From the human T2T-CHM13v2.0 reference genome, Homo sapiens: a stretch of 64,000 nt of DNA. Under the pieces are notes generated by a model that made no database searches, had not been told where the DNA came from, and was given only the letters and a program-made list of their open reading frames with translations. The stretch's first letter is position 1. Every line of letters begins with the position of its first letter. Shown one piece after another: positions 1 through 64,000 of this stretch. The position numbers and the translations under genes were made by a program. The DNA is taken from positions 22,400,001 through 22,464,000 of the forward strand of contig CP086569.2 in the NCBI GenBank assembly GCA_009914755.4, given 5' to 3'.

Positions 1-50
1 TTCTGAACATCTAAGTGGAAGTTCTTATAGAGATGCACTTCAGAGATACG
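1..50 (+). CDS. RBMY1: RBMY1 upstream copy, penultimate coding exon, 5'-truncated by window edge; encodes ...[16 protein letters not shown](G)
   Basis: Translation matches the RBMY1 C-terminal region. A GT donor (gtaagg) sits at 51. The sequence is identical to 23541-23590 in the complete copy. Confidence 0.85.
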
Positions 51-461
51 GTAAGGGTCCAGGATGGATTTGTAAATTACAGAATTTTATTTAATAGACC
101 AGATTGTTATTTTAATGAAATTCTAAGGAAAATTGTAAAGGCCATATGCAACATGTTTAAATATTGAGTATTCTTAACAGTATAAAGCCTAGGGAATGAT
201 ATGAAGGTGAGAACTTCAGTTAACGTTAAGAAAATGTGACTGAGCATTTACTTTAGAATTAAGTTTGTTAAGCTGCAAAATACTACTCTTACACTTCTCT
301 TAAATAAAACCTTCTGACTATTAAAGCCTTGATTAATATCCTGTCAACAAAGGCGGAGGAAAGCAGATATTTCCAAATAGTACTTTAACTAATTCATGCT
401 TTAATGATAGCAGTAAAAATGTTTAAATGTAGTCCCACATATTATTTTACCAACCCTGCAG

Positions 462-760
462 GGACCTCTCATGGTGCACCACCTGCAAGAGGGCCTCGGA
501 TGTCTTATGGTGGAAGCACCTGCCACGCATATAGTAATACACGAGATAGATATGGCAGAAGTTGGGAGAGTTACTCGAGCTGTGGTGATTTTCATTATTG
601 TGATCGTGAGCATGTTTGCAGAAAAGACCAAAGGAATCCGCCTTCTCTGGGTAGGGTGCTCCCTGATCCTCGTGAAGCATGTGGTAGCTCAAGTTATGTG
701 GCATCTATAGTAGATGGTGGGGAGAGTCGATCTGAAAAAGGAGACTCGAGCAGATATTAA
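462..760 (+). CDS. RBMY1: RBMY1 upstream copy, terminal coding exon; encodes (G)[17 protein letters not shown]...EKGDSSRY* with TAA stop at 758-760
   Basis: The acceptor cccctgcag ends at 461. The ORF-track protein 404..760 contains the RBMY1 C-terminus. The ORF-track frame differs by 1 nt from the spliced frame but gives the same residues. The 404-461 portion is intronic. Confidence 0.85.
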
Positions 761-1040
761 AGCAAGCATTGAAAATAATAGTTATTGCATACCAATCCTT
801 GTTTGCAAATCAAAAATTGAAATGTTATTTCTGCATTGTTACCTGCATATTACTGAAAGAAACATGTTGGTTTTGTGGAGAGAGGTAGATACTAACTTCC
901 TCCATGAATTTTTTGAGGTATTCAAAGGAAAAGGAATTGTTTTCAAAGTAATTTCATACTTGTTGATGCTATTTGAAAAGTGTTTAGATGTAATATCTAC
1001 CTTAAAATTTTCACAATAAAATTTGACATGTACTGCAAGA
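761..1040 (+). other. RBMY1: RBMY1 (upstream copy) 3'UTR, with AATAAA polyadenylation signal at 1015-1020
   Basis: aataaa lies ~255 nt after the stop codon. A T/GT-rich region follows (tgtactgcaagatgcctggtgtt). Confidence 0.6.
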
Positions 1041-1635
1041 TGCCTGGTGTTATTGGTTAGCCGCGCATGCTTAAAGCAAATTCAATAGGAGAGTAAATTG
1101 TGTAGTCTGTTGTACATTTTCCTTTGTTTCTTTGAACATAGGTACAAAATTAGGGATGTGTTATGTCGCCCTTGCAAGCTGCTCAAGTTTTGTAATTAGG
1201 CTGTTTCTCTTTAAAAACTAACAAGGTTAAAATGTTGGAGAAGTCTTCAGAAAGACTACAAAACTGTCTGCCTCACCATAAAACGTTTATTTTTTAGAGG
1301 AATAGTACAGGTCAAAGGAAATCATTAGATGTATTGATACTAAAGTTTAAGACATCCGGAACATTCTATGTGAAGCATTCTGTGACTGAAGAGGATAACG
1401 GTAATGAAAACTTTTTTTTTCACCTAAATCAGAAGTGAACCAGCTAAGTTTCTCAGGTGCGTAGCATAATGAATTTAAATGTTCGTAGTTTAAATAGTGG
1501 AAAGTAAGTGTTTTGTCTTGTGAGGTTCCCACGTTAATTTTTTCTTGAATATTTTGACAGTGGATGTTGTAAGTAATGGTTTAGTAATATGTTCTTACAG
1601 ATAGGAATAATCTAGAGTGGTTGGGATAGTATCAG

Positions 1636-1918
1636 TTTTTTTTTGAGGTGAAGTGTATAGCTTTGTCGCCGAAGCTGGGGTGCAGTGGCTCTGTCTTGGC
1701 TTATGGCAACCGCTGCCTTCTGGATCCAAGCTATTCTCCTGCCTCAGCATCCTGAGTAACTGGTATTAGATATGTGTGCCGCACAGCGGGGCCAATTTTT
1801 GTATTTTTAGTGCAGACAGCGTTTCACCTTGTTTGCCAGGCTGTTCTTAAAATCCTGATCCACCCTCCTCAGACTCCCGAAGTGCTAAGATTATAGGCGT
1901 GTGCCACCACTGTCAGCC
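1636..1918 (-). mobile_element. Alu (antisense); paralogue at 25176-25458
   Basis: Starts with poly-T and ends ...ggattacaggcgtgtgccaccac. Confidence 0.8.
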
Positions 1919-2392
1919 TATCGTATTTAATTGATAATATGAATGGAAACGCTTTAAACCTCATACTTAGGGGAAAGTGAAGTGTATAAAACATAAACAA
2001 CAGCATAAAGTTTCCGACGGGATTGCTTAAAGTTTTAAGACATCACTGAATGATACAAATATTTAGACCGAAATAACTAAATGAATTAATTTTCCTGATT
2101 ATACAAACTAAAGAAATGAAATACATCAAGTTCCAGAAGTTTTGCAGTCCATAATTCTTACAATTGACAGACTAATCTGCAAGGAGGAAGTATTTTCTTG
2201 AAAAATTTTGACAGAATCATCAATTTTTACAGGGTAAGGGTACAAATAATTTTAAAGGGAGAAGTTACCAACTTTGATTTTCAAGTGAGTTATTCATGTT
2301 ATGGAGTGTTTTCATTCACCTGTAGCATTGTGAGGATGAAGTGAAAAGATAAATCTCCCGAGTCTTGTGTATCTTACTGTCCATGTGTGATG

Positions 2393-2665
2393 GCTCAGGT
2401 CTCTAATTCTAACACTTGGGGAGGCCGAGGCTTGCAGAGCACTTTAGGACAGGAGTTGAAGACCAGGCTGGCCAACACCATGAAACCCCATCTCTACCAA
2501 AAATACAAAAATTAGCCGGGCATGGTGGTGCCTGCCTGTAGTACGTTGCAGTTAATTGGGAGGCTCAGGCAGGACAGTGGTTTGAACCTGGGAGCCTGAT
2601 GCTGCGGTGAGCCGATATTGCACCATGCACTCTAGCCTGGGTGACAGAGTGCAACTCCAACACAA
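2393..2665 (+). mobile_element. Alu (sense); paralogue at 25933-26205
   Basis: Contains ggaggccgagg and ends ...cagcctgggtgacagagtg. Confidence 0.8.
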
Positions 2666-2741
2666 AAATAATTATATCAATCAACAAATATATACATAAT
2701 AAATAGGGTATCCTTCAGTTCAAGCACTTACCGATTCTTTT

Positions 2742-3043
2742 TTCTTTTTTAGAGACAAGGTCTCACACTGTTGTCCAGCCTAGACTGCAGTGGCACCATC
2801 ATAGCTCACTGCAGCCTTGAACACGGGCTTGAAATGTGCAAGCCTTCCATTTCAGCCTCCCAAGTAGCTGGAATTACAGACACACACCAACCACCGTGCC
2901 CAGCTTTTGTGTTTGTGTGTGTGTGGTAGGGACAATGCTTTGGATATATTGTTCAGGCTGGTCTCAAACTCCCAGACCGAAATAATCCTCCTTCCCTGGC
3001 TTCCCAAAGTGTTGTGATTATAGCCGTGAGCCACTGAGTCTGG
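2742..3043 (-). mobile_element. Alu (antisense) with an internal (TG)n; paralogue at 26282-26583
   Basis: Contains gagacaaggtctcac...cccaaagtgttgtgattatagccgtgagccac. Confidence 0.8.
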
Positions 3044-3414
3044 CATATCTTTTCTCATTATGAGCGACATTCCACCTCACTGAGTCTGGCGTATCTTTTC
3101 TTGGTATCAGCGACATTCCACCTTCGCTCTATTAATTATTTTGAGATGTACAATAAATCATTATTAAGTGTAGTCATCCTGTGCCACTGAACACTAGATA
3201 TTATTCCTTCTAAGCAAGTATAATTTAACCCACCCCCATCCCCTCTTTGATCCCTCGCTTACCAGTTCACATTACTTGTATCAAAATATCACATGTATGC
3301 CAAAAGTATCTACAACTGTTAGGTACAAATTTTCATTCCCTTCCTCCTTCCCTCCCTTCCTTTCTTCCTTCCTGTCTTTCTTTCTTTTTGTCTCTGTATC
3401 TTTTTCTCTCACTG

Positions 3415-3710
3415 ATTTTTTTTTTTTTAAGAAAGAATCCTGCCCTGTCACCTAGGCTGGAGTGCAGTGGCGTGATCTCAGCTCACTGCTCCCTCCTTAT
3501 CACGGGTTCAAGCAATTGTCCAGTCACACCCTCCTAAGCAGCTGCGACTGCAATCATATGACACCAATCCTGGCAAATATTTTGTATTTTCAGTAGAGAC
3601 CAGGTTTCACAATATTTGCTCAGGCTGGTCTTGAGTTCCTTTCCTTTAGTGATCCACCCACATCAGCCTCTCAAAATGCTGGGATCCAGGCATGAGCCAC
3701 ACTGCCCACC
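3415..3710 (-). mobile_element. Alu (antisense); the duplication-identity step falls inside it. Paralogue at ~26955-27250
   Basis: Contains tttttttttaagaaagaatcctgccctgtcacctaggctggagtgcagtggcgtgatc. Confidence 0.75.
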
Positions 3711-3738
3711 CAGTTGTATGCATTTCTCTCTCCCGTGA

Positions 3739-3945
<207 letters not shown>

Positions 3946-5044
3946 TGGCATCTTGTCATGTCTAATTTCGTATCTGTTTTAAAGCTCGATTGATAAGCAA
4001 TATTGACTTCCTGGAATGTTTTATGTTTACAAAACAATTATAGTACTACTATTTAGCCTCCTCAGATAAAATATGGTAACACACAAAACATACACACACA
4101 GACAAAGACACAGTCAGTGATCAAAAAAAATCAGTGTAGGCCACGACCTAAATGAAAGGTGAGCTGCTGCAGTTGCCTAGAATTAAAGCAGACCAGAGTT
4201 GACCCATACCAGGCTGAGAGATGTGAACAGAGGCTTTCCAACAACTCTATCAGATACATGTTAGATTATTCTCCAGCCATAGCGAAGGGACATTAAAGAT
4301 CTGTTGTGCTTAGAAGAGTCTCGATGATTTGACTTTTCCAGGGTATTAGCATTCATGATGTTGGCCTTTACAGCTCTCTGCAATGAAGTCAGTAGACGAC
4401 ACAGTTTTTCTAGGAGTCTAAAGTGCTTTTCAGAATTATCTAAAACTTAGTGGCTTAAAACCATAATTATAATTTACTAACTGTCAGTCTCTGCAATCGC
4501 CCTCAGTCTCTCAGCCAAATGAATGTGGTTCAGGGGCGCTCAGGAGGATGCAATCTAGTGATGGCCAAAGATGGGGACATTGGCGGGTGTCTTCTCATCT
4601 CCCTGGTGCCATGGCTAGCGTGACTCAAATAGCAGGGGCTGGACTGCTGAGATGCTCAGACATCTTGTTCTGTTTCTTTGAGTCTCTCCATTGGATGTCC
4701 CTTCTGCATAGTGTTATCAGGGTGTTAGACTGCGTGATGTACTGGTCGGGGGCTCCTAAGGGGTTTGTCCCCATGAGAGCAGGAGACCTAGGCAGAGCCG
4801 TGTCACCGTCTCTAAACTAGGCCAGAGGTGGTCCAGTATCCAGAAACTGCTTGCAGTGTTTTCTATACATTAGAAGCAAGTACTGTGTTCAGTTCCATCA
4901 GGAATATTTTCAAATGGGTTTGAGAAGAATTTCAAAGTGTGTTTCAGACCACTACAGTGGCCATGCCTAATAATTCCTTATTTTTACAAGTGCTGGATGG
5001 GTTTTTCCCAAAATAATGCTTTCTTGGGGGGTGTGGGGTGGTGG

Positions 5045-5335
5045 AGACAAAGCTTTGGTCTTGTGACCCAGGCTGTAGTGCAGTGGCGTGATCTTGGCTC
5101 ACTGCAACCACCGCCTCTTGGGTTCAACCGATTCTCCTGCCTCAGCCTCCCAAATAGCTAGGATTACAGGAACCTGCCACCATGCCCAGCTAATTTTCGA
5201 ATATTTAGTAGAGGTGGGGTTTCACCATGTTGACCCCGCTGGTCTTGAACTTCTGACGTCTGGTAATCCACCAGCCTTGGCCTCCGAAAGTGTGGGGATT
5301 GCAGGCGTGAAACACCCCGTCCGGCCTTCAAATTA
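5045..5335 (-). mobile_element. Alu (antisense), present only in copy A at the end of the duplication
   Basis: Contains gagacaaagctttggtcttgtgacccaggctgtagtgcagtggcgtgatc. Confidence 0.8.
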
Positions 5336-5624
5336 TATTTTCATACCCACTCACTTCCACAATTTTTTGGACCTATCTGCGTGTTCTCCTCGGAGGCGGG
5401 GGGACGGAAACAGTATCAGCGTTCTTGAAAAATTTATGAAAGAGAGAATGACAATACTATACTAGGTTTAACCTATTCACAATACTGTATTTACTGAATA
5501 AAAACATTGCGTTTAAAATTCTACTATTGACTAAATAAATAAAATACACTCTTCCATTCACTCTAAAATGTGTGTACATGAAGAGTATACAAGAAGGGTT
5601 CTAATACAGAAACAAATAAATGAG

Positions 5625-5905
5625 GCTGGGCATGGTGGCTCACGCTGTAAGCCTGGCAGTTTGGCAGGCAAAAGTGGGTGGATCAGTTGAGGTGAGGAGT
5701 CGGAGACCAGCCTGGCAAATATGGTGAAACCCAGTCTTGACTAAAAATACAAAAATTAGCTGCACATGGTGGCATGCACCAGTAATCCCAACTCCTCAGA
5801 AGGCCGAGGCAGGGGAATTGCTTGAAGCTGGGAGGCGGAGGTTGAGGTTGAGCCGAGATCCTGCCACTTCACTCCAGCCTGGGTGACAGAGCAGTACTCC
5901 TCAAA
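5625..5905 (+). mobile_element. Alu (sense)
   Basis: Contains ggctgggcatggtggctcacgctgtaagcc...ctccagcctgggtgacagagcag. Confidence 0.8.
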
Positions 5906-6404
5906 ACACACACAGACACCCCAAAACAACTAAAAAATGAAAATAAAAATTTTGTACTCACAGTTCAACTCGCATATCTAACGGAAAACAGAAAGTACAT
6001 TAAAACAAAGTTTCCACAAAAGGCAAATAAAACAAATGAATCACCTTGCACATAAAATTAAAATAATAAACTGAAGAGAACTATACGGAAAAAAATTCAA
6101 AATTTACAAGTAAGTACTCTACAAGAAGCTGAAAGTCACTCAAAACTTTTCTGGATTCCATGTCTCTACAGTGCAAACATGATCGTAAAATTTGCTGGGG
6201 GCAGAACCATCAAAATGTATCTTACAACTCAATAAACACTTCAAGTCTCACATAAGAATTGTAATGGAAAAGGGACGCGTCTGCAGTATTTCTACACAAA
6301 TCTGAACAAACACTATTTCTTTGTACACATTGTTTCACTGTTCCAAGAAAATAACTTCCATATTAATATTAGGGGATGTGACAAAGCAGGTCTTCATCAT
6401 GATA

Positions 6405-9400
6405 AGTAACACTGGGTGTCCACACCACTACTCAGGTGGGCCTTAATTCCCAGCCAGGTTCCCTCCCTGGACACACAATGAAGGGCTCATCCATTTTGCA
6501 ATCTCTTCACATTTCCTCCCCTGTGAGCCCAGTGTGGTTCTCCAGATTCCCTGTGTAGCGGCCTCTCTTGTCTGGTGGGGCAGGGTGGGGCAGGGAAGTG
6601 TGGGTGATGATGGCAGAGGGCAGAAAGCATCTCAGGGAAGCCTGGGATCATTGTAACAAAAAATGATGGGCGTGGGACAGCCCATCAGGGAAGACATAGA
6701 GAGGGGCCTTGGGAGGATATCTGCGTGGAGGGTGAGAGGGCCCTGGTTGAGCCCAAACTGAGCCCCAAGTGGTAGCCGGCCTCAGGCCTCAGCCGGTGAG
6801 GGATGATGAGACAGCTACCACTTGAGCCTTGCTTCTCACCCACTGACCTTAGACACTTACTCCTCTTAGGCGGCTGAAGGTGCCCCAATCCTAAAATGTG
6901 GGTGTTACAGTTCTTTGATGGCCATTTCTCCGCCAGCCCATGGATGGCGTGGGATTGCTCACTGCAGTCACCTCCCTGAGGCTTGGTTTCTCCATGTGGG
7001 GCACAACTCCAGGAATCAACCGCCTCTCAGTCCCCAGCCCCAGACTGCTCACCTGGCCTCCTCTCTGTTCACTCTCTAATGGCCTCCCTCCCTGGAGAAG
7101 TACTGCAGGGGATTGAGCTACAGGCTCTGGCTGATGATCTAGGGGACTGCAGAAGTGGGTACAGGTTAGTTCAGGTCATGGCTCAAAGCCAGTTCCCCAG
7201 AGGCCAAGGAATGACCAGCAAGATCCTTTCCCATGATGCCCTACCTGGCGCTCACCTCAGCAATCCTGCCAGAACCTGGGCAGTCATGGTCAGCCAACCA
7301 GCTGAAGAAGGTCAGGTAGGAGCTGTACGGCCTGCAGCTGGAGGCTTGACCTTCATGATCCCACAACCACTAGACTGCAGTGGAATGAGACATCCCGTAT
7401 CCTGCAGAGAGAGGAGTCAGGAAGGTTCATGCCAGACCTACCCTCCCACACACCAGCTCCCCTACCATGCTGGGAGGCGCTCCTTACCGAGGATGCCAAG
7501 GCAGTACTCCTGAATGATCACTTCATTGTGGAAGTAGAGACTGTGATAAAAGGAAAACTTCATCCTGCTGCCGGTACCCGGAAGAGTTGCTTTCCTCCCC
7601 TTACCTGGCCAAGAAGGAGAAAGAGGACGTACTCAAAGGAGCATTTCATGTAGCTGGGGTGAGGTGACCTGTTAGCTGGGGTGAAGCATGTGTTTCTCCT
7701 TCCCAACTCTCTCATTGAGACACCCCCGGGTCCCAGGGGTACCTCAACCTGACCCAGACACCAGACCCCTCCCGAAGACTCAGGCTCCTTAGCCCGACCT
7801 GCAAATCCATCACGTACGTAGCTTAGCAGGACTTCATCATCATTTGTGATCCCGGCCAACATCTCGGTGTGCCGCACAATCTGCCTCTGGTCAAGGAGCC
7901 GCCGGATGATTGGGTGGGCGTGCAAGGAAACACCCTGCAACTTTGCAAGAGCACGGAGAGTGTGGGGCAGGGCACCTTCCCTTCCAGGTCCTCTGTCTCT
8001 GTCTGGCGTGGAGGGCACCATCAGAGCTGTGGTGGTCTTGGTGGTGGGTGGAGGCAGGCCCAGACAACCTGCTCTGACCAGGGGCTGGCACTGAAGAAGT
8101 GGGCAGGGGGTTGGGGGCGGGGTGTTGTTGTGTGAGGCGACTACTTGCTCGGCGTTTCTGAGCTGCAGGAGGCCCTCCTGTGCTGGGTGCTGGACAGGCT
8201 CTGCTGCTGTCTGGGTGTGCCGTCTCTCCTTCTCCTGGTCTCCCTGAGGGGTGCACGTGTCCACCCCAGGCAACCGCTGTGGGTAGAAGTAGCTACGGGG
8301 CTGTGCCTGGCTCTCCCCGTGGAGCTCGAGTGGTTTCAAGGGAGCTTATATATACTCAGGGCCTAAACATCTTTGGGTGCAGCGCTGGCAGAGGGAAGAA
8401 ATTGTGTCTGGGGAGATAGTGCCTGCCTTGCATAGGACAGCAGCCCCGTGCACAGTGACACCGAGTCTTGAGCACCTTGTGTTTCTGGGGTAAGCTTGCT
8501 GGACACAGGCAAGGGGAGCAGGGAAGTTCCGTGGCTGGCATGGGCATGCAGACTCCCCTTCCTCCAGGGACTTTCCCGGTGAATCGTATCCTTCAACTTT
8601 CTGCTGTTATGATGGGTCCTTGGCGCTGCTATTCTCCCTGGTGAGTGCTGTGCTTGGCTTCCTGTCCCTACCACATGCCCTCAGGGCACATGCAATTAAG
8701 CTGCCCTCCTATCCGCATGAGCCTGTTCTCAGTTCCCCTTGTTGTCCCCCATGCCCTGAATCCTGGCTGACCGCCAGTGCCTACCACCTTGTTTCCCCCC
8801 ACCTCCGCTCCCGGGAGCTCCGCGCCCATCCCCTGCTGCCAACCATCCCGAATTGGCAGCTGCAAGGATATGGCTCTGGCCCAGAAGCCGGGGATGCCCT
8901 GTGGCCTGGGACATTCACGTAGCCGAGCTCCAAGTGAAGGACGTCCAGCGAGTCTGTTGCTGGCCGGGGCGTACTGGGGCCAGGGCCAGGCTGTGCCTGC
9001 AGGTCCTCCTGCTGTGGCTCCACATTGGCCTTCCTCCTTGGCCACCACCTCCATCTCTGCAATGATGTCATCCCCCACTAGCATGCCTCTCCCCGCAGGG
9101 TTGTCTTCCTGCTCTGTGCACAGACCATCCTCTCCTGCACAGCCTCCAGCCTTAACATGGTGCCCTCCTTGAGGCTCCAACAGAGCAAAGCCTGTGCCTC
9201 CCACCCCACCCCCCCGGCACCCGTCAACTCTGGGGGCAACTCCAGGAGAGGCCTGCGGGCCTTGCCCTGCTGAGAACCACATCCTACACCTATGTGGAAC
9301 AGGGTTCCTGGGGGGCCCCACAGGGCCCTTAGCCTGTCACACTCACACTGGGGCTCAGATACCCAGCAGGGTTAGCTGCGCACGGCAGCCCTGGAGTCGG

Positions 9401-9800
9401 ATGCCAAGGCCCTGGCTTCCAGAGCCCCGCTAGCAGGCACACGGCCACCACTGCACTTGTGAGAGCCTCTGCACCAGCAAAGCAGTGCACACGGATCACT
9501 GCATTGGCGACCATGGCGGTAGGCCTCCCGTGTGCCCAGGGCACAGGATGAGAAGTCCTTTGGAATGCCCCTGTGAGTACAGCATCCTCAGGGAGGAACC
9601 ATGGAACTCGGAGTATGTATTTGCCTAGACCTGACAGAATCCTTGCAGGGTTTCAGCTTCTGGTGCAGATGAATTCCACCTCAGCAACGTACCAGTCGAC
9701 TTTAGTCCCACGCACCCGCCCTGCCCCAATCCCCCCAAGCCACCGCTGCTGCCCTCGCCCCAGCAGCAGCGCTGGTCCCTCTCTCTCCCCTCTGGATCCG
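6405..9800 (+). repeat. GC-rich upstream-flank block, with a diverged paralogue at 30335-33350
   Basis: Shared strings occur with about 85% identity, for example cacaatctgcctctggtcaaggagccgccggatgattgggtgggc versus ...caaggaacctccagatgattgggtgggc. ORF-track proteins are parallel (7869..8135 versus 31864..32205). Confidence 0.8.
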
Positions 9801-9949
9801 CAATATTCAGTACCATCAGCCTAGCCTGCCTAATGAAGTGAGATGTTTCATGTGTTCCCTGTGGGTTAGTTAATGTCTTGCCACACTCAGGATGCCAGTT
9901 AGGGTGTAGGTCTTCCATGCCCACAATTGCAAAGGGCTCACAGTTCGCG

Positions 9950-10280
9950 TGTGCCTTAATCCACCGCGGCCCGCCACGTGGCACAAGCGTGGTCTCGGAA
10001 GAGTTACCGCGAGATGATGGAGCCGCAGGCCTGCTGGGGCGGAGCGGCCTCAGGACACGCCCACAGCCTTTGCAGTAACTGGCTGACGCCCACCGCCTTC
10101 GCAATGATTGGCCGCTGGAGGTAGGCGGGATTTCCGGGCACGGCTTCCGGCGTCCTTCCCTCTCAGGGAAGCTCCAGCTGTCCCTCCCGCAGTTGGCCCT
10201 GTGGTGTTCCGAAGCCGGTTACGTACGGCCTGAGGGCCAGGCGAACCTCAGGCTCTTTGTCCTACTAAAAAGCGCAGGTA
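9950..10280 (+). promoter_or_regulatory. RBMY1: CpG-rich, TATA-less candidate RBMY1 promoter plus a putative non-coding exon 1 (donor G|GTATTT at 10277/10278)
   Basis: High CpG density. There is an inverted CCAAT (attgg) at 10107-10111 and GGAA/ETS-like motifs (ttccgggca, cttccggcg). The sequence aaaagcgcag|gtattttc is a plausible donor. The ATG exon at 12143 is preceded by a strong acceptor (tttaccatttacag), which implies an upstream non-coding exon. The TSS position was not determined. Confidence 0.4.
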
Positions 10281-12121
10281 TTTTCTGTTTCTCTGGACAG
10301 CTGGGTCTCTCGGCAAGAATAGAAAGCGAAGGTTTGGGATTTTGTCTATAAAAGGGGATGGGTTTTCTATGTGTGGGTGTTGAATTACGGGAGGAGTCAG
10401 TGGGGAAAGAACTCCTCAGTGCTATTAAGAGACTCACTTTCGTTAAACTCATTGATTTTTCCTGAGGATTCTACCTTTAACTGCCTAATGTGTCCGACTA
10501 GTTGTGGGAGATGGTGCTAAGCCGCCATTGGTTTTCATGTGCACTTTTTATTAAAGCGGGTTTTCTCTGTGAATGTGGTGATAATTCAGAATACAGGCAA
10601 TACACTTAACCACTGCGATTAAAAAGTCACACTTTTGGTTAGCACATGTCGCGTGTCTGATTTGCTTGGAAGAATTATCAAATTTTGACATAAATTGTGT
10701 TACTTTAGTGTATGTAGAAATATGGGGCCACAAATAATCTGAGTTTCAGTTTGCCTCTGTAAAGCCTGTGATTGTCTCCTTCGTTGTATGGCAGTATTTG
10801 AAACGTTTCATGTGTCTTTGGCACCGTAAATAATTTAAACCGAATAAGTGGGTGTAATCGAGACAAATGGAGTTAGATAGCCGAAAACTGGAACAAAATA
10901 GATGCGCTTAAGTTATTCTGTTAACCTGGCACACTGCCTTACTCCTGTAGTCCTAGCATTTTGGGAAGTGGAGGTCGGAGGATGGCTTGAAGTCAGGAGT
11001 TTGAGACCAGCCTGGGTAACGTACTGGACTCTTTCATTGCTATTTTCGCATCAGGGACTGGTTTAGTGGAAGTCAGTTTTTCCTCAGAGAAAGGTTGCGC
11101 AGGGGAAGAAGGCGGCGAGGTGGACAGGTTTGGGAGTGGGGGCTGGCGGCAGGTCTCCGAGGGGCACGTGGTGGGGCGGGTCTTCCGGTAGGAGCAATGT
11201 GACAGAGGCCAGGTGGGGCAGTGAGGCTGTCACGGGGACAGGGAGGGCCAGCGAGGGAGTAGGGAGGATGGTTTCCGGATAAAACTGTACCACCTCAGGT
11301 CATCCTCAGGCGTTACATTCTCCACAGACAGGTATTGCAGGTCATCCTCCGGCATCACATTCAGGCCACAGATAGGTACGGGTTGAAGGCTAGGGTTTGG
11401 GGATCTTTGACCTATTGTATATTTCAAATCACTAAAAGATGGTAAAATATTTAAAATATTCTCCTCCTAGAACATTTTAAGTAGCTTGATTTAATCTCTT
11501 ATCCAAATATCATGCTGAGTGTGGTGAGTCACCCTTGAAATCCCATCACTTTGGTAGTCCCAAGCCGGCAGAACACTTGAGCCGAAGATTTGGAGACTAG
11601 CTTGGGCACTATGGGGAAACCCTTGTCTATTTTTAAAAATACAAAAAATTGCCCAGCTGTGGTAGAAAGCGCCTGTAGTACTAGCTACTTGGGAAGCTGA
11701 GATGTAGGAAGATCAGTTGAGGCTGGGTGGAAGAGCCTGCAGTGAGCAGTTCACTTTGGCGACAGGAGACAGACATCTCAAGAAAGAAAATATGCAAAAC
11801 ATCACACTGTACCTCATAAATAGATTCTTTTCAAATAAAATTATTTAAATGGGGACATTCTTCATATTGCAACTGAGGAAAATTACAATAGCTTTTCTTA
11901 TCTAATTTTTAGAAATGAGATTTTTGTCAGGTACATACTAAAATGCAGCATTTGTCCATGAAGTTAGTGCCCCTTTGCTCTGAGTGTTACAAATTTTACA
12001 TATATAAAGTAAGAAATACTAAAAAGATGTCAGCCTCAGGAAGGGAATTTTACTTGGGTTTTCAGCACAGTATGTAATAAAATTTTATCTTTTTAGCTTA
12101 TTTATATCTAAATATAGATAA

Positions 12122-12314
<193 letters not shown>

Positions 12315-12667
12315 TTTCACATGTATATTTCAATAGGTATGTTTAAAATATGTATGTTATATATATATGTTTTGAAAAAATATATTTTTTCAAAGTTCAT
12401 TGTATACCTACATTAAAATGCCTTATGCATTTTAAACTCTTATTTTGTAGTATCTGTTTGATATTTGGAAAATTCTCATAGTAGTAGGTTAAGGTTCTAT
12501 GGAAAGGATAACCTACTACTTAGAAAGGAAAATGAGGGAAAGTAAATGTGCTGTGGAGTTCCGAAACAAACTGGAATAAACTAGACTGACTGTAGGGGTG
12601 ACTGAGTATCGAGAACCATAATAGTGATGTGAAATGCAATTATTTTTTAGTTTGATGTAACCTTTAG

Positions 12668-12847
<180 letters not shown>

Positions 12848-13675
12848 TAATATTCTAACTCTGTTCTTCAATTAACAATATTTCTAGGTCTTTTTAATAT
12901 TGCTAAACTTTTGAGGATAGTAGAATGACACATGAAGCCATCCTCTTTTTTGTGCCATATACGTGCAAGTGTAGTTGGAAGGGTATTGGAATTAACATTA
13001 CATAAATTAATATTTGGTAACCTTTTTCTATGTTTGTATTTCGATATGAGTGCAAATAGATTTTAAAAGGTTTTGAAGAGCTTTAAAACTTATAAGGAAC
13101 CCTCATGTAAATGAAAGTAATAAGTCAATATTTATTAAATGCTATTAATTGAAGTACATCCAATTCATGGAAATACTTTTAGAGCGTAGACAAACTGGAT
13201 AGACATCTAGACAGACGCACAAGAAGGAAAGACTCTTTCCTTCTTGAAGAATATATTTTATGAAAATATATTCTTGCGAAAGTGTATTTAAATAAGACCT
13301 TTACATTTACGGAAAGGTTAAGTAGTTGAAAATAGAAAATAATATGAGAACATTGAAGTCAGATAACAGAAGAAGTAACTGGCATTCTTGGCTCCATGCT
13401 TGCTTTTTCTCCTAAGGACATTTCTTTCCTGTCACCAGAGTGATTTATGTAACATGAATAGCTAATTACTCATTTCCCCAGTGTGTTTGAGGACTTGTTT
13501 TGATTGAACCAATGGTCTCTTGTCCTGTTGAGTCTTAAATCTAGAGATTGTGTGTTTACTTAAGCTTTAAACTTCTATGTAATGATATTAATTATTGAAT
13601 TCCTTTACATTGTAGTCAAGAGCATTCCATTCTGTGCTCTTTAGTGTTTTTTGCTTTATAACATTATCCCAATCA

Positions 13676-13985
13676 TGCCGGGCATGGTGGCTCATGCGTG
13701 TAATCCCAGCGCTTTGGGTGGCCAAGGCGGGCAGATCACAAGGTCAGGAGAAAGAAACCATAATGGCCAACATGGTGAAACCCTGTCGCTACTAAAATAC
13801 AAAAAAAAAAATTAGCTGCATCTGGTTGTGTGTGCCTGTAGTTCCAGCTAGTCAGTAGGCTGAGGCAGGGGAATCGGTTAAACCCAAGGAGGCAGAGGTT
13901 GCAGTGAGCCGAGATCACGCCGATGCACTCCAGCCTGGCAACAGAGCAAGAATCCGTCTCAAAAAAACAAAAAATAAATAAAATA
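13676..13985 (+). mobile_element. Alu (sense) with A-rich/(AAAT)n tail, in RBMY1 intron
   Basis: Contains gccgggcatggtggctcatgcgtgtaatcccagcgctttgggtggcc. Confidence 0.8.
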
Positions 13986-14463
13986 AATAAATAACGTTAT
14001 CCCAATCTGTTTTTAGGTCCTGTTAGTCTTCACGCTATTCCCAAAGTGCTTTTTTAGACTTCTTGAGAATTATCCTTCCCTGTGTATGGCTCATAAATAA
14101 AATTTATGCTTCAAAAACCACTTAGATTTCATAATTTTCTTCCTCATTGCGTATTGTAGGTATTTTCTACTCGCTGTACTATGTATTAATCTATTGATCG
14201 TGAAATTGTATATAGTGCATATTTAAGTCTTGCTAGTTGCTTTTCTTTCTGTTACATCTAGCACACTTCCTGTCACATAGCAGAAAGTACATTTTTATTC
14301 ACCCTTATAAATTAGTATTTCAAGCTGTGGTAGAAACCGAGAGTTGCTTTTGGTTCATGGCTTTGTGGTAGGTATGGAGATAATTTTGACTTCTGTATAG
14401 GAAGCTATGATAATTTCTTTTTTCCCTCTAGTTTTCAAGCAAAAGGGCAGGTAATTTGTGTAA

Positions 14464-14768
<305 letters not shown>

Positions 14769-15848
14769 ACGTTATTTCTAAATTACTTCATCTCACGTAT
14801 TTTATTGTGTTAAAATAACTATGAATGTTGTATGCACATTAATGTTAAGATGGCCAATAAAGGAGGTTCTTTGAGTTTTCAGGGGGAATTAACAGTTAAG
14901 GAATTTTGGCTGACTTCAGAACACTGGGAAGGAAGCAGCCGTGGGCAAATCTGGGGAAAATATTTTGAGCCCAGAAATAACAAAAGAAGTTTCAAGGTAG
15001 GAACAACGGGCGATGTGGCTGCAAGCGGTCTTGTTCAGGGATTTAAGTCCTTCCTCCAAATAACAAAAGCCATGTAATTTTTAAATCGCATTATTAGCTG
15101 AACTGTTTTCAAAAATTGCTGTGGCCTGTAGAAAAGATTACAGTGAAAAATGTTATTATGAAATTAATTAGGATAGTTAAGCATTTCTGAGAAATTACCT
15201 GAAGTACTATATTAAGATTCGTTTTTTAGGGGCACGTCTAAGGCAATGTAAGAAATGAGTAAGGCAAGAAAACTTAATGAGATCAAACAAGGATCACATT
15301 TACAGAAACATTTTTAGAGTCAATATAGAATTGTAAATCATATGGGGACATTTTATGGAAGTGTTAGCAAATCCAACAAGAAACAACTCATAATGAGTAA
15401 TGTGCCTAATCACTCTGAAAAAGTAAGCTCATTTTTTTTTTAAATGACACGAGTTTCATTGGGACACTGCAACTTTCAAATCAGTGATGTGACTACAAAG
15501 ATGAAGTGGATTATATATTGTAAAAAACAGATGTGCCACATTCTTCCACAGAATGTGTGATGGGTCAAACTTTTTTTTTATGTTTGAGTTTTTTTTTTTT
15601 TTAATGATGGAAAAGTTTTCAAGGAATTTGAATAATAGAATTTGTGTTTGATCCCTTAATGGAAGGCATGTGCTCAGTAACTATCTCAAATTTGGCATTG
15701 CGAAAGATGTGTTCATTTTAGAAGAAAAAAAAGTTTCCTTTTGGGAGAAAAATACCTCAAATTGAACTACAGTTGATGTAAAAATGTTTGTAAAATGTGC
15801 TTACGTTAAATGTGCCGGTGTTATTGATAGTACCCTTAATACTTCTAG

Positions 15849-16026
15849 TCTTTGCATGGAAAAGCAATAAAAGTAGAACAAGCCAAGAAACCATCTTTTC
15901 AAAGTGGTGGTAGGCGGAGACCACCAGCTTCTTCGAGAAACAGAAGCCCTTCAGGAAGTCTGAGATCTGCAAGAGGAAGCCGTGGAGGAACAAGAGGGTG
16001 GCTTCCCTCACAAGAAGGGCACCTGG
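15849..16026 (+). CDS. RBMY1: RBMY1 coding exon ([21 protein letters not shown]...[11 protein letters not shown])
   Basis: Acceptor is acttctag and donor is ctgg|gtaatg. The exon lies inside ORF-track protein 15852..16100. Confidence 0.85.
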
Positions 16027-16781
16027 GTAATGTTTTAAAATATAAAGATGGAACCATAGGACTGAAAGAAAATAAGTTTGACGATATTGAAATTTCTTAA
16101 TTTTTTTCTTTCCTGTATGAAGAGAAAATTAGCTTATTGATAATAAGCAAACTTATTTCTAAGTACTATAAAGGTGTATTATAAGAATGATTGAACTAAT
16201 ATCTAAAATTTGTTTAACAATTATAATAAGTTTGCACTGAAGTAACACACATTTGAAACTGAGTTGTGTTTGTGAATGCTGATTGCCTGTACTCAACCGG
16301 TTTTCTGCAGAACTCATTTATATTCATTATACTTTAGAGTTTTCTACTTTAGGGCCCAGAACTTCGTGTCAGTTGTATTATCAAAGTACGATGTAATATT
16401 TAAAATTTTCCAACAGGAAGAAGTAACTGAATACTGAAGATTGATTTTGCAGTATTTGTTTTCTTGTGTCTACATGTGGAAACATCTATGCAAATGTATT
16501 GCTTTGTAATTTTGATACAGAGAGTTTGTACATTGGCCTGCCGTAAAGCATTTTCAATTTAAGAAATGTAGAACTTTAATTTCTGAAAAGAGTCTGTGAC
16601 TCTGGAAAGATCTAAAAACCACTGCTTCACAGATATGTATGAATCTTTCTTTGCTGGAGGCTGAGTCACTGAAAATGATATTTATGAGTGATTTACTTAA
16701 TAGAAATGAGGGGTCCATCTTTACATATAAAAGAAAAACAAACCATATATTTAAAAAAAAGGAAAAAGAAAAAACTATTGG

Positions 16782-17090
16782 ATGGGCTGTGCGAGGTGGC
16801 TCACGCCTGTCACCTCAGCACCTGGGGAGTACAGGGGAGGTGGACCACGAGGTCAGGAGTTCCAGACCAGCCTGGCCAACATGGTGAAACCCTGTCTCTC
16901 CTAAAGATACAAAAAAATTTGCCTGGGCCTGGTGGCGTGCACCTGTAATCCCAGCTACTCAGGAGGCTGAGGCAGGAGAATCACAGGAACCTGGGAGGCA
17001 AAAGCTGCAGTGAGCCAAGGTTATGCCATGGCACTCCAGCCTGCGTGATAGGGCAAGAGTGCATCTGAATAAATAAATAAATAAACCTGT
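16782..17090 (+). mobile_element. Alu (sense) plus (AAAT)n, in RBMY1 intron
   Basis: Contains gtggctcacgcctgtcacctcagcacc...ctccagcctgcgtgatagggcaagag. Confidence 0.8.
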
Positions 17091-17941
17091 TGGTTAACTT
17101 GTATTATCTATTAACCAACCTTCAGAACTCTAACAAATAGCTTGGAGTTTTAATAACCAGACATGTAATTAATTGGAGATTGTTTTCAAGTTGAAATTGC
17201 AGTGTTTGCTCCATTTTAAGATGCGTAGCTTCACGGCTGTTTTGCCTCCACTGATCTTGAGGGTGAGCTTCAATTATACTCTGCCACGGACGAGAATGTG
17301 TACATAAATTCTAACCTGTAACACCACCTGGCAATTGGCATATATCTACGTTTTTGTAGATGTATAAAAATATGTTTATATTACCGAATATGCAATTCTT
17401 AAAGACTGTTAAAATTCAGCATAGTCTCATCTGAAAATTAGTGTCTCATAAGGGAATTTTAAGAATTCTATATTGTGTTAACAAATTTTAGAGACAATGT
17501 ATTTTCCTGATATGTGATTTCTTGGTATTGGAAATATTTGAGTTTCTTTGAATGGAAATTAGTTTATCTTTATGATGTGCTTTGAAAATTTTTCCTCATT
17601 ACAGAATGATATAAACAGTCATTTATCATTTTTCTTTTAATATTTTTATGTATATTATATTTGGATATTTTAGTGATAGATTTCTGCCCCCGTTCACTCC
17701 CCATTTTCCCACATCTCTCCTTCATACCGATATATTATGATACTTGAGTTTCTTTCTAGATTTTCTAAATGAACTTTTAATGCTTGAAGTGTACTAATAC
17801 CTTGTAGGAATGCTAATTTTATTAGTTTAGACAAAATGTGAATTTGTTATAAAATGTAGAAAATATTTGTAAACAACTAAAACTTAGCCATTTAAGAAAC
17901 AGTGACGTCAGTTAACTAAAAAGATTTTGTTTGAAATACAG

Positions 17942-18094
17942 ATGATGGTGGATACACTCCTGATCTCAAGATGAGTTATTCTAGGGGACTCATTCCAGTT
18001 AAAAGAGGTCCATCTTCAAGAAGTGGAGGTCCTCCTCCGAAAAAATCTGCTCCTTCTGCTGTGGCAAGAAGCAATAGTTGGATGGGAAGCCAAG
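17942..18094 (+). CDS. RBMY1: RBMY1 coding exon ([51 protein letters not shown])
   Basis: Acceptor is gaaatacag and donor is caag|gtaaat. The phase joins cleanly with the flanking exons. Confidence 0.85.
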
Positions 18095-18487
18095 GTAAAT
18101 GCTGCCTGACAGAAAGACCGTAGTTTTTGTATGACTAAAAATGAGCCGTTTTAGCTGAATGCTTAGCTTTAAGTTCATTGAACAAAAGAGAAGTGACACA
18201 TACGTGAGCATAATTACTGATTGATAGCTTTTATTATAGTTTCTATCTCACTAGGTACATTTCAGATTTATGTTGAAGAAATACTTGAGCTTCTCATTGC
18301 AGATCAAAGAAGTGATTAGAGTGAGGCCAACATTCCTTTTAATCCTGTGTTGGCTAGAAAATTCCCCTTAATTTTTCTAAAAGTTCCTAGCAGTATTCTT
18401 TGATGGTAGGCTTCTTGATCTAATTAACTCTTCCATTTCCTAAGTCCCCTGGTGTCCCATTCTAAAAATTGCTTGTTCGGTGACTTT

Positions 18488-18805
18488 GCTGGGTTGGAGT
18501 CTTGCTCTTACTAGGTGAGAGTGCACTATGTGAGACGACGGCTTACTGTAGCCTCAAATTTGTGAGATGACGGCTTACTATAGCCTCAAATTCCTGGGCT
18601 CAAGCAATTCTGCTGTTTCAGCCTCCCGAGTTTGTGCAACTACAGGCATGCAGCAGCACACCTAGCTACATTTTTTTCCCTATGTTTTTGTAGAGAGAGG
18701 ATCTGACTACATTGTCAAAACTGATGTTAAAGCCTGGGGCTCAAGCGGTCCAGCTGCCTCAGCCTTCCACACTCACTCACAGTGTGAGCCGCTAAGCCTG
18801 GCCAT
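18488..18805 (-). mobile_element. Alu (antisense, with an internal duplication), in RBMY1 intron
   Basis: Contains ctcaaattcctgggctcaagcaattctgctgtttcagcctcccgag. Confidence 0.7.
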
Positions 18806-20104
18806 CCAGCTTCTGAGACCTCAGTAATGCGTATGTGCAAGGCATACTCACTGCTTGCATGAAGATTCAAAAGAACTACAAGAGCATTTAGCAGACAAGG
18901 AGTCATTGGGCTTAAATATGATTTAAAAATAAATTTAAGGCTCGAGAGGTAGACACGTAGGAGTCCAAAATTCTTAAATTAAGTGGATATCACAGAAATG
19001 CAGAGTTGTGAAATATAGGTGTATGTAAATCAGTAATTGAGATTGTACCGGGATGTTTAAACATTAACACAAGATCCTTAGTGTAAGATTTGAAATTATT
19101 TGAGGAGAGAATTTAGAACTCAGCAACATGAGGTGAGCGGTAGGGTTGAATGCAAGTAATACTTTTGAGAAGAATTGTAAGACTGCAGACTGAACAGAAG
19201 AAAATAAGACAATAAATAAAAGTTCTTAGCAAGGAAGTTTAAGCAGAGCAAATTAAAATTCTTTCTTAGTCCTCCATCCGCATACGGAGGAAGTTAAAAA
19301 CTGCCATTTTCAATTTTACATTTCATACGTAGAGTATCGGTGAAGGGAGGTATTTATTGGCTTCAGGATACCCAAGCCAACACATTTCCATTGGAAAATT
19401 AGCCAGTGAAGGTATCATATGTGAAACACTGACCGCTAAGGAATAGCAAGTGAAGAATATATTAGAGGAGAAACTTTCTATTTTGAAACAGCAACAATGT
19501 TGTAATGACCCCTTGCATAGCATTGCTTTCTTTGCAGTAAAAGCAAATCTTGACCATCATTAGAAAATCTTCACTAATACATTTTAATTTGTCAACATTT
19601 AAGATAGAGCCAACCAGTTAAAGAACTTTTATGTAAACATTTAGCATATAGTCATTTAAAGGTAGCTGTATTTATGTGTCTGTGAGATGGACTGAATGAT
19701 ATTGGAAAATCTACCTTCTTTGGCTGAGAAAGAACAATGTATGTAAACTTTAAAATCAGTGAAGAGTTTGATGGTTTTACGTGTTTTCCCTGTGTCACTC
19801 ACAGTCATCAGTAATTTATATGGAAAGGAAAATAATAACTAAGTAGTTATTAACCATTACAAATGAACTTTTACCTAAGCATTAATGTTTGCCTTCAGCT
19901 TCATTAGAAGAACTGGCCTTGTGGGAGCCATGGGATTATCCAAAGCCATGAGAAATATTCACAGTGTCATGTCTGTCTAGTAATTTAGGAAACAAAGAAT
20001 GGAGTCATAGAAGAAATAATTTTAAAAAGTTGTTTGAGAGAAGAGAAAATAGCGTTTCAGATTTGGTGTTCTTTACGTAATGTTCCATCATTTGAATGTT
20101 AAAG

Positions 20105-20219
20105 GTCCCATGTCACAAAGAAGAGAGAATTATGGAGTTCCTCCACGCAGAGCGACAATATCTTCCTGGAGAAATGATCGCATGTCAACAAGACATGATG
20201 GTTATGCAACTAACGATGG
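20105..20219 (+). CDS. RBMY1: RBMY1 coding exon ([39 protein letters not shown])
   Basis: Acceptor is gttaaag and donor is gatgg|gtaaag. The frame is maintained. Confidence 0.85.
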
Positions 20220-21174
20220 GTAAAGGAAAAATTAAAAAGCACAGTTGATTTTTTTTTCCTGTGGTGATGAAATTCACATAACAAAATTAAATATTATAAG
20301 GTGAACAGTTAGGTGGTGTTTGATACATTCTGTGCCATGCAACAACTACCTCCATCGAGTTCCAGAACATTTTCATCACTCCAAATTGAAACTCCTACTA
20401 CCAGTTAAGCAGTCCCTCCCATTTTCTCCTTTTCCTCAGCTGCTAGATAACACCAGTCAGTGTTCTGCCTCTGAACTTACCTGTTGTGGGTATTTAATGT
20501 TAATGTGCTCAAACACTACATGACTTTTTGTATTTGTCTCCTCTCCTTTTGCATGATGTCCTGAAGGTTCATTTACATCATAGCACTTCACTCCTTCCAC
20601 AAGCTATTAACCCATTATTTTATCTGCGTTGTTTCCACCCGAGTATTTCTACGCACCAATATTTGTTTGAGTGTGCTTACTCGGTTCTGGGTGTATATGA
20701 GTGGAATTGCATGGTCCTATGATAATGATGTTTGTTTTCTTGAGGAACCACCACATTTCTCCATAGTAGCTGCATCATTTTCCGTTCCAACCTAGCATTG
20801 TATCAGCAATCCAATTTATCTACATCCTCTCAAACACTTGTTATTTCCTGCTGTTTGAAATTTATTGCCATTCAAATGTGTGTTTGAAATATGATATCCC
20901 ATTTTCGATTTGAAATGCATTTTCTGCACCCATTAACTCATCATGCACATGTATCCTAGAACTTAAAGTATAATGAAACAAAAAGAAATGCATTTTCTGA
21001 ATCGCTGAATATGAGTATCAGTCCCGTGTGCTTTTTGGGCATTTGCCGATTTTATTTGGAGAAATATCTGTTTAGATGTTTGGCCTTTTAATTTTGTTTA
21101 AGTTGTAAGTTAGTCATGTATTGGATACTAGAAGTTGAAAATTTAAAATTTGTTGCTTAAACTTATGCACACAG

Positions 21175-21285
21175 AAATCATCCAAGTTGCCAAGAAACGA
21201 GGGATTATGCTCCACCATCTAGAGGCTATGCATACCGTGATAATGGTCATTCTAATCGGGATGAACATTCCTCTAGAGGATATAG
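21175..21285 (+). CDS. RBMY1: RBMY1 SRGY-box exon 1 ([37 protein letters not shown]), 111 nt
   Basis: Acceptor is cacacag and donor is atag|gtactg. It is the first member of the 545-bp repeat exon series. Confidence 0.85.
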
Positions 21286-21726
21286 GTACTGTAACTTTTT
21301 CTGAATTTGTCAAATAGATTTCTTAAATTGCTCATTCCAACTAACGTTCTATCAGGGCTCCAATTTATCTACATCCTCTCAAACACTTGTTATTTCCTGC
21401 TTTTGAAAATTTATTGCCCTTCCAGTGTGTGCGTATGAAATATGATATCTCATTTTGGATTTGAAATGCATTTTCTGCACCCATTAACTCATCATGCACA
21501 TGGACCCTAGAACTTAAAGTATAATTAAAAAAAAAAGAAATGCGTCTTCTGAATCACTGAATATGAGTATGTGTCCCATGTGCATCTTGGGCATTTGCCC
21601 ATTTTATTTGGAGAAATATCCATTGAGATGTTTGGCCTTTTAATTTTGTTTAAGTTGTAAGTTAGTCATGTATCGGATACTAGAAGTTGAAAATTTAAAA
21701 TTTGTTGCTTAAACTTATGCATACAG

Positions 21727-21837
21727 AAATCATCGAAGTTCCCGAGAAACTAGGGATTATGCTCCACCATCTAGAGGCCATGCATACCGTGATTATGGTC
21801 ATTCTCGTCGGGATGAAAGTTATTCTAGAGGATACAG
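21727..21837 (+). CDS. RBMY1: RBMY1 SRGY-box exon 2 ([37 protein letters not shown])
   Basis: Acceptor is atacag and donor is acag|gtactg. The exon is 111 nt, with no stop codons. Confidence 0.85.
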
Positions 21838-22271
21838 GTACTGTAACTTTTTGTGGATTTGTCAAATAGATTTCTTAAATTGTTCATTCCAACTAACATT
21901 GTATCAGGGCTCCAATTTATCTGCATCCTCTCCAACACTTGTTATTTCCTGCTTTTGAAAATTTATTGCCATTCATCTGTGTGTGAAATATGATATCTCA
22001 TTTTGGATTTGAAATGCATTTTCTGCACCCATTAACTCGTCATGCACATGGACCCTAGAACTTAAAGTATAATAAAAAAAAGAAATGCATTTTCTGAATC
22101 ACTGAATATGAGTATCTGTCCCATGTGCTTTTTGGGCGTTTGCCCATTTTATTTGGAGAAATATCTATTTAGATGTTTGGCCTTTTAATTTTGTTTAAGT
22201 TGTAAGTTAGTCATATATCGGATACTACAAGTTGAAAATTTAAAATTTGTTGCTTAAACTTATGCATACAG

Positions 22272-22382
22272 AAATCGTCGAAGTTCCCGAGAAACTAGGG
22301 AGTATGCTCCACCATCTAGAGGCCATGGATACCGTGATTATGGTCATTCTCGTCGACATGAAAGTTATTCTAGAGGATATAG
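22272..22382 (+). CDS. RBMY1: RBMY1 SRGY-box exon 3 ([37 protein letters not shown])
   Basis: Acceptor is atacag and donor is atag|gtactg. The exon is 111 nt. Confidence 0.85.
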
Positions 22383-22815
22383 GTACTGTAATTTTTCTGG
22401 ATTTGTCAAATAGATTTCTTAAATTGTTCATTCCAACTAACATTGTATCAGGGCTCCAATTTATCTACATCCTCTCAAACACTTGTTATTTCCTGCTTTT
22501 GAAAATCTATTGCCATTCATCTGTGTGTGTGAAATATGATATCTCATTTTGGATTTGAAATGCATTTTCTGCACCCATTAACTCATCATGCACATGTATG
22601 CTAGAACTTAAAGTATAATAAAACAAAAAGAAATGCATTTTCTGAATCACTGAATATGAGTATCTGTCACTTGTCCTTTTTGGGCATTTGCCTATTTTAT
22701 TTGGAGAAATACCTATTTAGATGTTTGGCCTTTTAATTTAAAGTTGTAAGTTAGTCATGTATTCGATACTAGAAGATGAAAATTTAAAACTTGTTGCTTA
22801 AACTTATGCACACAC

Positions 22816-22926
22816 AAATCATCCAAGTTCCCGAGAAACTAGGGATTATGCTCCACCATCTAGAGGCTAGGCATACTGAGACTATGGTCATTCTAGGCAG
22901 GATGAACATTCCTCTAGAGGATATAG
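22816..22926 (+). pseudogene. Relic fifth SRGY-box pseudo-exon lying between SRGY exons 3 and 4
   Basis: It is a 111-nt homologue at the exact ~545-bp repeat phase. The acceptor has changed from AG to AC (cacac|aaatcatcc). The donor has changed from GT to AT (atatag|atactg). There is an in-frame TAG (agaggc TAG gcatactgag). Confidence 0.7.
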
Positions 22927-23303
22927 ATACTGTAACTTTTTCTGGATTTATCAAATAGATTTCTTAAATTGTTCATTCCAACTAACATTGTATCAGGGCT
23001 CCAATTTATCTACATCCTCTCAAACACTTGTTATTTCCTGCTTTTGAAAATTTTTTGCCCTTCCAGTGTGTGTGTGTGAAGTGTGGAAGCTCCTTTTTTA
23101 TTTGAAATGCATTTCCTGAATCACTGATTATGAGTATCTGTTTCATGTGCTTTTTGGGCATTTGGGCATTTTGGGCATTTGGGCTCTGTGGGCATTTTAT
23201 TTAGATGTTTGGCAATTTAATTGTGTTTAAGTTGTAATGTAGTTATGTTTTGGATACTAGAAGGTGACAATTTAAAATTCCTTGCTTCAACTCGTGCACG
23301 CAG

Positions 23304-23414
23304 AAATCATCCAAGTTCCCGAGAAACCAGGGATTATGCTCCACCACATAGAGACTATGCATACCGTGATTATGGTCATTCTAGTTGGGATGAACATTCC
23401 TCTAGAGGATATAG
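23304..23414 (+). CDS. RBMY1: RBMY1 SRGY-box exon 4 ([36 protein letters not shown].)
   Basis: Acceptor is gcacgcag and donor is atag|gtacta. The exon lies inside ORF-track protein 23221..23421. Confidence 0.85.
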
Positions 23415-23501
23415 GTACTAACATGTTATCTGGATTTATCAAATGGATTTCTTAAATTGTTCATTCTGAAATTGAAAAGACTTTTTTTTTTTTCAATTTA
23501 G

Positions 23502-23590
23502 TTATCATGATGGCTACGGTGAGGCCCTTGGTAGAGATCATTCTGAACATCTAAGTGGAAGTTCTTATAGAGATGCACTTCAGAGATACG
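23502..23590 (+). CDS. RBMY1: RBMY1 penultimate coding exon ([30 protein letters not shown])
   Basis: Acceptor is caatttag and donor is tacg|gtaagg. Its 3' part is identical to window positions 1-50. Confidence 0.85.
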
Positions 23591-26500
23591 GTAAGGGTCC
23601 AGGATGGATTTGTAAATTACAGAATTTTATTTAATAGACCAGATTGTTATTTTAATGAAATTCTAAGGAAAATTGTAAAGGCCATATGCAACATGTTTAA
23701 ATATTGAGTATTCTTAACAGTATAAAGCCTAGGGAATGATATGAAGGTGAGAACTTCAGTTAACGTTAAGAAAATGTGACTGAGCATTTACTTTAGAATT
23801 AAGTTTGTTAAGCTGCAAAATACTACTCTTACACTTCTCTTAAATAAAACCTTCTGACTATTAAAGCCTTGATTAATATCCTGTCAACAAAGGCGGAGGA
23901 AAGCAGATATTTCCAAATAGTACTTTAACTAATTCATGCTTTAATGATAGCAGTAAAAATGTTTAAATGTAGTCCCACATATTATTTTACCAACCCTGCA
24001 GGGACCTCTCATGGTGCACCACCTGCAAGAGGGCCTCGGATGTCTTATGGTGGAAGCACCTGCCACGCATATAGTAATACACGAGATAGATATGGCAGAA
24101 GTTGGGAGAGTTACTCGAGCTGTGGTGATTTTCATTATTGTGATCGTGAGCATGTTTGCAGAAAAGACCAAAGGAATCCGCCTTCTCTGGGTAGGGTGCT
24201 CCCTGATCCTCGTGAAGCATGTGGTAGCTCAAGTTATGTGGCATCTATAGTAGATGGTGGGGAGAGTCGATCTGAAAAAGGAGACTCGAGCAGATATTAA
24301 AGCAAGCATTGAAAATAATAGTTATTGCATACCAATCCTTGTTTGCAAATCAAAAATTGAAATGTTATTTCTGCATTGTTACCTGCATATTACTGAAAGA
24401 AACATGTTGGTTTTGTGGAGAGAGGTAGATACTAACTTCCTCCATGAATTTTTTGAGGTATTCAAAGGAAAAGGAATTGTTTTCAAAGTAATTTCATACT
24501 TGTTGATGCTATTTGAAAAGTGTTTAGATGTAATATCTACCTTAAAATTTTCACAATAAAATTTGACATGTACTGCAAGATGCCTGGTGTTATTGGTTAG
24601 CCGCGCATGCTTAAAGCAAATTCAATAGGAGAGTAAATTGTGTAGTCTGTTGTACATTTTCCTTTGTTTCTTTGAACATAGGTACAAAATTAGGGATGTG
24701 TTATGTCGCCCTTGCAAGCTGCTCAAGTTTTGTAATTAGGCTGTTTCTCTTTAAAAACTAACAAGGTTAAAATGTTGGAGAAGTCTTCAGAAAGACTACA
24801 AAACTGTCTGCCTCACCATAAAACGTTTATTTTTTAGAGGAATAGTACAGGTCAAAGGAAATCATTAGATGTATTGATACTAAAGTTTAAGACATCCGGA
24901 ACATTCTATGTGAAGCATTCTGTGACTGAAGAGGATAACGGTAATGAAAACTTTTTTTTTCACCTAAATCAGAAGTGAACCAGCTAAGTTTCTCAGGTGC
25001 GTAGCATAATGAATTTAAATGTTCGTAGTTTAAATAGTGGAAAGTAAGTGTTTTGTCTTGTGAGGTTCCCACGTTAATTTTTTCTTGAATATTTTGACAG
25101 TGGATGTTGTAAGTAATGGTTTAGTAATATGTTCTTACAGATAGGAATAATCTAGAGTGGTTGGGATAGTATCAGTTTTTTTTTGAGGTGAAGTGTATAG
25201 CTTTGTCGCCGAAGCTGGGGTGCAGTGGCTCTGTCTTGGCTTATGGCAACCGCTGCCTTCTGGATCCAAGCTATTCTCCTGCCTCAGCATCCTGAGTAAC
25301 TGGTATTAGATATGTGTGCCGCACAGCGGGGCCAATTTTTGTATTTTTAGTGCAGACAGCGTTTCACCTTGTTTGCCAGGCTGTTCTTAAAATCCTGATC
25401 CACCCTCCTCAGACTCCCGAAGTGCTAAGATTATAGGCGTGTGCCACCACTGTCAGCCTATCGTATTTAATTGATAATATGAATGGAAACGCTTTAAACC
25501 TCATACTTAGGGGAAAGTGAAGTGTATAAAACATAAACAACAGCATAAAGTTTCCGACGGGATTGCTTAAAGTTTTAAGACATCACTGAATGATACAAAT
25601 ATTTAGACCGAAATAACTAAATGAATTAATTTTCCTGATTATACAAACTAAAGAAATGAAATACATCAAGTTCCAGAAGTTTTGCAGTCCATAATTCTTA
25701 CAATTGACAGACTAATCTGCAAGGAGGAAGTATTTTCTTGAAAAATTTTGACAGAATCATCAATTTTTACAGGGTAAGGGTACAAATAATTTTAAAGGGA
25801 GAAGTTACCAACTTTGATTTTCAAGTGAGTTATTCATGTTATGGAGTGTTTTCATTCACCTGTAGCATTGTGAGGATGAAGTGAAAAGATAAATCTCCCG
25901 AGTCTTGTGTATCTTACTGTCCATGTGTGATGGCTCAGGTCTCTAATTCTAACACTTGGGGAGGCCGAGGCTTGCAGAGCACTTTAGGACAGGAGTTGAA
26001 GACCAGGCTGGCCAACACCATGAAACCCCATCTCTACCAAAAATACAAAAATTAGCCGGGCATGGTGGTGCCTGCCTGTAGTATGTTGCAGTTAATTGGG
26101 AGGCTCAGGCAGGACAGTGGTTTGAACCTGGGAGCCTGATGCTGCGGTGAGCCGATATTGCACCATGCACTCTAGCCTGGGTGACAGAGTGCGACTCCAA
26201 CACAAAAATAATTATATCAATCAACAAATATATACATAATAAATAGGGTATCCTTCAGTTCAAGCACTTACCGATTCTTTTTTCTTTTTTAGAGACAAGG
26301 TCTCACACTGTTGTCCAGCCTAGACTGCAGTGGCACCATCATAGCTCACTGCAGCCTTGAACACGGGCTTGAAATGTGCAAGCCTTCCATTTCAGCCTCC
26401 CAAGTAGCTGGAATTACAGACACACACCAACCACCGTGCCCAGCTTTTGTGTTTGTGTGTGTGTGGTAGGGACAATGCTTTGGATATATTGTTCAGGCTG

Positions 26501-27110
26501 GTCTCAAACTCCCAGACCGAAATAATCCTCCTTCCCTGGCTTCCCAAAGTGTTGTGATTATAGCCGTGAGCCACTGAGTCTGGCATATCTTTTCTCATTA
26601 TGAGCGACATTCCACCTCACTGAGTCTGGCGTATCTTTTCTTGGTATCAGCGACATTCCACCTTCGCTCTATTAATTATTTTGAGATGTACAATAAATCA
26701 TTATTAAGTGTAGTCATCCTGTGCCACTGAACACTAGATATTATTCCTTCTAAGCAAGTATAATTTAACCCACCCCCATCCCCTCTTTGATCCCTCGCTT
26801 ACCAGTTCACATTACTTGTATCAAAATATCACATGTATGCCAAAAGTATCTACAACTGTTAGGTACAAATTTTCATTCCCTTCCTCCTTCCCTCCCTTCC
26901 TTTCTTCCTTCCTGTCTTTCTTTCTTTTTGTCTCTGTATCTTTTTCTCTCACTGATTTTTTTTTTTTTAAGAAAGAATCCTGCCCTGTCACCTAGGCTGG
27001 AGTGCAGTGGCGTGATCTCAGCTCACTGCTCCCTCCTTATCACGGGTTCAAGCAATTGTCCAGTCACACTCTCCTAAGCAACTGCAACTGCAGTCATATG
27101 ACACCAATCC

Positions 27111-27153
<43 letters not shown>

Positions 27154-28577
27154 TTCTATTTTCAGTAGAGACCAGGTTTCACAATATTTGCTCGGGCTGG
27201 TCTTGAACTCTTGTCCTCTAGTGATCCACTCACCTCATCCTCTGAGAATGCTGGGATCCAGGCGTGAGCCACAATGCCCACCCAGTTTTATGCATTTGTC
27301 TCTTCAGTAATCTCTCCTATTTTATTATTTTATTCTCTTTTTATTTCTGAGACAGAGTCTCGCTGTGCTGCCCAGGCTGGAGCACAGTGGTGTGATCTCA
27401 CTTTACTGCAAACTCCATCACCAGGATTCAATGGATTCTCCTGCATCAGCCTTCCAAGTAGCTGGGATAATATCCATGGGCCACCAAGCTTGGCTAGCTT
27501 TGGTATGATAGTAGACATGGCATCTTGCCATGTCTAATTTCATATCTATTTTAAAGCTCAGTTTATAAGCAATACTGACTTCCTGGAATGTTTTCTGTTT
27601 ACAAAACTATAGTACTATTATTTAGCCTCCTCAGATAAAATATGATAACACACAAAACATACACACACAGACAAAGACACGGTCAGTGATCAAAAAATCA
27701 GTGTAGGCCACGACCTAAAATGGAAGGTGAACTGCTGCAGTTGCCTAGAATTAAAGCAGACCAGAGTTGACCCATACCAGGCTGAGAGATGTGAACAGAG
27801 GCTTTCAAACAACTCTATCAGATACATGTTAGATTATTCTCCAGCCATAGCGAAGGGGCATTAAAGATCTGTTGTGTTTAGAAGAGTCTCGATGATTTGA
27901 CTTTTCCAGGGTATTAGCATTCATGATGTTGGCCTTTACAGCTCTCTGCAATTAAGTCAGTAGACAACTCAGTTTTTCTAGGAGTCTAAAGTGCTTTTCA
28001 GAATTATCTAAAGCTTAGTGGCTTAAACAATAATTATAATTTACTAACTGTCAGTCTCTGCAATCCCCCGCAGTCACTCAGCCAAATGATTGTGGTTCTG
28101 GGGCACTCAGGAGGACGCAATCTAGTGATGGCCAAGGTTGGGGACGTTGGCGGGTGTCTTCTCATCTCCCTGGTGCCATGGCTAGCGTGACTCAAATAGC
28201 AGGGGCTGGACTGCTGAGATGCTCAGACATCTTGTTCTGTTTCTTTGAGTCTCTCCATTGGATGTCCCTTCTGCATAGTGTCATCAGGGTGTTAGACTTC
28301 GTGATGTACTGGTCGGGGGCTCCTAAGGGGGATGAGAGCAGGAGAGTTAGGCAGAGCTGTGTCACCTTTTCTAAACTAGGCCAGAGGTGGTCCAGTATCC
28401 AGAAAATGCTTGCACTGTTTTCTATTCATTACAAGCAAGTACTGTGTTCAGTCCCATCAGGAATATTTTCAAATGGGTGTGAGAAGAATTTCAAAGTGTG
28501 TTTTAGACCACTACAGTGGTCATGCCTAATAATTCCTTATTTTTACAAGTGCTCGATGGGTTTTTCCCAAAATAATA
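23541..28577 (+). repeat. Segmental duplication copy B (paralogue of 1-5030)
   Basis: Same evidence as above. Copy B carries an expanded (TG)n at 27113-27151 that is absent from copy A. Confidence 0.9.
24002..24300 (+). CDS. RBMY1: RBMY1 terminal coding exon (…GDSSRY*). Summing all 11 coding exons gives 1491 nt, i.e. a 496-aa ORF
   Basis: The exon is identical to 462-760. The spliced ORF from 12143 has no frameshifts and no premature stops. The AATAAA signal is at 24555-24560. Confidence 0.85.
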
Positions 28578-30334
28578 GCAGATACAGACTTTTAAACTTG
28601 AAACCTATGTATCATAGCTCTGAACATTTGGCTATATGTTGAAATAACTTGAGCAAAAATTGATTTTGAAATGAGAGTTATAAATAAAATACATGAGATA
28701 AAGTCATAAATATATGGATGAAATGCTTATAAAGAGATCAGCCTTAAAAATGTCAATAGGTCTAATATGCCACTATTTTACTATTTCTATGGATATTACT
28801 TGGATAAGAGGACAAGGACTCAGGGGTGTGCTGCTCTATCTCTTCACCTTGAAACTGCAGCTGGGGCACCAGGAGTAGCAGTTCCCGCTAACACCATGTG
28901 GTGAGGACAAGGAGTCCATTCAGGTTAAGGAGGGTGTGAGCATATTGTGATCTGGAAGAGAGATACACCTGGTACAGCAACCAGGATCAAGGTCCCTGGC
29001 ACATGTTGAAATCCCCCATGCCCAGCTGTGGCAGAGTGAATCCCTCAGCTGGTGCTGTGCCTCCAGGTATGTTCTGAAAGCAGCTGCCTGCGCTGAGAAG
29101 GATCCCCTCATTCCCTTGTCATGTGGGAGGGTGAGGCTTGTGGCCCCCGCTCTGTCTGTTCCCGCTCTTTGCCTTCCCATTATCCCACTGCTGGGTAAGG
29201 TGGCAGGACCCCGGAATGTAGAAGGGCCCTGGGTTGTTGACAGTGCCTGTGGGTGGCCATGTACTAGGAGGAGAGTCCTCACTGAGCCTCCCACGAGCTT
29301 GGAGGCGGGGAAGGAACAGTCCTGGGGCACTGGCTGTTCCAGAGTCCAGGGGTCTGTCCCAGAGAAGGCCAGGGGGAGGTTGTAAGCCTGTGGATCTGCA
29401 ATCTAGGTGGAAGACCTGTATCTGCCATGGCTGACATCATCAGGGCATGACACTCACTGGGTGGAGAGCTGGGCTTATGCATTTTACCCCTGTCCTGAAG
29501 AGACCCTGCATGCCTGGTTCTCCTGGGAACAGTGATCCTAGGGACCCCCCAGTCTGGGTCCACTCATGACCATAAGCTTAGGATCTTGTGTGCCTTGCTT
29601 CCTGTCTGCCCAGGTGAGGCATCCTGGAGAGGGTGCATGGGGCAAAGCTCGTGTGCGCACACCCAGCACTGGGACGGGGTGTCACCGGCCAGTTAGGCTC
29701 TCCTGGCCCTCTCCTGAGCTCCCACCTGGCTAAGTGGCAAGTGTCCCATCTACCTGAACCCACAGCCCAGGTTTCTCTTCCACCTACTGACCCATGCCCT
29801 CTTAGGGAGAATGCCACCCTCCCTGGAGACTCAGGCCCTGCCGGACCCACATGCTGTCCTCTCTCATGGGCCGGAGACTCTGGTGCACAGGGATTCCCGA
29901 ATAGCGAATCCCAAAGCCCTGCAGGTTTCACTGATTCTTACCTGAATGCCCCAGCCGAACACACAGGTAAACACAGGCAGCTACTAGGTTTTATATCCCT
30001 CTGGGTGTCATTTCAGGTTTATGACATCTCCTCTAGGTAGCTTGTGCCAGCCACCCTTTTCCTCCTCCCTCTGCCATTTGTGAGAACCATGAGGACTCTT
30101 TGCTTCTCCCTAGCATGCAGACTTCACGGGTCCTGAAGTTGGATTGCCAAACCCAGCGGCACCCTGCTTGCCAGCTTAAGAGCTGAGTTTGAGGCACACC
30201 TGTGGGCAGGAGTGTCGGCCCTCCCAAAACCAAGGTACACAAAGGTACACAGGCACACGTGTGCACATGCGTGCATCAGCTTAGACACACAGGCTGGACA
30301 CGCAAACTGGAATGTGCCCATACCCACACTGGTA

Positions 30335-33300
30335 CGAGGGAAACTGGGTGTCTACACCAATACTCAGGTGAGGCTTACTGCTCAGCCACGTACCCTCCCT
30401 GGACACACACAGAAGATCCCCTGCCATTTAATTGATCATCTGCAGTAGGATTTATTTTTACTTTTATACTTTTTTAACTTACCAAAGTATGTTGCATTCT
30501 TTTCCCCATCATGAAAAAGACTTTGATACAAGTAAAGAGGAAAAGCACTTTTTATAATGAAATCTTTTATCTGCATCTATATTATTAAGGCATTTAAAAA
30601 ACTTTATGTCTATTTTTTAATGTCATAGGAAATGTCTTGAGAGCCGGGGAAGCATGAATGAGGATGGCAGAGGGGATAAAGCATGTCAGGGGAGCCTGGG
30701 GTCATTGAAACAAAACGTGACAGGGCTGGGATAGCCATTCTAGAAGTACGTAGACCTAGGCACGCCCTGCGTGCACTCTAGTTGAGCCCAAACTGAGCCC
30801 CAGGTAGTAGCAGGCCTCAAGGCATAGAAGGGAGCCAGAGAAGGATGATGAGACAGCTATCCCTTGAGCCTTGCTTCTCACCCATTGACCTTTGCCACTT
30901 CTGCCTCAGGCACTTCAGGTTCCCCAATTCTGAAATATGAGTGTTACAGTTCCCTGATGGGCCTTTCTGCCCCAGTCCAGGGATGGCCTGGGATTTCTCA
31001 CTGCAGGCTCCTCCCTGAGCCTTGAGTTCTCCATGTGTGTCACAGCTGCAGGACCCACAGGCCTTTGAGCCCCCAGCTGTGGGCTGCTTACCTGGCCTCC
31101 TCTCTGTTCCCTCTCTGAGGACCTAATCCTTAGGTAGTGCTGCAGGGGATTGAGACGGAAGCCCTGACTGATGATCTGGAGGAGTGGGGAAAGTGGTCTG
31201 TGAAAGGTCAGGTCATAGTTCAAAGCCAGTTCCCAAGATGCCAAGGAAAGACCAGCAAGGTCCTTTCCCATGACGCCCCACAGCGGCCCCTGCCTCAGCA
31301 GTCCTGGCTGACCCTGAGTGGTCACAGTCAGCCAACTAGCTGAGGAAGCTCAGGTAGGCTGTGTCCTTACTGAAGGTGGGGCTTCTTCTGATGACTCTAG
31401 AACCACTGGACTACACTAGAGCCAGTGGCCCTGCATCCTGGAACAAGAGTCAAAAAGGCTCATGCCAGGCCTAGCGTCCCACACTCCACCCTCTACCACA
31501 CCAGGAGGCACTCCTTACCAAGGATGTGAACACGATATTCCTTAATGATCACTTTATTGTGGAAATAAAGGTTGTGACAAAAGGAACACTTCATCCTGCT
31601 GCCGGTACCTGGGATGGCTGAGTTCCTCCACCTGCCATGCCAAGAAGAAGAGGACAGACTCAAAGGATCCATTTCATCTATCTGGGCTGAGGGCCTGCTG
31701 ACTGGGGTGCAGCATGTGTTGCCCCTTCCCAGCTCTACCACTCAGAACCCCTGTGCCCCAGGAGGACCTCAACCTGAGCAAGACCCTGGACCCGTCCCGC
31801 AGACCCCGGCTCCTCAGGCTGAGCTTCAAATCCATCCTGTAGCTTACTTAGCAGGACTTCCTCATGGTTTCTGAACTCTGCCGACATGTAGGTGTGCTGC
31901 ACAATCTGCCTCTGGTCAAGGAACCTCCAGATGATTGGGTGGGCATGCCAGGAAACACCCCACAACTTTGCAAGAGCTGGGAGAGTGTTTGGCAGGGCTA
32001 TCCCAAAACCTTTGACCTGGTACCCTGCATTGGTGGTCCTGTCTCTGTCCAGTGTTGGGGGCATGGTAGTGGTTGTGGTGGTCTTGTGGGAGGGTGGAGG
32101 GAGGCCCGGAAAGCTCCTGCCAACAAGGAGCGGGCGGCACAAGTAGGCAGGGGATTGGGTGTGGGGTGCTGTTGTGTGAGGCGGCTGTATCTTCAGAGTT
32201 GCTGAGCTGCACATGGTCATTGTGTGCTGGATGCTGGACTGGCTCTGCTGAGGGTGTCCAGGTGTGCAGTCCCCTCTTCTCCTGGTCTTCCTGAGGGGTG
32301 GGCGTGTTCACTTGAGGGAGCTGCTGTGGATAGAGGGGACTGCAGGGCTGTGCCTGTTGCTCCCCATGGGGCTTCCATGTGTGTAATGGAGGTGTTTGTG
32401 CAACGGAGGTTGTATATGCTCAGCTCTTTGGGTGCAGTACAGGCAGAAGGAAGAAAGCGTATCTGGGGAGTTTGTGCCTGCCTTGCAGAGGACAGCAGCC
32501 CAGTGCACCGTGAACCCAAGTCTTAAGCACCTTGTGTTTCTGGGGTAAGGCTGCTGGCCACAGACATGGGCAGCCAGGGTGGTTTCTATGGCTGGCATGG
32601 GCTTGCAGACTCCCCTTCCTCCAAGGACTTTCTCATGGAAACATGCCCTTCAAGTTTCTGCTGTGAGTGAAGGGTCCATGGGGCTCCTATTCTCCCTTGT
32701 GAGTGCTGAGCTTGGCTCCCAGTCCCTACCATGTGCTCTCAGGGCACCCCCAAGCAAGCTGCCCTCCTATCTGCAGGACCCTGGCCTCAGCTCCCTTCGC
32801 TATCCCCCATCCCCTGCCTCCTGGTTGTCCCCGTGTGCCCCTTGCTTGGCTCCCCTGCTCCCCACCCCAAGAAGCCAGATGCCCACCCCCTGCTGCCAGT
32901 CATTCCGAATGGGCAGCTGCAAAGATGTGCCTCTGGCCCAGAAGCTGGAGATGCCCTGGCTGATGGCCCCTGTGCCATCCAGGCTGGGAAGGCACCTCTG
33001 CCAAAGCTTACATCTCAGCTGTGGGCAGGCCATGTGGACTGGTTATTCATGGAACTCTGCTTCAAGTGAAGGGCCTCCAGCGAGTCTGTGGCTGGCTGGG
33101 GTGTGCTGGATCCAGGGCCAGGCTGTCTGCTGGTCCTCCACCAGGCTCCATGTCAGGCTTCTCCTCAACCACCACCTGGACCATGCCATGATGTTGTCCA
33201 CCACCAGCACCTTCTCCTCCCCCAAGAGTGCCTTCGAACTCTGCGCCCTGGCTGCCCTCTCCTGCAGAGCCTCCAATTTGAATGGGGTGCCTCCTTTGGA

Positions 33301-33350
33301 GGTCCCACTGACCATGACCTGCACTGTCCACTCACTGTCCACTCCACGTC
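30335..33350 (+). repeat. Diverged paralogue of 6405-9800, representing a degenerate third iteration of the tandem unit; no RBMY1 gene follows it
   Basis: Same evidence as above. It is followed by an L1 3'-end fragment and then unique AT-rich DNA. Confidence 0.75.
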
Positions 33351-33389
33351 CAGATAAGTATATCCTTATAGTATACTTAAAAAAAAAAA

Positions 33390-33815
33390 ACCTTAAAAGC
33401 ATTCCCATTTCTCCACATCCTCTCCAACATCTGTTGTTTTCTGACTTTTTAATGATTGCCATTCTAACTGACATGAGATGGTATCTCTTTGTGGTTGCAA
33501 GGTCATGGATGAAGCTGAAAACCATCATACTAAGCACACTATCACAAGGACAGAAAACCAAGCACCGCATGTTCTCACTCATAAGTAGGAGTTGAACAAT
33601 AAGAACACAGGGACACAGGGTGGGGAACACCACACATGGGGTGGTTGGTGGGATGCGGGGCTGGGGAGGGATAGCATTAGGAGAAATGCCTAATGTAAAT
33701 GATAAGTTGATGTGTGCAGCAAACCAACATGGCACATGTATCCCTATGTAACAAACCTGTACGTTGTGAACATGTACCCTAGAACTTAAAGTATAATAAA
33801 AAAAAAAAAAAAGAA
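33390..33815 (+). mobile_element. L1 3'-end fragment with poly(A)
   Basis: It contains characteristic L1 3' strings, including tgtgcagcaaaccaacatggcacatgtatccctatgtaacaaacctgtacgttgtgaacatgtaccctagaacttaaagtataataaaaaaaaa. Confidence 0.8.
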
Positions 33816-34894
33816 AAAAAACTGAAAAGGAAAAATAGCTCTACAAACCCAAATACTAAATAGAAAATTAGTATCAGTGGCCTAGAATCTAACTTGCATT
33901 AAGATATCACAAACATTCAGCAGATAGTTTCTAAATGCCACAGTAAGCCTGGCAGTCTGCAAGAAGCTCAGAAAAACATGGTCCTTCTGAGAGTGCAGTT
34001 GTTACAGGCACAGAGATAAATGAGGAATAATAAGTGTGATAACTGCTGTAATAGGCAAATACAGGAAATAGAAACCACATTTTCCTCATTTATGAAACAC
34101 AAGTTTAAAAACCCTTTTGAAGTTCAAATGAGAATATTTGCTGTTACTGTATAAACTGTCAAGTAGCTATACAAATTTTTTTTTCTCACAGTGATTTATA
34201 TCATGTGTGTATTACATGGTTAGTGAAGCATTCTCATAAAGGAAACCTTGAAATGTGTCCGCTGTTCAGTTTTTGTTTTTCAACTGTTTCAGTCATTGTT
34301 ATTTATCATATTTTCCCTAGGGGATTTTGAATTTTAAAGAGAATATGTAAAAACTGAAAAGAGAAGGACAATGAAATTGCAAGACTACAGTCATAATAAT
34401 TTCCTTGATTAATTCAATTGTTTATAGAGCAAGATTAGATTATATTTCTCCCAAAAGATTCTTGGAGAAATTCTAAGATGATGCACTCATTGTTAGAAAT
34501 TGCCAAGTTGTTGCTTAAGTTAGACTTAACACTTTTTAAGCCTAAAGATACAGTAATAGTTATGTATTTAAACAGGGAAAATAGGATTTTTAGTGCTACT
34601 TTCTCTCACCTGGAATAATTATAACTTTTAAATTGGTCTTTATGTCAATTTAAATTTTTCATTATTCTACGTCATGTTTTGGATAAGCCATGTATTTTTA
34701 AATTTATTTTCATCCTTTTGGTACTTCTGTGAGAAACTGCAGACTTAAATTCATATCACAACTATGTTTCAGTTTTACTTCTCTGTTCCTAAAGGTTCAC
34801 AAAAATAAAGAACTCCACTTACGCTTGTATCTTTCAGCAACCTTATTTCAGAAAACGGTGCATATTACTGCAGAAATCACATGGACAGGTCCAA

Positions 34895-34992
34895 AGCGGG
34901 GAGGAGGAGGATGAGGAGGAAGAGGAGGAGGAGGAGGTGAAGAAGAAGAAGAAGAGGAAGAAGAAGTAGAAGAAGAAGGAGGAGGAGGAGGA
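34895..34992 (+). repeat. Pure purine GGA/GAA-type tract of ~100 bp
   Basis: Reads ggaggaggaggatgaggaggaagaggagg...gaagaagaaggaggaggagg. Confidence 0.9.
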
Positions 34993-36905
34993 AGCGGCAA
35001 GCTTTTAAGTCTATACATTAGTATCACTGTGTCAGAAACTCAGTAGTCATAGTGAAATAAAAACAATGATCACAGTCAGTCAATTCCATCTCATACCTAG
35101 ACTGAAATATGAAACTTCTAAAGAAAAGAAAGTTAAGAACTTTGGGCATATCAAAATGTTCCTATACAGATAAAATTATTGGTGACTTTTTCTCACTAGA
35201 AAACATACAATTCCATGCTTTGTATATGTGTAAATAAAAATATTTTTATTTCCATCAGTTATGATGTGCAAGCAAGTAATAAAGTGAAAGTACACTAATA
35301 AAATGATATAAGGAAATTTCTCTGTGTCAAAAAATTCCATTGAGGCCATTAATTTTACAAAAACCACGGAGAATGCATGGTGAAACTACACTATACAGTA
35401 CTTTTTAGTATTTTACTTGCATTTTAAATAATCAACAAAGGAAAGGAAATTCTTAATCATTATTTATTACCAATAACATTATTCTACTCGAATAATCCTT
35501 TTGAGATTAAGTATTTTAAATAAAACTTTAAAAACAAATTGTATTGACTGATACCAGCTTTCAATGAAATAACACTTCTGTATTTGTAGTCATGTGAAGT
35601 ATAAATTTCTCCTCACAGTGGATCTTTTATAACACCAGTTTTATTGATTTCTCTGATAGAAACCCTGTGATAGCTCATGCATGGCTTTACTGTAACCATA
35701 CATTACATGACTCCAGAGAGTAGCCTTCAAATAGATGGAAAAATTATATTTGTGACAAAATTCTAAGAAAGGGAATGGTAAAATGGGAGAATAATTTCTA
35801 AATTTCTAACTGTTCATCAGTGGATTTGGATATATTTAGATATAGACAAATATTAGCACACTGCAAGTTTGCACATGTGTATATAAATTTATATGAGATA
35901 CCCATAATGTGTGGGTTGTGTAATATTTTAATCCTCAATTTTACATGTGGGAAATTTGGTAAGAGTTTATCTTTATCAAATAATCAATTTGAAGTACTAT
36001 ACTCAATTTGATGTAAAACCAACAAAATCTCTGTCAACATTCACTTTAATTGATCCAATAATGTTAACTGATGATAACTTCATTCTCTTTGTCCCCTGTT
36101 GGCAGCCTGAAAGTTGATTCTCACTCTAATTCATCACTCAAGGTGCCATCCACAAGACACTAACTTTGCTGTGGATTGTGACTTCTCACGCCAACACTTT
36201 TTTCCTGTAACAGTCCTACCTTTGTATATTTAAAGAATTTGTACATGGCTAAAAAAAAATAAAAGTGCTGTGAAATGTCAGGCCATGCTGTGAAATTTTC
36301 CATTGTTTCTATATCTCTGGTTGAGCTTTCATGTTATAGAGAACAAGAAAAACAATTCAGTATGTTTCTTAGTATCCAGTCCAATGCACCCTTTCTTATT
36401 AATAGCAAACCCGTCTATTCAAGGCACTGACATCTAAAGACAGCTAGATATATCAAAATCTCTTCTCATAAAAAACCTTTATATTAATCACTGTTGCCCA
36501 GATCTGGACTCTGACTGTGAAATCCTCCGGTGGAAATTGCTGTAATGGCTCACACTATGGGAATGACTATTTTTCTGCATAATTATTGTTGTCAACTTAG
36601 TGAAGAATATCACATTAGATGGTAGCTCTTAGATACATAAACCCTAGTGATTAATTTTTAATGTCCAGCATTTATGATATTGCACAAGTAAAAATCTTTG
36701 ATAAATGATTAGCTGAGCAATGACTTAAATAACAGCAGTTCAAACATTAATTTACTTACTAGAAGTGCCATACATCATTAACTCCTGGTGAAAACAAAGT
36801 TGGGAAATTTCAAGTGCTGAATTGGTTACTAAATTATGTATTTCATGGTATTGTATAAAACTATCCTTGCCGTGTATGATGCCTCACCTGCAAGGATGCA
36901 ACTTT

Positions 36906-36906
36906 A

Positions 36907-36957
<51 letters not shown>
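36906..36957. repeat. (AT)~26 microsatellite
   Basis: Seen directly as atatatat... Confidence 0.95.
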
Positions 36958-36959
<2 letters not shown>

Positions 36960-37231
36960 TTGGTTCTTAATATCTCTCTACATTTGCCTTCAAAACCTCA
37001 ACACAAAAACACCCATGTATTTGACATGTACTTGACTTTCAGCTGACTTGACTACCAGTTATTAGGGTTTAAGTAAACAAAGATTTCAAAATTTGTTGAC
37101 CAAATATGAGAAATCACACTCTCACCATAAGAAATAATTCTTCTTAAGTGCCACTGCAAATGCAAAATTGAAAGAAGAAATGGAGTCTAACATATTGCAA
37201 TATTCTAAAATTTAAAATTTCCTCTTTGAGA

Positions 37232-37485
37232 TCTGGTGGTTCATGCCTGGAATCACAGCTCTTTGGGAGGCTGAGAAGGGAGAATTGCTTCAAACCCAGA
37301 GTTGGAGACTAGCACAGGCAACATAGCAAGACCAATCTCTACAAAGGTAACTAATTAATTAATTAATTAAATTGGGCATAATGGCACACACCTGTTTTTC
37401 TATTTACTCAGGAGTTCAAGGTTCCAGTGAGCTGTGATTGCACACTGCATTTCAGCCTGGGCCATGGGGCAAGACTTTGTTTCTA
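37232..37485 (+). mobile_element. Alu (sense, degenerate) with an internal (TTAA)n
   Basis: Contains ggtggttcatgcctggaatcacagctctttgggaggctgag. Confidence 0.65.
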
Positions 37486-39128
37486 CATAATAATTCAATA
37501 TAACAAAACAAAGTCAAAATAAAAACACTTTCAGGTGTTCTTTGGAAGTTTGTATAATTGCTCCAAAGCATAGACATTGTTTAAAGTTGAGCAGTTCATG
37601 GGGAATTGGCAGTGAACATTGTTTGTATTGTTTTCCAAAAATTAGGATAATTATATTAGAATATTATATGTTAATATCTAATAACCTTTCGTACAATAAG
37701 TATTGACAAATGACAAGCTATTGTGTTTATAGATATTTCCTTCAAAATAGTCATAGTTTAATTGGAGAATAAAGAGAGCAGCAATAATTGTAATGTACTC
37801 TGACAAGTGTTAAAATAGACACAATTTAGTAACTTGGAGAGGAATGAAGTTCTTAACGGGGTTTGCAGCGGTTTGGGGAACATTCTGAGGGCAGGAACAA
37901 TTGATTGGATCAGTAAGGATTCGAATTTGCATGAAGAATGTTTGGAAGAAAAACATTGTAGAAAAAAAGAAACATTCTTTTTGTCAATGAAAGAAGTACT
38001 AACAATGCATATGAGGCCATCTGACCAATTCTTAGACCATACTAGCTCACTAAATATTTCTTGAATGAATCCATGAAAGGAAGCTATTGGGAAAACGATT
38101 CTGGAAGGGATTTTCAAAATCCTATAAAGGAAAGTTAAATACCCTGGACTTTACAATTTTGCCTGCTTTTCTTTATGTTCTTATTATGTCTACTACTTCA
38201 TAAGCTCTGTTTTATTTTTTGGTCTTTTCACAAATATCATGCATGAATTGTTCCTGATACTACTTCACTCTTAATCTCTTCATACTATATTTCTCTCTGA
38301 TACTCCTTTGTTTGAGGTCCTGGGTTTGTATGCCCACAGATAACATCACTCACCTCTCCCTGGCACTATTCTGTTATAGAGAGGCCTGGCCCCTGAGAGG
38401 CACGGTTCCTAGGCTCACATAAAATTGACTTTCTATTTTAGTTCAGTTAATGGGTGACACTGCAGAGATTAGAGAACAAGATGAGAGAAGCCAGTTTGTT
38501 TCCCTTTCCTTCTCAGTAAGAGATATGTTTCCACAGTGATTCCACGGCCTTCAGGACATGCTCTCTGTGTTTCCATTTTCTATGTAGTGACCCTAATCCT
38601 AGACTGGTTCTTCTAATGCTGTCTTCTCCAATTGTCTTCTCTAAAGGATTTGGGTACTATTTTTGGAGTTTTAAATTTAAAAAATATTGATATGGAAGGG
38701 GGGCAGGGACGTGTCTGGTAGAGGAGGGTGTGGTTCTTGGCTAGGGCTCCACCAACAGGACGATGCTCACTGACCTAGGATAAACTAAATTAACACCATG
38801 TAACATATGCCCAATGGGGATTCAGGAGCTGTAAAAATTCACCCCTGGATGCTGCCTGGGGTCGGAGCCCCAAAACCTGTTCTCATTTCTTGCCCAGTAA
38901 TGGGGGATAAGGAACATTTTCCTGTTTCAATATGAATCTGTTTCCAGTGCAGTATGTTTTCTGCAATACTGCAGTGTTACTTCATTGTATATATTTAACT
39001 AAATAAGTTACAAACTGTAACTAATATGAGAAGAAAATAAATGGTGGAGAATAAGGAAGAAAAATGAAACATTGTGTTTAACAATGAATGTAAACAATTA
39101 TAAGTATGATTAATCAATATGTCAGACC

Positions 39129-42100
39129 AGCCAGGCAGGTGCTTAACGTCATGAGGGGGCACTGCTTCATCATCTTGGGATTTCATTCTGGGACAGAGAG
39201 TGTGAGCAGCAATAAGGTCCGATAAGGAAAAGGATACAATCTGGTGAGGTGTGGATTGTGTCCCACACCTGCACCTGAAAAAAAGGTGAAGACAGATGAC
39301 ACAGAAGTTGCATCCACCTGCATCCCCACATTCCGTTGATTGCACAAGCAGCCCACACCATGGCCCTGTGTTCAAGTGGGTATTCTCCAACCTGCCATTA
39401 ACATATGGAGTGCAAACTGGGGCTTTGCACTTTGAGGGTTTTCATACCCAGGGCCAAATGGGAGTGGGATGGATTGATGTGGGTGGGATGTGGCCTCCAC
39501 GCTTGCCTCTTCATTTTCTGACTTTGTGTTCCTCATTGAATTAGGGTTTCCTTGGTCTGGTTCACCATCTTCCACACAAAACATTTCCCAGTTCAAGAAG
39601 GATGACCCTCGTGGGAATTCATTGCATGAGTGTTTCCTTCTTAACACTCATGTTTTAGATGGCTGGACAGCCTTGATAGTTTTAAAATGTAAATTCCCAC
39701 ACAGCACCAACAGGGAAACTACTGATCTCCCACTTGTATTGTAGGGTGGCATGATTCCTTTAGGATGAGAAGTAGGCAACAGTGTCTAACTGTTGCCTGG
39801 TTATCTAGGCTCTGTTTCATTTCATGTGCACATCCTTTCTCATTGTCGCAGGGCTCCTTCGTTGGGCTGTTGCTGGATAGGACTGCCTCTTGCCACAGAT
39901 CTTTTGGCTTCCAGGGATTTCAGAGAGGAAACGGGACTTCAGATAGACTGGCTGAACTCCAGGTTGTGGGTCCTGGTTGTGTGTTGGGGGCTGAGGATGT
40001 TTGCACTTTGCAGAAGGATTTTTGGTGCTCTGACAAGAATCATTGAACATTGCTTGGACTCCAGCACAAAGCAGCCCATTCTCATAGGTGAGCATTGATT
40101 TTTCTTTGCTTTCCTGGGGTGTCCACATTGCCCATCAATAGCTTTACTGGACACCTTTTTCAGGCTTGCCATCGCCACAGACGGCCTCTTAGACACTGTC
40201 ACAAGCTCATCTGCCCACAAGCGAGGCCAGATCAAGGTGAGAGAACACTGCTCAACCTTGCATTTGCCTATGTCGTGGTTCCTGCCTTTCCCAGATAGGC
40301 CCTGTGAGGCCAAGGATGAAGGGAGGCAGTGAGGTAAAGTGATGAGCCATTTTTATTCTCTGAGGTCTTAGGTATGATTCCATCACATAAAGAACCCTCA
40401 ACTACTCACCAGACTCTATTCCAATCCCCGTCGGACCTGATTCTTGCACACAGACTCTTTCAGGAGTGGAGACAGAAGAGCCATCTCCAGCGACCACCTC
40501 ACAGTCTCGAAATACCTCCTCCTCCACCGGGACCTGACCAGCGAGATGACCCAGAGGGTCAATAAGGTCAAGACTTTTAGGGTCCCACAGTAGGTTATTG
40601 CAGACAGCCTTTTTCTCAATACCAGTCTAGCTCTGCCTGTACCACTTTTGTCTGCTTAGGCAGGCTGACAGTTTTGACAGCCAGGCACCCAAGCCTGCCT
40701 CATGAATGCGCCTGTGATAGCCTCAAAGCACCAGTCCTGAGCAGGGAGCTATTGCTAGCTTCACAGTGAATGCCACCATTGCCTAGTGACAAGTCCCTGT
40801 GGCTTGACAGAGAAGGAGAACTCCCTGGAGGTGTGTTGGCGATGGAATATTGCCTGTCTTGTCTCAGAGATCCACAGGACAGTCCCATGAATCTAGGAGT
40901 GGGTAGATGTGAGTCAGCCTGAAGAAACATCAAGCAGAGCCGCAGGAATGAACTTCAAAATCCCTAAGGATCCATAAGGATCTACAGGATGCCTCAGGCC
41001 TAATTAGACATTGTAAGGGTGAGTATTTTTGAAACTTATCCCACGGTGATTACTAGATACAGCCCGCCTGTGTTCCCTGGGGTTGCTCTCTCCCATGTGG
41101 GGCTTCCTGAAGAGCCATTCAGCCTCAGGAGCTGCTGGGCTGTGTTTCTGTTGGAGTGTTGCAAGTGTTGGATGTCTGCCTGACTGTGTGGCTTTGTGTA
41201 TTTGCAGGTGTATGTGTGGGTATGCATGTCTGTAAGCGGAGTCTGCTTATAGTAGAGTGGCTAACACATTGCAGCTCTTCTTTTTTTTCGGTAACTCAAC
41301 ATTCTGGTCGCCTGTGTGTCTGTGGCTCTGCTTGGACTGTGGGTCTCTGTGTTCTTTATTCTTCTGTGGATCGTGAATCTGCAGTGAATTGAGAGTCTGG
41401 TTGAGACCCGCCGGAGGCCAAACTACCTCCCCTGCCAAAAAAGAAAAAGGTACTCTTCTGGAAAGAAGAGGGGCACGTCATACCCAGGAATTGACGCCTC
41501 CCAGTGTTTCATTGTCCTGTGGCCAACCCAGGGAGGGACACCAGCAGTCTTGTCCACAGGACCCCTTGAATTTACCTCCAATTCGGTTCCCAGCCAAGCA
41601 CGTGCTTAATGTCATTAGGGGACACTCCTCCATTGTCTTGGGATTTCATTCTGAAACAGAGAGTGTGAGCAGCCATAAGTTCACATAGGGGTGAGCATAC
41701 AATCTGGTGAGGGGTGGACGGGGTCCTGCAACTTCACCTGCAAAAAAGGTGAAGACAGAGGACATGGACAGTGCTTCCAAATGCATCTCTGCATTCCCTT
41801 AATTGCACCAGCAGTGTGCACCATGACCCTGTGTTCACCTGGGAGTACTCCAACGTGCAGGGAACATTTGGTGTGCAAACTGGGGCCATCCTGGCAAACT
41901 CCTGATTTGAGGGCTTTCATTCCCATAGCCAAATGGGAGTGAGATGCATTGACGCTGGGTGGGATGTAGCCTCCACACTTGCCTCTTCCTTTCCTGTCTT
42001 CCATGATCCCTGTTGGCCTAGGGTTTCCTGGGTCTGGCTAAGGTCTTACACACTAAACATTTCCCCATTCATGGAGGATGACCCTCACTGGAATTCATTG

Positions 42101-45100
42101 CATGTTTCCTTCTAAACACTGTCACATTTTAATGACTGGGCTCCTTTGATACATTTAAAACCATAAATCAGCATTACAGATGCCATAAAGGAAACTCTTT
42201 TTCTCCCACTTCTGTTGGAGGGCTGCATGATTCCTGTAGGATGAGAAGCAGGCAGGCATGCCTGGCTTTTGTTTGGTAATCTAAGCTGTGTTTCATTGTG
42301 TCTGCATGTCCTTTCTCATTGTGGAGGAAGTATTTCATTGGACTGTGGCTGGATGCAACTGCCTCTCTCCACAGATCTCTTGGCTGCCAGGGATTTCAGG
42401 GAGCAAAAGGGAAGTTGGGTAGGCTGGCTGCACTCCAGGGTGTGGGTCCTGGTCTCTTTGTGGGGACTGGATTTGTTTGCACTTTGCAAGAGGATTTGGG
42501 TCCTCTGACAGGAATCTTTGATCATTGCTTGGACTCCAGCACAAGTCAGCTCATTCTCTCAGGTGAGTTTTGATTTTTCTTTGCTCTGCATGGCAGAGCT
42601 GCATGGCACAAGGCAGCTCATTCTCTGCAGTCCACATTCACTGTGGGTCCACAGTGACTTTCAACAACACTACTGGACACGCTTTTCAGGCTTGCAATGG
42701 CAACAAATGGTCTCTGAGACACTGTCTCAACCTCATCTGCACCTGTGAGTGCCCACTTTGAGGTGTGAGAACACTGCTCCACCTTGGACTTTCCTTTGCC
42801 ATGGTCCCTGCCTTTCCCAGAGAGCTCTTGCAAGGTTCAGAGTGAAGGAAGGAAGTGAGGTAAATGGCCCGGCCAACTTTCGCTGACAATACCTCTGTGG
42901 TCTCAGGTATGATTCTGTCAACCAAAGACCCCTGAACAACCCACCAGACTATATTCCAAACCCCATAGGAACCAATTCTTGCACACAGCCTCTTTTGGGA
43001 ATGGAGTCAGAAGAGCAGCATCCAGCAATCACCTCACAGTCTTGAAACTCCTCCAGCTGGACCAGGCCACAAAAATGGCCCGACGGAGCCCTAAGGTTGA
43101 GACTTACAGGGTCCCATAGTGCGTTATCGCAGAAAGCCTTTCTCCAGATACCAGGCTGGCTCTGCCTGTAGCATTTTCCTCTGCTTAGGAAGGCTCACAG
43201 ATCTGATATTTGGGCGCCTGTGCCTGCCTTCCGAATGCACATGCGCTCTTCTCAAGCTACCAGGCCTGAGCTGTGAGCTTTGTCTAGTGTTCACAGTGAA
43301 TGCCATTGTTGCATAGCAGCAAGTCCCTGTGGCTTGGTGGAGAAGGAGACCTCCGTGGAGGTGCGTAGGCGGTGGACTCTGGCTGTTTTCTCTGTGGGAT
43401 CACGGGATAGTCCCATGATCCTAGGAGAGGGCAGACGTGAGCCAGCCTGACAAAAAGTCAAGCAAAGCCCCAGGAATAAACAGTGAAATTCGTAAGGATC
43501 CAAGTATATCTGCAGGATGCATCAGGCCTGCCTAGACGTTGTAGGAGTGAGTCCTTTAGAAACTTGCTCCAATGTGATTTCTAGGAACAGACCACCTGTG
43601 TACCCCATGGTTGCTCTCTCCATGGTGGGGCTTTCTGCAGAACCATGCAGCCTCAGAAGCTGTCTGGCTGTGTGATTCTGTGGGATTGTTGTGAGTGTCG
43701 GATGTCTGCTTATGTGTGTGGCTTTGCCTTTGTGTGTGTGTGTGTGTGTGTGTGTGTATTAGTGAAGTCTGCTTAAATGAATGTGGCTAACACACTGTAG
43801 TGCATCCTTTGTTTGAGTCTCCCAATCTTTTGGTGGCCTATCTATGTGGCTCTGCCTGGGCTGTGTGGCTCTGTGTTCTTTATTTTTTTGTGGATAAAGA
43901 ATCCTCAGTGAATTGGGAGGCTGGCTGTGACCTGACAGGGTCCAAATCACCTACCCCTGCAATAAAAGCCACTCCTCTTCACACAAGAATAGATATCTCC
44001 CGCCATGTTTCATTTTCCTGTGGCCAAGCCCAAGAGAGACACTATCCAGTCCTGTCTGCAGGGCCCCTTGAATTTACCTAGAATTCTCTTCCCAGCTGAG
44101 CAGGTGCTTCAAGTTGTGAGGGGGCACTCCTCCATCATCTTGGGATGTCATCCTGGGACATAGAGTGTGAGCAGCAATAAGATCAGACAGGGGTGAGGAT
44201 AAAATCTGGCTAGGGGTGGATGGGGTCATGGAACTTCACCCACACACACAAAAAAAAATGAATGCAGATGACACAGAAAGTGCTTCCAACTCCATACCCA
44301 CATTCACTTAATTGCGCAAGCAGACCACACCATGGCTCGGTGTTCAGGTGGGAGTACTCCAACATTCAAGGAACATTTGGAGTGTCGGTTTGGGCTATCC
44401 TGGCAAACTCTGGATTTCAGGGATTTCATACCCAGAGACAAATGGAAATGGTATGGATTAATGCTGGATGGGATGGGGCTTCTGCAAGCCCTTCTCATTG
44501 TGAAGGGGCTCTTTCATTGGGCTGTTGCTGGATGGGACTGCCTCTTGCCACAGATTATTTTGCTGTCAGGGATTTCAAAGAGCAAAAGGGACTTTGGGTA
44601 GGCTGGCTGCACTCCATGTTTCAGGTGGTCCTTTTCTCATTGTGTGGGCTGAGGTTGTCTGCACTTTGCAGGAGGCTATTGGGTCCTCTGACAGGAATCA
44701 TTGAACACTGCTTCAACTCCAGCACAAGGCAGCTTGTTCTCTCAGCTGAGTCTTGGATTTTTCCGTGCTTTCTTCAGGAATCCACGTGCCTCTCAACAGA
44801 ACTACTGGACATAGTTTTCAGGCTTGCCATCACCACAGATGGACTCTGAGATACTGTCTCAACCTCATCTACACCCATGAGAGGTCAGTGCAAGATGTGA
44901 GAACACTGCTCCATCTTGGACTTGCCTTTGTTGTGGTTCCTGCCTTCCCCAGAGAGCTCCTGCAAGGCCGAGGATGAAGGGAGGCAGTGAAGTCAAGAGC
45001 CTGTCCGTCTTTTATAGACACCTGCCTCTGGGGTTTCAGGTATGATTCTATCACCCAAAGAACCCTCAAAAATACACCAGAATATATTCCAAACTTCACG

Positions 45101-46501
45101 GGACCTGATTCTGGAATACAGCCTCTTTCGGAGAAAGAGTGAGAAATGCAGTTTCCAGGGACCACCTCATGGTTTTGAAGCACATCCATCTCCAGGGGGA
45201 CCTGACCACGGAGAAAGCCTGAACGTGCTTTGAGGTTGAGACTCTTAGGGTCCCACAGTGGGTTTTTGCAGACAGCCTTTTTCCCAATACCAGGCTGTCT
45301 CTGCCTGTACCATTTTTCTCTGTATAGGTAGGCTGACAGCTCTGATAGTCAGGCAGTTGAGCCTGCCTCATGAATGGGAATGAGCATGTCTCAGGGCATC
45401 ATGCCTGATTGTGAGCTCTGGCTGGTGTCACAATGAATGTCACCATTGCTTAGACAAAAGTCCCTGTGGCTGGGTGGAGAAGGAGAACTCCATGGAGGTT
45501 CGTCGGTGGTGGACTGTCACTTGTCTTTTCTGTGGGATCCACGGGATAGTCTGATGAATCTAGGAGATGGCAGAGGTGAGCCAACCAAAAAAAAAAAAAA
45601 AAAGTTCAAGCACAGCCCCAAGAAAAAACTGCAAAATCCCTAAGGATCCAAAAGTATCTGCAGGATTTGTCAGTCCTGCCTAGACGTTGTAGGGGTAAGT
45701 CTTTTTGTAACTTGCCCCACTGTTATTTCTAGGTACAGCCCACCTGTGTTCACTGGAGTTGCTCTCTCTCGGGTAGGACTTCCTGCAGAACCACACAGCT
45801 TCAGGATCTGCCGCGTTGCATGTTTCTGTTACAGTGTTGTGACTCTTGGATGTCTGCATGCGTTTTTGTGGCATTTGTGTGTGGGGGGGTGTGTATGTAT
45901 GTGTGCACCTGTAAGTAGAGTCTACTTAAAGAAATGTGGCTAACACACTACATGGCTTTATTGTTTTGAGTGTCCTAACATTCTGCTGGCCTATATGTGT
46001 GACTCTGCTTGGGCTGCAGGGTTCTATGTTTTTTTCTTTTCTCTTTTTTTTTCTGTGGATCATAAATCCTCAGTGAATTGGGAGGGGGTCCAAGAACCTC
46101 TGGCATCCTAATCAGCTAACACTGCAAAAAAAGAAAAAGCCATAACAAAAAACAAACATCTCCCAGTGTTTCATTGTCTTGCAGCCAACCCAAGGACAGA
46201 CACTAGCAGTACTGTCCACAGGGCCCCTTGAACTTACCTCAAATTCAGTTCCCAGCCAAGCAGGTGCTTCAAGTCATGAGGGGGCACTCCATCATCCTGG
46301 TATTTCATCCTGGGACATAGAGTGTGAGCAGCAATAAGGTCAGATAATGGTGAGGATACAACCTGGTGAGGGATGGATTGGGTTCCTCAACTTTACCTGG
46401 AAGAGAAATGAAGACAGATGACACAGAAGGTGATTCCGACTCCATCCCTGCATTTCCTTAATTGTACAAGCAGTCCACACCATGGCCCAGTGTTCAGGTG
46501 G
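39129..46501 (+). repeat. Unclassified ~2.45-kb macro-repeat, head-to-tail. Units are at 39129, 41590 and 44091 (a short unit of ~2.16 kb), with a fourth starting at 46251
   Basis: Blocks recur at a period of 2.46-2.51 kb, for example cccagccaagcaggtgcttcaagtcatgagggggcactcc...gagtgtgagcagcaataaggtc, tggcaaactc..gagggctttcatacccag.gccaaatgggagtg and gaggatgaagggaggcagtgaggt. By eye the units are about 80% identical to each other. Confidence 0.85.
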
Positions 46502-47384
46502 TGAGGAAAGATGCCACCTCTCTTATTGTCTCATAAATCAGAAAAGGAAAGAGGAAGTAAAAACTAAAGAAAGGCAGAAATGAGATCAATAGTCAGAAAG
46601 CTGGCACCACACTCCAGGCCTGGTACTTAAAAATCAACACTGACCTAACCGCTTGTATTATCCATAGATTCCAGACATTGTATGAGGAAGAATTGTCAAA
46701 GTTTCTGTTCTGTTCTGTCCTGATTACTGATCCATGCAGCCCAGCCACATACTGATGCTTGCTCAATTGATCATGACACTTTCACATGGATCCCCTAGAT
46801 TTGTAAGCTTTAAAATCTGCAGGGATCTCTGTCTCAGGGAGCTCAGTTTTTGAGACACAAGTCTGCCAATGCTCCTAGCCAAATAAAGCCACTTCCTTCT
46901 TTAACCCGGTGTCTGAATGGTATTGTCCATGGCTGCTCCTGCTACATTTTTCAGTTCCTTGACTGGAAGCAAGGTGATTAGCATAAGGTTGAGGCAGCCC
47001 ATTAGGTGGCTTAGGTCTGCCCTGTGGAGCATCCTTGTGGAGGACTCCATCCAGCTTGAGTGTCATGGATCCTGAGAGAGCTCCAGGGTAGGCAATAGAC
47101 CCAGTGGAATGCCTCACTAGAGCAGTACACAGCAGGCTCCCACAAAGGATTGATGTAGTGGCTGTACACCAGGAAGGAACTGGTACTTGGAGTCTGGACA
47201 TCTAGAACATGGTATGGCTGGTCTTGGGAACTTGGCTACTCCAAGTGGAAGCATGGCCTGATACCCACGGCATGCCTTTATTGGAACTTTGGTTTAGGTT
47301 TTGCTTTTGACTTGGATTGAGTTACTTGATTTAGTTTGAATTAGAGTGTGTGACCTTTACCCTTTCCTTCTTGCAGTGTGACTA

Positions 47385-48420
47385 TTGTCTTTTCTTGGGA
47401 GAAAAAAGAATCAGACACGAAGTAAGTCCACCCTGCTAGGAACTATGCTGAAAAATTTCAAGAAGAGATTTAAAGGAAACTATGGAGTTACTATGACACC
47501 AGGGAAACTTAGAACTTTGTGTGAGATAGACAGGCAAGCATTAGAAGTGGGTTGGCCATCAGAAGGAAGCCTAGATAGGTCCCTTGTTTCAAAGGAATTG
47601 CACAAGATAATCTGTAAACCAGGGCACCCAGATCAGTTCCCATACATAGACACTTGGTTATAGCTGGTTTTAGACCCCCTGCACAGTGGTTAAGAGGACA
47701 GGCAGCAGCAGCAGCAGTGCTAGTGGCAATGGGACAGATAGCCAATGAAGGATCCCACTCCACCCGCCAAAGGAAGTCGGCTCCTAAAGTTCTGTCTGAC
47801 CCAATATGAGAAGACTCATGGCAGGAAATGGCACCAACTATGCCCCTGGCATCCTGGAAGGGTTAAAGAAGGGAGCTCAGAAGGCCAGAAATGTTAAAAA
47901 AGTGTCTGAGGTCATTCAAGGAAAAGAAGGGAGTCCAGCACAATTTCATGAAAGACTTTGAGGCCTATTGTATGTATACACCCTTTGATCTTGAAAGCCC
48001 TGAAAATCAATGCATGATTAACACGGCTTTAGGTCATCAAAGCACAGGAGACATTATAAGAAAACTTCAGAAACAGGCTAGGTTTGAGGGCATAAACACA
48101 TCCCTGTTATTGGAAATAGCCAATCAGGGTTTGTGAATAGAGATGCAGCAGGCCATAGAGAAAGCTGCAAAGAAAGCAAGCACCAAGCCAGGTGAAAGGC
48201 TGATCTCCTAGTCACAGCTATTAGAGGGGTCCACCCAAAGGGCCAAGGAAGGGGAGGCCCTGAAAAAAAAAAACACCCAGTTTGACCAACCACACCTGCA
48301 ACATAACCAGTGTGCATACTGTAAAGAAATAGGGCATTGGAAAGACAAGTGCCCCCAGTTAAAAGAGAAACAAAATGACTCTGAGCCAGAGGTCTCAAGC
48401 AAGGATGAAGTGGCCTTGTT
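47385..48420 (+). pseudogene. gag: ERV class I gag (MA, CA, and an NC CCHC finger CAYCKEIGHWKDKC at ~48307-48355); frameshifted
   Basis: ORF-track proteins are 47385..47663 (…PDQFPYIDTWL) and 47891..48136. They lie in different frames. Confidence 0.7.
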
Positions 48421-48439
48421 TAATTTGGCAGAAGAGTTA

Positions 48440-51400
48440 CTGGACTGAGGGGAACTGGGCTCAGGTGCTCCCTATGAGCCCATGGTCAGTATGAGAGTCA
48501 GGGGAAAAGACATTGAGTTTCTTGTCAATACTGGTGCAGAACATTCAGTAGTAACCACCCCGATCACCCCTTTATCCAAAAAGACTATTGATATATTCAG
48601 AGCCACAGGAGTCTCAGAAAAACAAGTTTTCTGCTTGCCCCAGACTTGTACTGTAGGGGGGCATGAATCACTATTCATTATGGCCCTTATGGTACACTGG
48701 GAGGAGGAATGGAGACTTTTCTTAACTAAGTCAGGCAAAGAGATAGGACCAGCTCTGGCTAAGTGGTAGCCCAGGGTGTGGGCAGAAGATAAACCTCTAG
48801 GACTGGCAGTCAACCAAGCCACCATACTCATAGAAGTTAATTTTGGGGGTCCAGCTGGTCAGGCAAAGACAGTGCCCAGTCCCCAGACAAGTTATTGAAG
48901 GTAGCCAGGTTCATCTCAAATGCCTCAGAGCCTTTGGAATTATAGTCCCTTGTCAGTCGCCATGGAACACTCCCCTCCTGCCTGTTCCTAAGCCAGGGAC
49001 TGAGGACTACAGGCAAGTACAGGACTTGTGCTTGGTCAGTCACACTACAGTGACTTTACATCCAACAGTACCTAACCCATACACATTGTTGGGTTATTGT
49101 CAGCTGAGGACAGGTGGTTCACTTGCCTAGACCTGAAGGACACCTTATTTAGCATCAGACTATCTCCTGAGAGCCAGAAACTGTTTGCCTTCCAGTGGGA
49201 AGAAAGATCCGGGGTTAGGTGTCACCACTCAGTACACTTGAATCCTGCTTCTCCAAGGGTTTAAGCACTCACCCACCATCTTCAGGAGAGGTGCTGGCTT
49301 GAGACCTCCAAAAGTTCCCCACCAAAGACCTATGCTGCGTTTTGCTCCAGTACGTGGATGATCTTCTGCATGCTCACCCCATGGCAGTTGGGTGTGCCAG
49401 AGGGACAGAGGCCCTCCTTCAGTAGCTGCAGAAGTGTGGATATAAGGTATCAAAGAAGAAAGCTCAAATCTGAAGACAGCAGGTAAGCTACCTGGGATTG
49501 AATATCCAACAGGGGGAACACAGCTTGGGGTCAGAAAGAAAGCAAGTCATCTGCAGCCTATTGGAGCCTAAGACCAGAAGGCAAGTGAGAAAATTCTTAG
49601 GAGCTGTGGGGGTTGTGCAGACTGTGGATTGCAAACTTTGCAGTACTAGTGAAGCTTCTGTATGGGTCTAAAAAGGGGAAGACCAGGAAGCTTTTGAATG
49701 GGGGTCCCAACAAGAGCAAGCCTTTTATGAGTTAAAAGAGAAACTCATGTCAGCTCCAGCCCTGGTTCTGCCTGATCTGACAAAGCCATTTACACCATAT
49801 GTGTCAGGGAGAGAAAAAATGGCAGTTGGGGTTTTGACCCAGAATGTGGGGTCCTGGCTGAGGCCAGTGGCCTACCTCTCTAAAAAACTAGACAGGGTTT
49901 CTAAAGGTTGGTCCTCTTGTTTGAGGGTATTAGCAGCAACTGCCCTGAAAGCACAAGAAGCAGATAAACTAACTCTTGGGCAAAACATGAACATAAAGGC
50001 CCCACATGCTGTGGTGACTTTACTGAATACCAAAGGATATCATTGGCTAATGAATGCTAGACTAAGCAAGTACAAAGCTTTCTCTGTGAAAATCCCCACA
50101 CAATCAATGAAGTTTGTAACAACCTGAATTTTGCCACCTTGCTCCCTGTATAAGAAAGCCCTGTTGAGCATAACTGTGTAGAGGTGTTGAACTCAGCTTA
50201 CTTTAGCAAGCCTGACGTGGGCATCAGTGGACTGGGAGGTATATGTGGGTGGGAGCAGCTTTGTCAACCCACAAGGAGTGAGGTATGCAGGATATGGAGT
50301 GGTAACCCTGGACACTGTCATTGAGGCCAAACTATTGCCACAGAGTACTTCAGCCCAGAAAGCCAAGATCACTGCTTTAATTTGGGTGTGAAAACTCAGT
50401 GAAGGTAAGACTAAAAACATTTACACTGACTCTTGGTATGTTTTCTCAACCCTCCAAGTACATGGAGCATTATATAAAGAAAAGGGGCTGTTAATCTCTG
50501 GAGGAAAGGACAGAAATCATCAGCAATAAATCTTGTAATTATTAGAAGCAGTATGGAAACCCCAAAATGTGTCAGTCATGCATTTCAGGGGACACCAGCA
50601 AGCTTCTACCATGGTTGCTTTAGGGAACTCCAGAGCTGACTCAGAGGCTCAAAAAGCAGCCTCCACCCCTACCAGGCATTGGTCTCAACCCCCCTGCTTC
50701 CTCAGGCACCTGACCTTGTACCTACTTGTTGTAAAGAAGAGAAAGACTTCTTTCAGGCAGGAGAGCAAACAGCAAAAGAGGGATGGATCCAGTTACCAGA
50801 CAGAAGAATAGCCATGCCACAGCTGCTAGGAGGCACAATTGTACTGGCTGTGCATGAACCTACCCCTCTAGTTCAGGAATCACTTAAAAAGTTGTTAGGC
50901 TGGTACTTCTACATATCATATTTGTCAGCCCTTTCCAAAACGGTGGCATGGTGATGTATTATATGCTGACAACAAAATGTGAGGGAGGGTGGAGCAATTC
51001 TGCCCAGCATAGAAGTTTATGGAGGAGCCCCCTTTGACGATTTCCAGGTGAACTTCACAGAGATGCCAAATTGTGGAGGTAACACATATTTACTAGTTCT
51101 TGTGTGTACATACTCTGAGCTGGTAGAGGCTTATCCAACACAAACTGAAAAACCTTGTGAAGTAACATGTGTTCTTCTTTGAGATCTTATTCCTAGATTT
51201 GGACTGCCCCTACGAATTGGTTCAGATAAGTGGACAGTGTTTATGACTGACTTGGTGCAGAAGACAGCAAAGGTATTGGGGATCACGTGGAAACCACATG
51301 CAACCTACTGACCTCAGAGTTCCAGAAAGGTGGAGCGAATTAATCAAACTGTTATAAATAGCTGAGGGAAAGTGTTTCCAGAAACAGGATTGAAATGGTT

Positions 51401-51500
51401 ACAGACTCTCCGTATGGTATTCTTTAAGATAAGATGTACTCCTTCTAAAAGAACAGGATATTCCCCTTATGAAATATTATATCATAGACCCACTCCCATA
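48440..51500 (+). pseudogene. pol: ERV class I pro-pol. The PR active site is mutated from DTG to NTG (LVNTGAEHS, ~48521-48540). RT motifs are PCQSPWNTPLLPVPKPGT and YVDDLL (49351-49368). There are also RNase H tail and IN segments
   Basis: ORF-track proteins are 48482..48769, 48843..49130, 49747..50127 (PDLTKPF...RPVAYLSKKLD), 50569..50811 (HFRGHQQAS...ADSEAQKAA) and 50979..51182. They sit in several frames and contain stops. Confidence 0.75.
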
Positions 51501-51899
51501 TTATAGGGACTCCCAGGCACTCTTCGATAGTTAGGTGAAGTTAAGTTACAGCAACAGCTACAAGCTCTAGGAAAAATTACACAAACAATTTCAGGCTGGG
51601 AAAATGAAAGGGGTCCTATTAGTTTATTCTCCCCAGTTCACAACTTCTCCCCCAGGTGATCACATGTGGATCAAGGACTGGAATGCAGCCCCCTACATCC
51701 ATGGTGTAAGGGACCCCAGACTGTCATTTTGACCACTCCCACCTGGTGAAGGTAGAAGGAATCCCATCCTGGATCCATCACCGTCGTGTAACACCTGCAG
51801 TGCCTGAGACCTGGGAGGTAAGACAAAGGCCAGACAACCACTGCAAAGTGACGCTCAGAAAGACGACAAGCCCTGCTCCAGTCACACTTTTAAGCTGAT

Positions 51900-54000
51900 T
51901 GGTCTACACATGATTGAATCATGAGAAAACTCATCGTGGGACTTACTCTCCTTAAAATTTGGACTTGTATAATAAAGACTGATTATACAATGCTTACTGT
52001 GGATGTCTTCCACACTACACGTTTCCCAGTTCATGGAAGAGGATCCTCAAAGAATCCATTGCATGAGTGTTTCCTTCTAAACACTGTCATGTTCCCAAAA
52101 TGGAGGACTGTTCCCTGTGTATTCATCATGTTACTGAGGTATGGAAACAAGTTAAAACAATCTTTCGGTTTATAGATATTTTGAATGCCTAGGAACTTTA
52201 AAAGAAAATTGCCTGTATAACTTCACTCAGATGTGCTATAACACATCTGAATCTCTTATGAACACAGTCTTTGAAATAAGATTAAGAACTCTCCCTTTTC
52301 TAAGTGTTACAAGTAAAATAATAGCTAAAACAGAAGAAAAATGAATCCCCAAACACAAAATCTTAAATTCTGATGCTTGTGTCACCATTAATATTAACCA
52401 TTAATGATAAGGATGTGGCTGTCTTGACTGAGAAAAAAGTTATCCAGCAGAGAATAAGTATATTTGAGTATATTTGCCATGAGTTAGGCCAATGTGATAA
52501 AGCATGTAATTACTGGTCCTGTGTCATTTTGGCTACCTGGAAAAATAATGAAAAATATCCAGTATGGCTTCAGAAAGGAAAGGGTGATTCCTCTTGCACA
52601 AGCAGCCACAGTAACACCTTAGAACCAATAATCACCAGTCCCCTAGACCCCCCATTGGAAATAGGGAAAACATGTAACTCTTGGGATCCATGTAGCTGGA
52701 CAGGATCCTTCAGTAAATATTTCAGTCAGACAAGAGGTCAAAATGTATTCTCACAAACCAGGGTTTCAGACCTTCTGTGATGAATTAAATGTGCCCATAC
52801 CAGAGTTCCCAGGGAAGACAAAGAATTTTTTCCTGCAGTTAGCAGAAAATGTAGTCCATTCCCTCAATGTTTCTTCCTTTTATGTATGTGAGGGAACCAC
52901 TATGGGAGACAAATGGCCTTAAGAAGCCCAAGAATTAGTGCCTACTGATCCAATTCCCGATATGATTACCATCCAGAAGACCCACACTGGCAACTTCTGG
53001 GTCTTAAGAACCTCAATTATTGGGCAGTATTGCATAGCTATAGAAGGAAACAACATCATCCTCCCTGTGGAAAGCTTCACCTGCCTTGGGCAAAACTGTA
53101 TAACAGCACAGTAAAAACAGCCACATGGTGGGGTTCAAACCACAGTGATAAAAATCTGTTTCATAAATTTCCAAAGTTGCAAACCATCTGGACCCACACA
53201 GAGTCTCAGTGGGACTGGACAGCCCATGCTGGACTATGCTGGATATCTGGGCATAGACCCTACACGATGTTACCTGAACAATGGGCAGGTAGTTGTGTTA
53301 TTGGCACCATTAAACCATCCTTTTTCTAACTGCCCATGAAAACACATGAAATCCTGGACTTCCAAGTCTATGCTTCCTGAGAAAAGAGGAGCATAGCTAT
53401 AGGCAAATTGAAATATATTGAGTGGCTCCCTAAAAGGATCATACAATACTATGGGCCTGCCACTTGGGCACAAGATGGCTCATGGGGATACTGAAACCCC
53501 ATTTACATGCTTAACCAAATCATATGGTTACAAACTGTCTTAGAAATAATCACTAATAAAACTGGCAAAGCTTTGAGTCTTTTAGCCTGGCAGGAAACCC
53601 AGATGAGAAATGCTGTCTATCAAAATAGATTAGCCCTCGACTACTTGCTAGCAGCTGAAGAAGGGGTCTGTGGAAAATTGAACCTAACCAATTGCTGTCT
53701 GCATATAGATCATCAAGAGCAAGTGGTCAAAAATATAGTCAGAGATAGGACACACCTTGCACATGTGCCATCATTTTGGCTACCTGGAAAAAGAATGAAA
53801 AATATCAATTGACATTGGTTTGATCCTGGATCAATATTTGGAAAATGGTTTCCAGTGATAGGAAAATTTAAAATTTTTATAGTAGGAAGAAAAATAGTAA
53901 TAGGAACATGCTTATTTCTCCCCTGCTTGCTACTCATACTCCTTCAAATAATGCGAGCTTTGTTACTGCCATGGTCCCCCAAAATGCTTCAGCACCTGTA
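51900..54000 (+). pseudogene. env: ERV class I env (SU fragments, plus TM with an immunosuppressive-domain-like motif [19 protein letters not shown])
   Basis: ORF-track proteins are 52373..52780, 53030..53329 and 53507..53812. Confidence 0.65.
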
Positions 54001-54549
54001 TATTACGTGAACTACTATAGATCTGTCTTGCAGGAAGACCTAGGAAGGGAGGATGAGAGTGAGAACTCCCACTAATAAGTGAGATTCTCAGAGCGGGGAA
54101 TAAGGAGGGAGACCACCTCTCTTATTGTCTCATACCTTAAAAAAAGAAAAAGGAATCAAAAACTAAAGAAAGGCAGAGATGAATTCAATTGCCAGGCAGA
54201 ACATGCACGGCACTCCAGGACTGGCAGTTAAAAATCAACCCCTCACCTAACCGCTTGTATTATCTATAGATTCCAGACACTGTATGAGGAAGCATCGTGA
54301 AACTGTTTTGTTCTCTTCTATCCTGATTACCAATAGATGCAGCCTCAGCAACATACCCCATGCTTGCTCAATCAATGATGACCCCTTCACAGGGACCCTC
54401 TTAGAGTTGTAAGCCTTTAAAAAGGGTAGAAATCTCTCTGTGGGGAACTTGGTTTTTGAGACAGCTGGCTGATGCTCCCAGCCGAATAAAGTCACTTCTT
54501 TCTTTAAGCCAGTGTCTGAAGGGTTTTGTCCATGGCTTATGCTGCTACA

Positions 54550-55291
54550 ATGGGAGTATTCCAATGTACAAGGAACATTTGGAGATTTGGATTGCCAATT
54601 GGGGCCATCCTGGCAAACCCCCATATGAGAGCTTTCATACCAGAAGCCAAATGGGAATGAGAGAGATTGATACAATATAGGATGTAACCTCCACACTTGC
54701 CTCTTCATATTCTGACTTACCTGTTCCTCATCAGCCTAGGGTTTCCTGGGTCTGGCTCAGTGTCTTCCTCACTAAACATTTCCCTCTTCATGGAAGGTGA
54801 CTCTCAAAGAATCCATTGCATGAGTGTTTCCTTCTAAACAGTGTCATGTTTTAATGACTGGGCATCTGTGATAATTTTAAAACCATAAGTTCCTGTTACA
54901 GCCACCAACAAGGAGACTCTTGCTCTCCAGCTTTTACAAGAGGGCTGCATGATTCCTGTAGGTGGAGAAGTAGGCAGCCATTTCTGGCTTTTGCCTGGTA
55001 ATCTAGACTCTGTTTCATTCCATCTCCATGTCCTTCCTCATTGTGGAAAGCGTCTTTCACTGGGCTTTTGCTGAGTTGGGCTGCCTCTCACCACAGATTT
55101 ATTGGCCTCCAGGGATTTCAGGAAGGACAAGGGACTTTGGGTAGGCTGGCTGCAACCCAGGTTGTGGGTATTGGTCTCCTTATGGGGGCTGAGGTTGTTT
55201 GCACTTTGCAGGAGGCTTTTGGGTTCTCTGACAGAAATCATTGAACATTGCTAGGACTCCAGAACAAGGCAGCTTGTTTCACTCCTTTCTC
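54550..55291 (+). repeat. Macro-repeat unit 4, middle segment (between the two proviruses)
   Basis: It continues the unit sequence exactly where the class I ERV interrupted it (gagtattccaatgtacaaggaacatttgg...). Confidence 0.8.
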
Positions 55292-55561
55292 TGTGGGAAA
55301 GAGAGTTGCTGGGATGCCAGATGAGTTCTTCTCCCCTGTGTGAGACACCCATGGGAGCCATGGGTGGCCTCTGAGGAGAAAAGTCTCCTTATTGCCTTCA
55401 TGTCTTTATGCTCAAGAGCATAACAGCTCAGCGGCATGCTACAGGTTGCTCAGGGAAATAACACTCCCTTGAAGCAGTGGTGTATAATCAAACATCTTGT
55501 CTTCTACTGAAACTCACTCCCACCCATTTCAGTCCTGATAAGTCATTTGTATTATTTCTGT

Positions 55562-55848
<287 letters not shown>

Positions 55849-56346
55849 AATCTTACATAGTTTAGACACATGCCTTTGCAAGAGGAAATTCACAGAAACC
55901 ACCACTGCTATACATCTTATTGAATGACTCACGAGTTCTGCTTCACTGATTAATCATTTTCCTCATCCCTTCCTACCTCTCCCATCTGACCTAAGAACAA
56001 AGAGCTTGTAAACCAATAAATTGGGTGGAGGTTGAGAGCTCGGGTCCGTGAGCAAGCCTCCAATTCTCTGGTCCCCTGGACCTGCTTTTTAAACTCTCAA
56101 TCTTCCTCTTTCTAATTCCATTGTCTCTGCTGGACACAGGGTACCTGCCCAGTGGTGTGGGGCTTGTTTCCTCAACATCTGGTGCCCAACACAGTGCTCC
56201 CTATATCTCTACAAATCATCCAGTGAGGGAACACCAGAGCGTAGAAAGTGCAGGATGACTGACAAAGGATGTCCGAGTACCTTTTCCCTTCACGCTCTAC
56301 AGGTAAGTGGGGCACTCAGAGAATTCCAGGGCAACCTCAGGAAAAT

Positions 56347-57850
56347 ATGGGTCAGGCTGGAAACAAGTTTGTTAATTACTTAAGCCTGGTGCAGCAGTTA
56401 TTGAGCCATAGAGGAGTAATTATGAGTACCAAAAATCTCATATCTTTTTTCCATCTCATAGAAAAGTATTCTCCTTGGTTCCTGGAATACAGAACCATGA
56501 ATGTAAAAGACTGGGACAAGATCGGACCAGACTTAAAAGGAGCACAACAAGAGGGCCACGATAGTCCCTTCTCCACTTGGTCTGTGTGGTCAGCAATTAA
56601 AACAGCACTGGAGCCCTTCCACACTGAGAAGGAGGAGGAGAAGTTTCAGGGTGACATAAAAAAGTTTAATAATCAGGAGTCTGATAATCAGCACAGTCAA
56701 CCATCACAGTCTAGTTTAAAAAAGGGGGAGAAATGGGAAGGTGTACATACTAACCTCCAAAAACTTATGAAAGAAACAGTTCCCCCTACTGCGCCTTTAG
56801 AGGAAGGTGCAGAACAGCCACCTCCACCTCAGCCTTATGAATTTTTGGAAAGGGAGACTGAGACATGGCTTGCCACTCCCATTGTTTCACGGCCTACCAT
56901 TGACTATGGTAAAGGGAAGCTTCAACAGCCCAACAGCCAATTACGGTGAGGGAATGATCCAGGCTTGTCCACCTGTTAATTATGGGAGAGAAATGCTGTG
57001 AGCCAGTCCAAATACAAATTATGGTGCAGGGGCAATTCAGGCATCCATTTGACAGGCACAAGAAATGGGGGATTTGGATGCTTGGCAGTTTCTGGTAATT
57101 ATTTCTCCAGCTGAGGAGCCCAGAGAACATGCTCGGGCCTGCTGGGAGCCATTTCCTTTTAAAATATTAAAAAGACTTTAAGCAAGCAATTGGACAATAT
57201 GGGCCAAATTTTTCTTAGGTTCATTCTTCATTATAATTTGTGGCTTATAACAGGCCCTTAATACCTATGGATTGGGAGTCATTAGCTCGATCCACCCTGT
57301 CTCCCTCTCAATTTCTCCAATTTAAAACCTGGTGGACAGATGAAGCAACAAGTCAGGCAGGGAGAAATGCTCAGGCCCAACCTCCTATTAATATCACATC
57401 TGATCAATTGCTTGGAATTGGGCAGGCATGGGGTACTGTAAATCAACAGATGGTAATGGGTGATGAGTCTGTTGATCAGCTCAGAACTATACACTGAAGA
57501 TACCAGAAAAAAAATTCATGACCCTGTTACTATTTATCCTTCTTTTAACTCAGTTTGACAGGGTCCAAGGAAGATTTATCCAGATTTTATCACCCCATTT
57601 GCAAGAAGCTGCTCAAAAGACTATTTCAAATTCTTGTGCCAGGAAAGTGATCATTCAGCTGCTTGCTTATGAAACTATGAATACAGAATGTCAGGGAGAA
57701 ATTAGATCTATTAAGGTAAAGGCAGATCTAAATGAGGAAAAAACTGTAAGTGAATATATTACAGCCTGTGATGGCATTGAGGAGCCCTTATATAAGGCCA
57801 ACCTCCTTTCTCAGGCAATGGCTGGACTAAGGGTAACAAAAAACACATGA
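56347..57850 (+). pseudogene. gag: HERV-K-like gag (MGQAGNKFVNYLSLVQQLL..., ...LSPSQFLQFKTWW..., ...LLAYETMNTECQ...ITACDGI...); it is split across 3 frames
   Basis: ORF-track proteins are 56269..56949, 57240..57497 and 57518..57850. Confidence 0.75.
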
Positions 57851-57975
57851 GTGTTCCCTGGATCTTGATATAATTGGGGACAGATAGGACATGCAAAAAG
57901 AGAGTGTACAAAGAGCCAAAAAAGGCAAAACTCAGGACCAGGCCCTGATTCAAAACAGGGCATTCCCAATTCAGG

Positions 57976-58640
57976 GTGGGTCACCCTGACCCCAAACAGA
58001 GTATTCCCAGCCCAGTCTATCCCTGCACAAATGCAGAGCAATTGTCCCCCTCCACAGATAAAAGTGGGGCAGTAAATACATGCTGTACTGAACCTGTATC
58101 CCTCCTTCCTGGGGAGACTCCCAGGAAGATCCCAACGGGAGTTTACGGCCCATTGCCAAAGGACATGGTGGGACTTATACTTGGAAGGTCCAGCTTAAAA
58201 TTAAAGGGAATTCAAGTACATACTGGGGTAGTGGGCTCTGATTGCCAGGGAGAAATTCAAATTGTTATCTCCTCCACTGTTCCCTGGAGTGCTAATCCAG
58301 GTGACAGAATAGCTCAACTGTTGTTTTTACCATATGTTAAGATAGGAGAAAGCTCAGAATAAAAGGAGGATATAGAAGCACAAATTCAGCAGGCAAGCCT
58401 GCCTATTGGGTAAATCAAGTCTCTGACAATAGTCCTATTTGTAGGTCACTATTAAAGGAAAACAATTTGAGGCTCTTGTCGACACAGGAGCAGATGTGTC
58501 AATCACAGCGTTTATCAATGGCCCAAAAACTGGCCCAAACAAAAGGCCCCAGTGGGTCTTGTTGGGATTGAGGATTTGCTTGTATCTCACCAGGAGAGAA
58601 TCAACTTCTTGTCTGGGTACCCACAAGACATCTTAAGCTG
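57976..58640 (+). pseudogene. pro: HERV-K-like dUTPase plus protease (DTGAD at 58481-58495); PR 3' end abuts the env 5' region because RT/RNase H/IN are missing
   Basis: ORF-track protein 57976..58362 reads ...GDRIAQLLFLPY. There is an ALVDTGADVSI motif. The PR tail ...WPKNWP-like sequence runs directly into an env-like signal region. Confidence 0.7.
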
Positions 58641-58649
58641 TGCCAGGAG

Positions 58650-60500
58650 CCAGAATTCAAGGAAGAGGAAAAGACCTCAGAAAGTCCCTACACCCCCAGT
58701 TCATCAGATGGCTCAGATGAACATCTCTGTTGAGCAGATGGAAACCAGTAAAACTTACCAAGCAACTCCACCGACCTGGGGGCGGATGAAGAGACTAGCT
58801 CGCACTGAAGAAGAGAACCTGCGGTCTCAGCACAAGCTGCTGACCACCAGTAATCTAATGGTAGCTACGATGGTGGTAATCCCCTTGGTGGTGAGTCTCC
58901 CTGCAGAGGGGCAGATCAAAATTACACTTACTGGACCTACATTGCATTCCCACCACTGATTAGGCCTGTTATAAGTTTAGATGCCCCAGTGGAGGTTATG
59001 TTAATGATAGTGTCTGGATGCCTGGACCAATAGATAACCAAGGTCCTACTCATCCAGAGGAGGAAGGAATGTTAATGAAAGTTTCCATTGGTTATCACTT
59101 TCCTCCCATCTGCCTGGGGCCAGCAGCAGGATGTTTAAATTATGATAAACAACGTTGGATGGTTTATGTCCCTGAACATAATGGATGAAAGGCCTCTATT
59201 CATGTAATCAGTGGAAGAACATTTCAATCTTTGGACACTATTAAATACCTTGAGCATGGCTATGTTATGACACATCATCAGATTAATAAACTTAAACCTT
59301 CTTATTGAAGTCCTGCCCCAGGCAGGCCACTAAATGAAAATCTAGAGGTGCTAACCTGGGAAGATTGTATTGCAAACAGCGCTGCAGTATTGCAAAATAA
59401 TTCCATTGGAATCATCACTGATTGGGTCTCTAGAGGTCACTTTGCCATAAATTGTACCGGACACAGCAAAGATTTTGGAGAGACTCCTTTGCAAAAGACT
59501 TCCCAGATAACGCACTAAAATTATATAGAAGAATTGAAACAAACTGCCCTATTAAGTGGGAGGAGAATGGTATGGCTCCTCCAAGGCCAAAAATGATTGA
59601 TCCAATTACAAGACCAGAACATCCAGAATTGTGGAAATTAATGATGGCTCAAACCCCAGTTGGGATTTGGAAAGGAGAATATAAAACAGAGACTCATAGT
59701 GAAAATCTTTGATTTGTTGTAGCCATGATCTCTAATCAGACAGTCCCATTGCAGAGTTGTGTTAAACCTCCTTTTATGTTAGCAGCAGGAAAAGTTAATA
59801 TCCTACTTGACTCTCAAACCATATCATGCCTCAGCTGTCATATTTTTACCTGCATTAATTCTACCTTTAATAAAGATAACAGCACTTTACTGGTTAGGGC
59901 CTGAGAAGGAGTTTGGATACCTGTTTCCCTCAATAGACCTTGGGACGCCTCTTCCTCCATATATATTATCACTGCAGTACTAAAAGAAATACTTAATAGA
60001 TCAAAGAGATTCATATTTACCTTAATAGCTGTCATCACGGGCCTCATAGCGGTCACAGCTATAGCTGCTGCTGCTGTTGTAGCTTTGGATTCTTCTATTC
60101 AAACTGTGAGCTCTGTGGATAGTTGACAGAAAAATTTTTCCAAGCTTTGGAATTCCCAAAGCCAAATAGATCAAAAATTGGCAAATCAAATTAATGATCT
60201 TCATCAAACAGTAATTTGAATGGGTGGTCAGATTATGAGCTTGGAGCAGAGAATTTAAATGCAAAGTGATTGGAATACTTCTGATTTTTGTTTCCTCCTA
60301 GCTCTTATAATACCACTGAACACCACTGGGAGTTGATTAGACATCGCCTACCAGGAGAAGATAATTTAACATTAGATCCTGCTAAACGGAAAAAACAACT
60401 TTTTGCAGCATCTCAGGCTCATCCCAGCTTGTTGCCTGGAGCTGATATTCTTGCTGGAGCCACTGATGGCCTTTTTAACAATAATCCTTTAAAGTGAATT
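58650..60500 (+). pseudogene. env: HERV-K-like env, with SU segments ([33 protein letters not shown]) and TM (FIFTLIAVI...KLANQINDL...EHHWELIRHRLPGEDNLTLD); contains stops
   Basis: ORF-track proteins are 58552..58959, 59452..59712 and 60288..60497. The + frame translations carry stops. Confidence 0.7.
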
Positions 60501-60552
60501 AAAACCATAGGTGGATCATCAACTGCAAATATTATTTTGGTTTGTGTCTGTT

Positions 60553-60556
60553 TCTG

Positions 60557-60589
<33 letters not shown>

Positions 60590-60591
60590 TC
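60553..60591 (+). repeat. (T)~39 homopolymer between the env end and the 3' PPT/LTR of the HERV-K-like element
   Basis: Seen directly. Confidence 0.9.
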
Positions 60592-61283
60592 TACAGTTGC
60601 GGACAGCACCTTGGGAGAGAAGACAGACACCGTGAATGAGCTATGATAGCAATGGTGGTTATTAATTTAAAAAAAATGGGGACAAAAAAGTGGGACATAT
60701 GGAAAAGAGAGTTTCTGGGATGCCAGATGAGTTGGTCTGCCCTGTGTGAGACTCCCATGGGGAGCCATGGATGGCGTCTGAGGAGAAAAGTCTCCTTACT
60801 GCCTTCATGCCCTTATGCCTGGAGAGCATAACAGCTCAGCGGCATGCCGCAGCTTGCTCAGGGAAATAACACTCCCTTGAAGCAGTGGAGTCTAATCAAA
60901 TGTCTTGGCTTCTCCTGAAACCTAGTCCCACCCATTTCAGTCCCGATAAGTTAAATACATTAAGTAGTTTAGACACACACCTTTGCCCAAGGAAATTCAC
61001 AGAAACCGCCACTGCTATACATCCTATTGAATGACTCACGAGTTCTCCTTCACTGATTAATCCTTCCCCTCATCCCTTTCTACTCCTCCTATCTGCCCTA
61101 TGAACAAAAAGCTTGAAAACCAATAAATTGGGTGGTGGCTGAGAGCTCCAGGCCATGAACAAGACTCCAATTCTCTGGTCCCCTGGACCTGCCTTTTAAA
61201 CTCTCATTCTGTCTTTTTCTAATTCCTTTGTCTTCGCTGGACTCGGGGCACCTGCTGGGCAGTGTGGGGCTGGTTTCCCAACA

Positions 61284-64000
61284 ATTCTGTCAAGTGATTT
61301 TTTTCTCTCTGGGTATAAGGAATTGCCACAGACAGCCTCTGAGACACTGTCTCAACCTCATCGGCACCCATGAGAGGCCAGTTCAAAGTGTGAGAACATG
61401 TCTCCAACGTGGACTTGCCTTTCTTGTGGTTCTTGCTTATCTGAGAGAGCCCCTGTGAGGCCCAGGATGAAGGGAGGCAGTGAGATTAACGGCCTGGCCA
61501 TCTTTTGCTGACAGCTGCCTCTGGGGTCTTAGATATGATTCTATCATCCAAAGAACACTGAACAACACAACAGACTATATCCTGATCCCCGTGGGATCTG
61601 ATCCTTGCACACACATTCTCTTTCAGGAATAGAGTCAGAAGAGCTGTTTCCAGCCACTACCTAACAGTATTGAAATGTGTACTCCTCCAGCGGGACGAGA
61701 CCATGGAGGCTGCCCATGGGTCCCTAAGGTCGAGATGTTTAGGGTCTCACAGTGGGTTTTCACAGGTAGCCATTTTCCCGATATGAGGCCAGCTTTGCCT
61801 GTGCATTTTCTTCTGCCTAGGCAGGCTGACATCTCTGACAGCTGGGTGCTTGAACCTGCCCCAAGAATGTGCATGTGCTAGTTTCAGGGCACCAGGCCTG
61901 ATGGTGAGTTCTGGCTAGCCTTATAATGTCACTGTTGCCTAGCAACAAGTTCCTGCGGCTTGGCAGAGAAAGAGACCTGCTCGGAGGTGCATTGGCGGTG
62001 GACTCTCCCCTGTCTTTTCTGTGGGATCCACAGGATAGTCCCATGATCCTATGAGAAGGCAGATGTGAGCCAGCCTTGAAGAAATATCAACCATGATCAG
62101 AGGGCTTATGGGAGTCAGCCTGAAGAAACATCAACCACAGCCCCACAAATAAACTGCAAAATCTCTAAGGATCCAAAAGGATCTGCAGAATTCCTCAGGC
62201 CACCCTAGAGGTTGTATGGGTTTTGAAACTTACGCCAATGTGATTTCTAGGTACAGCCTGCCTGTGTTCCCTGGGGTTGCTGTCTCTCAGGTGGGGCCTC
62301 CTGCAGAACCATGCAACCTCGGGATCTGCCATGCTGTGTGTTTCCGTGGGTGTGTTGCGAGTGTTTGACGTCGAGTGTGTGTGGCATTTTGTGTGTGTGT
62401 GTGTGCCTGTAAGTGGGGTCTGCTTAAAGGAATAGGGCTAACACACTTCAGTGCTTCTTGTTTTTAGCCTCACTAACTTTTGGTGGCCTGTGTGTGTGGC
62501 TATGCTTGGGCTGCATGGTTCCGTGTTATTTTTCTGTAGATCCTGAATCCCCAGTGAATTTGGAGGTGGGCCAAGACCTGCTAGCATCCAAAATCAACTC
62601 CCCCTGCAGAAAAAAACCACTCTTCTAGAAGACGAGCACACCACACCAAAAACCAGGTATCTCTCAGTGTTTCCTTCATCTTGAGGACAACGCAGGGAGA
62701 GACACTAGCAGATCTGTCTGCAAGGCCACTTGGATTAACCTCGAATTTGGTTCCCAGCTGCGCACATGCTTCACATCATGAGGGATGCACTTCTCCATCT
62801 TCTTGGGATTTTATCCTGGAACATAGAGTCTGAGCAGCAATAAGGTCACATGGGGTGAGGATACAATCTGCTGAATGGAGAATGGGTTCCAGCAACTTCA
62901 CCTGCAAATAAATAAATAAATAAATAAAGACAGATGACACAAAAGGTGCTTCTAACTCCATCCCAACATTCCCTTAATTTCAAAAGCAGTCCACACTATG
63001 GCCCAGAATTCAGGTGGGAGTATTTCAACGTGCAAAGAATATTTGGAGTGCAAATTGGGGCCATTCTGGCAAACTCCCAATGTGAGAACTTTCATACCCA
63101 GAGCCAAATGGGAGTGGAATGGATTGGTGCTGGGTAGGATGTGGCCTCTACACTTGCCTCTTCTTTTTCTGACTTCCATGTTTCTCTCCAGCCTAGGGTT
63201 TCCTGTGTCTGGCTCAATGACTTCCGCACTAAATGTTTCTCAGTTCATGAGAATGACCCTCATGGGAATCCATAGCATGAACGTTTTCTTCTAAAAATTC
63301 TCAATTTTTATTGACTGGGCAGCTCTGGTACTTTAACAACCATTAATTCCTGTTACAGCAGCAAACAAGGAAACACCTATTCTCCCACTTCTGTCGGAAT
63401 GCTGCAAGATTCCTGTAGGATGAGAAGCTTGCAGCTGTGTCTGGCTTTTGCCTGGTAAACTAGCCTCTGTTTCATTTCATCTGCATAGCCTTCTCATAGT
63501 GGAGGGGCTCTTGCATTGCTCTGTTGCTGGATAGGAATGCCTCTTCCCACCAATTATTTAGCTGCCAGAGATATCAGAGAGCAGAAGGGACTTTGGGTCA
63601 CATGGCTGCACTCCAGATTGTGGATTGTTGTATGTTGTGGGAGCTGAAGTTGTTTGCACTTTGCAGGAGTCTTTGGGGTCCTCAGACAGGAATCATTGAA
63701 CATTGCTTGGACTCTGGCAAAAGGCATCTCGTTGTTTCAGGTGAGCTTTGATTTTTCTTTGCTTTCATGGAGAATTCACAGTGCTCCTCAACAGCACTAC
63801 TGGACACCATTTTTAGGCTTGCCGTCACCACAGACAGCCTCTGAGATGGTGTCACATCCTCATATGCACCCATGAGGGGCAAGTTCGAGGTATGAGAACA
63901 GTGTTGATCTTATACTTGCCTTGTCTTGCTTCCTGCCTTTCCCAGAGAGCCTATGCAAGGCCCCAGATGAAGGGAGGCAGAGAGGTCAAGAGCCTGGTCA
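61284..64000 (+). repeat. Macro-repeat unit 4 tail plus unit 5 (from ~62745); the array runs off the window
   Basis: After the HERV-K 3' LTR it resumes the unit at ...gccacagacagcctctgagacactgtctcaacctcatc.... The lengths of the pieces of unit 4 are 251, 742 and 1461 bp, totalling about 2454 bp. Confidence 0.8.

What the first reader, a model, noticed from the sequence alone, without database searches (positions are those of the whole stretch)
1..24560. One complete, apparently intact RBMY1 gene plus the 3' end of a head-to-tail paralogue 23,540 bp upstream
The 11 coding exons from 12143 to 24300 splice with consensus GT/AG sites into a 496-codon ORF. The ORF has no stops and reproduces the RBMY1A1-type protein as I remember it. 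That protein has an N-terminal RRM, four SRGY boxes and a tail ending GDSSRY. The first 760 bp of the window are the last two exons of another copy. The 23.5-kb spacing equals the known spacing of RBMY1 tandem pairs on Yq11 (for example RBMY1B and RBMY1A1), but I am recalling that spacing from memory and have not looked it up.
Basis: partly seen in the sequence, partly recalled or inferred. Interest (0 to 1): 0.5.

Follow-up and report, generated by a model that had tools for sequence, protein, structure and literature searches.

The report
Intact human Y-linked RBMY1 gene copy
This stretch holds one complete, intact copy of the well-known human Y-chromosome sperm-development gene RBMY1, preceded by the tail of the neighbouring tandem copy 23.5 kb upstream; it is ordinary, already-annotated human sequence.

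Summary
Window 1-3572 repeats at 23541-27112 (99.83% identity, offset 23,540 bp). Eleven exons between 12143 and 24300, all with AG/GT splice sites, join into a 1,491-nt reading frame of 496 codons plus TAA.

The protein is residue-for-residue the RefSeq RBMY1D isoform 1 (NP_001006120.2). It has RRM_1 (10-79), RBM1CTR (174-218) and four 37-aa SRGY boxes, each on a 111-bp exon. A fifth SRGY unit (22816-22926) is a dead pseudoexon.

The window is colinear with GRCh38 chrY. It matches the RBMY1B/RBMY1A1 locus (99.935%) better than the RBMY1E/RBMY1D locus (99.687%). The distal flank at 42-44.9 kb decides this. So the complete gene sits at the RBMY1A1 position, the last copy of the proximal array, on a human Y other than GRCh38. 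It lacks seven variants private to GRCh38 RBMY1A1.

Two small corrections: the upstream copy contributes its whole last exon but only 50 of 89 bp of the penultimate one, and the protein is D-type rather than A1-type. This is a known gene of low interest.

The parts
1..50 (+). Last 50 bp of the 89-bp penultimate coding exon of the upstream RBMY1 copy, cut by the window edge
   Evidence: Corresponds to 23541-23590 of the full copy at offset 23,540. tblastn hit of residues 382-402 at 2-64.
462..760 (+). Last coding exon of the upstream copy, with the TAA stop at 758-760. It encodes S400 and C471.
   Evidence: tblastn gives 100% identity for residues 398-496 at 461-757. Diagnostic bases are 467 T and 681 G.
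1015..1020 (+). AATAAA polyadenylation signal of the upstream copy
   Evidence: Pattern search. Homologous to 24555-24560.
1..3572 (+). First instance of the near-identical tandem-unit segment (partner at 23541-27112)
   Evidence: 99.83% identity over 3,572 bp with no gaps.
10001..10500 (+). CpG-enriched stretch about 1.7-2.1 kb upstream of the ATG. It is the candidate promoter and non-coding first-exon region. This is inferred, not shown.
   Evidence: GC 0.55 and CpG observed/expected 0.73. It is the only 500-bp bin of the whole window with GC at least 0.5 and CpG observed/expected at least 0.6. An AG acceptor 4 nt before the ATG (12139-12142 = CACA after ...ttacag) shows that the ATG exon is not the first exon.
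12143..12251 (+). Coding exon 1 (ATG; start of the RRM)
12726..12829 (+). Coding exon 2 (RRM, RNP1 motif RGFAFITF)
15849..16026 (+). Coding exon 3. It contains codon 126 (CAA = Q, third base at 16013), the only residue that differs from RBMY1A1.
17942..18094 (+). Coding exon 4
20105..20219 (+). Coding exon 5 (RBM1CTR motif)
20785..23466 (+). Genomic tandem repeat of five units of about 545-552 bp, each carrying one 111-bp SRGY unit
   Evidence: Self-alignments at offsets of about 550, 1,100 and 1,646 bp (90-92% identity) and about 2,120 bp (83.6%).
21175..21285 (+). Coding exon 6 = SRGY box 1 (111 bp)
21727..21837 (+). Coding exon 7 = SRGY box 2 (111 bp)
22272..22382 (+). Coding exon 8 = SRGY box 3 (111 bp)
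22816..22926 (+). Dead fifth SRGY unit (pseudoexon). The acceptor is AC instead of AG, the donor is AT instead of GT, and there are in-frame TAG and TGA stops. It is skipped in the 496-codon frame.
   Evidence: It shares 100/111 nt with box 1 and with box 4.
23304..23414 (+). Coding exon 9 = SRGY box 4 (111 bp)
23502..23590 (+). Coding exon 10 (89 bp)
24002..24300 (+). Coding exon 11, ending ...GDSSRY then TAA (24298-24300)
24555..24560 (+). AATAAA polyadenylation signal 255 bp after the stop codon
34840..34911 (+). Alternative terminal coding exon used by RefSeq-predicted 422-aa isoforms of RBMY1A1/RBMY1D (tail ...ATLFQKTVHITAEITWTGPKRGGGG)
   Evidence: Exact translated match to the tail of P0014, with an AG acceptor just upstream. 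It explains the 22.8-kb gene range recorded for RBMY1A1 and RBMY1D.
27113..44904 (+). Distal flank of the array, of the GRCh38 RBMY1A1-flank type. It fixes the position of the gene.
   Evidence: Few differences from the RBMY1A1 flank over 27112-44904: 3 columns at the (TG)n start, 27726, 30824, an 8-column indel at 36908, 39546, and 2 gap columns at 43730. Against the RBMY1D flank there are 119 differences, 109 of them between 42 and 44.9 kb.

Best explanation
Window 12143-24300 is the coding part of a complete, intact copy of the human Y-linked gene RBMY1 (RNA-binding motif protein, Y-linked, family 1). Window 1-760 is the 3' end of the preceding copy in the same head-to-tail array of 23.5-kb units, in the AZFb region of Yq11.

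By position, the complete copy is the last (RBMY1A1-position) copy of the proximal RBMY1 array. It lies on a human Y chromosome that is not the GRCh38 one. By coding sequence, it equals the RefSeq RBMY1D protein (Q126).

How it works rests on established knowledge, not on tests made here. The protein is a male-germ-cell nuclear RNA-binding protein. Its N-terminal RRM binds RNA. Its C-terminal region, with four SRGY boxes, contacts SR and SR-like splicing factors (9G8, SRp20, SRp30c, Tra2-beta), so it acts as a germ-cell-specific splicing cofactor.

The array architecture, and the mosaic of paralogue-specific variants in this copy, fit unequal crossing-over and gene conversion among the copies. 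That step is inferred.
For: Shown here:
- Exact 496-aa identity to NP_001006120.2 (RBMY1D isoform 1), and one difference (H126Q) from NP_005049.1 (RBMY1A1).
- Canonical AG/GT at all 10 introns.
- Pfam RRM_1 (E 6e-22) and RBM1CTR (E 1e-22).
- Residues 1-109 are identical to PDB 2FY1, the RBMY1A1 RRM (E 1.4e-66).
- Window 2144-44904 aligns end to end with GRCh38 chrY 21,526,892-21,569,664 at 99.935% (14 mismatches). Against the RBMY1D locus the figure is 99.687%.
- The discriminating flank at 42-44.9 kb has 109 differences from the RBMY1D flank and one 2-column indel from the RBMY1A1 flank.
- The unit spacing is 23,540 bp in the window and 23,541 bp in both GRCh38 pairs.
- Between 4539 and 27111, the only variable site where the copy differs from all four GRCh38 array copies is 26084.

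From the literature:
- The gene order is RBMY1B, RBMY1A1, RBMY1D, RBMY1E in u1, with RBMY1F/J in palindrome P3. The protein is a germ-cell splicing cofactor (PMC7995748).
- The proximal array has 1-8 copies (median 4), the distal array 1-9 (median 2), and the total is 5-12 per Y (PMC13252187).
- The SRGY repeat exons are 111 bp long, and one repeat unit is skipped in most species (bioRxiv 10.1101/2024.04.02.587783).
Against: Nothing contradicts the identification. The limits are these:
- The non-coding first exon and the promoter were not located with transcript data. I have only a CpG-enriched stretch and an acceptor 4 nt before the ATG.
- Expression of this particular copy cannot be tested here.
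- The source assembly could not be identified, so 'last copy of the proximal array' rests on comparison with GRCh38 flanks only.
- The copy lacks seven GRCh38-RBMY1A1-private variants: window-equivalent 8241, 11176, 16013, 16259, 22790, 23088 and 23213.
- It carries the RBMY1D/E state at 10773 and 18154.
- So the paralogue name by sequence (RBMY1D) and by position (RBMY1A1) disagree.
Confidence: 0.96

Rival explanations
1. The complete gene is RBMY1D itself, and the upstream fragment is RBMY1E. The window would then be the distal array read on its coding strand.
For: The protein is identical to the RBMY1D reference protein, including Q126, S400 and C471. The window carries the RBMY1D/E base at 10773 and 18154.
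Against: Overall identity to the GRCh38 RBMY1D locus is lower (99.687% vs 99.935%). The flank at 42-44.9 kb differs from the RBMY1D flank at 109 positions and matches the RBMY1A1 flank. At the five other sites where RBMY1A1=RBMY1B differs from RBMY1D=RBMY1E (9359, 12266, 19497, 20639, 24045), the window has the RBMY1A1/B state. The upstream copy has S400, not RBMY1E's A400 (467 T).
Confidence: 0.04
2. The copy is a non-functional array member despite its open reading frame. It would be silenced or promoter-dead, like the RBMY1 pseudogene copies known on the Y.
For: No expression data are available here. The upstream non-coding exon was not mapped. Human Y chromosomes carry RBMY pseudogenes (my own knowledge, not tested here).
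Against: The 496-codon frame and all splice sites are intact. From about 7.6 kb upstream of the ATG through the whole gene body, every variable site carries a base also found in at least one of the four annotated protein-coding GRCh38 copies. The only exception between 4539 and 27111 is 26084, which lies 1.8 kb past the stop codon.
Confidence: 0.03
3. The mosaic of paralogue-specific variants is an assembly artefact, produced by collapse or mis-phasing of near-identical RBMY1 units, and not a real haplotype.
For: The units are more than 99.8% identical over about 23.5 kb, which is a classic source of mis-assembly. The copy mixes RBMY1A1-, RBMY1B- and RBMY1D/E-type bases.
Against: The window is colinear with GRCh38 without rearrangement for 42.8 kb. 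Copy number and sequence of these arrays truly vary among men (PMC13252187), so a non-reference mosaic is expected. There are no frameshifts or junction anomalies.
Confidence: 0.03

Closest known systems
Human RBMY1D (RefSeq NP_001006120.2; GRCh38 chrY 21.87-21.89 Mb, minus strand)
   Same: The 496-aa protein is identical. The exon structure is the same, and the spacing to its upstream neighbour is the same at 23.5 kb.
   Different: The genomic flank is not RBMY1D's. There are 109 differences in the 42-44.9 kb part of the distal flank, and the locus as a whole is 99.687% identical.
Human RBMY1A1 (RefSeq NP_005049.1; GRCh38 chrY 21.53-21.55 Mb, plus strand)
   Same: It occupies the same position, as the last copy of the proximal pair with the matching distal flank. 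Identity is 99.935% over 42.8 kb. The RRM is identical to PDB 2FY1.
   Different: There is one amino-acid difference: H126 in GRCh38 RBMY1A1 against Q126 here (16013 A vs T). The window also lacks six further RBMY1A1-private non-coding variants.
RBMX / hnRNP G (the X-linked homologue)
   Same: It has the same RRM plus RBM1CTR architecture. The RBMX RRM structures 2MB0 and 2MKS match at E 1e-41 to 1e-39.
   Different: RBMX is a homologue, not an identical protein. The fourfold SRGY amplification on 111-bp exons is the RBMY1 feature (my own knowledge of RBMX; not compared here).

Membership tests
RBMY1 (human Y-linked RBM gene family 1) | N-terminal RNA recognition motif with RNP2 and RNP1 motifs | tested here: met
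   Pfam RRM_1 at 10-79, E 6.1e-22. LFIGGL and RGFAFITF are present. Residues 1-109 are identical to PDB 2FY1.
RBMY1 (human Y-linked RBM gene family 1) | RBM1CTR (NUC064) motif shared with RBMX | tested here: met
   PF08081 at 174-218, E 1.1e-22, covering the full profile length.
RBMY1 (human Y-linked RBM gene family 1) | Four tandem 37-residue SRGY boxes, each on its own 111-bp exon | tested here: met
   The exons are 21175-21285, 21727-21837, 22272-22382 and 23304-23414. The 111-bp repeat exons are described in bioRxiv 10.1101/2024.04.02.587783.
RBMY1 (human Y-linked RBM gene family 1) | Uninterrupted reading frame equal to an annotated RBMY1 protein | tested here: met
   An exact-sequence look-up returned NP_001006120.2 / RBMY1D isoform 1.
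RBMY1 (human Y-linked RBM gene family 1) | Location in the tandem arrays of Yq11 (AZFb) with a unit of about 23.5 kb | tested here: met
   The window is colinear with GRCh38 CM000686.2 21,526,892-21,569,664 at 99.935%. The offset is 23,540 bp in the window against 23,541 bp in GRCh38.
RBMY1 (human Y-linked RBM gene family 1) | Non-coding first exon and promoter (12 exons in all) | tested here: inconclusive
   There is an acceptor 4 nt before the ATG and a CpG-enriched stretch at 10001-10500. No transcript data were available. The 12-exon count is from my own memory.
RBMY1 (human Y-linked RBM gene family 1) | Expression restricted to male germ cells, with splicing-cofactor activity | not testable with these tools
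   Taken from the literature (PMC7995748).
RBMY2 / RBMY1 pseudogene copies | Disrupted reading frame or degenerate SRGY region | tested here: not met
   There are no stops or frameshifts in the 496 codons. The only degenerate SRGY unit is the intronic pseudoexon 22816-22926, which lies in a stretch that aligns with all four functional GRCh38 copies.

The most novel reading that the evidence does not exclude
The window captures a non-reference RBMY1 haplotype. In it, the copy at the RBMY1A1 position encodes the 'RBMY1D' protein. The preceding copy has neither RBMY1B's Y471 nor RBMY1E's A400. This would be a product of gene conversion or unequal crossing-over within, and possibly between, the two RBMY1 arrays. 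It would show that the reference paralogue names do not track position across human Y chromosomes.
Probability: 0.6. Interest if true: 0.12.

Novelty: already known. Interest (0 to 1): 0.05.

Why it matters
RBMY1 is a long-studied candidate spermatogenesis gene of the AZFb interval. Loss of all copies is linked to meiotic arrest, and reduced copy number is linked to poor sperm parameters (PMC7995748). This window adds nothing new about the gene.

Its only mild value is as an example that paralogue-diagnostic residues are allelic or mosaic across Y haplotypes. The residues concerned are H/Q126, S/A400 and C/Y471. This matters for anyone assigning reads or variants to 'RBMY1A1' versus 'RBMY1D'. 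Population-scale Y assemblies already document such array variation (PMC13252187).

Tried and rejected
- **Recalled guide sequence.** I used my recalled RBMY1A1 sequence as a tblastn guide. It turned out to be exactly NP_005049.1, but I used it only as a guide. The identification rests on the exact look-up.
- **Fifth coding exon.** I considered whether the SRGY-like unit at 22816-22926 is a coding exon, which would give five boxes. I rejected this. It lacks both splice sites and has two in-frame stops.
- **RBMY1D/RBMY1E locus.** The protein identity suggested this locus. I rejected it on flank evidence.
- **Tandem Repeats Finder.** It did not report the roughly 550-bp SRGY genomic repeat, because the tool's maximum period is 500. 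The repeat is shown instead by self-BLAST.
- **Reaching T2T-CHM13 or other Y assemblies.** I tried through the look-up of encoding contigs, but only GRCh38 was returned for every paralogue.
- **Rfam scan.** The whole window gave no hit.
- **Pfam scan of the ten longest other ORFs.** It gave only a retroviral Gag_p10 at 56269-56949.
- **Not used.** I ran no large protein-database searches or structure prediction, because the exact match made them unnecessary.


Full report

A self-comparison of the window shows that 1-3572 recurs at 23541-27112 with 99.83% identity and no gaps. The offset is 23,540 bp. The similarity then drops to 93.7% for a further 1.4 kb (3581-5017 vs 27153-28576).

I used a recalled RBMY1A1 sequence only as a guide. 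With it, tblastn placed protein segments at eleven blocks between 12143 and 24297, and also at 2-64 and 461-757.

Refining the boundaries to AG/GT sites gave one consistent model: 12143-12251, 12726-12829, 15849-16026, 17942-18094, 20105-20219, 21175-21285, 21727-21837, 22272-22382, 23304-23414, 23502-23590 and 24002-24300. The total is 1,491 nt, which is 496 codons plus TAA. There is no internal stop, and every intron is GT...AG.

The upstream fragment holds the whole last coding exon (462-760). It holds only the last 50 of the 89 bp of the penultimate exon (1-50), because the window begins inside that exon.

**2. What is it?**

An exact-sequence look-up found the translation in the public protein collection as RBMY1D isoform 1 (NP_001006120.2). 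The sequence I had recalled is RBMY1A1 (NP_005049.1).

The six named human paralogue proteins differ at only seven positions: 71, 84, 116, 126, 296, 400 and 471. The window has K71, K84, R116, Q126, R296, S400 and C471, which is the RBMY1D combination. The single-residue differences are:

| Paralogue | Difference from the window protein |
|---|---|
| RBMY1A1 | H126 |
| RBMY1B | Y471 |
| RBMY1E | A400 |

Pfam finds RRM_1 (10-79) and RBM1CTR (174-218). Residues 1-109 are identical to the solved RBMY1A1 RRM, PDB 2FY1. The RBMX RRM structures come next.

Residues 221-368 are four 37-residue SRGY boxes. Each is encoded by one 111-bp exon, inside a genomic tandem repeat of five units of about 550 bp (20785-23466).

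The fourth of the five units (22816-22926) is a dead pseudoexon. Its acceptor is AC instead of AG and its donor is AT instead of GT. It carries in-frame TAG and TGA stops. This agrees with the report that RBMY transcript diversity is concentrated in the 111-bp repeat region and that one repeat is skipped in most species (bioRxiv 10.1101/2024.04.02.587783).

An AATAAA lies 255 bp after the stop codon, at 24555. The ATG is preceded at 4 nt by an AG acceptor, so at least one non-coding exon lies upstream. The only 500-bp bin of the whole window that is CpG-island-like by my criteria is 10001-10500. That is a plausible promoter, but I did not test it.

**3. Where is it?**

The four array paralogues were retrieved from GRCh38 chrY (CM000686.2):

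| Gene | Locus id |
|---|---|
| RBMY1D | L001 |
| RBMY1A1 | L002 |
| RBMY1E | L003 |
| RBMY1B | L004 |

Their recorded starts are 23,541 bp apart in both pairs: RBMY1B 21,513,351 and RBMY1A1 21,536,892; RBMY1E 21,916,054 and RBMY1D 21,892,513 on the minus strand.

The window aligns end to end with the RBMY1A1 locus (2144-44904) at 99.935%, with 14 mismatches. It aligns with the RBMY1D locus at 99.687%, with 95 mismatches.

The two flanks are nearly the same up to about 42 kb. They then diverge. In 42-44.9 kb the window differs from the RBMY1D flank at 109 positions, and from the RBMY1A1 flank by one 2-column indel. So the complete gene occupies the RBMY1A1 position, the last unit of the proximal array.

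The window is not the GRCh38 sequence. The copy lacks seven variants private to GRCh38 RBMY1A1, including the T at 16013 that makes H126. It carries the RBMY1D/E base at 10773 and 18154, and the RBMY1A1/B base at 9359, 12266, 19497, 20639 and 24045. Between 4539 and 27111 it differs from all four reference copies at only one variable site, 26084.

The upstream copy's 3' end has S400 and C471. It is therefore neither the reference RBMY1B nor the reference RBMY1E at those positions.

This is expected. [quoted passage not shown] The order RBMY1B, RBMY1A1, RBMY1D, RBMY1E in u1, plus RBMY1F/J in P3, is given in PMC7995748.

**4. How does it work?**

This part rests on established knowledge and was not tested here. 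RBMY1 is a nuclear RNA-binding protein of male germ cells. It acts as a splicing cofactor together with 9G8, SRp20, SRp30c and Tra2-beta (PMC7995748). The RRM is the RNA-binding module, and PDB 2FY1 is its solved structure. The SRGY region is the protein-interaction module.

The near-identity of the units (99.8-99.9%), and the mosaic of paralogue-specific variants, fit homogenisation by gene conversion and unequal crossing-over. I infer this from the pattern and did not show it.

**5. Rivals**

- *The RBMY1D/RBMY1E locus.* This fits the protein but not the flank.
- *A silent pseudogene.* It cannot be excluded without expression data. It has no support, because the frame, the splice sites and all variants between 4539 and 27111 (except 26084, 1.8 kb past the stop) are shared with annotated coding copies.
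- *An assembly artefact.* This is possible in principle for repeats of this kind, but it is not indicated.

**6. Verdict**

This is an already-known, annotated human gene in its known genomic arrangement. Interest is low. The only mildly informative point is that the paralogue name by sequence (RBMY1D) and by position (RBMY1A1) disagree in this haplotype.

Noticed in passing
window 56269-56949 (+); also 55843-56177 and 60950-61283: A 226-aa ORF matches Pfam Gag_p10 (retroviral GAG p10, E 1.1e-19). This indicates a betaretrovirus-like endogenous retrovirus fragment. A pair of 85%-identical direct repeats of about 335 bp lies around it.
   Followed up: partly
window 34840-34911 (+): This stretch exactly encodes the alternative C-terminal tail (ATLFQKTVHITAEITWTGPKRGGGG) of RefSeq-predicted 422-aa RBMY1A1/RBMY1D isoforms. 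It lies 10.5 kb beyond the canonical stop and has an AG acceptor just upstream. It explains why the recorded gene range of RBMY1A1 and RBMY1D is 22.8 kb but that of RBMY1B and RBMY1E only 12.7 kb.
   Followed up: partly
window 3572-3581 and 27112-27153; 3581-5017 vs 27153-28576: The 99.8% identity between the two unit copies ends abruptly at 3572/27112. The spacer has GCAAATA where the distal flank has a (TG)n run of about 20 repeats. Beyond that point the two sequences are only 93.7% alike for 1.4 kb. This looks like the edge of the recently homogenised unit lying inside an older duplication.
   Followed up: partly
L004 1-10000 and L003 1-2400 (GRCh38), compared with window 2143-12142: In GRCh38, RBMY1B is preceded by the same inter-copy spacer as in the window, including sequence that normally lies downstream of a gene copy. 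So at least part of another unit lies upstream of RBMY1B. Upstream of RBMY1E, the sequence diverges by about 6% proximal to window-equivalent 4538.
   Followed up: no
window 42000-46505: Identity between the RBMY1A1-side and RBMY1D-side flanks collapses from about 42 kb onward. This is the presumed edge of the inverted duplication that carries the two arrays. A 75.7%-identical direct repeat of about 1.7 kb lies at 42648-44354 and 44781-46505.
   Followed up: no
window 3032-3123 and 26572-26663; 11296-11378; 18529-18592: There are small two-copy tandem repeats with periods of 46, 42 and 32 bp. The 46-bp one is present in both unit copies.
   Followed up: no
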